Below are positions 1-64,000 of a DNA stretch of 64,000 nucleotides, one piece after another. The notes under the pieces are model-generated. The model saw only the letters and a program-made list of their open reading frames with translations. It had not been told where the DNA came from and did not search any database. The stretch is from NCBI GenBank assembly GCA_964350265.1, contig CAYGJZ010000001.1, positions 33,944 through 97,943 of the forward strand, given 5' to 3'. Position 1 is the first letter of the stretch, and the number at the start of each line of letters is the position of its first letter. Origin of the DNA: an uncultured Gammaproteobacteria bacterium (GTDB lineage: Bacteria > Pseudomonadota > Gammaproteobacteria > Arenicellales > CAJQKF01). The position numbers and the translations under genes were made by a program.

Positions 1-131
1 TCGCCGAACCGCACGTCCCGTGACGGGCGGCCTGGTCGACGACGCGCCGGTTGGCGCTAGCACATGGTCGCAGCAGCCCGCGACAAATCGACAACGGTAC
101 CCATCGCCCACGGTCGGGCTGATCAGCGGCT

Positions 132-175
132 TTTTCGTTTCATGATCTTGCTACATGAAACGAAAATGTTATAGT
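132..175 (+). promoter_or_regulatory. Putative promoter/operator of the Xre-RES toxin-antitoxin operon
   Basis: Perfect 13-bp inverted repeat TTTTCGTTTCATG (132-144) / CATGAAACGAAAA (154-166) with a 9-nt spacer. Sigma70-like TTGCTA (148-153) and TATAGT (170-175) are embedded, directly upstream of the antitoxin gene. Confidence 0.55.
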
Positions 176-257
176 GACTGCCCGTCATCCACCAGCGAGT
201 CGCGAAGGTCCGGTCCGGGCGGCTGCGAGGAACGTCGACCGCAACGAGGCACAGGCT

Positions 258-602
258 ATGTCCCCGTCGAATGCCATTACCAAGACCATCGCCGACCTGC
301 GTGACCACGGCAGGTTGAGTGGTGTCGACCTGGCAAACATCACCGACGTGTCGAGGGCGACCGTTTCGCGTTGGTCATCGGGAAAGGCGGTTCCCCATCC
401 GGGCACGCAACTGGTGCTTTCCGATCTGCGCTTCGTCGTCGATCGTCTCGGCGAGTTCTATTCGCCGGACGAAACCCGTGCCTGGCTGTATGCCAGGAAC
501 CACCTGCTCGACGGTGCACGGGCCATCGAGCTGATCCACGAGAATCGAACCGACGAGGTCCTCGTGGCCATAGAGCGGCTTGGCTCGATGGCCTACCTGT
601 AG
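258..602 (+). CDS. Xre-family HTH antitoxin with DUF2384/MbcA-ParS-like C-terminal domain
   Basis: ORF track 174..602 starts at a GTG inside the -10-like box, so ATG 258 (MSPSNAIT...) is preferred. HTH segment LANITDVSRATVSRWSSGK. Lies 27 nt upstream of a RES-domain gene. Confidence 0.75.
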   Translation: MSPSNAITKTIADLRDHGRLSGVDLANITDVSRATVSRWSSGKAVPHPGTQLVLSDLRFVVDRLGEFYSPDETRAWLYARNHLLDGARAIELIHENRTDEVLVAIERLGSMAYL

Positions 603-629
603 GCAGGAAACGCAGCCCCGGAGATCGCA

Positions 630-1196
630 TTGCGCAGGATGCTCGATTCGCAGTTGCTGGACACCATGGATGTACTGCCGGCGGCGACCTTCACCGGCAA
701 CGTCTGGCGGGTGACCTGGGCGACACGTGAGCCGCTGCTTGGCGGCATCGGTGGCGGCCGATGGTCGCCGGCGAACAGCTTCGAGACCCTCTACACCAGC
801 GCGACACATGACGGTGCGATGGCGGAAGCCTACTACCACCTGTCCAGGGCGCCCGTCTTCTCGTCCTCGACGATGACGATACACACCCTGTCCCTGCAGC
901 TGTCGAGAATGCTGACGCTGACAGGCGAGACGTTGCAACGACTGGGTATCGACGAGCCACTCGCCACCCGCGTGGACTATGACCTGACGCAGGCCATTGG
1001 CGATGCTGCCCACATGCTCGACTACGAGGGCATCTTCGTTCCGAGTGCACGGGCGGATTGCGTGAACGCGGTGCTCTTCCTCGACGCGGTGGATGTCGAT
1101 CGGCAGGTCACGCTGGTTTCGAGCGCGCCGGTGAACTGGCCTGCATGGCGGCAACGACAGCAGGAAGGCCGGCTGCCTTCGCCCCTGCCACGTTAG
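630..1196 (+). CDS. RES-domain toxin (MbcT/ParT-like)
   Basis: 188-aa ORF immediately downstream of the Xre/DUF2384 antitoxin. Size and GGRWSP...ETLYTS... pattern fit RES family proteins. Alternative ATG start at 639. Confidence 0.75.
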   Translation: MRRMLDSQLLDTMDVLPAATFTGNVWRVTWATREPLLGGIGGGRWSPANSFETLYTSATHDGAMAEAYYHLSRAPVFSSSTMTIHTLSLQLSRMLTLTGETLQRLGIDEPLATRVDYDLTQAIGDAAHMLDYEGIFVPSARADCVNAVLFLDAVDVDRQVTLVSSAPVNWPAWRQRQQEGRLPSPLPR

Positions 1197-2017
1197 CGCA
1201 TCTTCATCACCCGGTTGCGGGCGATGGCGGAGACGATCTCGGAGACGAAGACCAGCACCACGATGGACAGCAGGATGGCGGCGACCCGCTCGGTCTCGAT
1301 CTGCAGCACGTTGCGCTTCAGGTACCAGCCCATGCCGCCGGCGCCGAAGAAGCCGACCACGGTGGCGGCGCGGAAGGCCACGTCCCAGGTATAGATGGCG
1401 ATGCCGGTGAAGGCCACCCGCACCTGGGGAAAGACGCCGAACACGAACACCTGCAGCGGGTTGCCGCCGGTGGCGCGGATCGCCTCCACCGGTCCCATGT
1501 CGATGGCCTCCACCTCCTCGGCGAACAGCTTGCCGGCGAAGCCGGCGCAGAAGAAGGTCAGGGCGAGCACGCCGGGCAGCATGCCGAAGCCGAGGATGGA
1601 GACGAAGATGATCGCCCAGATCATCTCGTGCACCGCGCGAAAGCCCATCGTCACCAGCCGTGCCACGGGGTAGATGAAGCGCCGCGACGGGGTCACGTTG
1701 TAGGCCGCGAACCAGCCCAGCGGCAGGGTGATCAGCAGGCCGAACAGCGCGCCGAGGTAGGCCATCTGGATGGTCTCGACCACGTACTGGAAGTAGTCGG
1801 CGTTGAGGATGTAGGCGATGTCCGGCGGGTAGTAGCGGGTGGCCAGGGTGGTGCCCATGCGGTCGAAGATGCCGAGCAGGCGGTGAAGCGGAATCTCGAG
1901 GTAGTCGATGGAATAGCCGAGGAAGAAGGCGGCGCCGAGCCAGGAGCCGAGGCGGATCAACGAGTCGGGATAGCGGAAGCGCCGCCATTGCACCGGGTTG
2001 GCCGTTTGCGTGGTCAT
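1193..2017 (-). CDS. phnE: Phosphonate ABC transporter permease PhnE (distal copy)
   Basis: The last 274 aa of ORF 1193..2866 start at MTTQTANPVQW. Multi-TM permease with PhnE-like EAIDMGPVEAIRATGGNPLQV motif. The upstream part of the long ORF is a GC-rich run-on into the next gene. Confidence 0.85.
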   Translation of the reverse strand: MTTQTANPVQWRRFRYPDSLIRLGSWLGAAFFLGYSIDYLEIPLHRLLGIFDRMGTTLATRYYPPDIAYILNADYFQYVVETIQMAYLGALFGLLITLPLGWFAAYNVTPSRRFIYPVARLVTMGFRAVHEMIWAIIFVSILGFGMLPGVLALTFFCAGFAGKLFAEEVEAIDMGPVEAIRATGGNPLQVFVFGVFPQVRVAFTGIAIYTWDVAFRAATVVGFFGAGGMGWYLKRNVLQIETERVAAILLSIVVLVFVSEIVSAIARNRVMKMR

Positions 2018-2031
2018 GCCTGTGTCCCCGT

Positions 2032-2847
2032 TCAGATGGTCGAGCGACGAACGCGGTGGGAAACGATCTCGCCGATCACGATGATGGCGAGAATGGCGAG
2101 AATCACCGAGGTCACCCCCGGGTAGTTGAAGGTGTTCATCTGTCGGAAGAAGACCAGCCCGAGGCCGCCGGCGCCGACCAGGCCGAGGATGGCCGAGCGG
2201 CGGATGTTGATCTCCCACTCGAAGATGATCACGCCGAGCACCTGCGGCATCACCTGCGGCAGGATGGCGTAGACCAGCACCTGCACCGGGTTGGCGCCGG
2301 TGGCGCGCATCGCCTCCACCGGGCCGGGATCGATGTCCTCGATCGCCTCGGCGGACATCTTGGCAATGAAGCCCAGCGAGCGCACCGCGATGGCGAGTAC
2401 CCCGGCCATGGCGCCGAGGCCGACGGCGGCAACGAAGAACAGCGCCCAGACGATTTCGTGGATGGAGCGGCTCAAGGTCATCAGGAAGCGCGCCAGCGGA
2501 TAGGTGACCGGCTTGAACGGGGTGATGTTCAAGGCCCCGAACCAGGCCACCGGAATGCAAATGACGACGCCGACCAGGGTGCCGATGCAGGCGATCATGA
2601 AGGTCTCGATGGCCGGCTTGACCAGTTGCGGGAGCAGCGACAGGTCCACCGCGAAGAAGCGGCCGGCGGTCTGCAGCACCTCGCCCACCGAGCCCATGCG
2701 TTCCCAGTCGGTATCCTCGATGATGGTGACCTCCACGCTCCAGGCCACCAGCGCCAGCAGCACCAGGTAGAACACGCCGCGTCGGGTGCGTGCCCGGCGT
2801 CGATGGTCGACGATGCGCTCGGCGACGGCGGAGAGCGAAGCCGTCAT
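2032..2847 (-). CDS. phnE: Phosphonate ABC transporter permease PhnE (proximal copy)
   Basis: 271 aa from MTASLSAV within ORF 2032..2991. The ATG overlaps the phnC stop (TGATG). Motif EAIEDIDPGPVEAMRATGANPVQV is paralogous to the downstream permease. Confidence 0.85.
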   Translation of the reverse strand: MTASLSAVAERIVDHRRRARTRRGVFYLVLLALVAWSVEVTIIEDTDWERMGSVGEVLQTAGRFFAVDLSLLPQLVKPAIETFMIACIGTLVGVVICIPVAWFGALNITPFKPVTYPLARFLMTLSRSIHEIVWALFFVAAVGLGAMAGVLAIAVRSLGFIAKMSAEAIEDIDPGPVEAMRATGANPVQVLVYAILPQVMPQVLGVIIFEWEINIRRSAILGLVGAGGLGLVFFRQMNTFNYPGVTSVILAILAIIVIGEIVSHRVRRSTI

Positions 2848-3599
2848 CACAGCACCTCCATGGCATAGATCTCGGCCAGCTTGGCCTGGTCCATGTCGCT
2901 GGTGGGGCCGTTGAACATGACCACGCCGTCCTGCAGGCCGAGGATCTTGTTGCACGACTCCATCGCCAGGTTGACGTCGTGGATGTTGCACAGGCAGGGC
3001 ACGTTCAGTTCCCGCGCCATGTTCTTCACCAGTCCCATGATCTCGCGGGAGATCTTCGGGTCCAGCGCCGAGGTGGGTTCGTCGAGCAGCAGCAGCTTCG
3101 GCTCCTGCATCAGGGCGCGGGCAATGCCGACCCGCTGGCGCTGGCCACCGGACAGCTCGTCGGCACGCTTGTCGACGTGGTCGATCAGGCCGACCCGTGC
3201 AAGCAGCGCCAGCGCGCGGTCGATGTCCTCGCGGGGGAAGGCGCGCACGATGCTGCGCAGCGTCCCGGTATAGCCCAGTCGGCCGGAGAGCACGTTGTCC
3301 ATCACGCTCATGCGGTCGATCAGGTTGAACTCCTGGAAGATCATGCCGATGTCGCGCCGCAGCGCACGTAGCTGCCGGCCGTTCAGCTCGGTCACGTTGC
3401 GCGCATCGAAGCGGATGCTGCCGCTGGTCGGCTGCACCAGGTGGTTGATGCAGCGGATCAGGGTCGACTTGCCGGCCCCGCTCGGGCCGATGATGGCGAA
3501 GAAGTCGTCGTCCTCGACATCGAAGCTGATTCCCTTGAGGATCTCCGGGCCACCGCTGGCATAGCGAACCTTGAGATCACGGACTTCCAGTATGGCCAC
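2847..3599 (-). CDS. phnC: Phosphonate ABC transporter ATP-binding protein PhnC
   Basis: 250-aa ORF. Walker A GPSGAGKST, signature LSGGQRQR, Walker B LLLLDEP. Sits between phnD and phnE. Confidence 0.9.
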   Translation of the reverse strand: MAILEVRDLKVRYASGGPEILKGISFDVEDDDFFAIIGPSGAGKSTLIRCINHLVQPTSGSIRFDARNVTELNGRQLRALRRDIGMIFQEFNLIDRMSVMDNVLSGRLGYTGTLRSIVRAFPREDIDRALALLARVGLIDHVDKRADELSGGQRQRVGIARALMQEPKLLLLDEPTSALDPKISREIMGLVKNMARELNVPCLCNIHDVNLAMESCNKILGLQDGVVMFNGPTSDMDQAKLAEIYAMEVL

Positions 3600-3704
3600 G
3601 GCTTGCTCCTCGCTCCGGCACCGGGTGCCGGTCTGTATTCATCAGGTGGCCGCCCGCGACGGAACCGGGTCCCGTCGCGGACGGCGTTGCTGGCTCTGCG
3701 CGGA

Positions 3705-4619
3705 TCAGTTCTGCGCGTCCTTGGCCTTTTTCAGGTCGCGGATGATGTCGTAGTCCGCCGAGGTCATGGCGACGAAGGTGTTGGACTTGACGTTGTCGAG
3801 GAATTTCTTCGCCGCCGGCTGGTCCTTCAGACCGAGGAACGTCTCGCGGATGTTGGCCTTCAGCTCCTCGCACAGGTTGTCCAGGTAGACGAAGGGATCC
3901 TGCGGAATGGGGTTCGACTGCCACAGGATGTTGACGTCGTCGAGCGAGGCCTCGCCCTTGTTGACGACGTTGTCGAAGCGGTGCGAGGCGACGAAGGCGG
4001 CGTCCACGCGGCCTTCCACCACCGCCACCGTGGACAGCTCGTGGCTGCCGGTGTAGACCACCTTGCTGAAGTAGCTGTCGAGATCCTCGCCGCCGATCTC
4101 CCTGGCGAAGGATACCCGCGGCAGCAGGTTGCCGGAGGTGCTGCCCGGATCGGTGAGGCCCAGCGTGGAGCCCTTCAGCGAGGCGATGTCGGTGAACTTC
4201 GAACCCTTCTTGCTGATCAGCACGCCACGGTAGCCCGGACCCTCTTCCTGCATGTGCCCGGCCTTCTTCGCATAGGTGGCGAAGACCTCGATGTTCGGGT
4301 CCTTCTCGTTGGCGATGACGTAGCTGTAGGGGCCGAGCACGCCGACGTGGACGAAGCCGCCGAGCATGCCCTCCACCACCGAGGCATAGGAAGTCGGCAT
4401 GAAGAAGGAAACCTTCTTGCCGGTCATCTCCGCCAGCCGGTTGGTGACCGGCGCATACAGTTCCAGTTCCGCCACCGTCTCCTCGGTGGGGATGATGGCG
4501 AAGGTCAGCGACTCGGGGTCCTGGCACTCCGCGGCGAAGGCATGGGTGGTGGTCAGGCCGATGGCCAGCGCGCCGCTGGCGAGCAGGCGGGTGGCGTTGC
4601 GCAGCATGGTGTGTCTCAT
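3705..4619 (-). CDS. phnD: Phosphonate ABC transporter periplasmic substrate-binding protein PhnD
   Basis: 304 aa from MRHTMLRN within ORF 3705..4835. Signal peptide ...THAFA, PhnD-like LTFAIIPTEE and GSTSG motifs, GGAG RBS before the ATG at 4619. Confidence 0.85.
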   Translation of the reverse strand: MRHTMLRNATRLLASGALAIGLTTTHAFAAECQDPESLTFAIIPTEETVAELELYAPVTNRLAEMTGKKVSFFMPTSYASVVEGMLGGFVHVGVLGPYSYVIANEKDPNIEVFATYAKKAGHMQEEGPGYRGVLISKKGSKFTDIASLKGSTLGLTDPGSTSGNLLPRVSFAREIGGEDLDSYFSKVVYTGSHELSTVAVVEGRVDAAFVASHRFDNVVNKGEASLDDVNILWQSNPIPQDPFVYLDNLCEELKANIRETFLGLKDQPAAKKFLDNVKSNTFVAMTSADYDIIRDLKKAKDAQN

Positions 4620-4695
4620 GGCTTTCTCCTCGTGGATGGTGCCCGTGTGCGGGCTGTCGTGACTCGAGTACGCGCGGCCAGCGGCCGCGTGCGTC

Positions 4696-5799
4696 TCAAG
4701 CTTGTAGAAATTCTTGCTCGACGCGCTCGCGCGCACCGATGAAGTTGCGACCGCGCTCGCCGCCGATGGCGTCGACCACCCAGCGCTGCCACTGCTCCTC
4801 GCTGACACCGTAGTCGGCGAAGCGGGTGGAGACACCCAGGGTCTCCAGCAGCGCCTCGAGGCGCGCCGGCGCCGCGGCGAGGTCGTCGCCGAAGATCTCG
4901 CGCAGGGCGTTGTCGCAGTCGCGGTGAGTGCCGATCACGCTGCGCATCACCGCCGGCAGGGTAAAGGAGCAGGCCAGGCCATGGGCGATGCCGTGGTGGA
5001 GCGTCACCGGGTAGGACAGCGAGTGGGCCAGCGCGGTGCGGGTATTGGAGAAGGCCAGTCCCGCCATCATCGCGGCGCGGGCAAGATGCGCGCGCCGTGG
5101 CAGGTCGTCGAGGTTCTCGGCCAGGGGGCCGAGGTGGGCCAGGATGTCCCGCGAGGCGGTGATGGCGAAGCGGGTCGACACCGGGTTGGCGTTCACGTTC
5201 CAGATGCTTTCCAGCGAATGCGACAGGGCGTCGAGACCGGTGCCGATGGTCAGGCCGCGGGGCATGCCGGCCATCAGGGCCGGGTCGATGAAGGCATGGG
5301 TCGGGTAGAGGTCGTCGCGGGCCAGCGAGTACTTCTTCGAAGCCTCGGTGTCCCACACCGTGGCCCAGCTGGTGACCTCGCTGCCGGTGCCGGCGGTGGT
5401 CGGCACCGCGATCAGCGGCAGCGCCGGGGCGATCTCGCCTGCGCCCGGCTGCTCGAGGTGGCGCTGCACCGGCTCGAAGCCGGTGGGGCCGAAGGCCAGC
5501 ACCTTGGCGGCGTCGATCACCGAGCCGCCGCCCACCGCCACCACCAGCTCCACCCGCTCGGCGGCCTCGGCCAGCCGCCGACCCGATGCACGCAGGTGGA
5601 TGAAGTCCGGGTTCGGCTGGATGTTGTCGATGATGATGACCGGCTCGTGGGCGACCTCGGCGAGACGCCGTCCGAGGTCGGCGAACAACGGTTCGTCGTA
5701 GGTCACCAGGGCGTAGGCGCGCTCGCCGATCGCCTCGCCGAGCTGGTCGAAGCAGTCGACGCCGAATCGAATCGCCACGGGGTTGCGGTAATGCCACAT
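4696..5799 (-). CDS. Iron-containing (group III) alcohol dehydrogenase, phosphonoacetaldehyde-reductase-like
   Basis: 367 aa from MWHYRNPV within ORF 4696..5925, GAGGAGG RBS. Fe-ADH motifs GGGSVIDAAK, PTTAGTGSE and LSHSLE...H...HG. First gene of the phn transporter operon. Confidence 0.8.
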   Translation of the reverse strand: MWHYRNPVAIRFGVDCFDQLGEAIGERAYALVTYDEPLFADLGRRLAEVAHEPVIIIDNIQPNPDFIHLRASGRRLAEAAERVELVVAVGGGSVIDAAKVLAFGPTGFEPVQRHLEQPGAGEIAPALPLIAVPTTAGTGSEVTSWATVWDTEASKKYSLARDDLYPTHAFIDPALMAGMPRGLTIGTGLDALSHSLESIWNVNANPVSTRFAITASRDILAHLGPLAENLDDLPRRAHLARAAMMAGLAFSNTRTALAHSLSYPVTLHHGIAHGLACSFTLPAVMRSVIGTHRDCDNALREIFGDDLAAAPARLEALLETLGVSTRFADYGVSEEQWQRWVVDAIGGERGRNFIGARERVEQEFLQA

Positions 5800-5898
5800 C
5801 CGGGAAGTTCCTCCTCTCGCCCTGTCCCTGTTCGGGCCTTGAATGCTGTCCTTGACAACAGGGTCGCACCGTGAATAACTATTTGTCCAATGCAAAAA

Positions 5899-5913
5899 AT
5901 AGATTCGATCTAT
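5899..5913. promoter_or_regulatory. LysR-type (T-N11-A) palindromic box in the ADH-phn / lysR divergent region
   Basis: Perfect palindrome ATAGAT-TCG-ATCTAT, 12 nt upstream of the LysR start codon in the 125-bp divergent intergenic region. Confidence 0.5.
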
Positions 5914-5924
5914 TGCTTTAAGCA

Positions 5925-6836
5925 ATGAGTTACACCCACCTGCGCTCCTTCGACGCGGTCGCCACCGAGGGTGGCTTCACCGCCGCCGCCCGTGTCCTGA
6001 ACATCGGCCAGCCCACCGTCACCAGCCAGGTGCGGGCGCTGGAGGACCGCTTCGGCGTGGAGCTGTTCCAGCGTCGTGGCCGCCAGGTCGCGCTCACCGA
6101 GGCCGGTCGCGCCCTGCATGCCATCACCCGGCGGATGATGCGCCTGGAAGAGGATGCCCGCGACCTGCTCAATGCCTACGGCGGCTTCCACGTCGGCACG
6201 CTGAAGGTGGGCGCGGTGGGTCCCTACCACGCCACCGAGATGCTCAGCGCCTTCAACGACCGCTACCCGGACATTCGCATCGCGGTGACGGTGGGCAACT
6301 CCAAGGAGATGGTGCAGCGCCTGCTGGACTACAGCGTGGATGTGGCCGTGCTGGCCCATGTCGAGGACGATCCGCGCATCTTCGCCATGCCCTACAGCTC
6401 GCACCCGGTGGTGGTGATCATCAACAATGCCCACCCGCTGGCCGACCGGCCCAGCCTCACCCTGGGCGAGCTGGCCGGCGAGCGCATGGTGTTCCGCGAA
6501 GAAGGGTCCACCACCCGCCGCGCCTTCGAGACGGCGCTGGCCGGGCAGGGCCTGTTCATCGATCCGGTGATGGAGTTCGGCAGCCGCGAGGCGGTCTGGC
6601 TGGCGGTGGTGCGCGGGGTGGGCATCGGCGTGGTGTCGGCCTTCGAGTACATCCCGCACCCGGACATTCGCGCCATTCCCATTGCCGATGTCGACGTGCG
6701 CACCACCGCCCATGTCAACTGCCTGGTGGAGCGGCGCGAGTCGCGCCTGGTGCAGGCCTACTTCCAGGTGGCCAGGGAACTGCTCGACAGCGGCCGCTTC
6801 GCCGCCCATGCCGGCGACAAGGGCGGCCCGGGCTGA
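5925..6836 (+). CDS. LysR-family transcriptional regulator
   Basis: 303-aa ORF. N-terminal wHTH LRSFDAVATEGGFTAAARVLNIGQPTVTSQVRALE plus LysR substrate-binding domain. Divergent from the ADH-phnDCEE operon. Confidence 0.9.
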   Translation: MSYTHLRSFDAVATEGGFTAAARVLNIGQPTVTSQVRALEDRFGVELFQRRGRQVALTEAGRALHAITRRMMRLEEDARDLLNAYGGFHVGTLKVGAVGPYHATEMLSAFNDRYPDIRIAVTVGNSKEMVQRLLDYSVDVAVLAHVEDDPRIFAMPYSSHPVVVIINNAHPLADRPSLTLGELAGERMVFREEGSTTRRAFETALAGQGLFIDPVMEFGSREAVWLAVVRGVGIGVVSAFEYIPHPDIRAIPIADVDVRTTAHVNCLVERRESRLVQAYFQVARELLDSGRFAAHAGDKGGPG

Positions 6837-6864
6837 TCGCCGGCCCGGGCCGCGCTGTCGGCGG

Positions 6865-7293
6865 TCAGCCGCCCGGGGCGGTCTTCGTCTCGGTGACGGC
6901 GAGTCCCTCGATGCCGGCGTAGAAGACGATGATGGTGGCCGGCACGTCGCCGTCGTTGCGACCGCTGTGCCAGGTGTCCACCACTTCGACGATGGCCTCG
7001 CCGGCGCTGAGGTGGAGGCTCGTGCCATCCTCGGTGGTCACCGTCAGCTCGCCGGCCAGCAGCACCCCGGCGTTGATCACCGGGTGACGATGCAGGGGCA
7101 GCGTGAAGCCGGGCGGAATCTCGATCTTCAGGACCAGCACCTCCGGACTGCCCTGGGCATAGGCGGGCAGGCTGCCGCCGTCCCAGCTGGTGGTGCTCTT
7201 CGCGAGCACCTCCACGGTGGGCGTGGCGACGGCCGCGTCGGCAAAGGCCTGGGGCGTGGCGAGGAGGGCGGTGCAAAGGATCCAGGGTTTCAT
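6865..7293 (-). CDS. Secreted cupin-domain protein
   Basis: 142-aa ORF. Signal peptide MKPWILCTALLATPQAFA. Cupin motif PLHRHP...G...H. Confidence 0.7.
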   Translation of the reverse strand: MKPWILCTALLATPQAFADAAVATPTVEVLAKSTTSWDGGSLPAYAQGSPEVLVLKIEIPPGFTLPLHRHPVINAGVLLAGELTVTTEDGTSLHLSAGEAIVEVVDTWHSGRNDGDVPATIIVFYAGIEGLAVTETKTAPGG

Positions 7294-7427
7294 GTTGCAA
7301 TTTCCTTGTTGTTCGTTTCGGGTGGATGAATCCCGTCACCCGTGTCCGCGCCACGCACGACGCGTACATGGCGTCGCCGGTCCGCGGCAGTGCCAAGCAT
7401 AGCGCAGGTTGGCCGCCCGCGTGGCGA

Positions 7428-8408
7428 TCAGGCGGTGGCGATGACGATGGCCCGCCGCGGCGCCGGGTAGCCTTCCACGGTGCGCGACGGGTCGTGCAGG
7501 TCGAGGGCATCGGCCAGCGACTCGAAGGGCATCCAGTCGGTGGCGCGCTGCTCGGCCTGCGTGGTGACACTGACATCCACCACCTCGATGGCCGAGAACT
7601 TCATCCTCGCCAGCCAGCGGACGAGGGCCGCGGTGGAGGGCAGGAACCAGGTGTTGCCCATGCGTGCATAGCGCCCGGCCGGCACCAGCACGGTGTCGTC
7701 GCCGCCCTCCACCACCAGGGTCTCCAGCACCAGCTGGCCGCCCGCCCGGAGCGCGCCGCGCAGCTGGCGCAGGTGATCGAAGGGCGAGCGCTGGTGGTAG
7801 AGCACGCCCATGGAGAACACCGTGTCGAAGGCATGGCGGTCGGCAGGAAGCTGTTCCAGCCGCGCCGGCAGCACCCAGGCGCGGTGGTCACCGAGGTAGC
7901 GGCGCAGGGCCAGGAACTGCACCACGTAGAGCAGCATCGGCTCCAGGCCCAGCACCGTGGCGGCGCCGGCGCCGGCCATGCGCCAGGCGTGGTAGCCGCT
8001 GCCGCAGCCGACATCGAGCACCGCGCGGCCGGCCAGCGGGGCGATGGCGTCGGCCAGCCGCGCCCACTTCAGGTCGCTGCGCCACTCGGTGTCGATGTCG
8101 ACGCCGAACAGCGAGAACGGTCCCTTGCGCCAGGGCATCAGCGAACGCAGCGCTCCGACCAGCTGCGCGCGAAGGTCGTCGTCGAGGGGTTGCCCGCGAT
8201 CGGCGCCGACCACCGCGGCGTCGAGGGTCACCGTGTCGGCGGACAGCGCGGGCAGGGTGTCGAGGGCGTCCAGCCAGCGCTGCCGCTCACCGTGGGGATG
8301 CTCGGCGAGGCTGCCCTGGGCGGTGATCCAAGGCGCCAGTGCCGGCAGGCGCACGGCGAGGGCGACGGTGTCGAGGTCCGCCGGCGCAGGACGATGGGAT
8401 TCAGGCAT
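7428..8408 (-). CDS. cmoB: tRNA U34 carboxymethyltransferase CmoB
   Basis: 326-aa ORF with CmoB hallmarks LMPWRKGPFSLFG, IDTEWRSDLKW, SAM motif VLDVGCGSGYH, and FSMGVLYH. Confidence 0.9.
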   Translation of the reverse strand: MPESHRPAPADLDTVALAVRLPALAPWITAQGSLAEHPHGERQRWLDALDTLPALSADTVTLDAAVVGADRGQPLDDDLRAQLVGALRSLMPWRKGPFSLFGVDIDTEWRSDLKWARLADAIAPLAGRAVLDVGCGSGYHAWRMAGAGAATVLGLEPMLLYVVQFLALRRYLGDHRAWVLPARLEQLPADRHAFDTVFSMGVLYHQRSPFDHLRQLRGALRAGGQLVLETLVVEGGDDTVLVPAGRYARMGNTWFLPSTAALVRWLARMKFSAIEVVDVSVTTQAEQRATDWMPFESLADALDLHDPSRTVEGYPAPRRAIVIATA

Positions 8409-8498
8409 GCTGTCGATGGTTTACCATTGCCGGGGCCATTGTATCGGCCAACCGGCGACAACGCGTACCTGCGCGACCAACCAACGGGTGTTGCGACC

Positions 8499-9656
8499 AT
8501 GACTACGGCAGAAGAACGCGAGGAGATGCGCGCGGCGGTGGCCGCGCTGTGCGAGCGCTACGGCGAGGGCTACTGGCGGTCGCTGGACGCCGAGCGTGGC
8601 TATCCCACCGAGTTCGTGCGCGAGATGAACGAGGCCGGCTTCCTCTCCGCGCTGATTCCCGAGGACTACGGCGGCGCCGGGCTCGGCGTGGTGGACGCCT
8701 GCGTGATCATGGAGGAGATCAGTCGCCGCGGCGCCCATGCCGGCGCCTGCCACGCGCAGATGTACGTGATGGGCACGGTGCTGCGCCATGGCAGCGAGGC
8801 GCAGAAGCAGGCCTACCTGCCGAAGATCGCCAGCGGCGAACTGCGCCTGCAGAGCTTCGGCGTCACCGAGCCGAGCACCGGCACCGACACCACCTCGCTC
8901 ACCACCACCGCCCGCCGCGACGGCGACGTCTACCGGGTGAGCGGGCAGAAGGTGTGGATCAGCCGGGTCGAGCATTCCGACCTGATGGTGCTGCTGGCGC
9001 GGACCACGCCGCTGGCCGAGGTGCAGAAGAAGACCCACGGCCTGTCGGCCTTCCTGGTCGACCTGCGCGAGGCGGTCGGCAACGGCCTCGCCGTGCGTCC
9101 CATCGACGCGATGATCAACCACCATGCCTGCGAGCTGTTCTTCGACGACCTCGCGGTGCCCGCCGCCAACCTGCTCGGCGCCGAGGGCGAGGGCTTTCGC
9201 GTCATCCTCGACGGCATGAACGCCGAGCGCATCCTGATCGGTGCCGAGTGCATTGGCGATGCCCGCTACTTTCTCGACAAGGCCACCGCCTATGCCCGCG
9301 AGCGGGTGGTGTTCGGCCGGCCCATCGGCGCCAACCAGGGCATCGCCTTCCCGCTGGCGCAAAGCCATGCCGAGACCGAGGCCGCGGCCTTGATGGTGGA
9401 GCGCGCGGCGACCCTGTTCGACGCCGGGCAGGCCTGCGGCGCCGAGGCCAACATGGCCAAGATGCTGGCCGCCGATGCCTCCTGGCATGCCGCCGACCGC
9501 TGCATGCAGACCCACGGCGGCTTCGCCTTCTCCCGCGAGTACAACATCGAGCGCAAGTTCCGCGAAACCCGCCTGTACCGGATCGCGCCGATCTCCACCA
9601 ACCTGGTGCTGTCCTACATCGCCGAGCACGTGCTCGGCCTGCCGAGGAGCTTTTGA
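8499..9656 (+). CDS. Acyl-CoA dehydrogenase family protein
   Basis: 385 aa from MTTAEEREEM (in frame inside ORF 7326..9656). ACAD features FGVTEPSTGTD, WISR, and C-terminal QTHGGFAFSREYNIERKFRETRLYRIAP. Confidence 0.9.
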   Translation: MTTAEEREEMRAAVAALCERYGEGYWRSLDAERGYPTEFVREMNEAGFLSALIPEDYGGAGLGVVDACVIMEEISRRGAHAGACHAQMYVMGTVLRHGSEAQKQAYLPKIASGELRLQSFGVTEPSTGTDTTSLTTTARRDGDVYRVSGQKVWISRVEHSDLMVLLARTTPLAEVQKKTHGLSAFLVDLREAVGNGLAVRPIDAMINHHACELFFDDLAVPAANLLGAEGEGFRVILDGMNAERILIGAECIGDARYFLDKATAYARERVVFGRPIGANQGIAFPLAQSHAETEAAALMVERAATLFDAGQACGAEANMAKMLAADASWHAADRCMQTHGGFAFSREYNIERKFRETRLYRIAPISTNLVLSYIAEHVLGLPRSF

Positions 9657-10792
9657 TGAAACCCCTGCAAGGCCTCACGGTGGTCACCGTGGAACAGGCG
9701 GTGGCCGCGCCGCTGTGTACCGCCCGGCTGCGCGATGCCGGCGCCCGGGTGATCAAGGTGGAGCGCGCCGAGGGCGACTTCGCGCGTGGCTACGACACCG
9801 CCGGCGGCGGCGACAGTTCCTACTTCCTGTGGCTGAACCAGGGCAAGGAATCGGTGGTGATCGACTTCAAGACCGCCGACGGCGCGCGATTGATGCGGTC
9901 ACTGCTCGCGACCGCCGACGTGTTCGTGCAGAACCTCTCGCCGGGGGCGCTGGCGCGGGCCGGCTTCGGCAGCGAGGCACTGCGCGCGGCGCATCCGCGC
10001 CTGGTCACCTGCGACATCTCCGGCTACGGCGAGGTCGAGGCGATGGCCGGCATGCGCGCCTACGACCTGCTGGTGCAGGCCGAGTCGGGTCTTGCCGCCA
10101 CGTCCGGCGCCCCGGGGGAGATCGGCCGCATCGGCGTCTCCATCTGCGACATCGGCGCCGGCATGACCGCCCACGCGGCGATCCTCGAGGCATTGCTCAG
10201 GCGGGGGGTGAGCGGCGAGGGCGCATCGCTGGCGGTGTCGCTGTTCGACGTTGCCGCCGAGTGGATGGCGGTACCGCTCATCCACCACGACCACGGCGAC
10301 GGCGCGCCCACCCGCCAGGGCCTGCGGCACCCGTCCATTGCCCCCTACGGCGCCTATGCCAGCGGCGACGGCGTGGTCACCCTGATCTCCATCCAGAACG
10401 AGCGCGAGTGGGCCAGGCTGTGCCAGGCGGTGCTGGAACGCCCGGCACTGGCCAGCGATGCGCGTTTCGTCGACAACAACCGCCGGGTGGCCAACCGCGA
10501 CGCCCTCGACGGGGAAATCACCGCCGCCATCGCGCACCTCGATGCCGCCACCTTCCGCGCCCGGCTGCGTGCCGCGTCCATCGCCTACGGCGCGGTCAAC
10601 GAGGTGGCCGACCTGTCCGGCCACGCGGCCCTGCGTCGCCGCGAGGTACTGGCCAGCGGCGGCGCGGTGGTTTCGATTCCCGATCACCCGGTGCGCTGGC
10701 GCGGCGAGGCCTGGCGCAGTGCGCCGGGGGCGCCGAAGGTGGATGCGCACGGCGACGCCATCCGCCGCGAGTTCGGCGGGGAGGGGTCGTGA
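9656..10792 (+). CDS. Family III (CaiB/BaiF) CoA-transferase
   Basis: 378 aa from MKPLQGLTVV. The start overlaps the ACAD stop (TGATG). CaiB-like N-terminus VEQAVAAPLCTARLRDAGARVIKVE and D-L-L-V-QAESG region. Confidence 0.85.
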   Translation: MKPLQGLTVVTVEQAVAAPLCTARLRDAGARVIKVERAEGDFARGYDTAGGGDSSYFLWLNQGKESVVIDFKTADGARLMRSLLATADVFVQNLSPGALARAGFGSEALRAAHPRLVTCDISGYGEVEAMAGMRAYDLLVQAESGLAATSGAPGEIGRIGVSICDIGAGMTAHAAILEALLRRGVSGEGASLAVSLFDVAAEWMAVPLIHHDHGDGAPTRQGLRHPSIAPYGAYASGDGVVTLISIQNEREWARLCQAVLERPALASDARFVDNNRRVANRDALDGEITAAIAHLDAATFRARLRAASIAYGAVNEVADLSGHAALRRREVLASGGAVVSIPDHPVRWRGEAWRSAPGAPKVDAHGDAIRREFGGEGS

Positions 10793-11640
10793 GCGGCCTG
10801 CGCGAAGGGCCGCCGCGCAGCATCCTGTTCGTGCCCGGCAGCCGGATCGAGCTGGCGGCGAAGGCGGCGGCGCTGGCGGACGCGGTGTGCATCGACCTGG
10901 AAGACGCTGTCGAGCCCGCTGCCCGTCCCGCCGCCCGCCGCGCCCTTGCCGAAGGCGTGGCCGCGGTGCGCCAGGCCGGCACCGCGGTGCTGGTGCGGAT
11001 CAACGCCGAGGCCGCCGAGCATGGCCTGGACATCGACGCCCTGCCCGGCCCGGTGGATGCCCTGGTGGTGGCCAAGGCGGCCGGCGCCGGACACCTGCAC
11101 GGCATCGCGCAACGGCTCGCCGCCGGCGGGCTCGGCGCCGTACCGCTGCTGCCCATGATCGAGGACCTGGCCGGCCTCGACGCCTTTGCCGGCCTCGGCG
11201 AGGCCGACGGGCAGTCGCTGGCGGGCATCACCATCGGCTGCGAGGATCTTGCCGCCGACCTCGGCTGCGCGGTGCAGGGGGTGGCCATGGAGCATGCCTT
11301 CTACCGGCTGGCCGAGTGTGCCCGTCGCCTGCGGGTGCCGCTGCTCGGCTACCCCGGCAGCATCGCCGGCTTCGCCGATCTCGACGGCTACCGCGCGCTG
11401 GCCGAGGCGGGTGCGGCGATGGGTGCGGTGGGTGGCTTCTGCATCCATCCGCGGCAGGTGGCGGTGCTCAACGCGGTGTTCAGCCCGGACCCGGCGGCAT
11501 TGGCGAAGGCGCGCCAGGTGGTGGCCGCCTACCAGGCCGCCGGCGGCGGCGCGGTGGCGCTGGACGGGCGCATGGTGGATCGCCCGGTGGTGTTGCGGGC
11601 GCAGGCCCTGCTGGCCCGCGCCGAACGCTTCAGCGCCTGA
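10789..11640 (+). CDS. HpcH/HpaI aldolase / citrate lyase beta (CitE)-like acyl-CoA lyase
   Basis: GTG start overlaps the transferase stop (GTGA). SILFVPGSR...CIDLEDAV...PMIEDLAG...GCEDLAADLG matches the CitE/malyl-CoA lyase family pattern. Confidence 0.8.
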   Translation: MSGLREGPPRSILFVPGSRIELAAKAAALADAVCIDLEDAVEPAARPAARRALAEGVAAVRQAGTAVLVRINAEAAEHGLDIDALPGPVDALVVAKAAGAGHLHGIAQRLAAGGLGAVPLLPMIEDLAGLDAFAGLGEADGQSLAGITIGCEDLAADLGCAVQGVAMEHAFYRLAECARRLRVPLLGYPGSIAGFADLDGYRALAEAGAAMGAVGGFCIHPRQVAVLNAVFSPDPAALAKARQVVAAYQAAGGGAVALDGRMVDRPVVLRAQALLARAERFSA

Positions 11641-12367
11641 GGAAGCCGCGCCCGCGCAGGAAGTCGAGCATGTGCGGCCGGGTCTTGCGCTGCACCGCCT
11701 CGGCGGTGGGCGCCGACCAGTCGCTGTCGCGGCGGTTCTCGCTGCGCTGCGCATAGTAGTCGCGCATCAGGTCGTCGTAGCGATCCACCGCCTCGGCAAT
11801 GCCCTCGGCGCGGTAGCGCTCCTGGTGCAGCACCAGCTCCACCGGCATGCGTGGCTTGATCTCCGGATCCTGGTCGGGCCAGCCCAGGCACAGGCCGAAG
11901 ACCGGGTAGACCAGGTCCGGCAGCGCGACCAGCTCGCTGACCGTGGCCGGGTCGTTGCGGATGCCGCCGATGAACACCGCGCCGAGCCCGGCCGACTCCG
12001 CCGCCACCATCACGTTCTGCGCCATCAGCGCGGTGTCCACGGTGGCGGTGATGAAGTGCTCGGTGTACACCGCGAGTTCCTCGTCGAGGGACTTGCGCAC
12101 CGCCCGCGCCACCCGGTTGAGGTCGGCGCACATGAGCAGGAAGACCGGCGCCTCGCGCACCCAGCGCTGGTTGTGGGCGACGTGGGCAATGGCGTCGCGC
12201 ACCGACGGGTCGGTGACCTGCACGATGCTGTAGGCCTGGATGAAGCTGGACGTCGCCGCGCCCTGGCCGGCACGCAGCAGGTCGTGCAGCAGTGCCTCGT
12301 CCACCGGCTGGTCGGTGTAGCGGCGGATGGAACGGTGGCTGGCGAGTTGCTCGATAACGGGATTCAT
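11630..12367 (-). CDS. nfsA: Oxygen-insensitive NADPH nitroreductase (NfsA family)
   Basis: 245 aa from MNPVIEQLASHRSIRRYTDQPV at the 3' end of the fused ORF 11630..14335; typical NfsA N-terminus and length. Confidence 0.8.
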   Translation of the reverse strand: MNPVIEQLASHRSIRRYTDQPVDEALLHDLLRAGQGAATSSFIQAYSIVQVTDPSVRDAIAHVAHNQRWVREAPVFLLMCADLNRVARAVRKSLDEELAVYTEHFITATVDTALMAQNVMVAAESAGLGAVFIGGIRNDPATVSELVALPDLVYPVFGLCLGWPDQDPEIKPRMPVELVLHQERYRAEGIAEAVDRYDDLMRDYYAQRSENRRDSDWSAPTAEAVQRKTRPHMLDFLRGRGFLRR

Positions 12368-12405
12368 GGACGACGGCAGTTGGAGGCGGACGGCGAGGAT
12401 ACCAT

Positions 12406-14289
<1,884 letters not shown>

Positions 14290-14451
14290 CGCGGCCCGGC
14301 GGCGCTGCCGCGCATGCCATAATGATTCGCGCCACGCAGGCGGGCTGGCGGCGCGATCGGGCAAGTGGTCAGTGGACGGGGCATGGTTCAGCGGCGATAC
14401 AGGCGCGTTGGGCCAGTGTGCAACGGGTGCGTAACGAAGGAGAGCAGGTAC

Positions 14452-16938
14452 ATGGGGCGCGGCTTGCGCATCACGGCGGCGATTCTAGCAGTCCTCGTGG
14501 TGATGATGGCGTTGTGGGCATCGTCGCCGTGGTGGGCGGCACGGCTGCTGGCGCCACGCCTGGCCGAGCATGGCCTGGTGCTCGAGTCGCTGTCGATGAC
14601 GCCGCCCGGGCCGCGTCGCCTGCACGTCGCGCAACTGGCCGTGCGTCATCCCCGGCTCGACGCCACCGTGCACCTGCACGGCATCACCCTGGCCTATGGT
14701 CGCGTCCTGCGTGGTGGCCGGCTCGGCGCGGTCACGGTGGACCGGGTCGTCGTGGCGATGCAGGCGGACGGCAACGGCGATGCCGTGCCCGCGCAGGCGC
14801 TGCCGCTGGCACCGCTCCTCGACGCGCCCCTCGCGGCGCCGTGGCCGGACCCCGGCCTGCTGGCGGCGATACCCGTCGACGGTGCGACGGTGGACCGCGT
14901 CGAGCTGTCGCTGAACGACACCGCCTACCCGCCCTTCTCCCTGGCCGCCAGCGGTGACGCCGACGGTGCCCGGCTGCATGCGCAGGTGCTGGAACCGGCC
15001 CAGCCGGCCCGCCAGGCCACGCTGCAGGCCGACGCCGGCGCCTGGTCGGCGGTGCTCGGCGGTGACGGCGCCGAGCCGCTGGCCGTGTCGATGCGTCGCG
15101 ACGGCGACGGCGTCCGCGGCCGCCTGCGTGGCGATGCCGCCGCGCTGTCCGCCTGGCTGGCTCCCTTCGGCGGCCCCCGCCTCGACGCCGACTGCCGCCT
15201 GGACGTCGCGCTGCGCTGGTCGCCGAACCCCCTCGAGGCGCTGCGCGTGGACGGCGCGCTGTCCGACTGCCGCCTCGGCCCGCGCGCGCTGCAGGGTGGC
15301 CGTCTCGCCACCACCTTGATGCGCACCGCCAGCGGCTATGCCAGCGTGGCGCCGGCCCAACTGGCGCTGGAGGGCGTGGTGCTGCCCGGGGTGCGCATCG
15401 GCACCGTGCAACTGCACAGCGGCCTTGCCGTGGATGTCGAGTCGCGGCAACTCGCCCTGCCCCGCGGCGCCACGCTGCAGGCCTCGGCCATCGAGGCCGG
15501 CGAGGTGACGATGACGCAACTGGCCGCCCGCCTGGCCGAGTCGACCACGCTGGATGCCGACGGTACCGCCGCCGACGTGGTGGTGACGCTGGCGCCGGCT
15601 GCGCTGGCGCTGGGCGAGGAAGACATCGGCTTCCAGGCCGCGCGCCTGGTCCTGCCGGCGGACGGTTCCGGCCTGCGCGGCGAGATCGAAGCCGTGGAAC
15701 TGGCCGCCGGCGAGGTCACCCTGCGCGTGCCGCGTGCCGTTGCCCGACTCGTCGATGACACCCTCGAGGCCACCGTCCCGGTATTTACCGTGCACGGGCT
15801 GCTCGACGAACTGGCCGGCAGCGACGCCGACCTGCGCCTGGCGCTGGATGGCGTCGCCGTATCCGCCGAGGTTGCCTCGCTGCGCCTGGCGATGGACGAG
15901 GTCCGCGCCGGCCTGGCCGGGGTCCGCGTCGAGATCGAGCCGGGGGCCACCCCGCCGACTGGCCGCTTCGCCGCCCGGCTGGCCGGCGTCGCCCCGTTCG
16001 GCGGCCGCTTCAGCTTGGCCGGCGACGGCCCGGCCAGGGTGGAGATCGATCCGGCCAGCTGGACCTTCGGCGAGACGCTGCCAAGCGCCTCGGCCCTGCT
16101 CGAGAAGGGCTGGCCGGCCGATCTCGATCTCGTCTCCGGCACGTTGACCTGGTCGGCAACGCTGGTTCTCGGCGAGGCGGTGAATGCCGATGCCCGGCTG
16201 CGCCTGGACGATGTCGGCGGTGTCGCCGGCGGGGTGTTCTTCTCCGGCGCCAGCGGCGAAGGCGACCTGTCCCTGTGGCCAAGCCTGGCCACCCGTGCCG
16301 CCATCCCGCTCGAGGTGGCCGCGGTGGACGTCGGCGTGGCACTGACCGCGGTACGTGGCCATCTGGCGCTGGCCGACCACGGCGCACCGGTGGTGATCGC
16401 CAACGAGGTGTCCGCCGAGACCCTCGGCGGGCGTGTCTCGGTGCCCCGCTACGACAGCCGCGTTGCACGCGTGGAGGTGGTGCTGGAGGACATCGACCTG
16501 GCCGAGCTCGCCGGCGAGGAACGCTTTCCCGGCCTGACCATGACCGGGCGCGTGGGTGGCCGCGTGCCGGTGGAAATCCGCGAGGACGGTGTATACATTA
16601 CCTCCGGCCGGCTGGTGAACCGCGAAGGCGGCCTGCTGCGCTATGCCGCCGGCGGTGCCGGCGAAGGCAGCGGGGTGGAAATCCTGTTCAAGGCGCTGGA
16701 GACGTTCGACTACACGTTGCTCACCGCCGAACCGAACTACCGACCCGATGGCACCCTGGTGCTGGCCATTCACCTGGAGGGCACCAGCGAGGAGATCGGC
16801 CGCAGCCAGCCCATCCACTTCAATGTCAACGTGGAACAGAACCTGTTGTCCCTGCTGCGCAGCGTGCGCCTGGTCAACGGCCTGAACGAGCGCGTCGACC
16901 GCGAGGTGCGCCAGTACTACGAGCGGAACCTGAACTAG
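14452..16938 (+). CDS. ydbH: YdbH-family AsmA-like intermembrane lipid-transport protein
   Basis: About 828 aa from MGRGLRITAAILAVLVVMM (N-terminal TM anchor). C-terminal YdbH-type region (LLTAEPNYRPDGTLVLAIHLEGTS). Followed by ynbE and ydbL as in E. coli. Confidence 0.8.
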   Translation: MGRGLRITAAILAVLVVMMALWASSPWWAARLLAPRLAEHGLVLESLSMTPPGPRRLHVAQLAVRHPRLDATVHLHGITLAYGRVLRGGRLGAVTVDRVVVAMQADGNGDAVPAQALPLAPLLDAPLAAPWPDPGLLAAIPVDGATVDRVELSLNDTAYPPFSLAASGDADGARLHAQVLEPAQPARQATLQADAGAWSAVLGGDGAEPLAVSMRRDGDGVRGRLRGDAAALSAWLAPFGGPRLDADCRLDVALRWSPNPLEALRVDGALSDCRLGPRALQGGRLATTLMRTASGYASVAPAQLALEGVVLPGVRIGTVQLHSGLAVDVESRQLALPRGATLQASAIEAGEVTMTQLAARLAESTTLDADGTAADVVVTLAPAALALGEEDIGFQAARLVLPADGSGLRGEIEAVELAAGEVTLRVPRAVARLVDDTLEATVPVFTVHGLLDELAGSDADLRLALDGVAVSAEVASLRLAMDEVRAGLAGVRVEIEPGATPPTGRFAARLAGVAPFGGRFSLAGDGPARVEIDPASWTFGETLPSASALLEKGWPADLDLVSGTLTWSATLVLGEAVNADARLRLDDVGGVAGGVFFSGASGEGDLSLWPSLATRAAIPLEVAAVDVGVALTAVRGHLALADHGAPVVIANEVSAETLGGRVSVPRYDSRVARVEVVLEDIDLAELAGEERFPGLTMTGRVGGRVPVEIREDGVYITSGRLVNREGGLLRYAAGGAGEGSGVEILFKALETFDYTLLTAEPNYRPDGTLVLAIHLEGTSEEIGRSQPIHFNVNVEQNLLSLLRSVRLVNGLNERVDREVRQYYERNLN

Positions 16939-16963
16939 CCGCATCGCAACCCGAGGACAGACC

Positions 16964-17158
16964 ATGAAGCATCCATCCGCCTACTGCCTGGCCGCCGCGC
17001 TGACCCTCGCGGCGGGCTGCACGCCGACCGTCAAGGTCGACACCCCGGACAAGCCGATCACCATCAACCTGAACGTGAAGATCGAGCACGAGGTGCGGGT
17101 ACGCATCGACCGCGAGCTCGAGAACGAGGTGTTCAGCGAAGACAGCGGCCTGTTCTAG
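16964..17158 (+). CDS. ynbE: YnbE-family lipoprotein
   Basis: 64-aa ORF with lipobox LAAGC, then TPTVKVDTPDKPITINLNVKIEHE, typical of YnbE. Confidence 0.8.
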   Translation: MKHPSAYCLAAALTLAAGCTPTVKVDTPDKPITINLNVKIEHEVRVRIDRELENEVFSEDSGLF

Positions 17159-17185
17159 CGCAAGACAACGACCGAGGAAATCACC

Positions 17186-17512
17186 ATGAAACGAATTGCC
17201 CTTCTCATTGCCGCCCTGCTCGCCCTGGCGACCCCGTTGGCCGCGCTGGCCATCGACATCGGCCAGGCCAAGAGCCAGGGCCTGGTGGGGGAAACCGACA
17301 GCGGCTACATCGCCGCCGTGTCCAGTCCGGGCAGCGACGTGCGCGCGCTGGTGGACGAGGTCAACGGCAAGCGCCGGCAGGTCTACCAGGACCTGGCGAA
17401 GAAGAACGGCGTACCGCTGGCGGAGATCGAGAAGGTGGCCGCGCAGAAGGCCATCAACAAGACACCGGCCGGGCAGAAGGTGCGCATCGGGGGCAGTTGG
17501 CAGACCAAGTAG
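17186..17512 (+). CDS. ydbL: YdbL (DUF1318) periplasmic protein
   Basis: 108-aa ORF with signal peptide. GLVGE...GYI...VN..R...Y pattern of DUF1318. Third gene of the ydbH operon. Confidence 0.8.
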   Translation: MKRIALLIAALLALATPLAALAIDIGQAKSQGLVGETDSGYIAAVSSPGSDVRALVDEVNGKRRQVYQDLAKKNGVPLAEIEKVAAQKAINKTPAGQKVRIGGSWQTK

Positions 17513-17518
17513 CCGACC

Positions 17519-19048
17519 ATGCGCCGCAACGTGCTGCTCGTCACCGCCGACCAGTGGCGCGGTGACTGCCTGTCCAGCCTCGGCCACCCGCTGGCGCTGA
17601 CCCCCAACATCGACGCCTTCGCCGCCGAGGGCGTCACCTTCGCCCGCCACTACAGCGTCTGCGCACCCTGCGGCCCCTCGCGTGCCAGCCTGCTCACCGG
17701 CATGTACCTGCACAACCACCGCTCGGTGCGCAACGGCACGCCGCTGGAGGATCGCCACACCAACCTGGCCCGCGAGGCGCGCCGCGCCGGCTACCGGCCG
17801 CGCCTGTACGGCTATACCGACACCACCCTCGATCCGCGTGCCCATGCCCTGGAGGACGTCCTCCGCCACGGCTACGAGAACCTCATGCCCGGCTTCGAGG
17901 AGGGCTTGCTGCTGCCCGGCGAACAGCCGACCGCCTGGCTGGCCGACCTCGCCGCCAAGGGCTACCCGGTGCTTGACGTCGACGAGGCCTTCGCCCCGGC
18001 CAGTCCCTCGCCCGCCGATCGCGGGCGGACCTTCGCCCCGGCCCGCTATGCCGTCGCCGACGGCCCCACCGCCTTTCTCACCGACCGCCTGCTGCGCGAC
18101 CTCGCCGAGAGCGGGCCGGGCTGGTTCGTGCACCTGTCGTGGCTGCGCCCGCACCCGCCCTTCATCGCCCCGGCGCCCTGGCACGAACGCTACCACCCGG
18201 CTTCGGTGCCGTCGCCGGTGCGTGCCCACAGCGTCGCCGAGGAGGCGGCCCTGCACCCGTACCTGGCCGCGCTGCTCGGCAGCGGAGACACCGCCGGCAT
18301 GCTGCACGGCGCGGTGCCGGGCAGCGACCGCTACGAGGTGGAGATGCGCCAGCTGCGCGCCACCTACTACGCGCTGGTGTCCGAGGTGGACCACGAGTTC
18401 GGTCGCCTGCTGTCCTTCCTGCGTGGCACGGGCATGCTCGACGATACCCTGGTGATCCTCACCAGCGACCACGGCGAACTGCTCGGCGACCACTACCTGT
18501 TCGGCAAGCGCGGCTTCCACGACGCCGCCTTCCACGTGCCCCTGCTGGTGCGCGACCCGGCGCTGCCGCGTGCCGGGCGTGGCCGGGTGGTGTCGTCGTT
18601 CTCCGAGAGCGTCGATGTCATGCCGACCATCTGCCAGTGGCTGGACATCGACATCCCGGCGCAGTGCGACGGCCGCTCGCTGCTGGGGGTCATGCGCGGC
18701 GAAGACAGCGGCCGCGACGCGGTGCACTGGTCCTACGACGTCGGCAACGACGGCGAGGCGGTCCACCGCCTGCTGGGCGGCACGCGCCCGCCGACCTTCG
18801 ACGTGGTGCGTACCGCGCACGCCAAGTACGTGCATGGCAGCGGCATGCCTTCGCTGCTGTTCGACCTCGATGCCGACCCGGGGGAACGCCGCAACCGGCT
18901 CCGCGACCCGGCCCTGGCCGGGCTGCGTGCGGAGTTGCTCGATCGCCTGCTGCAGCGGCGCATCGACAGCATGCCGCGGGCGCTGGCCGACCTCGTGGTC
19001 AGCCGCGACGGCATCACCGAGCTGGCGCCGGGCGCGGGCCTTCGCTGA
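17519..19048 (+). CDS. Sulfatase-family hydrolase, phosphonate monoester hydrolase (PMH)-like
   Basis: 509-aa ORF. LLVTADQWRGD and CAPCGPSRASLLTGMYLHNHR closely parallel the recalled Rhizobium/Burkholderia PMH motif CVPCGPARASLLTGLYLMNHR. Also SDHGELLGDH. Starts 6 nt after the ydbL stop. Confidence 0.75.
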   Translation: MRRNVLLVTADQWRGDCLSSLGHPLALTPNIDAFAAEGVTFARHYSVCAPCGPSRASLLTGMYLHNHRSVRNGTPLEDRHTNLAREARRAGYRPRLYGYTDTTLDPRAHALEDVLRHGYENLMPGFEEGLLLPGEQPTAWLADLAAKGYPVLDVDEAFAPASPSPADRGRTFAPARYAVADGPTAFLTDRLLRDLAESGPGWFVHLSWLRPHPPFIAPAPWHERYHPASVPSPVRAHSVAEEAALHPYLAALLGSGDTAGMLHGAVPGSDRYEVEMRQLRATYYALVSEVDHEFGRLLSFLRGTGMLDDTLVILTSDHGELLGDHYLFGKRGFHDAAFHVPLLVRDPALPRAGRGRVVSSFSESVDVMPTICQWLDIDIPAQCDGRSLLGVMRGEDSGRDAVHWSYDVGNDGEAVHRLLGGTRPPTFDVVRTAHAKYVHGSGMPSLLFDLDADPGERRNRLRDPALAGLRAELLDRLLQRRIDSMPRALADLVVSRDGITELAPGAGLR

Positions 19049-20720
19049 ACTCGACCCGGTCGCGGCCGGCGTCCTTGGCGCGGAACAGGGCGCGGTCCAC
19101 GCGCATGACGAAGTCGCCGGCCCGCTCGCCGGCGGCCAGGGTGCCGACGCCGATGCTCACCGTCACCGGGCCGATGCCGTCGAAGGTGGCCGCGGCCATG
19201 CCCGCGCGCAGCGTCTCGGCGGTGTGCCGCGCGGCGCGAAGGTCGGTGCCGGCGCAGAGCACGGCGAACTCCTCGCCGCCCCAGCGGCAGATGGCATGTT
19301 CCTCGCTGAGCGTGCGCTTCAGTTGCCGCGCCATCTGCCGCAGCACCTCGTCGCCGCCGGCGTGGCCATGGTTGTCGTTGATGCGCTTGAAGTGGTCCAC
19401 GTCGAGAAGCAGCAGCGACAGCGGCCGCTGGTGCTCGGCGGCATCCCGGCAGGCGGCGTCCAGGCGGGCGTCGAAGGCGCGTCGGTTGTACAGGTCGGTG
19501 AGGTAGTCGATCTCCGCCCGGCGGCGATCGCTGATGTCCTGCACCAGCACGTAGAAGCCGCGCACCTCGCCGTCGATAAGCTGGTGCGGGATGTAGTCGG
19601 CCTGCACCGGGCGCGGCCGTCCGCGCAGGTAGGGCACCTCGGTCTCGAAGGACACGGTGCGACCGGCCAGGGCGGCGTCCATGTGCGGCTCGACCAGCGC
19701 GAAGGCGGCTTCGCCGAGCACGTCGCGCACCCGCTGGCCGACCACTTCCTCGCGGCGCAGGCCGAACCAGTCCAGGTAGGCATCGTTGACGTCGCGGTAG
19801 CGCTTGTCGGTGCCGATGTAGGACACCAGCGCCGGCAGCGCGTCGATCAGCAGGCGCTGGCGGTCGTGGGTCACGCTGGAGCGGCTGTCGTCCACGGTGG
19901 TGGCGATGAAGCCGGCGAGAAATTGCAGCAGCTCGGCATGCACGCCGCGAAAGGCACGGGCCTGCCGGGCGCGGATGGCGAGCACGCCGTAGCAGCGGCC
20001 GGCGGATTCCACCCGCACCAGTACCGCGGAACGGAAGCGGCCATAGGCGGCGACGTCGCAGGAACGCACGCGCAGGTCCTCGGCGGCGTCCTCGATGATC
20101 AGCGGTTCGCGTTGTCGATAGGCGCGGCCAGACAGGCTTTCGCTCACCGCCAGCCGCACGCCGAGGCGGTTTCTTGCCTCGCTGCTGCTGGCGCGGCAGA
20201 TCAGCACGTCGCCCTCGATGCGCTCGAGCATGGCCTCCTCGGCCGCGGTGACGGTGACGGCGGCATCCAGGTAGGCGGCCAGCAGGCTGCCGATGCTGCC
20301 GCCGCTGCTGGCCAGGCGGCAGACATGAACCATGCCGCGGACCTTGACCAGGGCGTCGGCACAGCCACTGGAGTCCTCGTGGTCGAACACGGCCAGCAGC
20401 ATGCGCCCGCGGCCGTGGCCGGGCACCTCGAGCACCGAGCAGGGTACCTGCTGGCGCCAGCCGTGCGCCTGCACGGTCAGCGTCTGCGCGGCGTCCTTCG
20501 ACCGCTTCGACGCGGCGAGGATCTCCCCGGCCAGCGAGGCGTCGTCGAGGGAGCCCTCGAGCAGGACCTGGGCAGCGGCATTGGCGAAGACCAGCCGGGG
20601 AACCTGGTCCTCGGCAATCGATACCAGCACCAGGGCATCGCGGACCGAGTCGAGGCCGAGCCGGGCGGCGGCGGGTGCCGGATCCTCGAAGACCCGGTGC
20701 ATGGGGGTCGTTGCGGACAT
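19014..20720 (-). CDS. GAF/PAS-containing diguanylate cyclase (GGDEF)
   Basis: 568 aa from MSATTPMHRV within ORF 19014..20879. C-terminal GGDEF domain with intact GGEEF; no RxxD I-site seen just upstream of it. Its 3' end overlaps the convergent sulfatase gene by 35 nt. Confidence 0.85.
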   Translation of the reverse strand: MSATTPMHRVFEDPAPAAARLGLDSVRDALVLVSIAEDQVPRLVFANAAAQVLLEGSLDDASLAGEILAASKRSKDAAQTLTVQAHGWRQQVPCSVLEVPGHGRGRMLLAVFDHEDSSGCADALVKVRGMVHVCRLASSGGSIGSLLAAYLDAAVTVTAAEEAMLERIEGDVLICRASSSEARNRLGVRLAVSESLSGRAYRQREPLIIEDAAEDLRVRSCDVAAYGRFRSAVLVRVESAGRCYGVLAIRARQARAFRGVHAELLQFLAGFIATTVDDSRSSVTHDRQRLLIDALPALVSYIGTDKRYRDVNDAYLDWFGLRREEVVGQRVRDVLGEAAFALVEPHMDAALAGRTVSFETEVPYLRGRPRPVQADYIPHQLIDGEVRGFYVLVQDISDRRRAEIDYLTDLYNRRAFDARLDAACRDAAEHQRPLSLLLLDVDHFKRINDNHGHAGGDEVLRQMARQLKRTLSEEHAICRWGGEEFAVLCAGTDLRAARHTAETLRAGMAAATFDGIGPVTVSIGVGTLAAGERAGDFVMRVDRALFRAKDAGRDRVEFSEGPRPAPAR

Positions 20721-20877
20721 GTCCCCACTATACCAAGGTGCAACCGCCCGGCTGTCATCCCGGGCGTCATCATCCGCGACCGTTCGCCTGCCGGCGACGA
20801 ACGTGGTAGAAGGAAGGCACGACGCGCCGCCCGCCCGGCGTCGTGTCGCCGTCCACGCCGAACCGGAGGATGCCGCC

Positions 20878-21342
20878 ATGCCGATTCACGTTTGTTCCAA
20901 GCGTCTGTTCCGTCGCGTACTGCTGGCCCTCGGCCTCGTCGCCGCCTGGCCGGCACAGGCCGACCCGGCGCTGTCCGCGCGCGAGGTCGTCGATATCCAG
21001 CTCGATGCGCTGCAGGCGCTGGCACCCGGCTCGCTGGATGGCGTGGCCACGGTGTGGCGTCATGCGCACCCGGACAACCGTCGCCAGCTCGGCGACCTGC
21101 AACGCTTCGGCGCGATGCTGCAAAGCCCGGGCTATGTCGCCCTGCTCGGTCATCGCGATCGCCAGGTGCTGGCGGCGCGCAGCGCTGGCGAGGTGGTCGA
21201 GTTCTACGTCACTGTCCGTGGTGGCGACGGCAGCGCGACCGCCTACCTGTGGGTGGTGGAAAAAGTCGCCGACGGAGAGTTCGCCCGATGCTGGATGACC
21301 CGTTCGGTGTCGCCGGCGGTGACCCTGAACCGATCGGCCTAG
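20878..21342 (+). CDS. Secreted DUF4864-like protein
   Basis: 154 aa from MPIHVCSKRLF (frame of ORF 20332..21342). GGAGGA RBS. Signal peptide ...AWPAQA. NTF2-like DUF4864 pattern (VVDIQLDALQA...). Confidence 0.55.
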   Translation: MPIHVCSKRLFRRVLLALGLVAAWPAQADPALSAREVVDIQLDALQALAPGSLDGVATVWRHAHPDNRRQLGDLQRFGAMLQSPGYVALLGHRDRQVLAARSAGEVVEFYVTVRGGDGSATAYLWVVEKVADGEFARCWMTRSVSPAVTLNRSA

Positions 21343-21347
21343 CAGCC

Positions 21348-22298
21348 TCAGTAGCCGAGCTGGCGATCGACCTCGTGCAGCAGGGGTCGCCCCTCGACCA
21401 GCCGGCGGTAGTTCTCCGCCACCACGCCAACGCCCTCGCCGAGATGCCAGCCGGCGACGTGCGGGGTGACGATGACCCCCGGGTGCGCCCACAGCGGGTG
21501 ATCGGCGGGTAGCGGCTCGACCCGGAAGACGTCGAGCACGGCACCGCCGGGGCGGCCGCGGTCGAGGGCCGCCAGCAGGTCGTCCTCCACCACCAGGTTG
21601 CCGCGGCCGACGTTCAGCAGCACCGAGCCGGGCTTCATCTTCGCCAGCCGCCGGGCGTCGAACAATCCCCGGGTGCGTTCGGTGGAGGGCAGGATGCAGA
21701 GCACGTAGTCCGCCGTCGCCAGCACCGCGTCGAGGGCCTCGTCGCCGTGTCGGCAGTGCACCCCGGGGATCTCGCGCGGGGTGCGGCTGACGCCGTCGAC
21801 GGCAAAGCCCAGCGCGGCGAAGGTGGTGGCCACGCGGGCGCCGATGTGGCCGAGGCCGAGCACCGCGATGCGCACGTCCCGGCAGCCCCGGGGTTCCCGC
21901 GGCGACCACTGCCGTTGCTGCTGGTTGCGGTGGTGGTGGAAGACATCGCGCAGGTGGGCGAAGACCTGGGCCAGGCAGTACTCGGTGATCTCCCGGGCCG
22001 AGTCGTCCTGGCGCATTCGCGCCACCTTCACCGACGGTGCCAGCGACGGGTCGGCGACGATGGTTTCCACCCCGGCGCCGAGCTTCTGCACCAGCGCCAG
22101 GTTGGGATAGGCGGCGAACTGCCCCGGCCGGGTGCGCGACACCGCCAGCACCGCGATGTCGGCCGGGTCGCCGGGGTCGTCGGCGCAGCGGATGTCCACC
22201 CCCGGCAGCAGCGGCGCGATCTGCGCCGCCAGCTCGCCGTCGCCGATCCAGTGGGCCTGCCCGCTGTCGATCAGCAACGCCGACGAGGGCTTGGCCAT
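21348..22298 (-). CDS. D-2-hydroxyacid dehydrogenase / glyoxylate-hydroxypyruvate reductase A-like
   Basis: 316-aa ORF. NAD motif VLGLGHIGARVA and catalytic region NVGRG...D...PH typical of the D-isomer 2-hydroxyacid dehydrogenase family. Confidence 0.8.
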   Translation of the reverse strand: MAKPSSALLIDSGQAHWIGDGELAAQIAPLLPGVDIRCADDPGDPADIAVLAVSRTRPGQFAAYPNLALVQKLGAGVETIVADPSLAPSVKVARMRQDDSAREITEYCLAQVFAHLRDVFHHHRNQQQRQWSPREPRGCRDVRIAVLGLGHIGARVATTFAALGFAVDGVSRTPREIPGVHCRHGDEALDAVLATADYVLCILPSTERTRGLFDARRLAKMKPGSVLLNVGRGNLVVEDDLLAALDRGRPGGAVLDVFRVEPLPADHPLWAHPGVIVTPHVAGWHLGEGVGVVAENYRRLVEGRPLLHEVDRQLGY

Positions 22299-22299
22299 G

Positions 22300-23619
22300 C
22301 TAGCCGAGTACCTCCTCGATGGAACGGCGGTAGCGCTGGATGAACAGGTCGATCTCGGTCTCGCTGATGGTCAGCGGCGGCGACATCACCATGCCGTCGC
22401 CGACGCCGCGGGCCAGCAGCCCGTTCTCGAAGCAGCGGTTGTGCACCGCCATCCCGGTGCCGCCGGGGAAGCGTTCGGCATCGGCGGCGAAGGTCACCGC
22501 GCCGAGCAGGCCGTAGTTGCGGATGTCGACGATGCCGTCGATGCCGCGCAGGCCGTGCAGGGCGTCCTCGAAGTACTGGCCGATGGGGCCGCTGGCGCGG
22601 GTCAGCAACTGCTCGCGCTCGTAGATGCCGAAGGCGGCAAGACCGGCGGCGGCGGCCACCGGGCTGCCGGCATAGGTATTGCCGTGGAACAGCTCCGGGC
22701 CACCGGCCGGGGCGGCATCGAAGATGGCCTGCTGCACGTCGCGGTGCACGAACACCGCGCCCATGGGAATGGTGCCGCCGTTGATGGCCTTGGCGGTGGT
22801 CATCAGGTCGGGGGTCACGCCGAGGGCCTGGGAGGCGAAGCACTGGCCGGTGCGGCCGAAGCCGGTGACCACCTCGTCGAAGATCAGCAGCACGTCGTTG
22901 GCGTCGCAGATCTCGCGGATGCGCTGGAGGTAGCCGGCCGGTGGCGGCACCATGCCGCCGGCGCCGACGATGGGCTCGATGATCACCGCGCAGACATTGT
23001 CGGCACCACGCTGCTCGATGATGGCGGCGAGCTGGTCGGCCTTCTCGGCACCGTGTTCCGGCAGGCCGCGACTGAAGGCGGCATGGGCGATGTCGAGGGT
23101 GTCGTCGAGGAAGTCGACGTTGTCCAGCACCGGGAAGCCGCGGCGGTTGTTGGGCAGACCCTGCAGCGAGGTGCCGCCGACGTTGATGCCGTGGTAGCCG
23201 CGCTGGCGCGAGACCAGCCGGGTCTTGTTCGGCTTGCCGCGGGCGACCTGGTAGTGGAAGGCGATCTTCAGCGCGGTGTCCACCGACTCGGAGCCGGAGT
23301 TGGTGAAGAACACGCGGTCGAGCCCGTCCGGGGCATGGCTGGCCAGCTTCTCGGCGAAGCGGAAGGTGACCGGGTTGCCGAACTGGAAGGGCGGCGCATA
23401 GTCCATGGTCATCATCTGCTCATGCACCGCGTCGGCGATTTCGCGGCGGCCATGGCCGGGGGCGACGCACCACAGGCCGGCGGTCATGTCGAGGATGTCG
23501 CGACCGTCCTCGGTGTACAGGAAGCAGCCTTCGGCGCGGGAAATGATGCGGGGGTTGGCGCGAAAGCCGCGGACGTTGGTGAACGGCTGCCACCAGTTTT
23601 CAAGGTTCAGCGAGGTCAT
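22300..23619 (-). CDS. Class-III (omega) aminotransferase
   Basis: 439 aa from MTSLNLENWWQPF within ORF 22300..23748. Motifs FTNSGSESVDTALK, DEVVTGFGRTG and TTAKAINGG (PLP lysine region). Stop lies 1 nt from the downstream dehydrogenase start. Confidence 0.85.
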   Translation of the reverse strand: MTSLNLENWWQPFTNVRGFRANPRIISRAEGCFLYTEDGRDILDMTAGLWCVAPGHGRREIADAVHEQMMTMDYAPPFQFGNPVTFRFAEKLASHAPDGLDRVFFTNSGSESVDTALKIAFHYQVARGKPNKTRLVSRQRGYHGINVGGTSLQGLPNNRRGFPVLDNVDFLDDTLDIAHAAFSRGLPEHGAEKADQLAAIIEQRGADNVCAVIIEPIVGAGGMVPPPAGYLQRIREICDANDVLLIFDEVVTGFGRTGQCFASQALGVTPDLMTTAKAINGGTIPMGAVFVHRDVQQAIFDAAPAGGPELFHGNTYAGSPVAAAAGLAAFGIYEREQLLTRASGPIGQYFEDALHGLRGIDGIVDIRNYGLLGAVTFAADAERFPGGTGMAVHNRCFENGLLARGVGDGMVMSPPLTISETEIDLFIQRYRRSIEEVLG

Positions 23620-23746
23620 GGTGCTTCCCTGGTCGGCGCGCGTCGGCCGCCGTGGTTGCGCGGCATCGAACGCGGCATGGATGAAGTCGAGCGCGCATTG
23701 TACCGAAACGGTCGCGGAGTTCTTATGCAGGCTTTTTGGCGCAGCC

Positions 23747-23776
23747 AAAAAAAAAGCGCCGATGTGGAATCGGCGC
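23747..23776 (-). terminator. Rho-independent terminator downstream of the phasin gene
   Basis: Stem GCGCCGAT / ATCGGCGC with a 5-nt loop. On the minus strand it is followed by a 9-nt T run (the A run at 23747-23755 on the plus strand). Confidence 0.7.
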
Positions 23777-23868
23777 GAAGATCACTTAGGAGGAGGAAAG
23801 CGTTGCGGGACCGTTGTCGGTGCCGCGGCGAGACGCCGGTGTTGCCCGGCGCTCGCGCAGGGGTTTTG

Positions 23869-24198
23869 TCAGGCGGCCTTCTTGGTCGACTCGGAGACCA
23901 GCTTGCCGGCGGCCTCGAAGTAGCTCATCGACAGCTTCACCGCGGCCTCGGCATCGGCGCGTGCGGTGTCGGCGATGGCCTTGATGGCCTCGGGCTGGCG
24001 GGCGACGTAGGCCTGCAGGGCGGCGGGGTCCTTCAGTTCGACCAGCTCGCGGGCATTGGCCAGGGCGAGGTCGGCGTAGCGCTTGGTGATGGACAGGTTC
24101 ATTTCCATCATCTTGGCGGCGTTGTCCAGGGTCAGCTTGTTGAAGGCGCGGACCGGCTCGAGGGCCTTGTCGACATCGGGGAGAGCTTTGGTGGCCAT
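23869..24198 (-). CDS. Phasin-family (PHA granule-associated) protein
   Basis: 109 aa from MATKALPDVDKALEPVRAFNKL at the 3' end of ORF 23869..24693. GGAGG RBS. Small alanine/lysine-rich helical protein resembling phasins. Confidence 0.65.
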   Translation of the reverse strand: MATKALPDVDKALEPVRAFNKLTLDNAAKMMEMNLSITKRYADLALANARELVELKDPAALQAYVARQPEAIKAIADTARADAEAAVKLSMSYFEAAGKLVSESTKKAA

Positions 24199-24698
24199 GA
24201 TTAGAAACCTCCGGGAGGCGTCTGTGTGTATGTTGCGGTGCATCATAACAGCCTCTTTTGTGCAATGCAACAAGTGCATGGGAAAAAAGTTGGCGGGCGT
24301 TGAGCATGGTGTCGTGATTGGGGGAAGGACCGCGTGTTCCGGGGCTTTTTCGCCCTTCGCCCGTGCCCTTTCGGCGGACGGTGGAGGCTCGCCGGGTCCG
24401 TCGGCAGCCCGGTTTCCAGCTCGAAGTCGGTCCCCGTTGCCGACCGCGCCTGCCGACGTCGACGAGTGCGTACACCTGGGCGGACACCTGGGCGGCGCCG
24501 GGGCGCGACCACGCTGGCCGAGCCGGCCGGTCTTCGCGGGTGCCGGGCGGCGGCCTCGCCGCCAACACCACCGGCGCCCGGTGACGTCCTTCATGTCCTC
24601 GTCACCTCGGCCGGCAACAATGCCCTGGCCAGCGGCGCCATATTGCATTGCCGATGGCTTTACAGTGTAATTTCGGCGGCATTCACGCGGCATGCACG

Positions 24699-25301
24699 AT
24701 GATCGATCCGGGACTTCGCATCCTCCGTACCGACATTTCGGCCACGCCCATCGAATGGATCGGCGTGGAAGAGGCGGTCAAGCTTTACTGCCAGGCGCAG
24801 GTAGCCTATGCGCTCGGCTCGGTCACCTGTTGCGTGCGCGGCGGCTTCAACGCGAAGAGCGGTGAACGCAGCGAGGTGGAGGTCAGCTCCATCCTGTGCA
24901 CCCAGGGGCGGCAGCGAGCCCTGCATCGCCTGCACCATCACTACACGCCGCCGCTGAACAACAACACCCTGTTTCGTCGCGACGGCAACCTGTGCATGTA
25001 CTGCGGCGGCCAGTTCCGCGATGCCGACCTGTCCCGCGACCATATCCAGCCGCTCAGTCGCGGTGGCCAGGACGTGTGGACCAACGTCGTCGCGGCCTGC
25101 AAGCGCTGCAACCACTTCAAGGGCGACCGCACCCCCGAACAGGCCGGGCTGGAGCTGCTGGCGGTGCCCTTCAAGCCCACCCACGCCGAGTACATCTACC
25201 TCTCCGGTCGCCGCATCCTGGCCGACCAGATGGCATTCCTCAAGGCCCACTTCCCCCGCAACAGCCCGCTGCTGCGAAGACTGGCGGCCGCCGCGGCCTG
25301 A
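24699..25301 (+). CDS. HNH endonuclease
   Basis: 200 aa from MIDPGLRIL. HNH core CMYCGG...DHIQPLSRGG...N...ACKRCNHFKGDRTP. Confidence 0.85.
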   Translation: MIDPGLRILRTDISATPIEWIGVEEAVKLYCQAQVAYALGSVTCCVRGGFNAKSGERSEVEVSSILCTQGRQRALHRLHHHYTPPLNNNTLFRRDGNLCMYCGGQFRDADLSRDHIQPLSRGGQDVWTNVVAACKRCNHFKGDRTPEQAGLELLAVPFKPTHAEYIYLSGRRILADQMAFLKAHFPRNSPLLRRLAAAAA

Positions 25302-25310
25302 TGCGTCGAG

Positions 25311-25949
25311 GTGGCTGACCGGGTCGACGCGGCGGTGGCGCGGCTCGACCGCGTACTGCCCCTGCGCCGGCGCCAGCGCACGCTGACGGTGGCCCATCGA
25401 CAGGCACACCGCGACTTGTTGCGCCACTTCCTGCACCACGGTCGGCCGCCGACCCCGGATGACCTGCCGACGGACTCGCTGGCCGCGATGGTCGATGCCG
25501 ACCTGGTGGTGCTGAGCGAGGACGGCGCCATTCACGGCGCCTATCCCTTCACCGCCGAGGCCCGCGAGCACCGGGTGCACAGCGGGCATGGCATGGTGCA
25601 TGCCATGTGCGCCATCGATGCGCTGGGCGTGGCCGCGATGTTTGCCATCGACACCGAGGTGGTGTCCCGTTGCCGGCTCGGCGGCGGCCCGGTGCGCATT
25701 TTCCAGCGGGCCGACGGTCGCGCCCGTACGCACCACGGCGTCGAGGTGCATGCCGCGATCGACTGGCGCGCATCCAGCACCGGCCCCTGCGCCATGCACC
25801 TGTGCCGACAGATGATGTTCCTGCGCGAGGGGGCGCAGGCCTGGCAGGATGCCGATCCGGCCAATCGCGACCTGTTTGATCTCGACCAGGCAACGGCATT
25901 CGCCGCGCGCCTGTTCCTGCCGTTGATGAAGGAGGATGCCCTGCCATGA
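25311..25949 (+). CDS. MerB-like (organomercurial lyase family) protein
   Basis: 212-aa ORF (GTG start). HAMCAIDALGVAAMF parallels the MerB YAWCALDTLIFPALI (Cys96/Asp99 positions kept). A later Cys in AMHLCRQMMFL parallels the MerB Cys159 region. Confidence 0.6.
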   Translation: MADRVDAAVARLDRVLPLRRRQRTLTVAHRQAHRDLLRHFLHHGRPPTPDDLPTDSLAAMVDADLVVLSEDGAIHGAYPFTAEAREHRVHSGHGMVHAMCAIDALGVAAMFAIDTEVVSRCRLGGGPVRIFQRADGRARTHHGVEVHAAIDWRASSTGPCAMHLCRQMMFLREGAQAWQDADPANRDLFDLDQATAFAARLFLPLMKEDALP

Positions 25950-26311
25950 AACACCCGCGATACACCCTGTACGCGGTGCGCGTGTTCGTGCGCGACTTCG
26001 AAGCGGCGGAACGCTTCTACCGTGACGTGCTCGGCCTCAAGCCGGGCTTTGTCAGCCACGAAGCGGGCTGGGCGGAGTTCGACACCGGTGGTGGACGCAT
26101 TGCCCTGGAACGCATCGTCGATGCCGAGGGCGAGGCACTTGCCGGGCGCTTCGTCGGGGTCTCGTTGCAGGTGGACGACATCGACGCGGTCTACCGGTTG
26201 CTTTGCGAGCGCGGCGTGACCTTCGCGATGGCGCCGGAGCGCCAGGACTGGGGTGGCACGCTGGCCCACCTGCGCGATCCGGAAGGCAACGTGCTCACCT
26301 TGCTGGGTTGA
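25946..26311 (+). CDS. VOC/glyoxalase-family protein
   Basis: 121-aa ORF overlapping the previous stop by 4 nt. Paired beta-alpha-beta-beta-beta module pattern (FYRDVLGL..., ...LRDPEGNVLTL). Confidence 0.8.
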   Translation: MKHPRYTLYAVRVFVRDFEAAERFYRDVLGLKPGFVSHEAGWAEFDTGGGRIALERIVDAEGEALAGRFVGVSLQVDDIDAVYRLLCERGVTFAMAPERQDWGGTLAHLRDPEGNVLTLLG

Positions 26312-26333
26312 CGGGATCGCGGAAGCGGCAACG

Positions 26334-26364
26334 AAAAAGGCCCGCCACCAGGCGGGCCTTTTTC
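26334..26364. terminator. Bidirectional rho-independent terminator
   Basis: AAAAA-GGCCCGCC-ACCA-GGCGGGCC-TTTTT between the convergent VOC and H-NS-like genes. Confidence 0.85.
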
Positions 26365-26380
26365 TCGCGGGCCGGGAAGT

Positions 26381-26752
26381 CTACTTGATCGCGAGATCCT
26401 GCAGCTTCTTGCCGGCGTCCAGCGCGGCCACCACCCAGGCCGGCTTGCGTCCGCGGCCGGTCCAGGTTTCCCTGGAGTTGGCCGGGTTGCGGTACTTCGG
26501 CGCTACCTTGCCCCGTTTCTTTCGGCCGATCTTCTTCGCGCTGGCCTTCTTGCCGCGACGCTTTCGCGTGGTCGGTGCGCCGTCGTCGATGATCTCGGCA
26601 ATCTCCAGTCCTTCGTCCCTGGCGAGTTCACGAAACTTCTTGGCCAGTTCCTTTTTCTTGGTTTTCTTTCTTGCGTCGATCTGCGCCGTGCAGTTCTTGA
26701 TCAGCTCTTCGAGTTCGGCAACATTCAACTTCGAAATATCAGGTAGTGCCAC
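26381..26752 (-). CDS. H-NS-family nucleoid-associated protein
   Basis: 123-aa ORF. N-terminal coiled coil, lysine-rich linker, C-terminal DNA-binding motif TWTGRGRKPAWV. AT-richer upstream region at 26753-27080. Confidence 0.85.
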   Translation of the reverse strand: MALPDISKLNVAELEELIKNCTAQIDARKKTKKKELAKKFRELARDEGLEIAEIIDDGAPTTRKRRGKKASAKKIGRKKRGKVAPKYRNPANSRETWTGRGRKPAWVVAALDAGKKLQDLAIK

Positions 26753-27083
26753 AATGGTTCTCCCATGCAGTCCGGGGCGAAAATAAACAAATAAACGGCT
26801 AGCCCGCGGGTTATTCCGTTATTCAATTGGGGGCGGTAATTTATGCAATTCAGGGGGTCAACGCAAATCAACGTAACGGTAATCGTTTACAACGTGTTGT
26901 ATGCCTGCGTTTCCAATCCCGGCTTACGCGTGGTTGCAAGTATTCCGTGTATACAACGGGCAATACCCGAACAGGACCGGAAAAGGGGGCAACCGGGGAG
27001 AATTGTCGAGGGAATGCGGTGACCGACATGGTTTTTATCGTTTCAAACCACGTGCACCAAGTTGGCACGAACGCTGTGTCCAC

Positions 27084-28724
27084 TCAATCGGCGATGGCCG
27101 ACTCGTCTTCCACGTGCAGGGAAAAGGCTGCCGAGATCAGCGCACGGGTATAGTCCGCCGCCGGCTGTGCAAACAGGGTTTCCGCCTCGCCGGATTCCAC
27201 CACCACGCCGTCACGCAATACCACCAGGTAGTCGCTCATCGCCCGCACCACTTTCAAGTCGTGGCTGATGAACATGTAGGCCAGTGAATGCTGCTCCTGA
27301 AGTTTCAACAGCAGTTCGACGATCTGCACCTGCACCGAGCGATCCAGCGCCGAGGTCGGTTCGTCCAGCACCACCAGTTTCGGTTGCATGATCATGGCCC
27401 GGGCAATGGCTACGCGCTGGCGCTGGCCGCCGGAAAACTCGTGCGGGTAACGAAAGCGACTGTCCGGGTCGAGACCGACTTCCACCAGGGCATCGACCAC
27501 GCGCTGCTCGCGTTCGGAGTCGTCGCCGATGTCGTGGGCAACGAGTCCCTCCTCGACGATCTGCTGGATGGACAGGCGTGGAGACAGCGAGCCGTAGGGA
27601 TCCTGGAACACCACCTGCATCTGCCTGCGCACCGGCTTCAATGCCTCGCCGTGCGCGCGGCTGATGTTCTCACCGCGAAAATGAATCTCGCCTTCGCTGT
27701 CCTGCAGGCGCAGCATGGCCAGTGCCAGGGTGGTCTTGCCCGATCCGCTTTCGCCGACCACGCCCACGGTTTCCCCGGCGCGCACGCGGAAGCTGACCTC
27801 GTCCACCGCCTTCACGTGATCCACGGTGCGCTTGAAGATGCCGCGCTTGATCGGGAACCAGACCCGGACCTTCTCGGCGCGCAGGACTTCCTCGCGACCG
27901 TCGAGGTCACGGGCCGGCTTCACCGGCGGCTCGGCGGTGATCAGTTCGCGGGTGTATTCCCGTTGCGGCGCCGCGAACACGGCATCGGTGGCACCCTCTT
28001 CCACCACCTGGCCGTTCTTCATCACGTAGAGCATGTCGGCGGTCTTCTCGACGATGCCAAGGTCGTGGGTGATCAGCAGCACGGCCATGCCCAGGTCGCG
28101 CTGCAGGTCGTCGAGCAGCTTCAGGATCTGCGCCTGGGTGGTCACGTCCAGCGCGGTGGTGGGTTCGTCGGCGATCAAGAGGTCCGGGTCGTTGGCCAGC
28201 GCCATGGCCATCATCACCCGCTGGCGCTGACCGCCGGAAAGCTGGTGCGGGTAGCTGTCCAGTCGTTGCCGCGGGTTGCGGATGCGCACCTTCTCGAGCA
28301 GTTCCAGGCAGCGGCCACGTGCCTCGTCGTCGGACAGGCCCTTGTGCAGCAGCAGGACTTCGCTGATCTGCTTGCGCACCGTGTGCAACGGGTTCAGCGA
28401 GGTCATCGGTTCCTGGAAGATCATGCCGACCTGGTCGCCGCGTACCCGCCGCAGGGTGGCGGGCGAGGCATTCACCAGTTCCTCGCCGCGGAAGCGGATG
28501 CTGCCGGAGGGGTGGTGCGCCTTCGGATAGGGCAGCAACTGCATCACCGACAGCGCGGTGACCGACTTGCCCGAGCCGCTTTCTCCGACCAGCGCCACGG
28601 TCTGTCCTCGCTCGACCACCAGGCTGGCATGGTCGACGGCGACGATGTCCGGCCCGCTGGCACGGAAATGCACCGACAGGTCGTCGATGACCAGCAGCGG
28701 CGTGTTGTTGGCGTCGTCGTTCAC
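27084..28724 (-). CDS. yejF: Peptide/microcin-type ABC transporter, fused double ATPase YejF
   Basis: 546-aa ORF with two complete ABC cassettes (GESGSGKS twice, LSGGQRQR twice). Last gene of yejABEF. Confidence 0.9.
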
Positions 28725-29779
28725 AGCACGTTCTTGCGCGGATCGAAGGCGTCGCGCACCGCTTCACCGATGAAGATCAGCAGCGACAGCATGGCGCCGA
28801 TGACGAAGAAGCCGGTCAGGCCCAGCCACGGAGCCTGCAGGTTGGCCTTGCCCTGGGCCAGCAGTTCGCCGAGGGAGGCCGAGCCCGGTGGCAGGCCGAT
28901 GCCGAGGAAGTCCAGCGAGGTCAGCACGGTGACCGAGCCGGCCAGGGTGAAGGGCATGAAGGTCAGCGTCGCGACCATGGCATTGGGCAGCACGTGCTTG
29001 AAGATGATGACCCGGTCGGACACGCCCAGCGCGCGGGCCGCGCGCACGTACTCGAAGTTGCGCGCGCGCAGGAACTCGGCGCGCACCACGCCGACGAATC
29101 CCATCCACGAGAACAGGAGCAGCACGCCGAGCAGCCACCAGAAGTTCGGCTCCACGATGCTGGCGAGGATGATCAGGATGAACAGGATGGGCAGTCCCGA
29201 CCAGACTTCGATGAAGCGCTGGAAGACGAGGTCCAGCCAGCCGCCGAAGTAGCCCTGCACGGCACCCGCGCTGACCCCGACGGCGGCGCTGATGATGGTC
29301 AGGGTGAAGCCGAACAGCACCGAGATGCGAAAGCCGTAGATCAGCCGTGCGGCGACGTCGCGGGCCTGGTCGTCGGTGCCCAGCCAGTGGGTCGCGTCCG
29401 GCGGCGATGGCGCCGGCTCGGGCAGGTCCCAGGCCACCGTCTGGTGGTCGAAGGGAATCAGCGGCCACAGCATCCAGCCCTTGTCGTTGATCAGCGCGCT
29501 GACCACCGGGTCGCGGTAGTCGGCCTCGGTGGGAAACTCGCCGCCGAAGGTGGTCTCGGGATAGCTGGCGAAGATCGGCGAGTACAGGCCGCCGTCGTAC
29601 CAGACCACGATGGGCTTGTCGTTGGCGACGAACTCGGCCAGGCCGGTGAACACGAACAGGGCGGCGAAGATCCACAGCGACCACCAGCCGCGGCGGTTGG
29701 CGCGAAAGTTCTGCATGCGCCGTTGGGTCAGCGGCGACAGCGGCCGGCCGAGCAGGCGACGACGGCGCGGCGTGCTCAT
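28721..29779 (-). CDS. yejE: ABC transporter permease YejE
   Basis: 352 aa from [10 protein letters not shown] within ORF 28721..30454. 4-nt overlaps with yejB and yejF. Opp/Dpp-C-type permease. Confidence 0.85.
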
Positions 29780-30864
29780 GTGCGGCGTGCCTCGAAGTCG
29801 ATGCGCGGGTCGATGACGGTGTACATGATGTCGCCCACCAGTGTCATCAAAAGGCCAAGCAGGGAGAAGAAGTACAGCGTGCCGAAGACCACCGGGTAGT
29901 CGCGCTGGAAGGCGGCCTCGAAGCCGAGCAGTCCGAGGCCGTCGAGGGAGAAGATGATCTCGATCAGCACCGAGCCGGTGAACAGCATGCTGACGAAGGC
30001 CGCCGGGAAGCCGGCCACCACGATGAGCATGGCGTTGCGGAACACGTGGCCGTACATCACGCGGCGCTCGGACAGTCCCTTGGCGCGGGCGGTGAGCACA
30101 TACTGCTGGCCGACCTGGTCCATGAAGGAGTTCTTGGTCAGCATGGTCAAGGTGGCAAAGCCGCTGATGGTCATGGCCAGCACCGGCAGGGTGATGTGCC
30201 ACAGGTAGTCGCGGATGCGGTCGAACCAGTTCATGGTGTCCCAGTCGTCGGAAACCAGGCCGCGCAGGGGGAACCAGTCGAGGTAGCTGCCGCCGGCGAA
30301 CACCACCAGCAGGAAGACGGCGAACAGGAAGCTGGGAATGGCGGTGCCGATGACGATGATCACCGACGACCACAGGTCGAAGCGGCTGCCGTCGCGCATG
30401 GCCTTGGCAATGCCCAGCGGAATGGAGATGAGGTAGACCAGCAGCGTGGTCCACACCCCCAGCGAGATCGACACCGGCATCTTGTCCAGCACCAGGTCGA
30501 CCACCGCGCGGTCGCGGAAGAAGCTGTCGCCGAAGTCGAACACCAGGTAGTTGCCCATCATCTCGAAGAAGCGCTCGGTGAGCGGCTTGTCGAAGCCGAA
30601 GCGCTGTTCCAGCTCGGCGATGAAGGCCGGGTCGAGTCCCTGGGCGCCGCGGTAGCCGCTGCCGTCGTCCTGCTGGCGCAGGTTCTCGCCGACGTCGGTG
30701 CGGGTGACCCGCCCGGTGATGTCGGCGGCGGTGCCGGTGAGCTCGGCGATGACCTGTTCCACCGGGCCACCGGGGGCGATGTGGATGATGGCGAAGTTGA
30801 TCAGCATGATGGCGAACAACGTCGGGATCATCAGCGCCAGTCGGCGAATGATGTAGGCGCCCAT
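29776..30864 (-). CDS. yejB: ABC transporter permease YejB
   Basis: 362-aa [37 protein letters not shown] is a typical Opp/Dpp-B N-terminus. Confidence 0.9.
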
Positions 30865-30879
30865 GTGGCTACTCCGTGC

Positions 30880-32889
30880 TCACGACGGTGGCCCGCGGCG
30901 CAGCGCGCGTCGCGCCAGCCAGAAGCCGATGACGCCGAGCAGCGCGAGCAGGCCGAGGACACTGCTCCACGTCGGCGTGCGTTCGCCGCCGTCCTGCTCC
31001 CCGGATTCTTCCCCGGACTCCTCCACGATGTCCTGCATGACCCGCTCCAGCGCCTGCGCCTTGTCGGCATCGTACCACCACAGGCTGGTGTTCACGCCGG
31101 ACTTCACCTTCGCCTGCGGGCGGTCGTACTTGTCCCAGTAGATGACGCGGTCGGCGCGCAGGTGCCAGTTGGGAATGACATGGAAGCCCCACAGCAGCAC
31201 CCGGTCCAGGGCCCGGGTCCAGGCCACCAGTTCCTCCCGCGAGCAGGCCTCGATGACGCCCTCGATCAACTTGTCCACCACCGGGTCGGCGATGCCGGCG
31301 AAGTTGCGGCTGTCCGGCTGTTCGGCGGCCTGGCTGCTCCAGAAGATGCGCTGCTCGTTGCCCGGGGAATCCGATTGTCCCCAGACGAAGACGAACATGT
31401 CGAAGTCGAAGGCGCGCAGCCGGTTGACGTACTGGCTGGAGTCCACCACCCGGGCACTGGCGTCGATGCCGAGCCGCTTGAGGTTGCGGATGAAGGGCAG
31501 CACGATGCGCTCGAAGTCCGGGCTCACCAGCAGGAACTGGAAGCGGAACGGCCGTCCGGTCTCGCGGTGCACCAGCTGGTTGTCCACCACCTCCCAGCCG
31601 GCCTCGTCGAGCAGGGCGAAGGCGGTGCGCAGGTTGTCCCGTGGCCAGCCCGAGCCGTCGGTGGCCGGCGGCCGGTAGGGTTCGGTGAACAGGCGTGGCG
31701 GCAACTGCTCGCGGTAGGGCTCGAGGATCTGAAGTTCGCGGCCGTCGGGCAGGCCGCTCGAGGCCAGCTCGGAGTTGGAAAAGTAGCTGGTGGTGCGGCT
31801 GTACTGGCCGAAGAACAGGTTCTTGTTGGTCCAGTCGAAGTCGAAGGCATGGGCCAGCGCCTCGCGCACCTTCGGGTCGGAGAAGATCTCCCGCCGGGTG
31901 TTGTAGACGAAGGCCTGCATGCCGGTGGGCTGGCCATGGGGCACGGTTTCCATCTTCAGCCAGCCGCGCCGCGTGGCGGGCACGTCGTAGTCCAGCGCCC
32001 AGGCCTTGGCCTGGTTCTCCAGGCGCAGGTCCAGGTCGCCGGATTTGAGCGCCAGGCGGATGGCGGTGGCATCGCGGAAGTACTCGCTGCGGACGATGTC
32101 GAAATTGTTCTGGCCGCGATTGACCGGCAGGTCCTCGCCCCAGTAGTCGGCCACCCGCTCCAGCTCCACGTAGCGGCCGGCCTCGAAGCGCTTCACCCGG
32201 TAGGGCCCGCTGCCCAGCGGCGGTTCCAGGGTGGTGCGGGAAAACTCGCGGTCCTGCCAGTAGTGTTGGGGCAGGATCGGCATCTGCCCCATGATCAGCG
32301 GCATTTCCCGGTTGGTGGTGTCGGAGAAGGTGAACTTCACCCGCCTTTGGTCGAGCTTTTCCACCGACGACACGTTCTGGTACATGAAGCGGAACTGCGG
32401 CGAGCCCTCGGTGGTGAGGATGTTGAAGGAGAACACCACGTCGTCCGGGGTGATCGGCTCGCCGTCGTGCCAGCGGGCGATGTCGCGCAGGGTGAAGATC
32501 ACCCAGGAGCGGTCGGCGGGCCATTCCACCGATTCGGCGATCAGCCCGTAGAGGGTGAACGGCTCGTCCTCGTTGCCGGTGAGCAGGGTCTCCACCGAGC
32601 CGGTGCTGGCGGCGGAACCCTTGGGCAGGAAGGGATTGAAGCTGTCGAAGGTGCCGAGGGCGCCCTGGCGCAGGGAGCCGCCCTTGGGCGCATCGGGATT
32701 GACGTAGTCGAAGTGGGAAAAGCCTTCCGGGTACTTCGGTTCGCCGTGCATGGCGATGGCATGGCCCCGGTGCACGGTATCGCCGGTCTCGCCGCACTCG
32801 GCGGCCCGCACGGTGGTCATGCAAAGCGCGAGGGCGCCGGCAACGAGCAGCCGGGCGGCGGTCGGGATTCGGCCGGGAAAGATGCGCAT
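30880..32889 (-). CDS. yejA: Extracellular solute-binding protein YejA (family 5)
   Basis: 669 aa from MRIFPGRIPTAARLLVAG (signal peptide) within ORF 30880..33039. Family-5 SBP size and order match E. coli yejA-B-E-F. Confidence 0.85.
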   Translation of the reverse strand: MRIFPGRIPTAARLLVAGALALCMTTVRAAECGETGDTVHRGHAIAMHGEPKYPEGFSHFDYVNPDAPKGGSLRQGALGTFDSFNPFLPKGSAASTGSVETLLTGNEDEPFTLYGLIAESVEWPADRSWVIFTLRDIARWHDGEPITPDDVVFSFNILTTEGSPQFRFMYQNVSSVEKLDQRRVKFTFSDTTNREMPLIMGQMPILPQHYWQDREFSRTTLEPPLGSGPYRVKRFEAGRYVELERVADYWGEDLPVNRGQNNFDIVRSEYFRDATAIRLALKSGDLDLRLENQAKAWALDYDVPATRRGWLKMETVPHGQPTGMQAFVYNTRREIFSDPKVREALAHAFDFDWTNKNLFFGQYSRTTSYFSNSELASSGLPDGRELQILEPYREQLPPRLFTEPYRPPATDGSGWPRDNLRTAFALLDEAGWEVVDNQLVHRETGRPFRFQFLLVSPDFERIVLPFIRNLKRLGIDASARVVDSSQYVNRLRAFDFDMFVFVWGQSDSPGNEQRIFWSSQAAEQPDSRNFAGIADPVVDKLIEGVIEACSREELVAWTRALDRVLLWGFHVIPNWHLRADRVIYWDKYDRPQAKVKSGVNTSLWWYDADKAQALERVMQDIVEESGEESGEQDGGERTPTWSSVLGLLALLGVIGFWLARRALRRGPPS

Positions 32890-33043
32890 CGGCCGGATTA
32901 TACGCACCGGTCCGCCCCTGCATAGATGGAATTTACTCAAGATATCAAGTACAAGGCGGTATCGGGGCGCGGTCGGAATCCCCCCCTGCCACTGCCGCTT
33001 CGAGGCCGCGGGGCGGGTCCTGGTGGCGCCGGCGATCACGACT

Positions 33044-33129
33044 GGCTATCGAATTGCCGTGAACTTAGCCACGGGCTATCGTCCGATAAGACAGATCACT
33101 TTGACAGTGTTCTTTCACTCTCTCTACTC
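33044..33129 (+). promoter_or_regulatory. Conserved MSA-island promoter/operator element, copy 1 (upstream of msmA)
   Basis: GGCTATCGAA-N20-GGCTATCGTCCGATAAGACAGATCACTTTGACA (-35-like 33101-33106), then N17, then CTACTC (33124-33129). Near-identical to copy 3. Confidence 0.65.
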
Positions 33130-33253
33130 TTGCCGGACGTAATACCCGCGGCCCGATTCCGGAAATTCCGGCGTTGCCGCCGTGAATCCAGGCGGGACAC
33201 CCAGCCGTCGAGCGACCAGCGGTCGCCGACCATCACAGCGAGGAGCCAATACC

Positions 33254-34540
33254 ATGCCAACCAGAAATGCAGAAACCTGGAAGCAGGCGCCGAAGGGCCT
33301 GCGTCAGGGCGAATGGATCGATTCGCGCATCTACTCCGACCGGGAGATCTTCGAAGAAGAGCTGAACAAGGTCTGGAAGAAGTGCTGGATCGCGGTCTGC
33401 CACGAATCCGAGCTGTCCGAGCCCTACGATTTCCGCACCATGACCATCGCTCGCGAGCCGATCATCGTGGTGCGTGGCCCGGACAACAAGATCCGCGCCT
33501 TCCTCAACGTCTGTCCGCACCGCGGCAACATGATCGAGATGCGTCCTTCCGGCAACTTCAAGGAAGGCACCCCGTCGGGCAACCCCAAGCACATGACCTG
33601 CATGTTCCACGCCTGGCAGTTCGACATGAAGGGCAACTGTTCCTACATCTCGCGCGAGAAGGAAGGTTACCAGGAGCGCCTGACCCGCAAGGACGTCGGC
33701 CTGCGCAAGCTGAAGAGCGAAGTGTACTTCGGCGGTTTCGTCTGGGTCTGCCTGGACGACGAGATGGACCAGACCGTGGCCGAGTGGGGCGGCGGTGCCT
33801 TCGATTGCCTGCAAAAGGCGGTGGACGAAGAGCCGTTGGAGGTCTTCCACTACCACAAGGCCATCATTCCGTGCAATTACAAGCTGTGGCATGACACCAA
33901 CTCGGAGTTCTACCACGACTACCTGCACTACCATAACCGCATCACCGGCTTCAACGACGAGTACTTCGCGCGCAAGAACTCCGCCTACGACAACGGTCAC
34001 GTGGTAGTCGGCTCGTTCAAGGTGCGCTACGACCAGTACGAGGGCTTCCATTCCCGTGCCGATGCCTCCTTCCCGCACATGGAGGAGAATGCCTGGTACA
34101 TGATCGACATGTTCCCGGGCATCAACTTCAACCTGCGCGGTTCGGCGCTGCGTTGCGACCTGATGACGCCGCTGTCGCCCAACGAGGTGATGATCGAGTT
34201 CCGCGGTCTCGGCCTGAAGAGCGACACCCCGGAGCTGCGCAAGGCACGCATCGAGCACCACAACTCGATCTGGGGTCCGTTCGGGCGCAACCTGCACGAG
34301 GACCTGATCGCGGTCAGCGGCCAGGGCGGCACCATGGCGGAGAACGCCGAGCCGCGCCGCATCCTGCACGGCCGCCACGAGAACCACACCATCCACGACG
34401 AAGTCGGCATGCGTCACTTCTACGACGTCTGGGGCCAGATGATGGATCGCCTGCCGAGCGACCCGACCCAGCCCTACGCGCCGCCCCCCGCGGACCTCGA
34501 GCTCGAGGAGCCTGCGAAACAGGCTGCCAGCGCAGGCTGA
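33254..34540 (+). CDS. msmA: Methanesulfonate monooxygenase hydroxylase large subunit (Rieske/mononuclear Fe)
   Basis: 428 aa from MPTRNAETWK (GAGGAG RBS). Rieske motif CPH-(26 residues)-CMFH, the unusual X26 spacing described for MsmA. Followed by beta subunit, Rieske ferredoxin and reductase genes. Confidence 0.85.
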   Translation: MPTRNAETWKQAPKGLRQGEWIDSRIYSDREIFEEELNKVWKKCWIAVCHESELSEPYDFRTMTIAREPIIVVRGPDNKIRAFLNVCPHRGNMIEMRPSGNFKEGTPSGNPKHMTCMFHAWQFDMKGNCSYISREKEGYQERLTRKDVGLRKLKSEVYFGGFVWVCLDDEMDQTVAEWGGGAFDCLQKAVDEEPLEVFHYHKAIIPCNYKLWHDTNSEFYHDYLHYHNRITGFNDEYFARKNSAYDNGHVVVGSFKVRYDQYEGFHSRADASFPHMEENAWYMIDMFPGINFNLRGSALRCDLMTPLSPNEVMIEFRGLGLKSDTPELRKARIEHHNSIWGPFGRNLHEDLIAVSGQGGTMAENAEPRRILHGRHENHTIHDEVGMRHFYDVWGQMMDRLPSDPTQPYAPPPADLELEEPAKQAASAG

Positions 34541-34620
34541 GTGGCCCTTCCCGGCGGCGACCCGAGCGGTCGCCGCCGACCGATGCTGTTGATCGAAAAC
34601 CTGTCGAGTTCAAGAACACC

Positions 34621-35121
34621 ATGAGTAACGAAAAACGCACGGCCGCCGTGGAGGCCGTCAAGGACACCATCTACCGCGCCTGCCTGCACCTGGACGACGA
34701 AAAGTGGAGCGACTGGCTGGACCAGTGTGACCAGGACTTCACCTATGCCATCTGCGCCTACAGCCCGGAAATCCGCACCGACATGACCTACCTGTCCGGC
34801 GACCGCGAGGAAATGGTGTCGTTGACGGAGATGCTGCCCAAGCACAACACCGACCAGTCGCCGCTGAGCCGTCATGCCACCGTCTACGCGGTGGACGTCA
34901 GCGAGGACGGCACCGAGGCCAGCGCGGTGACCACCGTGGCCATCTACCAGACCCGTCTGAACGGCAACAGCTCCCACGTCGATGCCGGTTCCACCCACCT
35001 GTTCGTCAGTGCCAAGTACTACGACAAGTTGCGACTGGTGGACGGCAAGGCCAAGTTCGTCGAGCGGGTGACGCGGCTGGACACCCGCCGCCTCGACCGC
35101 GGCTCGCACTGGCCCTTGTAA
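34621..35121 (+). CDS. msmB: Methanesulfonate monooxygenase hydroxylase small (beta) subunit
   Basis: 166 aa from MSNEKRTAAVEAV (frame of ORF 34153..35121). NTF2-like ring-hydroxylating oxygenase beta-subunit pattern. Position follows msmA. Confidence 0.8.
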   Translation: MSNEKRTAAVEAVKDTIYRACLHLDDEKWSDWLDQCDQDFTYAICAYSPEIRTDMTYLSGDREEMVSLTEMLPKHNTDQSPLSRHATVYAVDVSEDGTEASAVTTVAIYQTRLNGNSSHVDAGSTHLFVSAKYYDKLRLVDGKAKFVERVTRLDTRRLDRGSHWPL

Positions 35122-35235
35122 CGACGACGCGGGGCCAAGCGCCCCGCCACGCCGTCGGGCGTCCGAGGAGGAGGCGCGTACCGGCCAACCGGGTCGGTGG
35201 CGCGCAGGAAAAAACGATAAGCGAGCCTACCCTAC

Positions 35236-35595
35236 ATGAGCTGGAAAAACGTCTGTAGCCTGAACGACCTGGAATCCAACAGCCTGCGCGAATTTGATGT
35301 CGACGGCATCAGCATCGTGCTGGCGCGCGTGGACGACCAGGTCCGTGCCATTCCCCCCGCCTGCCCGCACATGGAGGAGCCGCTGGCGCGCTCCGGCCTG
35401 TGTTCCGGCGGCATGCTCACCTGCACCAAGCACCTGTGGCAGTGGGACATCCTCACGGGCGAGGAGCGCGGCGACGCCGAGAAGCCGCTGTTGATGTACG
35501 AGACCAAGGTCGAGGACGACAACGTGCTGGTCTTCGTCGACGGCGAACTCGAGTACGAGTACGACGACGAGGATGACGAGGACGACGATGACTAG
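35236..35595 (+). CDS. msmC: Rieske-type [2Fe-2S] ferredoxin component
   Basis: 119-aa ORF. CPH-X17-CTKH Rieske motif. Poly-acidic C-terminal tail EYEYDDEDDEDDDD. Confidence 0.85.
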   Translation: MSWKNVCSLNDLESNSLREFDVDGISIVLARVDDQVRAIPPACPHMEEPLARSGLCSGGMLTCTKHLWQWDILTGEERGDAEKPLLMYETKVEDDNVLVFVDGELEYEYDDEDDEDDDD

Positions 35596-35646
35596 CGTCC
35601 ATCCCGGCGTCGGCGTTGGCCGTTGCCCGCGCGGAAGCGTGCGCGG

Positions 35647-36699
35647 ATGAGGATCGACGTCAAGGCCAAGAACGGCGAGTTTCACTTCGACTGCGAAGAA
35701 GGCGAACAGGTTCTCTATGCCGGCCTGCGCCAGGGCATCGAGCTGCCCTACGAGTGCGCCACCGGCACCTGCGGCACCTGCAAGGCCCGCGTCGGCGAAG
35801 ACCAGGGCGAACCCATCGTCAACGGCTGGGAGGAAGCCCCCGGTCGCGCCTACCTGAAGCCGAAGCGCGGCGAGTTCCTGATGTGCCAGGCCTCGGCGCG
35901 TGGCAGCTGCCGCATCGTCGTGCCGAGCAAGCTCAACGGCGCCGACGACCATGGTCGGCCCGGCTACCGCAACGGCGTCATCGGCGACCTGCGCACGCTC
36001 AACCCGGACGTGGTCGACTTCCGCGTGCGGCTCGATGCGCCGATGAGTTTCCGCGCCGGCCAGTTCGCCTGCCTGGAAACCCCGGGAGTGGAAGGCTTCC
36101 GCGCCTACTCGATGGTCAACTACGACACCAACGAGACCGACGAGCTGCACTTCGTGGTCAAGCGCAAGCCCGACGGCGCCTTCTCCAAGGCCCTGTTCGA
36201 CGGTCGCATCGACGGCGCTGCCACCCGGGTCTTCGGGCCCCTTGGCAAGGCGGTGTTCGACCCGGCGGAGAACCGCAACGTGCTGTGCATGGCCGGTGGT
36301 TCGGGCATCGCGGGGATGATGTCCATCGCCCGCCACGTCGACCACATCGACTACTGTGCCGATCACCACATGCGCATGTTCTTCGGCGTGCGCAGCGAGC
36401 GCGACACCTTCTACCTCGACGAGCTGGCGGAACTCGCCGAACGGCACGTCGACCGCATGTCGGTGTGGATCGTGCTTTCCGAAGAGGATCCGGGCGAGGC
36501 GCTGCGCGCCGCCTACCCGTCGCTGGGCTTCGACACCGGCTTCGTCCACGAGGTCATGGGTCGACGCATGCAGGGCCTGTACCAGGACTCGGTGGCCTTC
36601 GTGGCCGGGCCGCCGCCGATGGTCGACGGCGTGCTGCGGCTGCTGATCATCGACGGCCGCCTGCCGGCCTCGGACATTCGCTATGACAAGTTCTCGTAA
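35647..36699 (+). CDS. msmD: Ferredoxin-NAD(P)H reductase component (plant-type 2Fe-2S + FNR-like)
   Basis: 350 aa from MRIDVKAKNG (ORF track offers TTG at 35623). CATGTCGTCKARV cluster motif, FAD/NAD domains RAYSMVN and MAGGSGIAGMMS. Confidence 0.85.
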   Translation: MRIDVKAKNGEFHFDCEEGEQVLYAGLRQGIELPYECATGTCGTCKARVGEDQGEPIVNGWEEAPGRAYLKPKRGEFLMCQASARGSCRIVVPSKLNGADDHGRPGYRNGVIGDLRTLNPDVVDFRVRLDAPMSFRAGQFACLETPGVEGFRAYSMVNYDTNETDELHFVVKRKPDGAFSKALFDGRIDGAATRVFGPLGKAVFDPAENRNVLCMAGGSGIAGMMSIARHVDHIDYCADHHMRMFFGVRSERDTFYLDELAELAERHVDRMSVWIVLSEEDPGEALRAAYPSLGFDTGFVHEVMGRRMQGLYQDSVAFVAGPPPMVDGVLRLLIIDGRLPASDIRYDKFS

Positions 36700-36801
36700 C
36701 GCGATGGCGGCGGCTTGCACAATGAAGCAGCCTGCCGGAACATCGAACCACAACCGACGACATGACACCGGCGCTCGCGCGAAGGTATTGGAGGAACGCC
36801 G

Positions 36802-37236
36802 ATGACGGAAACCCCGAACAAGCACGAAGTCCTGGTCGATGCCGAGCTCTTTGCCGGCGTCGACCCGGCCACCATCGACCGCATTGCCGAAGTCTCCGGG
36901 TTCCGGCGCTTCGAGGAAGGCGACGTCGTCTACCAGATGGGCGATGACGCCGACCACGCCTTCGTGCTGGTCCAGGGCCGCGTGCGCTTCAGTCTCGGCG
37001 TGGGCAACCGGCCGGGCAGCGGGCATTCCATCATCACCCGCAACATGACCTACGGCTGGGCTGCGCTGATCGACGAGCGGCCGCGACGCGTGGCTACCGC
37101 CTCGTGTCTCGAGCCGACCGTGCTGCTGGCCATCGACGGTCGCAAGCTGTTGACCATTCTCGAGGACGACACCGCCTCCGGCTTCCTGGTCATGCGGCGC
37201 ATCGCCTCGATGATTGCCAGGAACTTCCTGGAGTAG
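36802..37236 (+). CDS. Stand-alone cNMP-binding-like domain protein (degenerate phosphate-binding cassette)
   Basis: 144-aa ORF with GGAGG RBS. CAP/cNMP-fold pattern GDVVYQMGD..D..FVLVQGRV...YGWAALIDERPRRVATASCL. No HTH or other output domain. Confidence 0.75.
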   Translation: MTETPNKHEVLVDAELFAGVDPATIDRIAEVSGFRRFEEGDVVYQMGDDADHAFVLVQGRVRFSLGVGNRPGSGHSIITRNMTYGWAALIDERPRRVATASCLEPTVLLAIDGRKLLTILEDDTASGFLVMRRIASMIARNFLE

Positions 37237-37260
37237 TATTCACCCGCGCACCAGCGTCAT

Positions 37261-37291
37261 GCCGCGACCCCCGGGGTCGCGGCGCATTTTT
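37261..37291 (+). terminator. Rho-independent terminator after the msmABCD-cNMP unit
   Basis: GCCGCGACCC-CCG-GGGTCGCGGC, then GCA, then TTTTT. Confidence 0.7.
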
Positions 37292-37369
37292 CCCAGGGTC
37301 GCCGCGCGCGGCCCTTGTTGACCGTTCACGAACACCGTACAACGACACCACGCAGAGGAGCGAAACCAC

Positions 37370-39043
37370 ATGGCCAAGACCGATCTTGAGATTGCCCGCG
37401 AGGCGAAGATGCAGCCGATCAACGAGATCGCGTCGAAGATCGGCATTCCCGACGATGCGCTGGCGCCCTTCGGTCGTACCAAGGCCAAGGTGTCCTTCGA
37501 CTTCATCAACACGCTGAAGGACCGCAAGGACGGCAAGCTGATCCTGGTCACGGCGATGTCGCCGACCCCGGCCGGCGAAGGCAAGACCACCACCACGGTG
37601 GGACTCGGCGATGCCCTGAACCGCATCGGCAAGAAGACCATGATGTGCCTGCGCGAGCCGAGCCTCGGCCCGTGCTTCGGCATGAAGGGCGGCGCCGCCG
37701 GCGGCGGCTATGCCCAGGTAGTGCCGATGGAAGACATCAACCTGCACTTCACCGGCGACTTCCACGCCATCACCTCGGCCCACAACCTGCTGTCGGCGAT
37801 GATCGACAACCATGTCTACTGGGGCAACGAGCTCGGCTTCGACCTGCGTCGCATCTCCTGGCGCCGCGTGGTCGACATCAACGACCGCTCGCTGCGTTCC
37901 ATCGCCAGCGGCCTGGGCGGCGTCAGCAACGGCTTCGTGCGCGAGACCGGCTACGACATCACCGTCGCCTCGGAGATCATGGCCATCTTCTGCCTGGCGC
38001 GCGACCTGGATGATCTCAGCGAGCGGCTCGGCAACATCATCGTCGGCTACACCCGGGACCGCGAAGCCATCTATGCCCGCCAGGTGAAAGCCCCGGGCGC
38101 GATGACCGCGTTGCTGCGCGACGCGCTGTCGCCGAACCTGGTGCAGACGCTGGAGAACAACCCGGTGTTCATCCACGGCGGTCCCTTCGCCAACATCGCC
38201 CATGGCTGCAACTCGGTGATCGCCACCACCACCGCGCTCAAGCTGGCCGACTACGTGGTCACCGAGGCCGGCTTCGGCGCCGACCTCGGGGCCGAGAAGT
38301 TCTTCGACATCAAGTGCCGCAAGGCCGGCCTGAATCCCGCTGCCGCGGTCATCGTGGCCACCGTGCGTGCACTGAAGATGCACGGCGGCGTGGCCCGCGA
38401 TGCGCTGGGTGCCGAGGACATTCCGGCATTGAAGGCGGGACTGGCCAACCTTGGCCGTCACATCCGCAACGTCGGTCACTACGGCGTTCCGGTGGTGGTG
38501 GGCATCAACCGCTTCTCCGGCGATACCGACGGCGAGATCGAGGCGGTCAAGGCCTACTGCCGCGAGCTCGGCGTGGAAGCCATTTCCTGCACCCACTGGG
38601 GCGACGGTGGCGCCGGCGCCGAGGCACTGGCCGAGGCGGTGGCCAAGCTGGCCGACAGCGGCAGCGCGCAGTTCCGCACCCTGTACGACGACGACGTGCC
38701 GCTGTGGCAGAAGGCGAAGACCATCGCGCAGAAGATCTACGGCGCCGAGGACATCATCGCCGATGCCCGCGTGCGTGCGCAGTTCACCGCCTACGAGGAA
38801 GCCGGTTTCGGTTCGCTACCGATCTGCATGGCCAAGACGCAATACAGTTTCTCCACCGATCCGAAGCTGCTCGGCGCGCCGAGCGATCACGCGGTGGCCA
38901 TTCGCGAAGTGCGCCTGTCCGCCGGTGCCGGCTTCCTGGTGTGCATCTGCGGCGACATCATGACCATGCCTGGTTTGCCGCGAGTGCCCGCCGCAGACAA
39001 GATTTTCGTCGACGATAACGGCAATATCGAGGGATTGTTCTAG
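37370..39043 (+). CDS. fhs: Formate--tetrahydrofolate ligase
   Basis: 557-aa [19 protein letters not shown]-loop and full-length collinearity with the FTHFS family as recalled ([22 protein letters not shown]). Confidence 0.95.
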
Positions 39044-39103
39044 CCGTTCCACAGTGTGAAAACGGGCCCCGGCAGGGGACGATGGCGGGCGATGTAACAC
39101 CTT

Positions 39104-39175
39104 ACAAGTGATAGCCCGCCCCTATCGTTTCATTCGTTCAAATGACTTTACAAATCGAAGTCAGTCCGCTGAGAT
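39104..39175 (+). promoter_or_regulatory. Conserved MSA-island element, copy 4 (degenerate; far upstream of msmE)
   Basis: GATAGCCCGCCCCTATCGTTTCATTCGTTCAAATGACTTTACA (-35-like TTTACA 39147-39152), then N17, then TGAGAT. Shares the CTATCGT...A.AT.ACTTT.AC frame with copies 1-3, but weaker. Confidence 0.4.
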
Positions 39176-39679
39176 AGATGCAGGTCGGAGGCCGGTAACG
39201 ATGACGTTACCGGTTCGCCGAAACACCGTGAATCACGGTGTTTTCGCAGCGACAAGCAGAACCGGCCCTGGGGTGACACCCTGGCGAGAACAAGTCGCGA
39301 ACACCCTGGCCCGGTCCGCCGCGCCAGGCGGGGTTACGCGACCCGCCGCGACACCCGGCAGCATGTGCGACCCGGCTGCCAGTTGCCAACGGCAACTCGA
39401 CACGGCGCGAATGACAGGAGGAAACATGACGCGTAACCCCAGCTACGCGCAACGACGTGCGCAGCCGGCCACCCCGGCCCGAACAGGACAGAGCCATGCT
39501 CATGCCCTGTCTCGCGCCTGCGCCCTCTCGGTTTCCCGTTCGATTTACCAAGCTCATACTCCGGCCATGACAGCTCACCTGCCTTGCCCGGTGCCCTGAG
39601 TGAGGCCGCCCGGTGCCCATGCGGGCAACCGGTGATGCCTTAGCTACCCAAGAAGTTTGACCACGATAAGGAGGAAGCC

Positions 39680-40816
39680 ATGTTTCAACATCGAACGATT
39701 TCCCGGACCCTGAGCACCGCCGCTGCGGCGATGTTCGCGGTTGGTGTACCGGGAACCGCCCTCGCGGCGGACAAGGACTACGGCAATCCGGGGGAGCCGG
39801 TTGACCTGGTCATTGGTTACCAGCCGTACTACACCCAGTCCTGGTCCGGCGTGGTCATGCGCGGACAGGAACTGTGGAAGAAATACCTTCCGGAAGGTTC
39901 CAGCGTGGAATTCGCCATTGGCCTGCAAGGCGCCATCGTGGTGAACAACATGCTCGCCGGCAAGAACGACATCGGCTACATGGGCGACATGCCGGCCATC
40001 GTTGCCACCACCAAGGACGAGGTCGCCGACATTCGCATCGTCGCCACCCTCGGCACGGGCTGGGACATGTGCAACGTGTTCCTGGTGCGCAACGACGCAC
40101 CGGAATTCGCCGATGCACAGGAGGCCATGAAGTGGCTGGACGGCAAGATCGTCGCGGTGCCGCAGGGTAGCTGTACCGACCGCTTCGCCCGCGCCGTGTT
40201 CGAGAAGCTGTCCATCGAGCCGGAGGCCTACCTCAACCAGAACATCGAGGTCATCACCAGTGGCTTCCGCGTCGGCAAGCTGGACGCGGCGGTCATGTGG
40301 GAACCGACCACCTCGCGCCTGGTGGAAGAGGGCCTGGCCCGACGTGTTGCTTCCGGCGCCTCCGCCGATGAGAACGACGGTGGCTTCCTGGCCATGCGTG
40401 GCGACCTCATCAAGCAGCGCCCGGACGTGGTCAAGGGCTGGCTCGAGGCCGAGCTGGACGCGCAGCTTTTCCTCTCCGATCCGGCCAACTACATGGCGGT
40501 GGTGAAGATGGCGCAGGACCAGACCACCGGCTTCTCCGAGAAGATCCTGTGGAGCTCGCTGGCCGGTTCCTTCCCGGAATCCCAGGGTGGCGTGGAAGTG
40601 CGTGACTACAAGGAATACGCGATTACCCCGCGCGCCCAGGAGCTGCTGACCCGTGCGACCAAGTTCCTGCACTCGATCAAGAGCATCAAGTCGGACACCC
40701 TGCGTCCGGAAGCCGTGATGACCGAGTTCACCGAGGAGATCCTCAAGGAACGTGGCCTGACCGCGCCGATCGGCGAGATCAAGGCTCAGCCCGAGTCCGC
40801 CTACACCGGTAGCTGA
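39680..40816 (+). CDS. msmE: Sulfonate-type (NMT1/TauA-SsuA-like) ABC substrate-binding protein
   Basis: 378-aa ORF. AAGGAGG RBS, signal peptide ...GTALAA. First gene of a binding-permease-ATPase-permease set, the same order as msmEFGH. Confidence 0.75.
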   Translation: MFQHRTISRTLSTAAAAMFAVGVPGTALAADKDYGNPGEPVDLVIGYQPYYTQSWSGVVMRGQELWKKYLPEGSSVEFAIGLQGAIVVNNMLAGKNDIGYMGDMPAIVATTKDEVADIRIVATLGTGWDMCNVFLVRNDAPEFADAQEAMKWLDGKIVAVPQGSCTDRFARAVFEKLSIEPEAYLNQNIEVITSGFRVGKLDAAVMWEPTTSRLVEEGLARRVASGASADENDGGFLAMRGDLIKQRPDVVKGWLEAELDAQLFLSDPANYMAVVKMAQDQTTGFSEKILWSSLAGSFPESQGGVEVRDYKEYAITPRAQELLTRATKFLHSIKSIKSDTLRPEAVMTEFTEEILKERGLTAPIGEIKAQPESAYTGS

Positions 40817-40861
40817 TCGGCAGGTCATCGACGATCCGTCGTCGACGACCCGTCCGTGACT

Positions 40862-40897
40862 GCCTGGTTCATGCGCCAGCGCGCGCATGAACCAGGC
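40862..40897 (+). other. Intercistronic 15-bp perfect hairpin between msmE and msmF
   Basis: GCCTGGTTCATGCGC-CAGCGC-GCGCATGAACCAGGC, with no following T run. Confidence 0.6.
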
Positions 40898-41021
40898 AAC
40901 CGCTGCCCTGTAACCACGTCCGCGGCACCAGGGTCATCAACCACCGCGCCCTGCCGGGTCCGGTGACCAGGCCAGGACCCTGCCGCAAGTTCGATTCCAT
41001 GTCTGACATCCCAAGGAGTTT

Positions 41022-42398
41022 GTGCGCCATGCCGAGGAGTTTCGCGTGAACGAGGCGCTGGTATCGCTGCTCAAGGAAAGCATGCCCTTCCGGGTGGTTT
41101 CCGACGAGTTGCTCAATCGTATCGCCGCCATATCCCGGCGAACGACCTACGACCCCGGCGAGGTGATCTACCACGCCGACGAGCCATCCGACGATATCTA
41201 CATCGTTGTCGAGGGCCGCATCGAACATTCCCTGCCCAGCAACGTGGTCAGCCACAACCCGATCCGCGTGGTCGAGCGTGGCGACGTGTTCGGCTGGGCA
41301 TCCCTGCTGAAGAACCGGCCGGGGCGATTGGCGAAGACGACTTCGCTGGTCAAGTCGGAAGTACTGCGTATCGACGCGCAGCAACTCATGGCGGTGCTGG
41401 ACTCGGATCCGGCGACCGCAGATACCGTCATGAGCCGGTTCGCTACCATGATCAACAAGGATTTCGCCGTGTCCGGAGAAAACGCCCAACTCACCACGCC
41501 CAGTCAAACCGCGACGGGCGCCGACTCGAGAAGCAGTTCCGCTGGCGGCGCGCCCATCACGGGCACGGCGCTGACCATGTTCCGCTTCGCCCAGTGGCTG
41601 CGCAGCCCGCGTCCATACCTGATGCTGATCGGGTTCGCGCTGCTGTTCGGCTTCTGGTTCCTGACCACCGAGGTGTGGAAACTGCCGCGCTTCCGCGAGA
41701 TGCCCGGCCTCACCGAGGTCTGGCGAGAGTGGTTGTCGGAGAACCCCATCTACGGCCTGTCCGTCCACGTGCCCGAGTACTACACCCATATCTGGGTGAG
41801 CATCCGGCGGGTCATGATCGCCTTCGGCCTGGCCACCGTGCTCGGCGTGCCGCTGGGACTGTTCCTCGGCTGGTCGCAGAAGTTCAAGGAATACGTGTTC
41901 CCGGTGTTCGAGACGCTGCGTCCGATCCCGGTGCTGGCCTGGGTGCCGCTGGCCATCCTGATGTTCGCCGGGCTGGAAACCCCGGTCATCTTCCTGACCT
42001 TCCTGGCCTCGTTCTATGCCACTGCGCTGAACACCATGCTCGGCGTGCAGTCCATCGACGAGTCCTACAGTCGCGCCGCCTACTGTCTCGGCGCCAGCGA
42101 CGCACAGGTCTTCCGCCACATCGTCATTCCCGGCGCCATGCCGTTCATCTTCACCGGCCTGCAGATCTCCATCGGCGTGGCCTGGTTCTCGCTGGTGGCG
42201 GCGGAGATGGTCTCGGGACAGTACGGTCTTGGCTACGTCATCAACACTTCGTACACGATGGTTCGTTACCCGACCATCATCATCGGCATGATCACGCTCG
42301 GCGTCATCGGCTACGCCACCAGTGCCATGGTGCGCATGCTCGGCGACCACCTGATGCAGTGGCGTGTACGTGAACTCGCACTGGGAGAGCAGAATTGA
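41022..42398 (+). CDS. msmF: NitT/TauT-family ABC permease with N-terminal cNMP-binding-like domain
   Basis: 458-aa ORF (GTG 41022; the alternative GTG 41046 has better GAGGAG spacing). Residues 1 to about 150 are paralogous to the 36802 protein (GEVIYHADE..D.IYIVVEGRI...FGWASLLKNRPGRLAKTTSL). Residues 200-458 are a 6-TM BPD permease. Confidence 0.8.
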   Translation: MRHAEEFRVNEALVSLLKESMPFRVVSDELLNRIAAISRRTTYDPGEVIYHADEPSDDIYIVVEGRIEHSLPSNVVSHNPIRVVERGDVFGWASLLKNRPGRLAKTTSLVKSEVLRIDAQQLMAVLDSDPATADTVMSRFATMINKDFAVSGENAQLTTPSQTATGADSRSSSAGGAPITGTALTMFRFAQWLRSPRPYLMLIGFALLFGFWFLTTEVWKLPRFREMPGLTEVWREWLSENPIYGLSVHVPEYYTHIWVSIRRVMIAFGLATVLGVPLGLFLGWSQKFKEYVFPVFETLRPIPVLAWVPLAILMFAGLETPVIFLTFLASFYATALNTMLGVQSIDESYSRAAYCLGASDAQVFRHIVIPGAMPFIFTGLQISIGVAWFSLVAAEMVSGQYGLGYVINTSYTMVRYPTIIIGMITLGVIGYATSAMVRMLGDHLMQWRVRELALGEQN

Positions 42399-43270
42399 TT
42401 TCCGCGGTAGAAAACATGAAGGGCAACGGCGGTTCCGCACCGTTGTCCGCCAACGGCGGAGCCATCCGCATCGACGACGTGGTCAAGGTCTATGACCCGG
42501 ACGGCGCAGCGGTGATGGCGGTGGATCATTGCAGCCTGGACATCAAGGCCGGCGAGATCTGCATGATCGTTGGCCCGTCCGGCTGCGGCAAGACCACCTT
42601 GCTGAACGCCATTGCCGGCTTCCACGACATCACTTCCGGCAGCATCCACATGGATGGCGAACTGCTGTGCGGCCCCGGCAAGCCGATGGCCCAGCCCGGT
42701 TCCGACCGCATCGTGGTGTTCCAGAACGGCGCGCTGTTTCCCTGGCGCACCAACCTGGAGAACGTCATCTTCGGCCCGGTGATGCAGGGCAAGATGAGCA
42801 AGAAGGAGGCCATCGAGAAGGCCCGTGGCATGATGGCCGACGCCGGTCTCAACGACGTCGAGTACAACTACCCGGGCGAGATCTCCTCCGGCGTGCGTCG
42901 CCGCGTGGAAATCGTCCGCGCGTTGATGAACGATCCCAAGGTGCTGCTGTTCGACGAGCCCTACCGCGCCCTCGACTCGCTGACCAAGTCGGTCATGCAC
43001 GAGGCGTTGCTGGAGATCTACTACCGCAACCCGGTGACCATCTTCTTCATCACCCACGACCTGGAAGAGGCGTTGTTCGTCGGCCACAAGGTGGCCATCA
43101 TGACCACCCGCCCGTGCAAGCCGAAGAAGATTCTCGACGTCGACATTCCGCATCCGCGGGACTACGGCGTGTTGACCAGCAAGCGATTCCGCGAGCTGAT
43201 GGAAGAAACCGTTGATGCCGTGCACGAGGAGGCCCTGAAGGCCTTCGATCGCGGCGAGAAGGAGGGCTGA
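42395..43270 (+). CDS. msmG: ABC ATPase with non-canonical signature motif
   Basis: 291-aa ORF (TTG overlapping the msmF stop; alternative ATG 42416). Walker A GPSGCGKTT, signature position reads ISSGVRRR, Walker B LLFDEP, H-loop ITHD. Confidence 0.85.
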   Translation: MISAVENMKGNGGSAPLSANGGAIRIDDVVKVYDPDGAAVMAVDHCSLDIKAGEICMIVGPSGCGKTTLLNAIAGFHDITSGSIHMDGELLCGPGKPMAQPGSDRIVVFQNGALFPWRTNLENVIFGPVMQGKMSKKEAIEKARGMMADAGLNDVEYNYPGEISSGVRRRVEIVRALMNDPKVLLFDEPYRALDSLTKSVMHEALLEIYYRNPVTIFFITHDLEEALFVGHKVAIMTTRPCKPKKILDVDIPHPRDYGVLTSKRFRELMEETVDAVHEEALKAFDRGEKEG

Positions 43271-43273
43271 TCG

Positions 43274-44107
43274 ATGGCCACAGCCACCAAGCGCGCTGGT
43301 CGCAAACTGCCGCTGCGCTCGATGCGTCGCGGCGTCATTTCCATCATCGTCTTCCTGGTCCTGTGGGAGATCGGTTCAAGCTTCGGCGAGTGGTTCGGCA
43401 TCCAGCTGCCGTGGATCGGGCGCATTCCCCCGCCCACCGACGTGCTGGTTTCCTGGAAGGGCCTGCTCACCGACCAGGGCTACTGGTACAGCTGGTACCA
43501 GACCTACCTGCGGGTGTTCGCCGGCTTCCTCGCCGCCATGGTGGTGGGGATACCCTTCGGACTGGCCATGGCGGTGAGCCGCACGGCCTACGGCATCCTG
43601 TTCCCGCCCTTCGAGGTGCTGCGTCCGATCCCGCCGCTGGCCTGGGTGCCGGCCGCGATCATCTTCTGGCCCACCCAGGAGCTGTCGATCGCCTTCGTGA
43701 CCTTCCTTGGCGCCTTCTACACCATCGTCATCAACGTGCTCGGCGGAGCCCGCTCCATCGACGTCCGCTACTTCCAGGCGGCGCAGTCCATGGGTGCCAA
43801 TTCCTGGAACGTGTTCCGGCGCATCATCCTGCCCGGCACGCTGCCCTCGATCTTCGTCGGCGCGGCGGTGGGCATGGGCATCACCTGGGAAGTGGTGGTG
43901 GCCGCGGAGATGATCTCCGGTGGCGGCGGCGCCATCCAGGGCGGTTCCGGTGGTGGCCTGGGCTTCTTCATCTGGAACTCCTACGTTGGCGGCTCGGATA
44001 CGCAGATCGTGGTCGGCATGATCAGTATCGGCATCGCCGGCTACATCTCCAGCGAGCTGATCCGTTGGCTCGGCACGTTTGCCACGCCGTGGCTGCGTCA
44101 ACGATGA
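43274..44107 (+). CDS. msmH: NitT/TauT-family ABC permease (second TMD)
   Basis: 277-aa ORF. The BPD-transporter permease core is paralogous to the MsmF C-terminal half (LRPIPPLAWVPAAIIFWP...). Confidence 0.85.
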   Translation: MATATKRAGRKLPLRSMRRGVISIIVFLVLWEIGSSFGEWFGIQLPWIGRIPPPTDVLVSWKGLLTDQGYWYSWYQTYLRVFAGFLAAMVVGIPFGLAMAVSRTAYGILFPPFEVLRPIPPLAWVPAAIIFWPTQELSIAFVTFLGAFYTIVINVLGGARSIDVRYFQAAQSMGANSWNVFRRIILPGTLPSIFVGAAVGMGITWEVVVAAEMISGGGGAIQGGSGGGLGFFIWNSYVGGSDTQIVVGMISIGIAGYISSELIRWLGTFATPWLRQR

Positions 44108-44151
44108 GCCCCACCAAGGCCGCTTAACGAACTTCAAGAGATAGCATAGTC

Positions 44152-45078
44152 ATGGCGATTCAATCCTCCGCCCGGCAGGCAGCAGCCTCCGGCGGCAAAC
44201 TCGGCTCCGACATCGCCCCGGGCGAGATCAAGGTCGAGAACGTTTCCAAGTCCTATGGCACCGGTCCGGTGGCGCGCGAAGTCGTGCGCGACTGTTCCTT
44301 CGTCATCGAGCGCGGCAAGCTCAACGTGATGATCGGCCCCTCCGGCTGCGGCAAGAGCACGCTGATCCGCCTGATCGCCGGCTTCCAGCGGCCCAACAAG
44401 GGCAGCGTGACGCTGGACGGCAAGCCGATCACCGAGCCCTCCCGCGACCGGCTGGTGGTGTTCCAGGAGACCGCGCTGTTCCCCTGGATGACCACCTGGG
44501 AGAACATCGTCTACGGGCCCAAGGCACGTGGCACGTTCAACCGCGAGACCCGCGAGCGGGCAGAGTTCCTGCTCGACAAGGTGGGCCTGGTGCAGTTCCG
44601 CGAGAAGTATCCCACCCAGTTGTCCGGTGGCATGCAGCGTCGCGCCGAACTGGCCCGGGCGATGATCAACAATCCCCAGGTGATGATCCTCGACGAGCCG
44701 TTCCGCGGCCTCGACTCGATGACCAAGGAACTGATGTGGGAGTACTACGCCTCGCTGTTCGAGGAGTCCGGCCGCACCAACTTCTTCGTCACCACCGACA
44801 TCGACGAAGCGGTGTTCCTGGCCGACCGCATGATCATCATGACCAACATCCCCACCCGCGTGCGCGCGGTGCTCGACATCGACCTGCCGCGACCGCGCAA
44901 GCTGTCCGACATGATCGAGGACGACCGCGCCAACGAGGTGAAGATGAAGGCACTGGCGATCCTCCACGAGGAGGCGATGAAGTCGTTCAGCGGCGGCAGC
45001 GCCGCGGCTTCGGACTTCGTCGAGGCCTACTCCCGCCGGGTCGGCAAGCGCAACCGGTCCGACGGCGACGACGGCTGA
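44152..45078 (+). CDS. Second ABC ATPase (canonical signature, H-loop His replaced)
   Basis: 308-aa ORF. Walker A GPSGCGKST, signature LSGGMQRR, Walker B ILDEPF, but the H-loop position reads VTTD instead of THD. Confidence 0.85.
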   Translation: MAIQSSARQAAASGGKLGSDIAPGEIKVENVSKSYGTGPVAREVVRDCSFVIERGKLNVMIGPSGCGKSTLIRLIAGFQRPNKGSVTLDGKPITEPSRDRLVVFQETALFPWMTTWENIVYGPKARGTFNRETRERAEFLLDKVGLVQFREKYPTQLSGGMQRRAELARAMINNPQVMILDEPFRGLDSMTKELMWEYYASLFEESGRTNFFVTTDIDEAVFLADRMIIMTNIPTRVRAVLDIDLPRPRKLSDMIEDDRANEVKMKALAILHEEAMKSFSGGSAAASDFVEAYSRRVGKRNRSDGDDG

Positions 45079-45281
45079 TGCCCGACTGGCTGGTATCGCG
45101 CGCCACCGTCATCACCCTGGCGGTGATCGGCGGGGTGATCTCGCTGGTGGTGTCGCAGCTGCATGGTCGTGGCCGCATCGACGACGCCCAGGCGAAGAAG
45201 TTCAACCGCGTCGGCTACGGCTTCATGTGGGCCAGCATCGCGCTGTTCATCTACGCCGGCTTCCGCGCCGGCTACCAGTAG
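45078..45281 (+). CDS. Small two-TM membrane protein
   Basis: 67 aa, MPDWLVSRATVITLAVIGGVISLVV...FMWASIALFIYAGF. The ATG overlaps the ATPase stop (TGATG), implying translational coupling to the transporter operon. Confidence 0.55.
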   Translation: MPDWLVSRATVITLAVIGGVISLVVSQLHGRGRIDDAQAKKFNRVGYGFMWASIALFIYAGFRAGYQ

Positions 45282-45320
45282 GCTTCCCCGCGCCGCGCCC
45301 GCCGCGGCCAGTCGCAGGAC

Positions 45321-45352
45321 AAAAAAACGGGCCCGGTTTGTAGCCGGGCCCG
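45321..45352 (-). terminator. Rho-independent terminator of the sulfite dehydrogenase operon
   Basis: CGGGCCCGG-N7-CCGGGCCCG. Read on the minus strand it is followed by TTTTTTT (the A run at 45321-45327 on the plus strand). Confidence 0.75.
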
Positions 45353-45418
45353 GCGTTCATCGCTCAAGGAGGAGTATCCGTTACCCCGTGGTCTGCGCCC
45401 CGTGGGTCATCGCCTGCT

Positions 45419-46042
45419 TCAGCCTGCGTGGTCGCCGTCGGCAACGGTGCCGATGGGCTTGCAGTCCGACATGCAGCGTTCTGCGCTGGCGTCCGGGCGG
45501 TCGTCGTTGATGAAGGCATCCTTGTTCGGCATCTCGATGGCCGGCATGGTCTCCGCGTTCATGGTGAAGTCCTCGGCCACCAACCCGTTCAGGTGGTAGA
45601 TGTAGGCGGACACCGCGTAGACCTCGTCGTTGGTCAGCGAGTATGGCCGGTCCATCGGCATGGCACGACGCACGTAGTCGAAGATGATCGGCGCATAGGG
45701 ATACATGCTGCCGGGCGTCAGCTTGCGCGGACGCTCGGTCATGCTGCCGATGCCACCGACCATGCTGCCGTACACAGGCCCGCCGCCGGCATCGGCGCCG
45801 TGGCAGGCCAGGCACTTGGCCTCGTACACCGCCTTGCCCTCGGCCACCGTGCCCTGTCCTTCGGGCAGGCCGACACCGGTGGGTGCCTGGATCTCGATGT
45901 CCCACAGGGCGAGGTCGCTCTCGGCGATGTCCGAGCCGAAGGCAGCGCCTTCCGGACGTTCACCGAAGTCGGCCTGTACCGCGCCGACGAGGGCGAAGGA
46001 CAGCGTTGCCGCGATGGCGGCATGCAGTTTACGCGATGGCAT
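45419..46042 (-). CDS. Monohaem cytochrome c subunit of sulfite dehydrogenase (SorB/SoxD-like)
   Basis: 207-aa ORF with signal peptide and a single CLACH haem motif. Start overlaps the molybdoprotein gene by 14 nt. Confidence 0.75.
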   Translation of the reverse strand: MPSRKLHAAIAATLSFALVGAVQADFGERPEGAAFGSDIAESDLALWDIEIQAPTGVGLPEGQGTVAEGKAVYEAKCLACHGADAGGGPVYGSMVGGIGSMTERPRKLTPGSMYPYAPIIFDYVRRAMPMDRPYSLTNDEVYAVSAYIYHLNGLVAEDFTMNAETMPAIEMPNKDAFINDDRPDASAERCMSDCKPIGTVADGDHAG

Positions 46043-47387
46043 TTTTCACCTCCCCACTTTCGGAAACGGACCAGGGGAAGACACCGTTGTGGTGCTGCAC
46101 GAAGCCGACGATCTCGCGCTTGCGCGCCAGGTCTTCCACCGTGGGCTGCACGTAGCCGGTGTCGTCCATGGCGCGGCTGGCGATCTTCGCCGGGCTGCCG
46201 TCCCACTGCCAGTTGTAGCGGAAGCGGGTCAGGCACTTGTCCATCACCGGTCCTTCCACCGTGGCCTCGCGCCAGGTCTTGCCGCCGTCGAAGGTCACGT
46301 CCACCGCCTTGATCTTGCCAAGCCCCGACCAGGCAAAGCCCTGCACCTCGTAGAGGCCGGGGCCGGCCATGTTCATGCCGCCGGAGGGGTTGGTGATCAC
46401 CGACTTGCATTCCATCTCCATGCTGAACTGGCGCCACTTGCCGTCCGGCATCGGGTCGGTGTAGCGGGCGGTCTCGCCGCGCACGTGGGCCGGCTGGTCC
46501 ACCACCTTGATGCGGCGCAGCCACTTCACGTTGGTGTTGCCTTCCCAGCCGGGGATGATGGCGCGCAGCGGGTAGCCCTGCTCGGCACGCAGCATCTCGC
46601 CGTTCTGGCCATAGGCCAGCAGCACGTCGTCCATGATCTTCTCGATGGGAATCGAGCGCAGGTGGCCGGAGCCGTCACCGCCCTCGAGCATCACCCACTT
46701 GCCTTCCGCCTTCACACCGGCCTCGTCCAGCAGCCAGGCCAGCGGAATGCCGGTCCACTGTCCGCAGGACAACAGGCCGTGGCTCTGCTGCACGGTGGTC
46801 GCCTTCGGCTCGCGCCAGTCGGTGAGCGTGTTGCCCGAGCACTCCAGGAAGTGGAAGCGTGATACCGACGGGTAGCGCATCAGGTCGTTCATGGTGAACA
46901 CCAGCGGCCGCTCCACCAGTCCGTGGATGACCAGCCTGTGCTGCTCCGGGTCGATCTGTGCAACGCCGTTGTGGTGACGTTCGAAGAACAGCCCGTTCGG
47001 CGTCACGATGCCGATCTGGTGCTGCAGCGGCGTCATGCTCCAGTCGGAGAAGTTCTGCTTGTTGACGAAGACATCCGTACGGCGCCGCTTGACGTGATCC
47101 TCGTACTGGATCGGCATGCCGTAATCCGTTTCGGGAATCGGCCGTCCCATGGTCTTGTTGCTCTCCGGCACCGCCAGTGGCTCGGCGCGCGCGGCGGATA
47201 TGCCCGCGCCTGAGGCCATGGCAACACCTGCCATGGAAAGACCGGATTGCAGGAACCGGCGACGTTCGCCGGCGGAAGGTGCCCTGGAGGGCTGCGTGCT
47301 CAGCGTTCGGTCGTTCGGCGCATCGGCCGAACCCGAACCGCCCGCCTCCCCGCTGCTGCGGGTACGGACTTTCTTGGTAGTCATCAA
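46029..47387 (-). CDS. SoxC/SorA-family molybdopterin sulfite dehydrogenase
   Basis: 452-aa ORF. Tat signal ERRRFLQSG. Sulfite-oxidase-fold motifs HFLECSGN, GWEGNTNVKWL and a C-terminal dimerisation domain. Confidence 0.85.
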   Translation of the reverse strand: MMTTKKVRTRSSGEAGGSGSADAPNDRTLSTQPSRAPSAGERRRFLQSGLSMAGVAMASGAGISAARAEPLAVPESNKTMGRPIPETDYGMPIQYEDHVKRRRTDVFVNKQNFSDWSMTPLQHQIGIVTPNGLFFERHHNGVAQIDPEQHRLVIHGLVERPLVFTMNDLMRYPSVSRFHFLECSGNTLTDWREPKATTVQQSHGLLSCGQWTGIPLAWLLDEAGVKAEGKWVMLEGGDGSGHLRSIPIEKIMDDVLLAYGQNGEMLRAEQGYPLRAIIPGWEGNTNVKWLRRIKVVDQPAHVRGETARYTDPMPDGKWRQFSMEMECKSVITNPSGGMNMAGPGLYEVQGFAWSGLGKIKAVDVTFDGGKTWREATVEGPVMDKCLTRFRYNWQWDGSPAKIASRAMDDTGYVQPTVEDLARKREIVGFVQHHNGVFPWSVSESGEVKNAIA

Positions 47388-47495
47388 TTGCTCCTCCGAC
47401 AGTGATCTATCGGTTTATCGTGATTGGCTATGATGCCGTTGTCTGTTGCTTGCCGTTTCTCCTCGCGGTTTCAGGTGGGAATAGTGCTCATGCAA

Positions 47496-47577
47496 GAATA
47501 GAAACGCGCTTGGCAAACTGCAAAGTGATCTCGCTTATCGGATGATAGGCAGCGGCTTGCTTGACAGCGATGGAGCC
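47496..47577 (-). promoter_or_regulatory. Conserved MSA-island promoter/operator element, copy 2 (upstream of the sulfite dehydrogenase operon)
   Basis: The minus strand reads GGCTCCATCG...GCCTATCATCCGATAAGCGAGATCACTTTGCAG-N-CTATTC. The -10-like box is about 110 nt before the ATG at 47387. Confidence 0.6.
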
Positions 47578-47655
47578 CTCGCGCCATGGTGCACCGTTGC
47601 CAACCCACATGGTCCCGTCCTTGTCCGCCGCCCGTTCCCGTCTTCTGCCTGGTGT

Positions 47656-48618
47656 ATGCCCCATCGGCCACGTGGTGGCCGTGATGGTCGACGGTTGAGC
47701 GCGCCCGTATCGCCGCGGCGACGGCTGGCCGCGGCCAGCGCGGTGGTGCTCGGCGCGGTGGCCACCGCCGCCAACCCGGTGTTCGTGCGGATCAGTGACG
47801 TCGGCCTGGTGGCCTCGGCCTTTCACCGCATGTTCTGGGCCATCCCGGTGCTGGCGCTGTGGGCCTGGCTGGCGCGGCGCCGGGAATCCGCGCCACGCGG
47901 TCTCGGCACACGCGACGCGGTGCTGCTGCTGGCCTGCGGTGCCTTCTTCGCCGGCGACCTGGTGGCGCTGCATACCTCCATCTCGCTGACCTATGCCGCC
48001 AATGCCATCCTGTTCCTCAATGCCCAGCCCATCTACGTGGTGCTGGCCGGCTGGCTGCTGTTCGGCATCGTGGTCACCCGGCGCTTCGTGCTGGCGGCGG
48101 CGGTGGCCATGGCCGGGGCGGTATTGCTGGTGGGGCAGGGCGCACGGTTCGGTGGCGAACACCTGCTCGGCGACGGCCTCGGCGTGGTCGCCGGGCTGTG
48201 CTATGCCGGCTACATCCTCGCCGCCGCCTACCTGCGCAACGGTCGTGGCAGTGCGGTGATCAACCTGTGGACCTGCGTGGTCGGCGCGCCCATCCTGCTG
48301 GTGGCGGCGCTGGTTGCCGGCCAGGACATCCTGCCGCCCAGCGGGCGCGACCTGGCATTGATGATTGCGCTCGGCGTGGTCTCGCAGGCACTCGGCCAGG
48401 GCTTGATCGTGTGGGGCCTGGCCTACCTGCCGTCGAGTTTCTCCTCGGTGGCGTTGATGGTCGCCCCGGTGGCCGCCGCCGGTTTTGCCTGGCTGCTGCT
48501 GGACGAGGCCATGAGCGCACTGCAACTGCTGGCCATGGGCATCGTCCTGGCCGGTGTCTACGGTGCCTGGCGGGCCAGCTTCGCGGTCAAGCGCAGGCTC
48601 GAGGCGGCGGCGACGTGA
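47656..48618 (+). CDS. DMT-superfamily (EamA-like) transporter
   Basis: About 320 aa from MPHRPRGG within ORF 47542..48618 (start uncertain). Ten predicted TM segments and two EamA repeats. Confidence 0.7.
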   Translation: MPHRPRGGRDGRRLSAPVSPRRRLAAASAVVLGAVATAANPVFVRISDVGLVASAFHRMFWAIPVLALWAWLARRRESAPRGLGTRDAVLLLACGAFFAGDLVALHTSISLTYAANAILFLNAQPIYVVLAGWLLFGIVVTRRFVLAAAVAMAGAVLLVGQGARFGGEHLLGDGLGVVAGLCYAGYILAAAYLRNGRGSAVINLWTCVVGAPILLVAALVAGQDILPPSGRDLALMIALGVVSQALGQGLIVWGLAYLPSSFSSVALMVAPVAAAGFAWLLLDEAMSALQLLAMGIVLAGVYGAWRASFAVKRRLEAAAT

Positions 48619-48626
48619 ATGCCTTC

Positions 48627-49619
48627 CTAGCCGCGCGACTTGCTCGTCGCACGCTTGCGCCGCGCCACCTTCGAGGTCATCGGCGGCACCGCGTTGTGCA
48701 TGCGGTTCTCGCTGAACCAGCGCTCGATGCCGCCGTTGTCGATGGCCTCGCCGAGCACGTCGATGACCGCCTTGGCCATCGGCATCATCGGGTCGCCCTC
48801 CACCCACACCAGGCCGACGGTCTCCTTCACCACCGGGTCTTCCAGCGCCACCCGGCGGGTGCCCGGGCAGTTGCTCAACATTTCCATGAAGTGACTGGGT
48901 ATGATGGTGGCCAGCTTGGCGGCGGCCACGTGGAAGGCGAGCTGGAAGATGGAGTTGGATTCCATCTTCGGCTGCGGCACGAAGCCGGAGCCGGCGAAGG
49001 CGCGGTCGAGGATCTGCCGCTCCGGGGTGCTCGGCGAGAGCAGGCACAACGGCAGTTGCGCCGCCTCTTCCCAGGTGGCGGACTCGCGGCCTTCCAGCCA
49101 GTCGTTTTCCGGCAGCAGCAGGATCAGCCGCTCGTCGTACAGGGGCAGGCTCTGCAGCCGGTCCATGGGCTGGCTGGAGAGGTAGGTGATGCCGACGTCG
49201 AACTCGAAGTTGGTCAGGCCGACGTTGAGCCGGTTCTGGCCGATGAACTGGATGTCCACCTGCACCCCGGGATGACGCTCGACGAACAGCTGGTTGACCA
49301 CCGGCAGCACCGGCGAGGTCATCGGCATGGCGCCGACCCGCAGCAGGCCCTGCAGGTTGCCGTGCATGATGGCCAGCTCCTCGAGCATGGCATTCTTGTC
49401 GGCGAGGATGCGCTTGGCCCAGGTGACCACCCGCATGCCTTCCTCGGTGAAGCCCTGGAAGCGGTGTGCCCGCAGTATGATGGGCACGTCGAGCTCGATC
49501 TCCAGTTGCTTGATGGCGCTGGAAAGACTCGGCTGGGAGACGTGGCAGTGTTCGGCGGCGCGGCCGAAGTGGCCGTGCTCCTCGAGGGAAACTAGGTACT
49601 CGAACTGTCGTAGAAACAT
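48627..49619 (-). CDS. LysR-family transcriptional regulator
   Basis: 330 aa from MFLRQFEYLVSLEEHGHFGRAAEHCHVSQPSLSSAIKQLE (ATG 49619; the ORF track TTG at 49634 is less likely). Divergent from the tauE-like gene. Confidence 0.9.
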   Translation of the reverse strand: MFLRQFEYLVSLEEHGHFGRAAEHCHVSQPSLSSAIKQLEIELDVPIILRAHRFQGFTEEGMRVVTWAKRILADKNAMLEELAIMHGNLQGLLRVGAMPMTSPVLPVVNQLFVERHPGVQVDIQFIGQNRLNVGLTNFEFDVGITYLSSQPMDRLQSLPLYDERLILLLPENDWLEGRESATWEEAAQLPLCLLSPSTPERQILDRAFAGSGFVPQPKMESNSIFQLAFHVAAAKLATIIPSHFMEMLSNCPGTRRVALEDPVVKETVGLVWVEGDPMMPMAKAVIDVLGEAIDNGGIERWFSENRMHNAVPPMTSKVARRKRATSKSRG

Positions 49620-49707
49620 GCTCGTTGCCTGCAAAAATCAACCATACATCGCCGAGCCCACGTCGTTCGTCGGCCGGCACAACGAGACGAGAGCCGGCTC
49701 GAAGTTT

Positions 49708-49735
49708 GAACGCTAAGACGTTGATCATAGCGTTC
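49708..49735. promoter_or_regulatory. Palindromic LysR-type operator in the lysR / tauE divergent region
   Basis: GAACGCTA-N12-TAGCGTTC (8-bp perfect arms), 33 nt upstream of the tauE-like ATG. Confidence 0.55.
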
Positions 49736-49767
49736 CCACGCCGGGTGGTCGAGGGAGGAGGGCGACC

Positions 49768-50529
49768 ATGACGATGATGACGATCCTGCCACTGGCCGTG
49801 GTGGTCCTGGTTTCCGGCGCATTGATCGGCTGTGTCGGCATCGGCGGCGTGCTGCTGGTGCCGGCGCTGGCCTACATCGGCGGCATCGACGTGCACCTGG
49901 CCATTGCCAGCGTGATGCTCAGCTATTTCTTCACCGGCGTGCTCGGCACCTGGCTGTATGCGCGCAAGGGATCCATCACCTGGGCGATGGCCGGCACCCT
50001 GTGCGCCGGCGCCATGCCCGGTGCCTTCCTCGGCGCCGCCGCGGTGCACGCGGTGCCGGGGCCGACGGTGGAACTGATCATCGGCCTTTTGGTGATCTTC
50101 TCCGGCCTGCATGCCCTGTACAGCGGCGAACGCAGTGCCAGCCGGGAGAGCCTGTCGGCGGCGGCACTGTTCGCGGTGGGCTTGTTCACCGGCTTCGGTT
50201 CGTCCCTCACCGGCTCTGGCGGGCCGTTGCTGCTGGTGCCGCTGCTGGTGTGGATGGGGCTGCCGGTGCTGGTCTCCATCGGTCTCAGCCAGGTCATCCA
50301 GGTGCCCATCGCGGTGCTGGCCACCGCGGGCAACATCGCCTACGGCGAGATCGACCTGGTGCTGGCACTGGTGGTGGCGGCGATGCTGATGCTCGGCGTG
50401 GTGGCCGGTGCGCGGCTGGCCCACCGGGTGTCGGCACGGACCCTGAAGCAGGTGGTGGCCTGGGTGATGGTGGCGGTGGGCGTCATCATCGTGGTGCGGA
50501 TCGGCTGGACCATGCTCGGCGGCGGTTGA
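49768..50529 (+). CDS. TauE/SafE-family sulfite (anion) exporter
   Basis: 253-aa ORF with about 8 TM segments. TauE/SafE-type glycine-rich repeats (GIGGVLLVPAL, GSGGPLLLVPLL). Confidence 0.8.
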   Translation: MTMMTILPLAVVVLVSGALIGCVGIGGVLLVPALAYIGGIDVHLAIASVMLSYFFTGVLGTWLYARKGSITWAMAGTLCAGAMPGAFLGAAAVHAVPGPTVELIIGLLVIFSGLHALYSGERSASRESLSAAALFAVGLFTGFGSSLTGSGGPLLLVPLLVWMGLPVLVSIGLSQVIQVPIAVLATAGNIAYGEIDLVLALVVAAMLMLGVVAGARLAHRVSARTLKQVVAWVMVAVGVIIVVRIGWTMLGGG

Positions 50530-50537
50530 GGCGAACC

Positions 50538-51536
50538 GTGGATCTCTCCGGCCTGGTGCGCGACTACGGCGACGTCGACGCCGAGTGGCGCGCCGCGCGC
50601 GAGGATGCCGCGCTGTTCGACTTCTCCTTCATGTCGCGGGCGCGGCTGGCCGGCGCCGGTGCCGCCGCCGCGCTCAACGCCTTCCAGCCCCGGCCGGTGG
50701 AGCGGCTGGCGGTGGGCCGCATCGCCTATGCCCTGCGTCTCGCCGCCGACGGCTTCGTACGCACCGATCTCACCGTGTGGCGGCTGGCCGAGGATGTCTT
50801 CGAGCTGTACAGCGGCGACCACCGGGACATCGACGACCTGCTCGCCATGGCGGGTGACGACGTCGCCGTGACCGACCTGTCCGAACATGCCGTCTTCGCC
50901 GTGCAGGGGCCGTCGACCCCGGCGCGGATGCACGCCCTGTGCGGCGACGCCCTGGACGGGCTCGACTACTTCGGCTTTCGCGCCATCGAGGTCCATGGCC
51001 TGCCGGTGCTCGCCGGGCGGCTGGGCTATACCGGCGAGAAGGGCGTCGAGCTGATCGTCGATGCCGACCATGCCGCGGTCCTGTGGCAACACCTCGCCGA
51101 CCGCTTGCCGCCGGCCGGCTTCGCCGCCATCGACCGGCTGCGCATCGAGGCCGGCTTCGTGCTGTTCGCCAACGAGTGCCGGCTGCCGGTGCGGCCGGCG
51201 GACCTGGGTCTTGGCGGGTTCGCCGCCGACCCGGCGCCGCCGCGCTGGCGGCTGACCGGCTTCCGCGCCGCCCAGGCCCTGCCCACCGAGCCCTGGCGTC
51301 CGCCCGGGCCGCCGCGGCCACCACGGGCGGGGGAGATCGCGGTGACCTCCGCCTGCCGCCACGGCGACGGCGTCATCGGCCTCGGCTTCGTCGACGCCGG
51401 GTCGGCCGCCGCGCGGCTGCACGACCCGGTCACCTTCGGCGAGGTGGTGGCCGCCTCCATCCCCTTTCTCGACCCCGAAAAACGCCGTCCCCGCGGGCCC
51501 TGGCGGGCCGAACCCGGCCCCGGTTCCGCCGGCTGA
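50538..51536 (+). CDS. GcvT-family (aminomethyltransferase-like) folate-binding protein
   Basis: 332 aa from a GTG (VDLSGLVRDYG) in the frame of ORF 50001..51536. GcvT landmarks AALFDFSFM, FAVQGP, GYTGEKGVEL, RLRIEAGF. Starts 8 nt after the tauE stop. Confidence 0.75.
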   Translation: MDLSGLVRDYGDVDAEWRAAREDAALFDFSFMSRARLAGAGAAAALNAFQPRPVERLAVGRIAYALRLAADGFVRTDLTVWRLAEDVFELYSGDHRDIDDLLAMAGDDVAVTDLSEHAVFAVQGPSTPARMHALCGDALDGLDYFGFRAIEVHGLPVLAGRLGYTGEKGVELIVDADHAAVLWQHLADRLPPAGFAAIDRLRIEAGFVLFANECRLPVRPADLGLGGFAADPAPPRWRLTGFRAAQALPTEPWRPPGPPRPPRAGEIAVTSACRHGDGVIGLGFVDAGSAAARLHDPVTFGEVVAASIPFLDPEKRRPRGPWRAEPGPGSAG

Positions 51537-51548
51537 ACCATCAAACGG

Positions 51549-51634
51549 GGCTATCGAACCGCGCTCTTTTAAGTTCCCGGCTATCGTCTGATAAGCGAGA
51601 TCACTTTGACGCGCTTTCCCGCCGCTCACTATTC
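51549..51634 (+). promoter_or_regulatory. Conserved MSA-island promoter/operator element, copy 3 (upstream of the panB-like gene)
   Basis: GGCTATCGAA-N20-GGCTATCGTCTGATAAGCGAGATCACTTTGACG (51606-51611), then N17, then CTATTC (51629-51634). Same 30-nt spacing of the two GGCTATCG boxes as copy 1. Confidence 0.65.
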
Positions 51635-51794
51635 TGTGTCCCGAACAACGAGTTGCCGCGACGTGTCCCGATCCCTCGCCCGCAACCGCGCCCGCTGGGC
51701 GGTGGCGCGCGGGTGGCATTGCGCGTTGCCATTGGCAGGAAAGCCACGCCGCGACCACGCCAATCACCATGTACTACATGCAACAGGAGGACCG

Positions 51795-52691
51795 ATGAGT
51801 CAATCATCCGAGACGGCCGCACCGGCCAAGCGCAAGAAAGTCACCATCCCCATGCTCATGGACAAGATGAAGCGGGGCGAGGCGATCACGCAGATGGCCG
51901 TGTACGAGTACCGTCACGCCGTGGTCTGCGACCGGCTCGGCATGGACATCCTGTGCGTGTCCGATTCCGGCGGCATGATCCTGTTCGGCCACGAGAGCAC
52001 CACCTCCGTCACCTTCGAAGAGGTGATGATGATGTCCAAGGCCGTGCAGCGCGGTTCCAAGTACGGCCTGCGCATGGTCGACATGCCCTACTGGAGCTTC
52101 CACGTTTCCCCCGAGCAGGCGGTGGAGAATGCCGGCCGCTTCGTCCACGAGGCTGGCGCCGAGGTGATGAAGTGTGAAGGCAACCAGCACCATGCCAAGG
52201 CCATCGAGGCCATCATCAAGGCCGGCATCCCGGTGCAGGGCCACATCGGCATCACCCCCATGCGCATGCCCCAGCTCGGCGGCTTCCGCGCCCAGGGCAA
52301 GACCGCCGAAGACGCCAAGCGCCTGATCGACGACGCCTGGGCCTTCGTCGACGCCGGCTGCTTCTCCATCATGTGCGAAGTGGTCTCCAACGAGGTCAAC
52401 CAGTACCTCGCCGAGACCCTGCCGGTGCCGGTGATCTCGCTGGGCTCGGGCAACCGCGGCCACGGCGTGCACATCATCGCCAGCGACCTGTTCCACCTCT
52501 ACGAGGAACACGTGCCGCGGCACTCGAAGATCTACACCGATCTCATCCCGATCCTCGAGGACGTGTACACCCGCTACATGGACGACGTGCGCAACCGTGT
52601 CTACCCGGGCAAGGAGCACACCGTGTTCATGAAGGACGAGGAGCTCGCCGTGCTGAAGAAGGAGCTCAACTGGGAGCCGAAGACGGCCTGA
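51795..52691 (+). CDS. PanB-family (3-methyl-2-oxobutanoate hydroxymethyltransferase-like) protein
   Basis: 298 aa from MSQSSETAAP (AGGAGG RBS). Collinear with E. coli PanB as recalled: VSDSGGM/VGDSLGM, GHIGITP/GHLGLTP, GGFRAQGK/GGYKVQGR, PVISLGSG/PVIGIGAG, VYPGKEHT/VYPGEEHS. Confidence 0.8.
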   Translation: MSQSSETAAPAKRKKVTIPMLMDKMKRGEAITQMAVYEYRHAVVCDRLGMDILCVSDSGGMILFGHESTTSVTFEEVMMMSKAVQRGSKYGLRMVDMPYWSFHVSPEQAVENAGRFVHEAGAEVMKCEGNQHHAKAIEAIIKAGIPVQGHIGITPMRMPQLGGFRAQGKTAEDAKRLIDDAWAFVDAGCFSIMCEVVSNEVNQYLAETLPVPVISLGSGNRGHGVHIIASDLFHLYEEHVPRHSKIYTDLIPILEDVYTRYMDDVRNRVYPGKEHTVFMKDEELAVLKKELNWEPKTA

Positions 52692-52829
52692 CCCGGTTCG
52701 GTCCGCGACCACGCCCGTGGTCGCGGACTGTCCCCCGGCCGCATCCTTCGCGGCCGACCTCAGGCGGCTTTCCCCCGCCGCCGCCATGGGGTAGGCTGGC
52801 AGCCCGCCATTCGCGCAGCCGCCGCCTTC

Positions 52830-53894
52830 GTGCCCACCGCTCCTGCTGACCCCGCCGACTTCTCCCGCCGCCTGCTGGCCTGGTACGACGACCACGGCCG
52901 CCACGACCTGCCGTGGAAGCGCTCCCGCGACCGCTACCGCATCTGGGTCTCGGAGATCATGCTGCAGCAGACCAGGGTGGAGACCGTGCTCGACTACTAT
53001 GCGCGCTTCCTCGCCGCCTTCCCCGACGTCCATGCCCTGGCCCGGGCCGAGGCGGACGCGGTGCTGGCGCTGTGGGCCGGGCTTGGCTACTACGCCCGTG
53101 CCCGCAACCTGCACCGTGCCGCGCAGCAGGTGGTGGCAGCACACGGCGGCGACTTCCCGGACGACATCGACGCCCTCACCGCCCTGCCCGGCATCGGTCG
53201 TTCCACCGCCGCCGCCATCCTCGCCCTGTCCAGCGGCGCCCGCCATGCCATCTGCGACGGCAACGTGCGCCGGGTGCTGAGCCGGGTGCACCGGGTGGAG
53301 GGCGACCCCGCCGCCAGCGCCACCCAGGCGCGGCTGTGGCGGCTGGCCGAGGCCCACACCCCGGACCGGCGGGTGGACGACTACACCCAGGCCATCATGG
53401 ATCTCGGCGCCACCGTGTGCATGCGCAGGCCGCGCTGCGCACTCTGCCCGGTCCGGTCGCTGTGCGCCGGCTTCGCCGCCGGCGACGCCGATGCCTTCCC
53501 GTGGCCGCGCACGCGGCGGGCGCGGCCGCGTCAGCAGGCCGGCTTCCTGCTGCTGCGCGACGCCCGCGGCCGGCTGCTGCTGGAGCGGCGTCCGCCGGCC
53601 GGCATCTGGGGCGGACTGTGGTGCCCGCCCGAGGTCGGTGACGATATACTCGGCTGGATCCGGCAGCGCTTCGGCACTGCCCCGGCGTGCTGGCAGGACG
53701 AACCGCCCGTGCTGCACGGCTTCACCCACTTCGAGCTGGAGATCCGCCCGCGCAGCGCGGTGCTCGGCGACACCTACGCAGACGGCGGCGCGGTGGGCGA
53801 CCAGGCCGCGCTGCGCTGGCACGACCACGAACAACTCGCCGGCGCGGGACTGCCCGCGCCGTTTCGCAAACTCATCGACCAATCAGGAGGCTAG
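52830..53894 (+). CDS. mutY: A/G-specific adenine DNA glycosylase MutY
   Basis: 354-aa ORF (GTG). LPWKRSRDRYRIWVSEIMLQQT, HhH-GPD LPGIGRSTAAAI, 4Fe-4S cluster C-X6-C-X2-C-X5-C, Nudix-like C-terminus. Confidence 0.9.
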   Translation: MPTAPADPADFSRRLLAWYDDHGRHDLPWKRSRDRYRIWVSEIMLQQTRVETVLDYYARFLAAFPDVHALARAEADAVLALWAGLGYYARARNLHRAAQQVVAAHGGDFPDDIDALTALPGIGRSTAAAILALSSGARHAICDGNVRRVLSRVHRVEGDPAASATQARLWRLAEAHTPDRRVDDYTQAIMDLGATVCMRRPRCALCPVRSLCAGFAAGDADAFPWPRTRRARPRQQAGFLLLRDARGRLLLERRPPAGIWGGLWCPPEVGDDILGWIRQRFGTAPACWQDEPPVLHGFTHFELEIRPRSAVLGDTYADGGAVGDQAALRWHDHEQLAGAGLPAPFRKLIDQSGG

Positions 53895-53898
53895 CGCG

Positions 53899-54168
53899 AT
53901 GGCACGCACCGTGCACTGCGTCTACCTCGGCCGCGAGGCCGAAGGCCTGGAGATGGCGCCGTGGCCGGGGGAACTCGGCCAGAAGATCCTCGACAACGTG
54001 TCCAGGGAGGCCTGGGCCGAGTGGATGCGCTACCAGACCATGCTCATCAACGAGAAACGCCTGAAGCCCATGGACAAGGAACACCGCCGCTACCTCGGCG
54101 AGCAGATGGAGAAGTTCCTGTTCGGCGGCGAGGTGGACGAGGTGAGCGGCTATACCCCCGGCTCGTGA
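53899..54168 (+). CDS. yggX: Oxidative-damage protection / Fe(II)-trafficking protein YggX
   Basis: 89 aa, MARTVHCVYLGREAEGLE...WMRYQTMLINEKRL. AGGAGG RBS. Conserved mutY-yggX pairing. Confidence 0.9.
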   Translation: MARTVHCVYLGREAEGLEMAPWPGELGQKILDNVSREAWAEWMRYQTMLINEKRLKPMDKEHRRYLGEQMEKFLFGGEVDEVSGYTPGS

Positions 54169-54190
54169 AGACCAACGCAGGACAGGCGGC

Positions 54191-54898
54191 ATGAGCACGG
54201 CAGTGCTGTCGGCGGTGCGCGGCATCACCTTCGACCTGGACGACTCGCTGTGGGCGGTGTGGCCGGTGATCCACCGCGCCGAGGCGAAGATGCACGAGCA
54301 TCTCGCCGAGCACTACCCGCGCATTGCCGAGCGGCACGACGTGGCCTCGGTGCGCGACCTGCGCAACCGGGTGGCCGAGGCCCATCCGCAGCTTGCCTAC
54401 GACTTCACCGAGATGCGCCGGCTGACCTACGTCGAGCTGCTCATCGGCGCTGGTTATGCCGCCGACGGCGCCGACGACCTGCTGGCCCGCTTCCTCGACC
54501 TGCGCCACGAGGTCACCTTCTTCGACGACGTGCTGCCCGCGCTGGAAGCCCTGGCCGGTCGCTACCGCCTGTACGCGGTCTCCAACGGCAATGCCAGCCT
54601 CGCCCGGGTGGGCATCGACCACCTCTTCCACGGCCAGGTCAACGCCGGCATGGTGGGTGCGGGCAAGCCCGATGCGCGCATCTTCCACGTCGCCTGCGCC
54701 GAGCTCGACCTCGACCCGGGGCAGGTGCTGCACATCGGCGATCACCCGCTGGAGGACATCCACGGCGCCATGAGCGCCGGTCTCCGGGCCGCCTGGCTGA
54801 ACCGCACCGAGGCGACCTGGCCGCGCGAGGACGCCCCCGACCTCACCATCACCCGCCTCGACCAGCTGGTCGAGGCACTGCAGGCCGCGGAGGGCTGA
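54191..54898 (+). CDS. HAD-superfamily hydrolase (subfamily IA)
   Basis: 235-aa ORF. Motif I FDLDDSL, motif II VSNG, motif III K...GD. Confidence 0.8.
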   Translation: MSTAVLSAVRGITFDLDDSLWAVWPVIHRAEAKMHEHLAEHYPRIAERHDVASVRDLRNRVAEAHPQLAYDFTEMRRLTYVELLIGAGYAADGADDLLARFLDLRHEVTFFDDVLPALEALAGRYRLYAVSNGNASLARVGIDHLFHGQVNAGMVGAGKPDARIFHVACAELDLDPGQVLHIGDHPLEDIHGAMSAGLRAAWLNRTEATWPREDAPDLTITRLDQLVEALQAAEG

Positions 54899-54902
54899 GG
54901 AC

Positions 54903-56042
54903 ATGGCCGGCCGGCAGGAACGCTTCCTCGAGATGCCGACCACCTCGCCGGGTACCCTGCGACTGCTCAAGGTGCTGTCCTGGGGCGCCCCCGACGCCCG
55001 GCCCAAGGCCTACCTGCAGGCCGCGCTGCACGCCGACGAGCTGCCCGGCATGCTGGTGGCCCATCGCCTGGCCGCGCTGCTCGACGAGGCCGACGCCGCC
55101 GGCGAAGTGGTCGGCCAGGTGGTGCTGGTGCCGGTGGCCAACCCGGCGGGCCTGGCCCAGCGCATGCAGGGCAACATCCTCGGCCGGCTGGCCTTCGACA
55201 GCGGGCAGAACTTCAACCGCGGCCACGGCGACCTCGCCGAGGCCGCCGCCGCCCTGCTCGACGGCCGGCTCGGCGACGATGCCGCCGCCAACGGCGTGAT
55301 CCTGCGCGAGGCCCTGCGCCGTGCCGCCGCCGCCATGCCCGGCGACGACGAGGGCGCCTGGCTGCGCCGCACCCTGCTGGAGATGGCGGTGGACGCCGAC
55401 GTCTGCCTGGACCTGCACTGCGACAACGAGGCGGTGCTGCACCTGTATACCCACACCGCCGGCTGGCCGCGCGCCGCCGGCCTCGCCGCGCGGCTGGATG
55501 CCCGCGGCGTGTTCCTCGCCGACATCTCCGGCGGCCATCCCTTCGACGAGGCGGTGTCGCGGCCCCATGCCGAGCTGGCCGAGCGCTTTCCCGGCCATCC
55601 CTTGCCGGCGCCGCCCCTGTCCGCCACCGTGGAACTGCGCGGCCTGGCCGACGTCAACGAGACCCTGGCCGATGCCGACGCCCGCGGCCTGCTCGCCTTC
55701 CTGCGCGACGAGGGCATCGTCGCCGGCGACGCCGGCCCGCTGCCCGAGCCCTGCCAGGCCACCCCGCTGGCCGGCGTCGAGCACCTGCGCAGCCCGGTGG
55801 CCGGCCTCGTCGCCCATCGCGTGGCGGTGGGCGAACGGGTGACCAGGGGCCAGTGCGTGGCCCGCATCATCGACCCGATGGCCAGCTTCGGCGACGGCGT
55901 CACCGAGCTCACCGCGGGCACCGACGGCCTCGTCTATGCGCGCACCCATCACCGCATGGCGGCACCGGGCACGGTGATCGCCGGCATTGCCGGCAGCGAT
56001 GCCCTGCCGGGCAAGGACAGGGGGCCGCTGCTGACCGACTGA
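54903..56042 (+). CDS. Succinylglutamate desuccinylase/aspartoacylase (AstE/AspA) family metallohydrolase
   Basis: 379-aa ORF. LHADELPG zinc-ligand motif, NP.G, LDLHCD. Family-typical length. Confidence 0.75.
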   Translation: MAGRQERFLEMPTTSPGTLRLLKVLSWGAPDARPKAYLQAALHADELPGMLVAHRLAALLDEADAAGEVVGQVVLVPVANPAGLAQRMQGNILGRLAFDSGQNFNRGHGDLAEAAAALLDGRLGDDAAANGVILREALRRAAAAMPGDDEGAWLRRTLLEMAVDADVCLDLHCDNEAVLHLYTHTAGWPRAAGLAARLDARGVFLADISGGHPFDEAVSRPHAELAERFPGHPLPAPPLSATVELRGLADVNETLADADARGLLAFLRDEGIVAGDAGPLPEPCQATPLAGVEHLRSPVAGLVAHRVAVGERVTRGQCVARIIDPMASFGDGVTELTAGTDGLVYARTHHRMAAPGTVIAGIAGSDALPGKDRGPLLTD

Positions 56043-56081
56043 CCCCGTTCGAAGAAGGATTCCACCGAAGGAGATGAAAGG

Positions 56082-57506
56082 ATGACCAGGAATGTAGATG
56101 TCGCCATCGTCGGCGCCGGCTCCGCCGGCCTCGCCGCCATGACCCAGGTGCGCAAGGTGAGCGAGGACTTCGTGCTCATCGACAGCGGGCCCCTCGGCAC
56201 CACCTGCGCGCGGGTGGGCTGCATGCCCTCCAAGGCGGCGATCCAGGTGGCCGACGACATGTACCGCAGGCGCATCTTCAAGCGCGAGGGCATCCTCGGC
56301 GGCGACGCGCTCAAGCTCGACATGGAAGAGGCCTTCGAGCACGTGCGCAACATGCGCGACATCCTCGTCGACCGCGTGCTGGCCCACAACACCGACGAAC
56401 TCGACGACCGCCTGGTCGGCGGCTTCGCCCGCTTCCTCGCCCCCGGCGTGCTCGACGTCGACGGCGAGCGCATCGAGGCGAAGAGCATCATCCTCGCCGT
56501 GGGCAGCTCGCCCTTCGTGCCCGAGCCCTGGCGCGAGCTCGGCGAGAGCATCATCACCACCGACGACCTGTTCGACACCATGCACTGGCCGAAGACCCTC
56601 GGCGTCATCGGCCTCGGCGTCATCGGCCTGGAGCTTGGCCAGGCGCTGGCGCGCATGGGCATCAAGGTCACCGGCTTCGACCGCCTCGACGCCGTCGGCG
56701 GCCTCGACGACGATCTCTTGGCGATCACCGCCAAGGACCTCGTCGAAGGCGACATGACCGTGCACCTCGGCCACGAGGTCAAGCTGCTGCCGCTGGACGG
56801 CCGGGTGCGCATCGACGCCGGCGAGCAGCGCATGATCGTGCACAAGGCACTGGTGGCGGTGGGGCGGCGCTCCAACCTGCACGCCATGGAGCTCGACAAG
56901 GCCGGCATCCCGCTGCGCGAGGACGGCCTGCCCGACTACAACCCCTATACCACCCGCGCCGGCGACGCCCGCGTCTTCGTCGCCGGCGATGGCATCGGCA
57001 GCCGGCAGATCCTGCACGAGGCCGTGGCCGAGGGCCGCATCGCCGGCTACAACGCCATGCGCGAAGCATCCACCGCCTTCGCCCGCACCGTGCCCATGTC
57101 GGTGTGCTACAGCGACCCGCACATCTGCCACGTCGGCGCGCGCTATCCCGAGCTCGACCCGGAAACCGTGGTGGTGGGCAACACCCGCTTCGGCCCGGTG
57201 GGCCGGGCGCTGATCATGGGCCGCAACCGCGGCATGCTGCGGCTCTACGTGCGCAAGGTCGACGGCCGCGTGCTCGGCGCCGCCATGGTGGCGCCGGACG
57301 GCGAGTACATCACCCACCTGCTGGCCTGGGCCATCGAGCAGAACCTCACCGTGTTCGACCTCGCCCGCATGCCCTTCTACCACCCCACCGTGGTGGAAGG
57401 CCTGCAGGGCGCCATCCGCGAAGCCATCGCCCAGCTGCCCGAGCTGGCCGAACGCTTCGACCACCCCGCCGAACTGCGCCCGCTGGAAGACATGCTGCCC
57501 TCGTAA
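56082..57506 (+). CDS. Dihydrolipoyl dehydrogenase-family FAD-dependent pyridine nucleotide-disulfide oxidoreductase
   Basis: 474-aa ORF. GAGSAG FAD motif, redox disulfide TCARVGCMPSK, second Rossmann motif GLGVIGLE, C-terminal dimerisation domain. Confidence 0.8.
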   Translation: MTRNVDVAIVGAGSAGLAAMTQVRKVSEDFVLIDSGPLGTTCARVGCMPSKAAIQVADDMYRRRIFKREGILGGDALKLDMEEAFEHVRNMRDILVDRVLAHNTDELDDRLVGGFARFLAPGVLDVDGERIEAKSIILAVGSSPFVPEPWRELGESIITTDDLFDTMHWPKTLGVIGLGVIGLELGQALARMGIKVTGFDRLDAVGGLDDDLLAITAKDLVEGDMTVHLGHEVKLLPLDGRVRIDAGEQRMIVHKALVAVGRRSNLHAMELDKAGIPLREDGLPDYNPYTTRAGDARVFVAGDGIGSRQILHEAVAEGRIAGYNAMREASTAFARTVPMSVCYSDPHICHVGARYPELDPETVVVGNTRFGPVGRALIMGRNRGMLRLYVRKVDGRVLGAAMVAPDGEYITHLLAWAIEQNLTVFDLARMPFYHPTVVEGLQGAIREAIAQLPELAERFDHPAELRPLEDMLPS

Positions 57507-57610
57507 GCTTCCCTGGGCCGCGCACGCGGCGGCGCGGCGGCAGCAGGCAAGGGGAAACGAAGGGGAAGGGGGAGGGGAGCCGCGCGTCGCGCCCCGCATT
57601 CAGCGCGGGA

Positions 57611-58162
57611 TCAGCGCGGGGTCGGCTGTGTGATCTCGTCGATGTAAGGGGCGAACACGCCGCGGCGACGGTCCTCGTAGTATCGCGTCAGCGCCCGGGT
57701 GATCACCGCGAAGGCCATTTCGTCCCAGGGAATCTGGTCCTCGTCGTACAGCGCCGTCTCCAGGCTCTCCGGCCCCGGCGCGAAGCGGCCGTCCACCAGC
57801 TCGCCGCGAAAGATCATGTACACCTGGCTGATGTGCGGGATGTTGTAGATCGCGTACAGGTCGCTCACCCGCACCTTCGCCATCGCCTCCTCGTCCGTCT
57901 CCCGCGCCGCCGCCTGCTGCACCGTCTCGCGGTTCTCCATGAACCCCGCCGGGATCGTCCACAGCCCGTGGCGCGGCTCGATGGCGCGGCGGCAGAGCAG
58001 GATGCGCCCCTCCCACTCCGGGATGCAGCCCGCCACGATCTTCGGGTTCTGGTAGTGAATCTCGCCGCAGGCCTCGCACACGTGCCGCGGCAGGTTGTCC
58101 CCCGCCGGCACCCGGAACGCGACAGGTCCGCCGCACAGGTTGCAGTACTTGATATCGATCAT
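57611..58162 (-). CDS. NUDIX hydrolase with N-terminal zinc ribbon
   Basis: 183 aa from MIDIKYCNLCGG...CEACG within ORF 57611..58222. Nudix box GFMENRETVQQAAARETDEEA. Confidence 0.85.
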   Translation of the reverse strand: MIDIKYCNLCGGPVAFRVPAGDNLPRHVCEACGEIHYQNPKIVAGCIPEWEGRILLCRRAIEPRHGLWTIPAGFMENRETVQQAAARETDEEAMAKVRVSDLYAIYNIPHISQVYMIFRGELVDGRFAPGPESLETALYDEDQIPWDEMAFAVITRALTRYYEDRRRGVFAPYIDEITQPTPR

Positions 58163-58273
58163 CGGCCACGGCCCGTGGCCGTCAACAGTGCCCAAAAAAT
58201 CGACTATACCACCCCCAACCACCGCCAGGCCCCACCCACCGTTGCCAAACCGACACCCCGCCGCGCCACAGGC

Positions 58274-58302
58274 TTGACTGTCCCCCGCGAATGCTTTTAA
58301 AT
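58274..58302 (+). promoter_or_regulatory. Putative sigma70 promoter of tRNA-Phe
   Basis: TTGACT-N17-TTAAAT followed by a GC-rich discriminator (CCGCCGC), about 60 nt upstream of the tRNA. Confidence 0.5.
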
Positions 58303-58365
58303 CCGCCGCTCACCTTCGGCGAGCGACACCCCACCAACCCCCGTCGCCCGCCCATACCCCCCGAT

Positions 58366-58441
58366 GGCCAGGTAGCTCAGTCGGTAGAGCAGGGGACTGA
58401 AAATCCCCGTGTCGGCAGTTCGATTCTGTCCCTGGCCACCA
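58366..58441 (+). tRNA. tRNA-Phe (anticodon GAA), CCA encoded
   Basis: GGCCAGGTAGCTCAGTCGGTAGAGCAGGGGACTGAAAATCCCCGTGTCGGCAGTTCGATTCTGTCCCTGGCCACCA. Cloverleaf arms pair, the anticodon loop is CTGAAAA, and it is close to E. coli tRNA-Phe. Confidence 0.95.
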
Positions 58442-58481
58442 TAAATATCAATTAGTTATCTATACCCCGAGACACGACTGG

Positions 58482-58769
58482 TCACAAACTGGTTACATCT
58501 TTCTCGCGGTCACGCTTCCGCAGGTACCACCACAGCACGTCGCCTCGAATCCTCCCGGTCTTGTCCCAGGTGCACTCGTTGTACCGGCGGATGATCTTGT
58601 GGGTCTGCCAGTCCTCGACCAGCTTGAAGGTCTGCATGTAGGGCCGGTTGATGAGCTTCGACGTCAGGTGCACGTACTTCTCGAAAACCGGCGCGGCTTC
58701 CTCCGGTTGATAATTCTTTAAGAGCTCGCCGATCCGTTTTACGCCGCCGCGCGCGTCGTTGATTTCCAT
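58482..58769 (-). CDS. Hypothetical protein (island-borne)
   Basis: 95-aa ORF MEINDARGGVKRIGELL...WWYLRKRDREKDVTSL; no family recognised. In the same frame as the upstream 65-aa ORF, separated by one TAA. Confidence 0.4.
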   Translation of the reverse strand: MEINDARGGVKRIGELLKNYQPEEAAPVFEKYVHLTSKLINRPYMQTFKLVEDWQTHKIIRRYNECTWDKTGRIRGDVLWWYLRKRDREKDVTSL

Positions 58770-58778
58770 ATCTAGGTT

Positions 58779-58976
58779 TTACTTGACTTTTAAAGGTCGG
58801 TCATTCTTGTTACTCCTGAGGTCGGAAGGTTTGACCTTTCCCGCCTCCATGCTATGAAGGTTTGGAGGCGTCTTGTATGATACGAGGCGTATCTCGTTGT
58901 GGTGCTCTTTGTTATTCTCGTTGTCCATTCGACCGGGGGTATGACCCTTGCTTTGAGACTGCTCGTTACTTGTCAT
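58779..58976 (-). CDS. Hypothetical low-complexity ORF (possibly the 5' part of a disrupted gene)
   Basis: 65-aa ORF rich in N/K/S/E. Ends at TAA 58779-58781, in frame with ORF 58482..58769. Confidence 0.25.
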   Translation of the reverse strand: MTSNEQSQSKGHTPGRMDNENNKEHHNEIRLVSYKTPPNLHSMEAGKVKPSDLRSNKNDRPLKVK

Positions 58977-59106
58977 CCATTCGAGTAGTGGGTACGCGCC
59001 CAGTAGTCTCAGTTTCGCTATGATAGTACGTTCTTTAGTCGAGCAAGCGACGAAAGAAAGCTCGTGCTTGTCGGTCAGGCAGAGCCACCAGTAGGAAAAT
59101 TGCGAA

Positions 59107-59137
59107 TGAAAAACACGCCGAGGTAGGCGTGTTTAAA
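59107..59137 (-). terminator. Terminator-like hairpin in the island non-coding region
   Basis: AAACACGCC-GAGGTA-GGCGTGTTT. On the minus strand the stem runs into TTTTTCATT. Confidence 0.4.
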
Positions 59138-59606
59138 AATCGAGTTCTTTGTGGCTAGCGCAAAGCTCAAATGGTACTCTGCGCTTGCGCCAGCTACAAA
59201 AGACTCAATTTGTGTGCGGAGTACCATTAATTGCATAGTACTCGATGAGAACTAGAAAGCCAGCGTCAAGCTGCGGATAACTTGAGTGAGATATATTGAC
59301 CGCTGACTCGGTGACGCTAGAAATGGCTTACGGGAAGACGATGGAACGAATCGAGATGACTGAGGGTATTCGATAATTGCTTAATAACTGTGGTTATGGA
59401 CTCTTTTCGAATAGGTTCATAAGCGATGTATAGACTACTTGACCACCACGATATCATGAATCAAAAAAGTCGCAAGTCGGACTAAGAAATAAATGTATTG
59501 TCTGGTAACTGCAAGACAAGCGTTACATGTGCGTTGATCTGGAAAACTGGTGGGAAAAGATCGTCCCGTGTGAGTTATACGTGCCAGCTCCCACCAGGGA
59601 GGCTCA

Positions 59607-59804
59607 ATGACCGACTCGCTCGGATTCTTGATTGATGACGTCGCTATTAATCTCGGTGTAGCGACGCGCGCCATCTGCCCATGGAGAGAGCATAAAGGTT
59701 TGCCAGTTCACAAGGCCGAACGACTGTGGAAGCTTAGAATAGATGTCGAAGATGAGCGGGTTAGATCGGGGGATGCCGACGAAAGCAAGGAGGTGTCCGG
59801 TTGA
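59607..59804 (+). CDS. Small excisionase/MerR-type HTH DNA-binding protein
   Basis: 65-aa ORF. LIDDVAINLGVATRAICPWREHKGLPVHKAERLWKLRIDVE resembles AlpA/excisionase-family HTH proteins. 4-nt overlap with brxF. Confidence 0.6.
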   Translation: MTDSLGFLIDDVAINLGVATRAICPWREHKGLPVHKAERLWKLRIDVEDERVRSGDADESKEVSG

Positions 59805-60325
59805 CGGCGGCGGCGACACATAGTTCGGCAAGCGGTTTTCTCGGTGAGCGGATCCGGCACCTCATCCCTAAGGCCACGGAGCTTTACCACCGGCTGATCC
59901 TGGTCGTGGCACCCGCAGGCGCCGACAAATCCGAAGCGCTGCGAGAGGTCGCCGAGAGGACCGGCGCGCCGATCGTGAATCTAAATCTGGAGCTGTCTCG
60001 GCGCTTGCTCGACCTGACTGAACGGCAGCGTAAGCTTCAAGCCTCGCGGCTCGTCGGAGAGCTGGTCGCGGAAGCGGTCTTACAGGAGGGCGCAAAGGGG
60101 GTGGTGTTGCTCGACGATACTGAGATCCTCTTCGACGTCAGCCTGGCAATTGATCCGCTTCGGCTCCTCCAAGATGTCTCGCGGAACTGGACGTTGGTTG
60201 TTGCGTGGCGCGGGCACGTGGACGGCGACCATCTTGAATACGCGCGCCCAGGGCACCCGGAGTATCGGCGCTACCCCACGGGCGATCTGGTGATCGTCTC
60301 GGGGGACGACCCGGCTTCTGAATAG
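59801..60325 (+). CDS. brxF: BREX type 3 P-loop-containing protein BrxF
   Basis: 174-aa ORF (TTG start). Degenerate P-loop VVAPAGADKSEAL, Walker-B-like VVLLDDTE. Size and position directly upstream of a brxC/pglY-like giant ATPase gene. Confidence 0.65.
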   Translation: MTAAATHSSASGFLGERIRHLIPKATELYHRLILVVAPAGADKSEALREVAERTGAPIVNLNLELSRRLLDLTERQRKLQASRLVGELVAEAVLQEGAKGVVLLDDTEILFDVSLAIDPLRLLQDVSRNWTLVVAWRGHVDGDHLEYARPGHPEYRRYPTGDLVIVSGDDPASE

Positions 60326-60350
60326 GAATCGTTGGTAAGGGGCTAACAGA

Positions 60351-63300
60351 GTGAAATACGGAGAACTGATCCAGTTTGAGCCGATCGAGTCGGTGGTTCA
60401 GCTGCGCGACGCGGATGAGACCGATGCGGCACGCCAGCTGGCCAGCACTTATGTGATCTCCGCCGAGATGGGCGAGAAACTCACCAGCCTCGTCATACCT
60501 CAGCTGCAATTCGATCAGCCCCACGATAACCGCGGACTGCTTGTCGTCGGCAACTACGGCACAGGTAAGTCGCACTTGATGTCGGTAATCTCAGCGGTCG
60601 CTGAGAATCAGGATCTGGCGGCTTCACTGACAGATGCCGACGTCGCGGCGGCCGCCGAGCGCATCAGTGGGCGCTTCAAGGTCGTCCGCACCGAGATCGG
60701 GGCGACCACGATGAGCCTGAGAGACATCCTTGTCGCTGAGCTCGAGGAGCACCTGCAGAGCCTGGGTGTGTCCTATTCGTTCCCCGATGCCAGCACCGTC
60801 CCGAACAACAAGCGCGCGTTCGAGGACATGATGGCGGAATTCCATCAGGGATATCCGGACCATGGTTTGCTGTTAGTAGTCGACGAACTGCTCGATTTTC
60901 TTAGGACTCGAAAAGACCAGGAGTTGATCCTCGACCTCAACTTCCTACGTGAAGTCGGTGAGGTCTGTAAAGACCTGCGCTTCCGTTTCATCGCGGGCGT
61001 ACAAGAAGCCATCTTTGACAGTCCGAGATTCTCGTTTGTCGCCGACAGCATCCGGCGGGTGAAGGACCGCTTCGAGCAGATCCTCATCGCTCGCAAGGAC
61101 GTGAAGTTCGTGGTGTCTGAGCGTCTGCTCAAGAAGTCCGGTGACCAGCAGACCAAGATTCGCGACTACCTGACGCCGTTCGCTAAGTTCTACGGAGGGA
61201 TGAATGAGCGCATGGACGAGTTCGTGCGATTGTTCCCGGTCCATCCGGATTACATCGACACCTTCGAGAGGGTGACGGCGGTTGAGAAGCGTGAGGTTCT
61301 GAAGACGCTCTCACTGGCAATGAAAGCGCTCGTGGACAAGTCCGTGCCGGATGACCATCCCGGCCTGATTGCCTACGACAGCTACTGGTCCACCCTGCGG
61401 GAGAACCCATCCTTCCGGGCAGTACCCGACATCAAGGCGGTGATCGACTGCAGTCAGGTGCTCGAGTCGCGGATCCAGCAGGCTTTCACGCGACCGGCCT
61501 ACAAGCCGATGGCACTCCGGGTTATTCATGCACTATCTGTACATCGGCTGACCACCGGCGACATCCACGCCAATCTCGGCGCCACCCCGGCCGAGCTCAG
61601 GGATGCGTTGTGCCTCTATCAGCCTGGTATCGAAGAGCTGGGTGGCGATCCGGCCGACGACCTGCTCTCGCAAGTGGAAACAGTCCTCCGGGAAATTCAC
61701 AAGACGGTGAGCGGGCAGTTCATCTCCGCAAATGCGGATAACCGCCAGTACTACCTCGACCTGAAAAAGACAGACGATTTCGACGCCCTGATCGAGAAGC
61801 GCGCCGAGAGCCTGGATTCCTCACAGCTAGACCGGTACTACTATGAAGCGCTGAAGCGCGTCATGGAATGCACCGATCAGACCTACGTCACGGGCTACAA
61901 AATCTGGCAGCACGAGCTCGAGTGGTTGGAGCGCAAGGCCGCGCGCCAGGGCTACCTTTTTTTCGGGGCGCCTAATGAACGCTCGACCGCGGTTCCCCCG
62001 CGCGACTTCTACTTGTACTTCATCCAACCGAACGACCCGCCGCACTACAAGGACGAGAAGAAGGCCGACGAGGTATTCCTCAAGCTGACAGGCGCTGACG
62101 ACGAATTCCGCAAGTTGCTCAGGAACTACGCTGCGGCACTGGATCTTGCCGCCACGTCATCGGGGCATGCGAAGTCCACCTACGAGTCGAAGGCGTCGAA
62201 CTTTCTACGGGACCTCGTGCAATGGCTGCAGAAGCACATGGTCAGCGCGTTCGAGGTAACCTACCAGGGGCGCACCAAGTCGATTACCGAGTGGGCAAAG
62301 GGCCGATCGATTCGTGAGTTGTCCGGTATTGGTGCTCAAGAACGGATCAATTTCCGGGACTTGATCAACACCGTCGCGGGCGTCTGCCTGGAAGGACACT
62401 TCCAGGATCAGGCGCAGGAATATCCCTTCTTCTCGGTGCTCATCACGGGCACGAACCGACAGCAGGCTGCGCAAGATGGGCTGCGTGCGATCGCAGGCCA
62501 AACGCGCACCAAGCAGGCCACGGCGGTACTCGATGCGCTAGAGCTGCTCGATGGTGAGCGCCTGGACCCGTATCGGTCAAAGTACGCCAAGCATGTGCTC
62601 GATATCGTTAAGAAGAAGGGACATGGCCAGGTCACGAACCGATCCGAGCTGATCCACGACATCCTAGGCGTGGAGTACATGGCGCCCGATAAGCTGCGAC
62701 TCGAGCCCGAATGGGCGGTCGTCGTCCTGGCAACCCTGGTCTATTCGGGCGATGTCGTACTGGCGATACCCGGCAAGAAGTTCGATGCGACAGGGCTCGG
62801 GTTGCTCGCCTCGACCAGCATCGACGACCTGATTGGTTTCAAGCACGTCGAGCCACCGAAGGACTGGAATCTACCCGCCATTAAGGCCATGTTCGAGTTG
62901 CTCGGCCTGACGCCGGGTATGGCGCAACTGGTGACACAAGGCAAGGATGAGCCGGTCCAACAGCTCCAGACGGCTGTCGCGCAAACCGTCGAAAAGCTCG
63001 TGCTTTCGCAGCAGAGCCTTCAGGCCGGCCTGACGTTCTGGGGCCGCAGCTTGCTGGCTGAAGACGAACTGACAGCGCTTCGCGAACGGTTGGCTGGGAC
63101 GAAGACCTTTCTGGAGTCACTGCAGGCGTACAGCACCCCGGGCAAGCTAAAGAATTTCCGTCACGATGCACAGGAGATTGCTGGTCATCGCGACGGCCTG
63201 AAAGCCTTGGCGGAGATCGAAGCGCTTCAGGACATCGTCGGCGACTTGGGGACACAGGCATCCTACCTGGCGACGGCGGAAGCTCTGCTGCCGGTCGATC

Positions 63301-64000
63301 ATGCCTGGGTAGGCAAGATGCGTTCCGCGCGAGAAGACGTGCTTAAGGACGTCACGGACGCCGGCAAGCGTAGCCAAGCGACAGTCCGGCAGCAGCTGGC
63401 CCGTAAGCTGGCGGCGCTCAAGAAGGAATATATCCAGGTCTATTTGAAGCTGCACAGTCGGGCCCGCCTAGGTGTCAGCGAAGACAAGCGGAAGGCGTCC
63501 CTGATGCAGGACGAGCGCCTGAAGACCCTTCAGAAGCTGTCGACCATCGATCTCATGCCGGTGCAGCACCTCACGGACTTCCAGAACCGTCTCGCGGGCC
63601 TCAAGAGTTGCTTCGCACTGACGGAAAATGACCTGGAGACGTCGGCGACCTGTCCCCACTGCAGCTTCAAGCCGGATGCGGAGCCGGTCGGAGCGCCGGG
63701 CAGTGACGCGCTCAACAAGCTGGATACCGAACTTGATGACCTGGTCGGGGACTGGACCCAGACCCTATTAGTCAATCTCGACGATCCCACGACCAAGGGG
63801 AACCTGGGGCTGTTGAAGAACGAAGCCCGGACATTGATCGACACATTTATCAAGGACAAGGGTCTTCCGGATGATCTTTCGCAGGACTTCATCCAGGCAC
63901 TGAAGGATGTCCTGTCTGGACTGATCAAGGTGTCAGTCAGCTCCGAAGAGCTCCGCAAGGCATTGCTTTCCGGTGGCTCGCCCGCAACACCGGCGGAGAT
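60351..64000 (+). CDS. brxC: BrxC/PglY-like large P-loop ATPase (DUF6079-type), 3'-truncated by the window end
   Basis: Open frame from GTG 60351 (in-frame TAA at 60336-60338) to the window end; absent from the ORF track because no stop is reached. My translation gives [22 protein letters not shown]..., Walker [12 protein letters not shown], Walker [12 protein letters not shown], and more than 1216 aa without a stop. Confidence 0.7.

Follow-up and report, generated by a model that had tools for sequence, protein, structure and literature searches.

A putative methanesulfonate catabolic gene cluster with a recurring LysR-type operator in an uncultured gammaproteobacterium

Gene content of the block between yejA and mutY

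The stretch of DNA analysed here (the window, 64 kb in length) contains an msm gene cluster that spans positions 33254-52691, in a 19.6-kb stretch between yejA and mutY-yggX. On the left, a gene for a yejA-like periplasmic binding protein (30880..33039, minus strand; Pfam SBP_bac_5) is the last of a yejABEF-type operon (27084-33039), and its product is 79-81% identical to the YejA of assemblies L001, L067 and L075; on the right lie mutY and yggX (52830..54168, plus strand; mutY 52830-53894, yggX 53899-54168). All of the genes named in an earlier note on this DNA were found where it had placed them, using profile matches and motifs. That note overlooked several features: a LysR regulator and a second ABC ATPase, a transporter of the EamA family, a membrane ORF of 67 aa, and two domains with the cNMP-binding fold, of which one stands alone and the other is joined to the permease MsmF. 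For comparison, 63 related loci were surveyed, mostly from Gammaproteobacteria MAGs, with SoxCD and fhs counted within 10 kb.

The oxygenase is encoded on the plus strand by msmA (33254..34540; alpha subunit, 428 aa; Pfam Rieske and Ring_hydroxyl_A), msmB (34621..35121; beta subunit, 166 aa; Pfam Ring_hydroxyl_B/SnoaL_4; start in agreement with a 166-aa gene call in L067), msmC (35236..35595; a Rieske ferredoxin with CPH-X17-CTKH and an acidic C-terminal tail) and msmD (35623..36699; a reductase with Fer2, FAD_binding_6 and NAD_binding_1 domains, whose best NCBIfam resemblance is to MmoC/BenC-type reductases, below their cut-offs). The Rieske motif of MsmA, CPHRGNMIEMRPSGNFKEGTPSGNPKHMTCMFH, reads CPH-X26-CMFH by count, and this X26 spacing is treated in the literature as a signature of methanesulfonate (MSA) monooxygenase (PMC4433239). 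Among the best 120 MsmA homologues listed (69-88% identical), 119 have X26 and several are JGI-named methanesulfonate monooxygenase large subunit, a name also given to members of the closest cluster (representative 88% identical). Plasmid homologues that are 70% and 49% identical keep the spacing; a more remote homologue (37% identical), recovered without bias, has X17 instead. The earlier note had regarded a best match to GbcA- or carnitine-type oxygenases sharing X26 as evidence against its reading; MsmA reaches 78 bits against the 670-bit GbcA cut-off, the carnitine and aromatic dioxygenase models score far below theirs, and the 37% homologue lacks the spacing, an outcome that favours the MSA reading.

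Downstream of fhs lies the importer, also on the plus strand: msmE (39680..40816; a periplasmic sulfonate-type binding protein with a signal peptide; Pfam NMT1_2), msmF (41046..42398; a permease of 450 aa), msmG (42416..43270; ABC ATPase) and msmH (43274..44107; second permease), the last two identified by profile matches. The order of binding protein, permease, ATPase and permease given previously thus stands, and it is followed by the second ABC ATPase (44152..45078, plus strand; Pfam ABC_tran), which directly follows msmH in 31/63 related loci, and by the 67-aa two-helix membrane ORF (45078..45281, plus strand). Gene calls for the latter exist in L069 and L073, and its identity is 69-70% in L073/L074 and 44% in L080. 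MsmE scores 91.6 bits against the SsuA_fam model, under its 163.5 cut-off, and is below all NCBIfam cut-offs.

MsmF carries an N-terminal cNMP-binding-fold domain in one ORF with the permease (Pfam cNMP_binding and BPD_transp_1), and its frame is open from 41022. Both domains also occur together in gene calls of 450-468 aa made independently in L067, L069 and L073, and the two matches share one reading frame in L014, L039 and L042; only one full-length representative of the fusion was found among 1.84 billion. The free-standing protein (36802..37236, plus strand; 144 aa; Pfam cNMP_binding) has no DNA-binding domain, its phosphate-binding cassette reads YGWAAL...RRVATA, and a homologue follows msmD in 12/63 related loci. 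All 22 aligned cNMP-fold sequences have Trp at the position of the canonical Glu, a substitution that appears to be undescribed for such domains. ABC importers with built-in cytoplasmic sensors include MetNI (C2 domain), ModBC, NrtC (C-terminal domain) and OpuA (CBS domains), in which the sensor domains confer feedback (trans-) inhibition of uptake. MsmF resembles these in being a transporter subunit with an attached soluble domain of a putative ligand-binding type; unlike them, its domain has the cNMP-binding fold and sits on the N-terminus of the permease rather than on the ATPase, and, unlike cNMP binders, it has Trp where the ribose-contacting Glu is expected.

Genes for sulfite handling lie further to the right. 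The minus strand encodes soxC (46029..47384), a molybdopterin sulfite dehydrogenase (TIGR04555, 625 vs 420 bits) with the twin-arginine motif ERRRFLQ of a Tat signal, and a soxD-like monohaem cytochrome c (45419..46042; signal peptide, CLACH), downstream of which the sequence forms a terminator-like hairpin (45328..45352, minus strand). A sulfite exporter of the tauE/safE family (49768..50529, plus strand; Pfam TauE, 137 bits) is divergent from the LysR-family regulator (48627..49619, minus strand; Pfam HTH_1 and LysR_substrate), which has homologues in 27/63 related loci. Between soxC and the regulator lies a gene for an EamA/DMT-family transporter (47743..48618, plus strand; Pfam EamA; start as called in L069).

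Three genes concern folate or C1 metabolism, all on the plus strand. Formate-tetrahydrofolate ligase is encoded by fhs (37370..39043; Pfam FTHFS, 885 bits) and passes NCBIfam NF010030 (915 vs 652 bits). The GcvT-like folate-binding protein (50538..51536; 332 aa; Pfam GCV_T) does not reach any of the NCBIfam cut-offs for GcvT (131 vs 300 bits). The third product is a PanB-like ketopantoate hydroxymethyltransferase paralogue (51795..52691; 298 aa; Pfam Pantoate_transf) that passes one of two models (TIGR00222, 211.6 vs 207.55 bits; NF001452, 245.7 vs 272), aligns with the catalytic residues of E. coli PanB and is 100% identical to P0179. The window has panB at one end of the block and msmA at the other, separated by 17 kb and each with its own operator-like box; in 22/46 loci the PanB-like gene is directly upstream of msmA, which fits a C1 product, and this very tight linkage appears to be undescribed. 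The 64-kb window was found to hold no folD, purU or formate dehydrogenase gene, and it thus lacks part of the C1 route downstream of methylene-THF.

A LysR-type operator-promoter element

Upstream of msmA, a CTATCG half-site (33046-33051) is followed by a sequence that we term the msm box (33077-33106), TATCGTCCGATAAG-N10-TTGACA, in which a T-N11-A LysR-type box adjoins a -35-like hexamer. This element (33046..33106, plus strand) is conserved in L067 and L001. A second msm box, TATCATCCGATAAG-N10-TTGCAG (47518..47547, minus strand), lies 134-163 nt upstream of soxC and is conserved in L073, there with an intact TTGACA, and panB is preceded by a CTATCG half-site and the msm box TATCGTCTGATAAG-N10-TTGACG (51551..51612, plus strand), with TATTCT 18 nt further on. 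A putative fourth promoter, for msmE, was recognised from the alignment with L067 as a conserved block of about 80 nt (39107..39185, plus strand) in the 636-bp fhs-msmE spacer; the two spacers are near-identical in this block and about 50% identical elsewhere. A palindrome, ATAGCCCGCCCCTAT (39111-39125), lies within this block, as does a variant box, CTATCG-N19-TTTACA (39122-39152), and the block has no Rfam match.

In the related loci, 30 matches to the msm box were found upstream of panB, msmA or soxC, compared with 0.2 in shuffles, and where neighbouring genes were mapped the box precedes panB or msmA by 100-390 nt. Such a LysR-type operator-promoter, recurring in gammaproteobacterial msm loci and found here before msmA, soxC, panB and, in variant form, msmE, appears to be undescribed. 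Four transcription units would share this operator by the -35: msmABCD with the cNMP gene, msmE to the second ATPase, soxCD, and panB. The first of these would end at a terminator-like hairpin with an 11-bp stem and a T run (37260..37284, plus strand). The LysR protein of the block is a candidate binder of the msm box and probably controls the four units together.

Related loci and the history of the insertion

Gene order and both flanks of the block are conserved in the independent assemblies L067, L069, L073 and L074, which argues that the cluster is not a chance grouping. The earlier note had suggested a gammaproteobacterial host, and indeed L001, a MAG assigned to Gammaproteobacteria, is the closest genome, with ~80% nucleotide identity and synteny with the window over the yej operon and msmABCD. 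The proposal that the block is accessory was borne out by comparison of the yejA-mutY junction across relatives: the junction is filled in L067, L069, L073 and L074, and it is empty in L075, a relative that has no msm genes and in which yejA directly adjoins mutY-yggX.

Judging from the order and flanks shared by two sister lineages, a near-native codon composition (GC3 of 0.896 in block genes vs 0.920 in the flanks) and the lack of mobility genes, the insertion is old, and the block would have entered the yejA-mutY junction in a common ancestor of the known sister lineages. Alternatively, the block could have been present ancestrally at the junction and lost from the L075 lineage, a reading that concerns origin independently of function. 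Besides the codon composition, it is favoured by the lack of an integrase or transposase in the block and of repeats of at least 9 nt at the junctions, by the matching divergence of island genes (59-93%) and flank genes (60-91%) from L067/L073, and by there being a single empty-site comparator. Nevertheless, msm clusters have a scattered distribution across the Gamma-, Alpha- and Betaproteobacteria, the PanB-like protein and MsmA are 67-80% identical across classes, one msm copy resides on a plasmid between IS elements, and the gene order around the conserved core varies among lineages. Together, these features fit horizontal spread, and we consider deletion unlikely.

The earlier note had held that so compact an arrangement for handling both products was undescribed. 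This claim is not supported, as a near-same gene set was published in 2015 from a marine Filomicrobium, with a discussion of sulfite oxidation and C1 transfer (Henriques and De Marco, 2015; PMC4433239). The 20.3-kb segment of Filomicrobium sp. Y/W (KM879220), compared here by the gene list of Table 1 of that paper, encodes LysR, TauE/SafE, GcvT, a 3-methyl-2-oxobutanoate hydroxymethyltransferase, SoxC, SoxD and an extra ABC ATPase along with msmHGFE and msmABCD (PMC4433239), and its LysR(-)/TauE-GcvT-PanB(+) sub-order is identical to that of the window. The Filomicrobium host is alphaproteobacterial, however, its msmEFGH and msmABCD are divergent where those of the window are co-directional, and it further encodes an ABC-2 type exporter pair; fhs, EamA and cNMP-domain genes are present in the window and absent from Table 1, although a cNMP gene may follow msmD there, as the sequenced segment stops 244 bp past that gene. 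The biochemically characterised monooxygenase and transporter operon of Methylosulfonomonas methylovora M2 share with the window, by description, the four components, X26 and the importer gene order, and its two operons, msmABCD and msmEFGH, are described without product-handling genes (PMC4433239).

In Gammaproteobacteria, msm genes have already been reported (PMC8371827, PMC6003095), including metaproteomic detection of their proteins in Nitrincolaceae (PMC8371827). Across the loci surveyed, which include Arenicellales, Granulosicoccaceae, Thioglobus, Thiodiazotropha and Acidiferrobacteraceae, the marine gammaproteobacterial loci share with the window an X26 MsmA (67-80% identical) and an msm box upstream of panB, typically in the layout LysR(-) TauE [GcvT] PanB msmABCD with msmEFGH and the second ATPase nearby. 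PanB-like genes occur in 35 of the 63 loci, TauE in 24 and GcvT-like genes in 17; unlike the window, most loci lack SoxCD (present in 5/63) and fhs (present in 4/63) within 10 kb, and none has both within that distance. Another arrangement is found on plasmid pMNOD01 of Methylobacterium nodulans ORS 2060 (NC_011892.1), with an X26 MsmA (70% identical) in the layout msmABCD-TauE-molybdopterin oxidoreductase-cytochrome c and a formate dehydrogenase nearby. In contrast to the window, this copy is plasmid-borne, flanked by IS630 and IS66 elements and served by an MFS transporter instead of an ABC importer, and the stretch shown has no PanB-like, GcvT-like or fhs genes.

Proposed function

The X26 spacing, the msmABCD order and the Filomicrobium-like gene set uphold the proposal that the block serves MSA uptake, oxidation and product handling; Filomicrobium strain Y, whose segment has the matching gene set, grows on MSA. 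It could instead be that the oxygenase and importer act mainly on another small sulfonate (ethane- or propanesulfonate, isethionate or sulfoacetate) and that the C1 genes are incidental, with sulfite handled in the same way. On a Burkholderia plasmid, the 49%-identical X26 homologue is encoded beside genes for lactaldehyde dehydrogenase, an MFS transporter and PrpE, a setting which suggests that some members of the wider X26 clade may use a different substrate, and MsmE is a weak match to the SsuA family. TauE-family proteins also serve other sulfonate pathways. Variovorax sp. WS11, moreover, has X26 msmABCD and a sulfite exporter yet did not grow on MSA or ethanesulfonate, so X26 is no guarantee of growth on MSA (PMC7143210). 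Against another sulfonate stand the presence of three folate/C1 genes within the block, the same operator before the PanB-like gene and msmA, their adjacency in 22/46 loci, and the lack in the block of an aldehyde dehydrogenase or acetyl-CoA-forming gene for a C2/C3 product. In addition, MsmA is 67-74% identical to alphaproteobacterial homologues (Hyphomicrobiales, Rhodospirillales), well above the 49-52% group, and we regard this alternative as very unlikely.

A cluster that only scavenges sulfur from MSA, or is insufficient for growth, rather than a carbon and energy pathway, is highly improbable. The window has no serine-cycle, RuMP, folD or formate dehydrogenase genes, an absence that says little when 64 kb of genome are visible, and Variovorax again offers a precedent for the genes without growth. 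Yet scavenging normally relies on FMNH2-dependent SsuD/MsuD rather than on a four-component NADH oxygenase, Fhs represents an ATP-yielding step of C1 oxidation, and sulfite would be exported and oxidised by a respiratory SoxCD, not reduced for assimilation.

Under the MSA reading, MsmE would bind MSA in the periplasm, and MsmF and MsmH, with MsmG and the second ATPase, would import it. MsmABCD would then convert MSA, with NADH and O2, to formaldehyde and sulfite. Sulfite would leave through TauE and be oxidised to sulfate in the periplasm by the Tat-exported SoxC, with the SoxD cytochrome c passing electrons into respiration. Formaldehyde would enter the tetrahydrofolate pool, for which the GcvT-like and PanB-like proteins are candidate handlers, and the C1 units may be oxidised towards formate with Fhs working in its ATP-yielding direction. 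The 19.6-kb stretch is thus, by prediction, a real and unusually complete cluster for MSA import, cleavage and the handling of formaldehyde and sulfite. With a probability of roughly 80%, we propose that it constitutes a self-contained msm-type MSA catabolic regulon on the chromosome of an uncultured high-GC gammaproteobacterium, and a near-same gene set is, as judged from the surveyed loci, common in uncultured marine Gammaproteobacteria.

Gene content of the block and identity of the oxygenase

Because the DNA of the window is 65-72% G+C, reading frames were picked by third-position GC and then scanned with Pfam and NCBIfam. The block (33254-52691) begins with msmA, msmB, msmC and msmD, followed by the gene for a 144-aa cNMP_binding protein (36802-37236), fhs, msmE, msmF, msmG, msmH, a second ATPase gene, a 67-aa membrane ORF, soxC with a cytochrome c gene on the opposite strand, an EamA transporter gene, a LysR regulator gene (48627-49619, minus strand), tauE, and the GcvT-like and PanB-like genes. 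To its left lies a gene for a yejA-like binding protein, the last of a yejABEF-type operon, and to its right are mutY and then yggX. The scans recovered the genes that the earlier note had named between yejA and mutY-yggX, along with those it had overlooked: the second ATPase, LysR, EamA, the small ORF and both cNMP-like domains. We consider the reading of this block as a locus for methanesulfonate (MSA) uptake, oxidation and product handling to be probably right (about 0.8).

As had been proposed, a four-component monooxygenase is encoded in msmABCD order (33254-36699), with Pfam domains for an alpha subunit (MsmA; Rieske and Ring_hydroxyl_A), a beta subunit, a Rieske ferredoxin and a Fer2-FAD-NAD reductase, and the motif counts are exact (CPH-X26-CMFH in MsmA, CPH-X17-CTKH in MsmC). 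MSA monooxygenase, MsmABCD, is EC 1.14.13.111, and the corresponding Rieske spacer in other Rieske oxygenases is 16-18 residues long. NCBIfam holds no model for MsmA and the PDB no MSA monooxygenase structure; the best PDB matches are generic Rieske oxygenases (86 bits), and an alignment gap makes the MsmA spacer 8 residues longer than that of the best one. Among the best 120 homologues listed from a collection of 5.8 billion proteins, identity to MsmA is 69-88% and X26 is present in 119; several bear the JGI name methanesulfonate monooxygenase large subunit, members of the closest cluster (representative 88% identical) among them. Identity to MsmA from Hyphomicrobiales loci is 67-74%.

An unbiased tblastn comparison of MsmA with plasmids supplied three reference points: homologues from Methylobacterium nodulans (70% identity, X26), Burkholderia (49%, X26) and Hydrogenophaga (37%, X17, in an unrelated pathway context). 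Since the spacer is kept at 70% and 49% and is X17 at 37%, X26 can be read as a clade marker down to about 49% identity that remoter Rieske oxygenases lack. An alpha subunit nearer to GbcA- or carnitine-type oxygenases sharing X26, the alternative that would have undone the assignment, does not fit these data: GbcA, carnitine and aromatic dioxygenase models align to no more of MsmA than its Rieske half, at 78-97 bits against cut-offs of 600-830, and it is the X17 protein that represents the more distant oxygenases. Substrate is a separate matter. X26 has been taken as the signature of MSA monooxygenase (PMC4433239), yet Variovorax sp. WS11 carries an X26 msmABCD and does not grow on MSA (PMC7143210), and some members of the X26 clade may act on other sulfonates. 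An X26 oxygenase annotated as MSA monooxygenase and 49% identical to MsmA, on Burkholderia sp. RPE67 plasmid p3 (AP014581.1, 176328-179438), clusters with a lactaldehyde dehydrogenase, PrpE and an MFS transporter.

Some loci hold more than one oxygenase set, one having a second msmAB pair beside msmABCD (L035) and another two msmABCD sets (L055); both recall Marinosulfonomonas, for which an msmABC/msmABD duplication has reportedly been published. In three further loci, from Thiodiazotropha and one Arenicellales host, msmD is followed by genes for a further Rieske ferredoxin, with 39-41% identity to MsmC, and for a free cNMP-like protein (L039, 13594-14310; L042, 13614-14330; L048, 13731-14438); the permease fusion described below is found in L039 and L042 as well.

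The importer genes, msmEFGH (39680-44107; NMT1_2, BPD_transp_1, ABC_tran and BPD_transp_1 in Pfam), follow the binding protein-permease-ATPase-permease order first noticed, to which the second ATPase and a cNMP-like domain must be added. MsmE has a signal peptide, and MsmF (450 aa; 41046-42398) joins a cNMP_binding domain to its BPD_transp_1 permease. The best NCBIfam resemblances of the four proteins are to SsuA, TauC, NtrB and SaoP, all under cut-off, and we assign them to a NitT/TauT-type (sulfonate/nitrate/taurine) operon beside msmABCD, a putative MSA importer. The two-helix membrane ORF (67-69 aa; window 45078-45281; L069, 3284-3487; L073, 3070-3279; L080, 5502-5681) always lies 3' of the second ATPase in msm transporters of the cNMP-fusion type, is 44-70% identical among them, and may be a sixth transporter component. 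Many msm loci (L003, L004, L006, L064-L066 and others), as well as the published Filomicrobium segment, have at this position an ABC-2 type exporter pair, consisting of a ~240-aa ATPase and a ~860-aa ABC2_membrane/ABC_transp_aux protein; the window lacks the pair and has soxDC there.

The predicted Tat-exported sulfite dehydrogenase was borne out in that SoxC passes the TIGR04555 equivalog cut-off (625 vs 420 bits), carries the twin-arginine signal ERRRFLQ, and overlaps the reading frame of a c-type cytochrome with CLACH and a signal peptide. The TauE/SafE-family exporter is likewise present (Pfam TauE membrane protein, 136.7 bits vs a cut-off of 32.6) and is a putative sulfite exporter.

Setting of the block among relatives and known msm loci

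The window's own species is present in Logan assemblies, where one locus (L069) is 99-100% identical in all covered proteins but the GcvT-like one (95%). A sister lineage (L067, L073 and L074) has identical gene order through the whole block and the same flanks, its island proteins being 59-93% and its flank proteins 60-91% identical to those of the window, and a Gammaproteobacteria MAG (L001) retains ~80% nucleotide identity over the yej operon and msmABCD. The proposal that the block is accessory between core genes is upheld by a single empty site, in a more distant relative (L075) that is 56% identical in MutY, 79-80% in YejA and 75% in YggX. In this relative yejA and mutY are 246 bp apart, in the same divergent orientation and without msm genes, yggX follows, and HAD-AstE-Pyr_redox synteny resumes further right. 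Identity of MutY relatives drops from ~70% directly to 56%, and another comparison locus (L076) is not syntenic on the left, so that L075 is the one comparator of use for the empty site. The same relative has four extra genes (3231-7784; one unknown, Aminotran_4, Sulfotransfer_5 and PEPCK) separating yggX from the HAD gene, so the right flank of the junction is variable as well.

No hallmark of a mobile island (integrase, transposase, flanking repeats, tRNA target or deviant composition) was found within the block or at its ends, and no direct or inverted repeat of at least 9 nt is common to both junctions; GC3 is 0.896 in the block vs 0.920 in the flanks. Judged from its sequence, the block is neither recent nor recognisably mobile, and is older than the split from the sister lineage. 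Directly 3' of the panB stop lies a perfect 13-bp inverted repeat, GTCCGCGACCACG-CCC-CGTGGTCGCGGAC (52701-52729), which lacks a T run and could mark the end of a transcript or form a stabilising hairpin at the block's right edge. An Rfam scan of the block gave no match at gathering threshold and, at E<=1, one chance-level sRNA match (21 vs 37 bits).

Elsewhere in the window, G+C falls from ~0.70 to 0.57 directly after a tRNA-Phe gene (58366-58441) and stays low to the end at 64000; 58366-64000 holds few convincing ORFs, two of which were tested and had no Pfam match, and the region resembles an independent element that has integrated at the tRNA. A G+C dip (0.645; 24648-26311) immediately to the left of the yej operon contains genes for an HNH endonuclease, a MerB-like alkylmercury lyase and a glyoxalase-family protein, while a RES-domain protein (630-1196) is probably the toxin of a RES-Xre toxin-antitoxin pair. 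The regions 2032-7293 and 17519-19048 encode a phosphonate-type ABC transporter accompanied by an Fe-alcohol dehydrogenase, a divergently oriented LysR and a cupin and, further on, a sulfatase, and the host seems rich in genes for scavenging organosulfur and organophosphorus compounds.

The earlier note had taken the compact product-handling arrangement to be undescribed, which is refuted by a table from 2015 and by dozens of database loci. Table 1 of Henriques & De Marco 2015 lists, for a 20.3-kb Filomicrobium segment, LysR, TauE/SafE, GcvT, 3-methyl-2-oxobutanoate hydroxymethyltransferase, SoxC, SoxD, an extra sulfonate-type ATPase, msmHGFE and msmABCD, and the authors discuss sulfite export and oxidation as well as C1 transfer (PMC4433239). 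In gammaproteobacteria, msm genes have been reported for Nitrincolaceae, with the proteins in a metaproteome (PMC8371827), and an MSA monooxygenase is listed for E01-9C-26 single-cell genomes (PMC6003095).

We fetched 63 loci encoding MsmA relatives from species-representative genomes and located accessory genes by tblastn with the window proteins. About half are from Gammaproteobacteria MAGs (Arenicellales, Granulosicoccaceae, Thioglobus, Thiodiazotropha, Acidiferrobacteraceae and Cocleimonas) and the remainder mostly from Alphaproteobacteria. The PanB-like gene was found in 35 of the 63, the second ATPase in 31, LysR in 27, TauE in 24, the GcvT-like gene in 17, the free cNMP protein in 12, SoxCD in five and fhs in four; SoxCD and fhs occur together within 10 kb in none of them. 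Essentially the whole set including SoxCD is present in one Arenicellales (L048) and one Hyphomicrobiales locus (L051), and the LysR-TauE-PanB-msmABCD-msmEFGH layout recurs on a metagenome contig (P0106). The M. nodulans plasmid has msmABCD-TauE-molybdoenzyme-cytochrome c beside formate dehydrogenase and IS elements. The uncommon feature of the window is that SoxCD and fhs occur in one locus with the GcvT-like and PanB-like genes and with both cNMP-like domains.

A shared operator and the cNMP-like domains

When the intergenic regions were aligned with those of the sister lineage, the short, strongly conserved blocks proved to be one element, which we call the msm box. It lies at PmsmA (GGCTATCGTCCGATAAGACAGATCACTTTGACAG, 33077-33106), PpanB (GGCTATCGTCTGATAAGCGAGATCACTTTGACGC, 51582-51611) and PsoxC (GCCTATCATCCGATAAGCGAGATCACTTTGCAG, 47518-47547, minus strand), and in a looser form at PmsmE, where CTATCG-N19-TTTACA follows the palindrome ATAGCCCGCCCCTAT (39111-39152). 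The core of the three promoters and the variant, T-ATCGTCCGATA-A, is a T-N11-A dyad of LysR type placed 10 nt 5' of a -35-like TTGACA, with TAnnnT hexamers 17-18 nt beyond. Scanning all 1.19 Mb of fetched loci with TATC[GA]-N2-[CT]GATA-N9-13-TT[GT]NC gave 30 matches vs 0.2 in shuffles. Every match in loci with mapped neighbours lies 100-390 nt 5' of panB or msmA in sense orientation, the msmA, panB and soxC sites of the window are recovered by the matches in its own loci and in those of the sister lineage, and the taxa span low-GC Thioglobus and Arenicellales through to the window's high-GC lineage. Significance is confined to this longer element with fixed spacing to the -35: bare ATAG-N7-CTAT is not enriched across the window (4 found vs 2.5 expected). 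One perfect bare box (5899-5913) accompanies the divergent LysR of the phosphonate-type transporter region.

This is direct sequence evidence for a predicted single regulon of oxygenase, sulfite dehydrogenase and PanB-like gene. T-N11-A boxes near the -35 and a LysR gene share the locus, the pattern of LysR-type regulated promoters, and the block's LysR (48627-49619) is the candidate binder. The proposed transcription units agree with terminator-like hairpins at 37260-37284, 3' of the cNMP gene, and at 45328-45352, 3' of soxD. We found no description of the element in the searchable literature.

Both cNMP-like copies in the window match Pfam cNMP_binding (PF00027). In cyclic-nucleotide binders the phosphate-binding cassette reads G-E...R-[ST]-A and contacts ribose and the cyclic phosphate. 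All 22 aligned msm-linked sequences instead read G-W-A-A-L...R-x-A-T/K and so depart from the canonical form, with G-W for G-E and the Arg retained; Trp thus stands in place of the ribose-contacting Glu, and the Arg that binds the anion is unchanged. The fusion to the permease is genuine: the window has it as one ORF, other pipelines call it as a gene of 450-468 aa with both domains, and its cNMP and permease matches share one reading frame in three other loci (L014, L039 and L042). An exhaustive HMMER scan of 1.84 billion representatives returned one full-length relative of the fusion (63% identical) and fragments; the operon of that relative (binding protein-fusion-ATPase-permease-ATPase-small ORF) is as in the window. 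A 438-aa protein from the representative search (P0471) was rejected as a cNMP fusion, having neither the fusion nor msm context.

Our preferred reading is that the cNMP-like domain would act as a cytoplasmic sensor gating uptake or oxidation. By way of the cassette Arg, the Trp-for-Glu domain would bind not a cyclic nucleotide but a small anion, for instance MSA or sulfite; it would work as a free protein encoded behind msmD and, in the window's lineage and a small number of others, as a domain fused to MsmF at its cytoplasmic N-terminus. By throttling uptake or oxidation it would keep formaldehyde and sulfite from building up. Across Gammaproteobacteria, the LysR-type msm box would put msmABCD and the importer under common control with soxCD and the PanB-like gene as a single regulon. 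That such a sensor, the msm-box regulon and a PanB-like formaldehyde step jointly make up an undescribed regulatory layer in msm clusters is a tentative proposal, and on balance we think it unlikely.

C1 genes and significance of the locus

Fhs is canonical, and an exact look-up of its sequence gave no match. The GcvT-like protein fails all GcvT equivalog models (131 vs 300, 110 vs 459 and 104 vs 236 bits), the GCV_T folate-binding domain alone being common to both. The PanB-like protein is barely over the TIGR00222 cut-off (211.6 vs 207.55 bits) and under that of NF001452 (245.7 vs 272 bits). Aligned to E. coli PanB it retains every catalytic residue (D45/S46, D84, K112/E114, H136 and E181), its DGQ motif reads HGV, and it looks like a diverged PanB paralogue. 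Among relatives listed outside its own lineage it is 76-82% identical, and by tblastn 66-80% identical in Alpha- and Gammaproteobacteria loci, a conservation equal to that of MsmA; its gene lies immediately 5' of msmA in 22 of 46 loci. Together, the GcvT-like, PanB-like and Fhs proteins would channel formaldehyde through the folate pool to formate. In the tentative proposal above, the tightly linked PanB-like enzyme would itself be the real formaldehyde-handling step, making methylene-THF or adding formaldehyde to a 2-oxoacid. Genes for FolD, PurU and formate dehydrogenase were not found in the 64-kb window, and the C1 route therefore cannot be completed from these 64 kb.

The block leaves the known biochemistry unaltered. 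As a single-locus version it ranks among the most complete, combining a folate-linked C1 step with uptake, oxidation and both the export and the oxidation of sulfite. Modest new details are the operator, the cNMP-like domains in their Trp variant, the fusion to the permease and how strongly PanB is linked to msmA. That the product-handling genes share an operator with the oxygenase is direct sequence evidence for their co-regulation. The usual database annotation of msmA is 'aromatic ring-hydroxylating dioxygenase'; for recognising true msm loci by context, the PanB-like gene, the second ATPase and the conserved operator serve better than the msmA annotation alone. Oxidation of dimethylsulfide in the atmosphere has MSA as one of its main products, so consumption of MSA by bacteria closes a large branch of the sulfur cycle, and the block adds an uncultured high-GC gammaproteobacterial lineage to the likely MSA consumers.

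Follow-up and report, generated by a model that had tools for sequence, protein, structure and literature searches.

Promoters governed by LysR-type transcriptional regulators (LTTRs) such as BenM/CatM, CbnR and OxyR usually have recognition-site and activation-site centres at about -65 and -46, and LTTRs usually autoregulate from their own divergent spacer. The OxyR operator is composed of ATAG-N7-CTAT units, arranged as ATAG-N7-CTAT-N7-ATAG-N7-CTAT. Gene clusters for methanesulfonate oxidation (msm) are known from Methylosulfonomonas, Marinosulfonomonas and Filomicrobium; in Filomicrobium strain Y, genes for LysR, TauE, GcvT-like and PanB-like proteins and a SoxCD-type sulfite dehydrogenase lie beside msmABCD/EFGH, and orfX and orfY are putative regulators in other strains, but that paper (Henriques and De Marco 2015, PMC4433239) gives the genes only, with no mention of an operator or a promoter. 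The locus described here, which lies in a window of 64 kb (the whole stretch of DNA that was analysed), has the same gene set as the Filomicrobium strain Y cluster. Here and in at least 10 other gammaproteobacterial lineages, a common promoter-operator element precedes methanesulfonate-oxidation, sulfite-oxidation and PanB-like genes.

The preliminary description of this DNA had proposed three strong copies of the element and a degenerate fourth copy, heading four transcription units (Table 1), and a sequence check found the letters of every copy where it had placed them. The three strong copies are real and beyond chance: a 30-nt core pattern allowing up to three mismatches matched exactly three times, at copies 1-3, against 0.00 matches expected (100 shuffles), and these copies scored 43-53 bits with a PWM, whereas the rest of the 64 kb stayed below 8 bits; among 20 shuffled windows, the top score was 14. 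The exact 30-nt spacing of the two GGCTATCG boxes in copies 1 and 3 was confirmed, and the distal box at -30 is absent from copy 2. The distances from the -10 hexamer to the start codon (about 124, 107 and 160 nt) also agree with what had been stated. An 11-mer at 35215-35225, before msmC, which had been read as an isolated further match, is attributable to chance: about 12 stray 11-mer matches to the copies would be expected in the window, and 6 occur. The true start of the EamA gene lies near 47680, and its coding sequence is therefore clear of the copy 2 site.

Table 1. Positions of the promoter-operator copies, their parts, the transcription units and the candidate regulator in the window.
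Feature	Position	Strand	Evidence or detail
Copy 1, promoter-operator before msmABCD and cNMP-binding gene	33046..33130	+	pattern, PWM, cross-taxon footprint
Copy 1 distal box CTATCGAA	33046-33053	+	
Copy 1 box TTAG-N7-CTATC	33065-33080	+	
Copy 1 palindrome TATCGTCCGATA	33077-33088	+	
Copy 1 dyad CGAT-N7-ATCA	33084-33098	+	
Copy 1 -35 TTGACA	33101-33106	+	
Copy 1 -10 TACTCT	33125-33130	+	
Copy 2, promoter-operator before sorAB (sulfite dehydrogenase and its cytochrome c)	47495..47559	-	pattern, PWM, cross-taxon footprint
Copy 2 box CAAG-N7-CTATC	47559-47544	-	
Copy 2 palindrome TATCATCCGATA	47547-47536	-	
Copy 2 dyad CGAT-N7-ATCA	47540-47526	-	
Copy 2 -35 TTGCAG	47523-47518	-	
Copy 2 -10 TATTCT	47500-47495	-	
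Copy 3, promoter-operator before PanB-like gene	51551..51635	+	pattern, PWM, promoter scan, cross-taxon footprint
Copy 3 distal box CTATCGAA	51551-51558	+	
Copy 3 box TAAG-N7-CTATC	51570-51585	+	
Copy 3 palindrome TATCGTCTGATA	51582-51593	+	
Copy 3 dyad TGAT-N7-ATCA	51589-51603	+	
Copy 3 -35 TTGACG	51606-51611	+	
Copy 3 -10 TATTCT	51630-51635	+	
Sibling promoter before msmE and transporter genes	39111..39175	+	conserved in other taxa
msmE promoter box ATAG-N7-CTATC	39111-39126	+	
msmE promoter dyad TCATT-N6-AATGA	39130-39145	+	
msmE promoter -35-like TTTACA	39147-39152	+	
msmE promoter -10-like TGAGAT	39170-39175	+	TTTACA-N17-TGAGAT
Unit 1: msmA, msmB, msmC, msmD, 144-aa cNMP-binding protein	33254..37284	+	
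Unit 1 strong terminator hairpin	37260-37284	+	
Unit 2: sorA, cytochrome c gene	45328..47387	-	
sorA	47387-46029	-	TIGR04555 sulfite dehydrogenase, 625 bits
Unit 2 cytochrome c gene	46042-45419	-	
Unit 2 terminator	45352-45328	-	
Unit 3: PanB-like ketopantoate hydroxymethyltransferase homologue	51795..52691	+	
Unit 4: msmE, msmF, ATPase, permease, second ATPase, small conserved ORF	39680..45278	+	
Small conserved ORF closing unit 4	45078-45278	+	
LysR-type regulator, 330 aa, candidate reader of the element	48627..49619	-	Pfam HTH_1 and LysR_substrate
Sigma-70-like promoter of lysR, TCGACC-N17-TATGAT	49724..49752	-	promoter scan; sole conserved block in lysR-tauE spacer

Judged from its sequence, each copy is best explained as a putative sigma-70-type promoter with a weak TAnnnT -10 hexamer, fused to an upstream operator at about -70 to -38. 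The -10 hexamer had previously been placed at CTAYTC; the better register lies one base to the right. Behind the -35 hexamers TTGACA, TTGACG and TTGCAG, spacers of 18, 18 and 17 nt lead to TACTCT, TATTCT and TATTCT, respectively, a layout of the sigma-70 type that recurs in the 17 orthologous promoters, and copy 3 (TTGACG-N18-TATTCT) was called independently as a sigma-70-like site by the promoter scan. Transcription from copy 1 would start near 33137.

The 17 promoters yield the consensus nnAG-N7-CTATCR-NN-YGATAA(G)-NN-A-N-ATCA-C-TTGACA-N17/18-TAnnnT, with unconserved flanks. Three parts make up its operator: nnAG-N7-CTATC, an interrupted dyad in the LTTR style with its centre near -65; the promoter-proximal module YGATAAG-NN-ANATCA, a GAT-N7-ATC dyad with its centre near -46 that adjoins the -35 hexamer; and a 12-bp palindrome, TATCR-NN-YGATA, built from the inner half-sites of both dyads. 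The YGAT-N7-ATCA centre lies 19 bp from that of the first dyad, in the place of an LTTR-type second site near -45/-35, and most msmA and panB promoters carry an extra CTATCRA half-site exactly 30 bp, or three helical turns, upstream. The nnAG-N7-CTATC box is present in 16 of 17 promoters of this main type and in all five of the msmE type, and CWATC lies a constant 25 nt from the -35 hexamer in all 22 promoters compiled. In the window, AG-N7-CTATC occurs five times, always inside the four promoters (2.0 expected; 1 of 100 shuffles reached five); the relaxed box AG-N7-CWATC is by itself not specific. In the main type, only AG is conserved of the left half-site at -65, and a literal T-N11-A occurs in copy 1 and in the box before msmE, whereas copies 2 and 3 lack it. 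Conservation is highest in the 12-bp palindrome, a feature that could also suit a simple dimeric regulator of another family.

Like the LTTR catabolic promoters of BenM/CatM (at benA/catB), CbnR and ClcR, those described here have 4-N7-4 interrupted dyads whose centres, near -65 and -46, are separated by roughly two turns of the helix, a proximal site that abuts the -35 hexamer, a site shared by several operons and a regulator gene embedded in the catabolic cluster. They differ in their half-site (CTATC/GATAA rather than ATAC/GTAT), in the tight 12-bp palindrome formed by the inner half-sites, in the additional half-site 30 bp upstream, and in that the regulator gene of the window is not divergent from any motif-bearing promoter and no autoregulatory copy was found. 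The likeness extends to the OxyR operator: the msmE box reads exactly ATAG-N7-CTAT(C), the main type reads nnAG-N7-CTATC, and four conserved elements (AG, CTATC, GATAA and ATCA) follow one another about 10 bp apart. However, the third and fourth of these mismatch ATAG/CTAT in both sequence and register, and the targets are genes of sulfonate and C1 catabolism, not oxidative-stress genes.

The cross-taxon comparison located the element in at least 11 taxa of 44-69% GC, at 17 promoters of msmA, sorA or the PanB-like gene. It precedes msmA in L001, whose MsmA is 88% identical, and in L007, L009 and L013 (about 77%); it is kept before panB in L011, L057, L058 and L059, with a diverged form in L008, L054 and L056, and before sorA in L011 and L057. 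In four taxa, the element stands before a panB-msmABCD operon headed by the PanB paralogue, which upholds the proposed inclusion of this gene in the regulon, and phylogenetic footprinting supports in silico the interpretation of the msm, sor and panB promoters as one regulon. A dispersed REP/MITE-like repeat, which the preliminary description had itself named beforehand as the outcome that would count against it, or a recent intragenomic duplication without regulatory role might be suspected from three near-identical 30-nt cores within 18 kb and from the inverted repeats inside the copies. Yet a degenerate core pattern searched in 185,579 species genomes (596 Gb) and a metagenome collection gave 16 and 26 matches, respectively; those outside AT-rich coding sequence all precede msmA or sorA, and the non-chance matches in both collections combined number about five, all before msm or sor genes. 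Moreover, the boxes alone are conserved between copies and taxa while the spacers are not, the orientation and the distance to the downstream gene are constant, the window holds its three copies and none elsewhere within 64 kb, and Rfam finds nothing at the copies. We consider such an origin effectively refuted, its probability being negligible. With Rfam covariance models, the window gave only tRNA at gathering score and the msmE leader nothing credible at E<=1; a known structured RNA leader (riboswitch) was rejected, as no leader had a credible Rfam match.

The supposed degenerate copy upstream of msmE scores below 8 bits with the PWM and instead belongs to a second type of promoter, which is conserved upstream of msmE in five taxa. 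This promoter places CTATC 25 nt before the -35 hexamer, as do the other three copies, and lacks the main-type palindrome; L054, L056, L057 and L059 share ATAG-N7-CWATC, the TCATT-N6-AATGA dyad and TTTACA upstream of msmE, and TTTACA-N17-TGAGAT is likewise real and kept in four other taxa.

According to Pfam, the LysR protein is, as had been proposed, the sole product of the region from 33 to 53 kb to have a DNA-binding domain, and its candidacy as reader of the element has been strengthened, not proven. Among the 12 lineages whose contigs extend far enough to judge, 11 have an orthologue (55-93% identity) inside the cluster, with orthologues in the msm clusters of L007, L008, L009, L011, L013, L052, L054, L057, L058 and L059; the winged helix is near-invariant across clusters (HFGRAAxxCHVSQPSLSSAIKQLE), and three look-ups of LysR homologues (58-88% identity) all returned motif-carrying msm clusters. 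The protein reached no curated NCBIfam equivalog (best family CynR, 148 bits vs cutoff 277), and identity as an OxyR orthologue was rejected (NCBIfam OxyR, 109 bits vs cutoff 329). Its closest solved relative is OxyR, but this likeness is weak evidence, the wHTH signature being widespread among LTTRs. The gene diverges from tauE (in L008, from sorA), and no recognisable box is present in those spacers; in the lysR-tauE spacer of the window, neither box type could be detected. The palindrome earlier noticed in that spacer does exist in the window, yet it is not kept among close relatives.

We favour, as probable though well short of certain, the reading that a tetramer of the cluster-encoded LysR reads the element and co-induces the msm, sor and panB units, with the msmE operon reached through the sibling promoter. 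The predicted tetramer would anchor at the -65 box and contact the -46 module; on sensing methanesulfonate or a product, the presumed effector, it would reposition and recruit RNA polymerase, an activating sign of regulation that is likewise a prediction. Methanesulfonate monooxygenase (msmABCD), sulfite dehydrogenase (sorAB) and the PanB-like C1 enzyme would thus be induced together, and the uptake operon (msmE and following genes) would be tied in by a promoter with the -65 box at an unchanged spacing and a different proximal dyad. Box centres at about -65 and -46 fit the usual LysR-type layout. Against this reading stand the near-consensus -35 hexamer, unusual for a strictly activator-dependent promoter, the lysR-tauE spacer free of boxes, the only partly conserved left half of the -65 dyad, a palindrome readable by a dimer, and the motif-bearing L056 cluster, in which no LysR gene lies within 10 kb.

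Several of these points would suit a real operator-promoter of the msm/sor/panB regulon read, through TATCR-NN-YGATA, by a dimeric helix-turn-helix factor encoded outside the cluster, LysR then controlling only the divergent tauE-gcvT-like operon. In its favour, the palindrome is the most invariant feature and is entirely absent from the msmE-type promoter; nevertheless, these clusters share no other DNA-binding protein, a TetR gene that adjoins msmA in L001 comes with a separate palindrome of its own and is itself absent elsewhere, and a 12-bp dimer site leaves unexplained the AG 9 bp upstream of CTATC, the downstream ATCA and the -30 box. We regard such a factor as fairly unlikely. Still less credence is given to a composite operator with two readers, in which LysR would bind nnAG-N7-CWATC and a second factor the proximal module (GAT-N7-ATC for catabolism, TCATT-N6-AATGA for uptake), giving differential control of the two. 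Both promoter classes do have the distal box in common, down to its precise spacing, each with its own deeply conserved proximal dyad, and the 5-N6-5 geometry of TCATT-N6-AATGA resembles that of CRP-type sites. The cluster also encodes two proteins with cNMP-binding domains, one of them at the N terminus of MsmF, but neither has a DNA-binding domain; LTTR activation sites are often kept even where no second factor acts, and no locus offers a candidate second regulator.

A related possibility, which we hold to be quite unlikely, combines one LysR and one anchor box (nnAG-N7-CWATC at -65) with two alternative conserved proximal modules, the second being read by a partner possibly linked to the cNMP-binding proteins. 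GAT-N7-ATC would then mark the catabolic and detoxification promoters and TCATT-N6-AATGA the uptake promoter, and if this were true, methanesulfonate uptake and methanesulfonate oxidation would answer different signals.

When up to three mismatches were allowed, the 30-nt core CTATCGTCYGATAAGNNAGATCACTTTGAC was found three times in the window: before the methanesulfonate (MSA) monooxygenase gene msmA (copy 1, 33076-33105, plus strand), before the sulfite dehydrogenase gene sorA (copy 2, 47548-47519, minus strand) and before the PanB-like gene (copy 3, 51581-51610, plus strand); 100 dinucleotide shuffles gave an expectation of 0 matches. A position weight matrix (PWM) made from orthologous sites, applied to the 64-kb window and to 20 shuffled windows, scored the three copies at 43-53 bits, with the rest of the window below 8 bits and the top shuffled window at 14. 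All sequences quoted in the preliminary description were found in the window, and the paired GGCTATCG boxes, described as identically spaced, are exactly 30 nt apart in both copy 1 and copy 3. The -10 hexamer had been proposed as CTAYTC; the best reading is one base to the right (TACTCT, TATTCT and TATTCT); independently, a consensus scan returned TTGACG-N18-TATTCT for copy 3. Among the copies the boxes are kept and the spacers are not, which speaks against recent duplication. The isolated 11-nt match before msmC (35215) was rejected as an internal site and attributed to chance, since stray 11-nt matches to the copies are no commoner in the window than expected (6 against about 12).

The same element occurs in loci from other taxa, which were gathered through homologues of MsmA (73-88% identity) and of LysR (58-88% identity); no exact match to the window's own MsmA was on record. 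It stands before msmA in L001, L007, L009 and L013, before sorA in L011 and L057, and before the PanB-like gene in L011, L057, L058 and L059; in L008, L052, L054 and L056 the element is more diverged and stands before panB-msmABCD or before the gene upstream of msmA. The resulting 17 promoters from at least 11 taxa (GC 44-69%) align to the consensus nnAG-N7-CTATCR-NN-YGATAA(G)-NN-A-N-ATCA-C-TTGACA-N17/18-TAnnnT, and when whole intergenic regions were aligned, pairwise or four-way, conservation was limited to these consensus blocks. Of the 14 msmA and panB promoters, 10 have an extra CTATCRA box exactly 30 nt further upstream; the three sorA promoters and the five msmE promoters all lack it. 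This comparative evidence supports the earlier proposal of an MSA regulon that includes the PanB paralogue.

A dispersed repeat of the REP or MITE type, the explanation that the preliminary description had set against a regulon, was rejected by scans of two collections with the degenerate core TATCNNNYGATAAGNNANANCANTTTG. Fourteen of the 16 matches in the 185,579-species genome collection lay in AT-rich sequence of Bacteroidota, Firmicutes or similar origin with no common context, and the remaining two stood before sorA in a gammaproteobacterial MAG (L011) and before msmA in an Arenicellales MAG (L013). The metagenome collection gave 26 matches, of which only three were not due to chance, all of them msmA promoters already found. 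No genome in the 185,579-species collection carried all three window copies, and the source genome is therefore absent from it. Judged from sequence comparison, the element is very probably a functional operator-promoter that defines a regulon of the msm, sor and panB units, together with msmE.

The promoter of msmE (copy 4, 39111-39175, plus strand), the first gene of the uptake operon, had been described as a degenerate copy. The PWM scan rejected it as a weak copy, and it was then re-read as a separate conserved promoter type: the regions upstream of msmE in the window, L054, L056, L057 and L059 align to ATAG-N7-CWATC-r-tt-TCATT-N6-AATGAy-TTTACA-N17-TGAGAT-like. The window and L057 are identical at 66 of 70 positions in this block but have diverged over the rest of the roughly 500-nt leader. 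The offset from the C of CWATC to the -35 hexamer downstream is exactly 25 nt in both promoter types. All five occurrences of the strict box AG-N7-CTATC in the window fall inside the four promoters (2.0 expected; 1 of 100 shuffles reached five); the relaxed box AG-N7-CWATC matched as often as expected and, being unspecific by itself, was rejected as a stand-alone predictor. The conservation of the second type, the 25-nt offset and the confinement of the strict box to the four promoters together suggest that msmE had rightly been grouped with the other three units, although its promoter is a distinct variant.

The msmE promoter has a dyad, TCATT-N6-AATGA (5-N6-5, 39130-39145), immediately ahead of its -35-like TTTACA; this dyad is kept in the same five taxa and absent from the msmA, sorA and panB promoters. 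The leader between this promoter and the msmE start (39176-39679, about 500 nt) has a similar length in L057. In the window, a hairpin with a T-run behind it lies near 39222-39250; an Rfam search for structured leaders, including this one, gave no match. Within the leader, the block CAGGAGGAAAC (about 39414-39424) is conserved with L057 and may serve a small upstream ORF as its ribosome-binding site. In L052 (4345-4400), an msmE-type element (ATAG-N7-CTATC, 20 nt, TTTACA) precedes a 77-aa ORF adjoining the LysR gene, and thus the sibling type may control more than msmE.

Gene calls annotated with Pfam and NCBIfam bore out the earlier statement that LysR is the sole regulator with a DNA-binding domain in the block. 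The longest EamA ORF begins at 47542, within the sorA operator, but homology to the EamA protein of L057 runs only from residue 48 onward, which places the true start downstream and leaves the coding sequence clear of the operator. A stand-alone cNMP-binding protein follows msmD also in L001, L052 and L059, and the N-terminal cNMP-binding domain of the permease MsmF (41022-42398) recurs in L057; the two resemble ligand-sensing modules within the MSA cluster. After the last transporter ATPase, a small ORF (45078-45278, plus strand) shares 67% identity with a 67-aa ORF of L057; comparable ORFs of 65-77 aa occupy this position in L007, L009, L052, L054, L056, L058 and L059. The product of the window ORF is probably a small membrane protein that belongs to the transporter operon.

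Features of the MSA gene block in window coordinates
Feature	Position	Strand	Remark
msmA, msmB, msmC, msmD	33254-36699	+	
144-aa cNMP-binding protein	36802-37236	+	follows msmD; without DNA-binding domain
Strong terminator	37260-37284	+	
Formate-THF ligase	37370-39043	+	
msmE, msmF, ATPase, permease, ATPase	39680-45078	+	msmF with N-terminal cNMP-binding domain
sorA and cytochrome c gene	47387-45419	-	sorA: TIGR04555, 625 bits
EamA transporter	~47680-48618	+	true start
LysR	49619-48627	-	
TauE	49768-50529	+	
GcvT-like protein	50538-51536	+	
PanB-like protein	51795-52691	+	
MutY	52830-53894	+	

Orthologous LysR proteins (55-93% identity), whose N-terminal winged helix is almost invariant (MFLRQFxYLVALExEGHFGRAAxxCHVSQPSLSSAIKQLE), are encoded in the window and in L007, L008, L009, L011, L013, L052 and L054, and three look-ups begun from LysR homologues all ended in motif-bearing msm clusters. 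LysR-type regulators usually have a recognition site centred near -65 and an activation site near -46; if transcription is assumed to start about 7 nt past the -10 element, the nnAG-N7-CTAT dyad of the element would be centred at about -65 and the YGAT-N7-ATCA dyad at about -46. The repeating unit of OxyR operators, ATAG-N7-CTAT, is also found in the box of the msmE promoter, a likeness that may serve as a lead only. The closest solved relative of LysR is P. aeruginosa OxyR (E = 3e-20), and no curated NCBIfam equivalog was reached (CynR 148 bits, cutoff 277; OxyR 109, cutoff 329). Elsewhere in the window, a perfect LysR-type box ATAGATTCGATCTAT (ATAG-N7-CTAT, 5899-5913) lies about 12 nt upstream of an ORF (start at 5926, MSYTHLRSFDAV...) that appears to encode another LysR-type regulator with no relation to the msm cluster.

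Another possible reader is a dimeric factor from a different family, acting at the tight palindrome TATCR-NN-YGATA, the best-conserved feature of the element. Evidence against LysR comes from the lysR-tauE spacer, where no copy of either box type was found, and from L056, a motif-bearing cluster in which no LysR gene was found within 10 kb. The only conserved feature of that spacer is the lysR promoter, TCGACC-N17-TATGAT (minus strand); the palindrome GAACGCTA-N12-TAGCGTTC, to which the preliminary description had drawn attention, is not conserved in L011, L057 and L058 and was rejected as an autoregulatory site, and a search for ATAG-N7-CTAT-like boxes in the lysR spacers of eight taxa gave nothing consistent. 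No second recurrent DNA-binding protein was found in the compared msm clusters, and the TetR adjoining msmA in L001 was rejected as the regulator, having its own palindrome and being absent from all other loci. The differing proximal dyads kept by the two promoter types make a second factor, acting besides LysR, possible. We consider LysR a fairly probable reader of the element.

In four other taxa (L008, L054, L056 and L059) the PanB-like gene lies directly upstream of msmA in one operon, in many cases together with a GcvT-like gene; in the window these two genes span 50538-52691. These associations suggest tetrahydrofolate-linked handling of the formaldehyde freed by MSA monooxygenase, and the PanB-like enzyme probably catalyzes a C1/tetrahydrofolate-linked step of this kind. 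The protein narrowly passed the panB model TIGR00222 (212.5, cutoff 207.55) and failed PRK00311 (246.6, cutoff 272).

In Filomicrobium strain Y, genes for LysR, TauE, GcvT-like and PanB-like proteins and SoxCD adjoin the msm genes; orfX and orfY were named putative regulators elsewhere, and no operator or promoter was reported (Henriques and De Marco 2015, PMC4433239). The motif had not been recognized as a described operator, and in the literature covered by our full-text searches neither a described operator nor a confirmed regulator of MSA catabolic genes came to light, although Methylosulfonomonas promoter data may exist in the work of Jamshad et al. 2006. That work is reportedly a transcriptional study of msmEFGH.

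Mechanistically, the arrangement would be an ordinary, conventional LysR-type regulon, and its value therefore lies in the annotation of a biogeochemically important pathway rather than in a new principle. Methanesulfonate is a major intermediate in the atmospheric and marine sulfur cycle. The element offers a testable regulatory code comprising PWM, promoter positions and candidate regulator. The bounds of the MSA regulon in genomes and metagenome-assembled genomes could be drawn with it and, together with its candidate regulator, it could provide an inducible promoter-regulator pair for biosensors. The predicted shared regulation, beyond gene neighbourhood, ties the sulfite dehydrogenase and the PanB-like enzyme to the MSA pathway and argues that both belong to it.

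Follow-up and report, generated by a model that had tools for sequence, protein, structure and literature searches.

Among the main products of dimethylsulfide oxidation in the atmosphere is methanesulfonate (MSA), which bacteria break down to sulfite and formaldehyde, both of them toxic. A stretch of 64,000 nucleotides from an uncultured Gammaproteobacteria bacterium (the window) carries a gene cluster for this pathway in which two domains resembling cyclic-nucleotide-binding (CNB) domains are encoded, one free and one fused to the permease MsmF, raising the question of whether such domains sense a ligand and which steps they might control. As shown in Table 1, the cluster is of the methanesulfonate monooxygenase type (msmABCD/EFGH), as judged from the MsmA spacer together with MsmB, a Rieske ferredoxin, a reductase and an SsuA-like ABC importer, all components other than MsmA being identified by their domain content. 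Inspection of the MsmA sequence revealed the CXH-X26-CXXH Rieske spacer of 26 residues, the MsmA-specific signature (PMC4433239), and identities to its homologues ranged from 66 to 90% (79 genome loci); these homologues align from about residue 22 onward, ATG 33254 thus being the likely true start. Homologues of fhs adjoin msm genes in loci L005, L020, L045 and L064, and PF01268 was matched by a neighbouring gene in L087. The gene for the free CNB-fold protein has a GGAGG sequence 7 nt before its ATG, and the hairpin located 3' of it suggests that this gene and msmABCD form a single transcription unit, in which the former is probably co-transcribed.

Table 1. Features of the msm gene cluster, with positions counted from the first nucleotide of the window.
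Feature	Coordinates	Strand	Evidence and remarks
msmA, methanesulfonate monooxygenase hydroxylase alpha subunit	33182..34540	+	Rieske and Ring_hydroxyl_A domains
msmB, hydroxylase beta subunit, 166 aa	34621..35121	+	ORF position; synteny with Ring_hydroxyl_B genes in L005 and L085
msmC, Rieske ferredoxin, unfused in the window	35236..35595	+	PF00355, 48.4 bits
msmD, reductase	35623..36699	+	Fer2, FAD_binding_6 and NAD_binding_1 domains
Free 144-aa CNB-fold protein, class S ('after msmD')	36802..37236	+	PF00027, 46.9 bits
Terminator-like hairpin	37260..37284	+	11 pairs, 9 of them G-C, then a T-run; directly 3' of the class-S gene
fhs, formate-tetrahydrofolate ligase	37370..39043	+	ORF; between oxygenase and transporter genes
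msmE, periplasmic substrate-binding protein	39680..40816	+	NMT1_2, 41.1 bits; SsuA_fam match sub-threshold
MsmF N-terminal CNB-fold domain, class F	41046..41480	+	PF00027, 54.8 bits; alternative ORF start 41022
MsmF linker, low-complexity, Ser/Thr/Gly/Ala-rich	41481..41560	+	Joins the CNB domain to the first membrane helix
MsmF membrane domain, NitT/TauT-type permease	41561..42398	+	PF00528, 90.8 bits
msmG, ATPase 1	42395..43270	+	ABC_tran, 104.5 bits
msmH, second permease, unfused	43274..44107	+	PF00528, 63.1 bits; without CNB domain
Second ATPase of the importer	44152..45078	+	ABC_tran, 122.1 bits; position kept in related loci

An earlier, sequence-only reading of this DNA had proposed that the 144-aa protein and the N-terminal ~140 residues of MsmF are paralogous cNMP-binding-like domains, and this was borne out, with 31% identity over 126 residues (E 3e-24). 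In the profile search and structure prediction that it had called for, PF00027 (cNMP_binding; Pfam gathering cut-off of 27.5 bits) was matched by residues 35-122 of the free protein and residues 42-128 of MsmF, and both domains were modelled by AF2 as canonical CNB folds. The pLDDT was 88.7 for the free protein and 84-95 over residues 1-139 of MsmF, and the AF2 secondary structure and Foldseek revealed the eight-stranded beta-barrel, the cassette helix and the C-terminal helix. In Foldseek, the free protein reached TM scores of 0.77-0.81 to sensor domains of the CRP family (CRP, including Mtb CRP, GlxR, DNR, Clr and 3mdp).

The cassettes, YGWAALIDERPRRVATASCLE in the free protein and FGWASLLKNRPGRLAKTTSL in the MsmF domain, were degenerate in the way that had been described. 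When aligned to Escherichia coli CRP, both kept the Gly and the Arg (G85 and R96 in the free protein, G91 and R102 in MsmF), whereas Glu72 of CRP was replaced by Trp (W86 and W92, respectively) and Ser83 by Val or Leu; in PDB profile alignments to PKG the same Trp fell on the Glu of the 'FGE' motif. The geometry of the pocket is read here from these alignments. Profile searches detected neither an HTH, as anticipated, nor any other extra domain in the free protein and the CNB region of MsmF; the free protein ends with its C-helix at residue 144, its 105 homologues are all of ~144-153 aa, and the NCBIfam models for CRP, FNR and FtrB scored far under their cut-offs.

Both ORFs were present as described, and the frame of MsmF was continuous from 41022 to 42398, with an in-frame stop just upstream of its starts, at 41007. 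The start initially assigned, GTG 41022, is less likely than GTG 41046, which has a better Shine-Dalgarno sequence (GAGGAG with a 6-nt spacer) and at which a 100% identical database protein (P0001) begins, although the domain is kept from either start. This two-GTG ambiguity was all that could be found in favour of the N-terminal extension being an artefact of annotation or assembly, with the true start downstream of the domain, an explanation of negligible probability that is effectively refuted by the continuous frame, the good Shine-Dalgarno site before 41046, the presence of the identical 450-aa protein on 14 contigs (the four shown coming from four different sequencing runs) and its homologues. 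When the distribution of the fusion was checked, both domains were found in all of the best 120 MsmF homologues, down to 62% identity, and the key residues were invariant across 121 fused sequences. The MsmF fusion is real, translated and widespread.

Beyond this domain, MsmF is a type I ABC importer permease of the NitT/TauT family, as judged from its BPD_transp_1 domain (PF00528 match at residues 275-440), an EAA coupling loop (residue 339 in the 450-aa form) and its similarity to NrtB and CmpB; the nearest solved chains were those of CmpB (9u9z, E 1e-32) and NrtB (8w9m/8wm8, E 2e-31), and the TauC, SsuC and NtrB models also matched, but under their equivalog cut-offs. Four helices precede the EAA loop, which would place the N-terminal domain in the cytoplasm. 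The two domains are joined by a disordered linker of ~30 residues (pLDDT of ~40 for residues 145-170), which, together with a pTM of 0.49, leaves their relative orientation undefined, and a structure search found no solved structure that spans a CNB domain and an ABC permease.

Homologues of the two domains shared a hallmark, F-G-W-A-A-L...P-x-R-[VLI]-A, after which we refer to them as GW-type. In 232 aligned copies (104 free, 121 permease-fused, 4 second-tandem and 3 ferredoxin-fused), the Gly, the Trp and the Arg were 100% conserved and the residue after the Arg was always V, L or I, and the same invariance was seen in a broader set of 24 sequences that included copies linked to the sulfite exporter gene tauE. 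A NJ tree separated four monophyletic classes. Members of the first are free and encoded right after msmD, those of the second extend the Rieske ferredoxin MsmC at its C-terminus, those of the third are joined to MsmF at its N-terminus, either singly or in tandem, and those of the fourth are free and encoded immediately upstream of tauE. Rieske-CNB fusions were located after msmD in L005, L075, L078, L085-L088, L093, L096 and L134, and in L005, L085 and L087 the fusion was the sole ferredoxin gene of the cluster. The permease fusion was found in msm clusters, and TauE was encoded directly downstream and on the same strand in 62 of the 76 tauE-class metagenome loci with room downstream, about 17 of those tauE-class loci having msm transporter genes within 8 kb. 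Throughout the loci examined, family members were almost entirely confined to msm and tauE neighbourhoods. The domains are a distinct, pathway-dedicated subfamily of the CNB fold.

Most msm clusters are without the domain, since none was found after msmD in 46 of 60 and MsmF was unfused in 39 of 44, and the purified MSAMO of strain M2 needs four components only (PMC4433239). Therefore, the domain is accessory to the pathway. The earlier reading knew of no described fusion of this type, and indeed no paper on the fusion, and no paper or curated family model describing a GW-type CNB family, was found; yet the fusion is not rare in databases, where it is automatically annotated as CRP-like/permease. 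For this family, automatic labels such as 'CRP-like cAMP-binding protein' and 'toluene monooxygenase system ferredoxin subunit' probably mislead.

We propose, with moderate confidence, that the GW-type domain is a cytoplasmic sensor of a small pathway-specific anion, either sulfite or MSA, that tunes import, oxygenation and sulfite export post-translationally; we infer ligand binding, the identity of the ligand and the direction of regulation alike. In this model the invariant Arg and the cassette helix would hold the anion while the Trp seals what was once the ribose site, and anion binding would alter the contact of the domain with its partner, allowing import, the flow of electrons to the oxygenase and the export of sulfite to be matched after translation. 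For the window, this would mean that the importer MsmEFGH is throttled by the tethered copy and that the free copy acts on the oxygenase system. Without an anionic ligand, the 100% conservation of the Arg across the four classes would be difficult to account for. For sulfite, already named as a candidate, the location of the fourth class directly upstream of tauE provides circumstantial support, and an action of the soluble copy on the oxygenase, also proposed earlier, is independently favoured by the MsmC-CNB fusions of other loci and by the position of its gene between msmD and the hairpin. The conserved placement of the family beside importer, oxygenase and sulfite exporter suggests a so far undescribed layer of control over the pathway. 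A stronger version, which we put forward only tentatively and consider rather doubtful, is that four paralogous GW domains, placed on or beside importer, ferredoxin and exporter, all respond to a single metabolite, with sulfite the most plausible one, so that the signal of a toxic product would close import, cut the electron supply and open export at once, as a purely post-translational governor of flux.

It is also possible, though on balance unlikely, that the domain is a ligand-free docking module similar to those of KCNH channels, in which the Trp would plug the pocket, the C-helix would homo- or heterodimerise and the free or ferredoxin-borne copy would pair with that of MsmF, bringing the electron carrier to the importer so that MSA is oxidised at entry. 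CRP-type domains dimerise through the C-helix, and its motif, VM[RS]R[LF]A.MI.RDF, is kept across the classes of the family. Furthermore, MsmH is unfused, leaving one MsmF-borne copy per heterodimeric transporter, some MsmF homologues carry a tandem pair, and clusters with a fused MsmF usually encode a second copy (a Rieske fusion in L005, L075, L078, L085-L088, L093 and L134, the free protein in the window). The CNB-homology domain of EAG1 was among the structural matches, and the regulatory domain of NrtC also works by docking a soluble protein (PMC10945777). However, the free class coexisted with an unfused MsmF in 6/6 assessable genome loci and three loci with a fused MsmF had no second copy nearby, so that pairing is not obligatory, and the tauE-linked class is ill-suited to a bridge between transporter and oxygenase. 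The Trp could be the plug of a self-liganded pocket of the KCNH type, but the invariance of the cassette Arg in the four classes argues against it.

That these domains are genuine receptors of cAMP or cGMP, through whose unusual cassette the uptake and oxidation of MSA would answer to a second messenger (carbon/energy status), appears improbable. Both exceed the Pfam cNMP_binding threshold and retain the phosphate-binding Gly and Arg, invariant in all classes, but the place of the cassette Glu, or of any polar residue, is taken by Trp in 100% of the 232 copies, and that of the Ser/Thr after the Arg always by Val, Leu or Ile. To our knowledge, a bulky invariant Trp at the position of the ribose 2'-OH is not a feature of cNMP-binding cassettes, and neither is an invariant hydrophobic side chain following the Arg; Epac has Ala right after its cassette Arg. 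A global messenger is also a poorer fit than a pathway metabolite to the distribution seen in the loci examined, which is almost entirely confined to msm and tauE neighbourhoods instead of being spread over many operons. Nevertheless, the sequence-only reading went too far in taking the cassette Glu and Ser/Thr as needed for cNMP binding, given that Epac1 (with Gln) and Epac2 (with Lys) bind cAMP without the Glu (PMC4300089), so that the loss of these residues does not by itself exclude cAMP as a ligand; CNB-MFS transporter fusions are likewise mentioned, as uncharacterised, in a review (PMC10710835). We regard it as very improbable that the domain senses formaldehyde or oxidative uncoupling, covalently or by redox chemistry, via the conserved post-cassette Cys (C102 in the free protein). 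In favour of this, formaldehyde is a product of MSAMO (PMC4433239), genes for C1 handling (fhs, folD, GCV_T-like and PanB-like) occur in the clusters, and the Cys is kept in 99% of the free class and in every ferredoxin-fused and tauE-linked copy examined. However, it is conserved in only 59% of the permease-fused class, being Ser in the MsmF of the window, and the invariant residues of the family are the Trp and the Arg, not the Cys.

The literature consulted on msm operons mentions only putative regulator genes (PMC4433239), and no account of post-translational control of the pathway was found in it. The GW family marks candidate control points at the importer, the electron chain of the oxygenase and the sulfite exporter, and the 144-aa protein, being small, soluble and well modelled, is amenable to direct ligand screening. 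Should the ligand prove to be sulfite or a sulfonate, the CNB fold would gain a new specificity and a ready-made scaffold for biosensors would be at hand; the N-terminus of a permease would also be a new site, and the CNB fold a new fold, for the regulation of ABC importers. If a distributed sulfite governor exists, its domains would be the first of the CNB fold to sense an inorganic sulfur anion, and the one on MsmF would be the first regulatory domain borne by the membrane subunit of any type I ABC importer.

Compared with known systems, the GW-type domains share the beta-barrel, the cassette helix, the long C-helix and the conserved Gly and Arg with the CNB domains (PF00027) of CRP/FNR and PKA/PKG, from which they differ in the invariant Trp instead of Glu, in V/L/I instead of Ser/Thr and in the absence of a DNA-binding, kinase or channel effector; where they are not free, their fusion partner is an ABC permease or a Rieske ferredoxin. 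The best structural match of the 144-aa protein was Gmet_1532 of Geobacter metallireducens (PDB 3mdp, from structural genomics; E 6e-11, TM 0.77/0.84). This CNB protein likewise stands alone without effector domain and is close in size (132 residues modelled), but sequence identity was only 20% and the title of the entry describes the cyclic-nucleotide-binding role as 'putative'. Other CNB pockets have been retuned to non-nucleotide ligands, such as that of NtcA to 2-oxoglutarate, and NtcA was among the sequence matches of the GW-type domains, but NtcA, CprK, CooA and PrfA are all HTH transcription factors and we know of none with a GW...R[VLI]A cassette.

A cytoplasmic CNB fold is also tethered to a membrane transport protein in the HCN, CNG and MloK1 channels, in SLC9C1 and in MFS-CNBD fusions, and HCN, CNG and SLC9C1 appeared among the Foldseek matches; nevertheless, these have canonical cassettes that bind cAMP or cGMP, and none has a type I ABC importer as its membrane part, which is a channel or a secondary carrier instead. 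In KCNH channels (EAG/hERG), the CNB-homology domains have lost nucleotide binding and act by protein contacts; a C-terminal strand, the 'intrinsic ligand', fills their pocket, and the cassette Arg is not known to be conserved there, whereas it is invariant in the GW family. Among importers, the C-terminal domain of NrtC/CmpC, the C2 domain of MetN and that of ModC are likewise cytoplasmic accessory domains that adjust transport, but they have other folds and are placed on the C-terminus of the ATPase, in contrast to the permease N-terminus used here. The msm importer does not have the domain layout of the trans-inhibited MetNI/ModBC type, in which a C-terminal domain of the ATPase dimerises on substrate: in either ATPase, profile searches detected no appended regulatory domain, the matches being to ABC_tran and, weakly, to generic P-loop families. 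Regulatory domains on NitT/TauT relatives are established for NrtC and CmpC (PMC10945777; see also PMC13287603). As a precedent for the fusion, NrtC is nevertheless weaker than had been suggested, its domain being a docking platform for PII and not a simple device for trans-inhibition by substrate (PMC10945777). The regulatory domain of NrtC resembles a substrate-binding protein and serves mainly as a docking site for PII, and in NrtBCD mutation of its own ligand site left the uptake profile unchanged, while the binding of PII stabilises the domain and inhibits transport (PMC10945777). By analogy, the binding of a partner protein could apply to the MsmF domain too.

The sequence-only reading had proposed that the 144-aa protein encoded after msmD and the N-terminus of the permease MsmF are related domains of the cyclic-nucleotide-binding (CNB) fold, with a degenerate cassette and without a helix-turn-helix (HTH), and profile searches and structure predictions of both bore this out. 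The 144-aa protein and MsmF matched PF00027 with 46.9 and 54.8 bits, respectively (threshold 27.5 bits), MsmF also containing BPD_transp_1 (PF00528) at residues 275-440, and the two domains share 31% identity across 126 residues (E 3e-24), which rules out a chance resemblance. Canonical CNB folds were predicted by AF2, with a pLDDT of 88.7 for the free protein and 84-95 for the MsmF domain, and Foldseek gave TM scores of 0.77-0.81 against GlxR, Mtb CRP, DNR, Clr and the stand-alone protein 3mdp. No HTH was detected in either protein by domain and model searches. When aligned with E. coli CRP, both domains retained the cassette Gly and Arg, with Glu72 replaced by Trp and Ser83 by Val or Leu; in independent HMM alignments, this Trp falls on the Glu of the 'FGE' motif of PKG. 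The Arg and the N-terminus of the cassette helix constitute the classic anion site of the CNB fold. Judging from the alignments, the change of the ribose-binding Glu to Trp and of Ser/Thr to a hydrophobic residue would remove the nucleoside-specific contacts.

The MsmF frame is open from 41022, with an in-frame stop at 41007, and a GTG at 41046 is preceded by GAGGAG, 6 nt upstream. An identical 450-aa protein, with a start equivalent to 41046, was found on 14 contigs, the four shown coming from four different sequencing runs. The open frame, the Shine-Dalgarno sequence, the recurrence of the identical protein, its homologues and the conservation of its residues rule out that the extension is an artefact or the product of a wrong start; the fusion is therefore real and its N-terminus translated, as had been supposed, and the probability left to an artefact is negligible. 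The CNB domain spans residues 1-139 and a linker of ~30 residues, rich in Ser, Thr, Gly and Ala and with a pLDDT of ~40 in AF2, connects it with the first membrane helix. As four helices lie between the domain and the EAA coupling loop (residue 339), which is cytoplasmic in type I importers, the domain most probably faces the cytoplasm. The AF2 model of full-length MsmF had a pTM of 0.49 and no confident domain-domain arrangement, so that it neither fixes how the domains lie relative to each other nor indicates a docking place. Among solved structures, the membrane part is nearest to NrtB and CmpB, and a structure search of the PDB returned no entry covering both a CNB domain and an ABC permease. 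Because MsmH is unfused, each transporter would carry a single tethered domain, or two in the tandem forms.

Features of the msm cluster, its surroundings and related loci (L numbers are fetched genome or metagenome loci)
Feature	Position	Strand	Remark
Complete methanesulfonate (MSA) catabolic cluster	33182-45281	+	By ORFs and domain content; order msmA, msmB, msmC, msmD, 144-aa ORF, fhs, msmE, MsmF, msmG, msmH, second ATPase, 67-aa membrane ORF
msmA, Rieske oxygenase alpha subunit	begins 33182 (GTG ORF) or 33254 (ATG)	+	
msmC, Rieske ferredoxin; msmD, reductase; msmE, SsuA-like binding protein		+	
Free CNB ORF, 144 aa	36802-37236	+	
fhs, formate-tetrahydrofolate ligase	37370-39043	+	Between oxygenase and transporter genes
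MsmF permease, 450/458 aa	41046 or 41022 to 42398	+	
msmG, ATPase	42395-43270	+	
Second ATPase of importer	44152-45078	+	
67-aa ORF	45078-45281	+	Two predicted membrane helices; overlaps stop of second ATPase
SorAB-type sulfite dehydrogenase	after cluster	minus	
TauE, GCV_T-like and PanB-like genes	farther along, past SorAB		
tauE of the window	49771-50499		No CNB neighbour
Rieske-CNB fusions, 238-243 aa	L005:7908-8636; L085:7943-8671; L087:7913-8629; L075:13588-14361; L078:13613-14386		After msmD
tauE-class CNB gene plus tauE, examples	L134:7980-9200; L105:7998-9244; L085:18629-19893		Stop and start abut in L134

The MsmA of the window has the CXH-X26-CXXH spacer, a signature specific to MsmA (PMC4433239). 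Homologues align with the ORF opened by its GTG only from about residue 22-25, and the ATG (MPTRNAETW...) is the more likely start on this alignment. The free CNB gene has its own GGAGG site, and 24 nt past its end lies a G+C-rich hairpin of 11 pairs with a T-run, which suggests that the msmABCD transcript ends with this gene. The fhs gene, together with the folD, 5-FTHF cyclo-ligase, GCV_T-like and PanB-like genes of related clusters, suggests that formaldehyde set free from MSA is processed by way of tetrahydrofolate. The two permeases of the ABC importer differ from each other, as do its two ATPases, so it is fully heteromeric, in contrast to NrtBCD with its identical pair of NrtB permeases; a third ATPase-like ORF, ~30% identical, comes next in many related loci. 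A gene of 63-67 aa was called at the same place as the 67-aa ORF in six related loci (L001-L003, L005, L085 and L087), so the importer may include its product as a small subunit that has been overlooked. The msmE-msmF spacer contains a perfect 16-bp G+C-rich hairpin (40861-40897; dG -35.6 kcal/mol, z -5.5 vs. shuffles) without a T-run, which could act as an mRNA stabiliser or an attenuator and set how much binding protein is made relative to the membrane subunits. Farther on, a tRNA gene lies at 58366-58438 and the G+C content falls from ~0.70 to 0.54-0.60 past 58 kb (58000-64000), possibly marking the border of a genomic island or a site of integration.

PF00528 and PF00027 were found together in all of the 120 best MsmF homologues (62-100% identity), four of which (616-625 aa; P0006-P0009) carry a tandem CNB pair before the permease. 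At L005:10001-11851, the two tandem copies are sisters in a neighbour-joining (NJ) tree, indicating an internal duplication. A different picture came from 79 msmA loci of species-representative genomes classified by local BLAST, a sample picked by similarity to the MsmA of the window and whose frequencies are not a census: MsmF was fused in 5 of 44 assessable loci and unfused in 39, and the position after msmD held a free CNB gene in 12 of 60, a Rieske-CNB fusion in two and nothing in 46. Thus, the fusion is general among the closest msmF homologues but not among MsmA-selected loci, and the CNB domain is an accessory added by some lineages to the core pathway. The characterised Filomicrobium MsmF gene, of 888 bp (~295 aa), is too short to encode it. 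This accessory status agrees with the sufficiency of four components for methanesulfonate monooxygenase activity in strain M2 (PMC4433239).

An alignment of 104 free proteins, 121 MsmF N-termini, four second-tandem copies and three ferredoxin-fused copies revealed the invariant core F-G-W-A-A-L-[LI]-x3-P-x-R-[VLI]-A-x-[AT]-x-C-[LV]-E, with 100% conservation of its Gly, Trp and Arg and likewise of Tyr44 and Gly59. The module is strongly constrained at its former phosphate site. When 1.8 billion representatives were searched with a profile, multi-domain PKG-like proteins dominated the ranking, which says little on family size; a motif filter recovered from it 32 members with the Gly-Trp (GW) motif. 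One GW subgroup, the tauE class, is of ~152 aa and ends in ...LTxFAAG. Its alignment was used for a metagenome scan, the broad family alignment being too diverse, and yielded 80 loci (L089-L168); in high-GC loci, genes were assigned by targeted ORF and Pfam checks, since greedy longest-ORF calls were spurious. The tauE gene lay directly downstream on the same strand in 62 of the 76 tauE-class loci with room downstream, the upstream gene was PanB-like in 57 loci and encoded a sigma-54 response regulator in 19, and msm transporter or oxygenase genes were within 8 kb in ~17. Some tauE-class loci without visible msm genes encode a PhsA/PsrA-like molybdopterin oxidoreductase of ~1000 aa (L091:11372-14515 and L105:9562-14290, both on the minus strand), adjoined in L105 by a DmsC-like anchor. 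A cytoplasmic sulfite dehydrogenase of the SoeABC type would fit these enzymes, although no model reached its cut-off and the large subunit resembled PhsA-type molybdoenzymes only below cut-off.

In betaproteobacterial-type clusters (L005, L085/L086 and L087/L088), the order is msmA-msmB-msmD-[Rieske-CNB]-msmE-[CNB-MsmF]-msmG-msmH-ATPase-small ORF-folD, the Rieske-CNB fusion being the sole Rieske ferredoxin gene, whereas L075 and L078 retain a normal msmC besides it. The NJ tree resolved the permease-fused, ferredoxin-fused, after-msmD and before-tauE copies as four monophyletic classes, labelled by simple rules, with the 'S_' free copies from L089-L168 placed in the tauE class by origin. The window itself holds the after-msmD and permease-fused classes, and its tauE lacks a CNB neighbour.

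The CNB module has been linked time and again, and specifically, to three machines that belong to a single pathway. GW members were almost entirely confined, in the loci examined, to msm and tauE neighbourhoods, and this distribution, along with the lost nucleoside contacts, favours a pathway metabolite as the putative ligand. The association with tauE points to sulfite, a toxic product for which TauE is the exporter and SorAB the oxidising enzyme; MSA, whose sulfonate group is phosphate-like in shape, is the alternative. The copy tethered to MsmF would throttle import, the ferredoxin-linked or free copy would modulate electron delivery to the oxygenase, and the tauE-linked copy would act on export. 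Built on sequences, structure predictions and gene neighbourhoods, this model of a pathway-anion sensor has, as a whole, about an even chance of being right.

The domains might instead be docking modules that bind no ligand. In favour of this are the second copy that often accompanies fused MsmF, the conservation of the C-helix and the case of NrtC, whose regulatory domain is a docking platform for PII (PMC10945777). However, free copies are present in clusters with an unfused MsmF, fused MsmF is also found without a second copy, and the invariant Arg speaks against docking too, which makes this explanation doubtful. Nor do the co-occurrence counts support the idea that free and fused copies must pair. 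True binding of cAMP or cGMP is improbable, even if Epac still binds cAMP without the cassette Glu (PMC4300089), and a Cys-based sensor of formaldehyde or redox state is highly improbable, as the Cys varies in the permease-fused class.

With respect to annotation, none of the four classes scored above the cut-off of an NCBIfam model, and the public labels of the family ('CRP-like cAMP-binding protein', 'Crp/Fnr family transcriptional regulator', 'toluene monooxygenase system ferredoxin subunit') are generic or misleading. A literature search found no paper tying CNB domains to MSA metabolism, TauE or ABC permeases; in 2002, Baxter et al. reportedly named orfX and orfY of Marinosulfonomonas methylotropha TR3 as putative msm regulators. 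Unlike the HTH-bearing CRP/FNR regulators, GW proteins have the PF00027 fold without an HTH and are thus not members of that group, and they depart from nucleotide-binding cassettes in two hallmark sequence features. Regulatory domains are known in the ABC importer proteins MetN, ModC, MalK, OpuA, NrtC and CmpC, but there they are of other folds and located on the ATPase, whereas in MsmF a CNB domain is located on the permease; CNB domains on channels and secondary carriers are already known or noted. The fold and the regulatory logic are known, and what is new is the cassette, the partners and the coherent distribution across a whole pathway.
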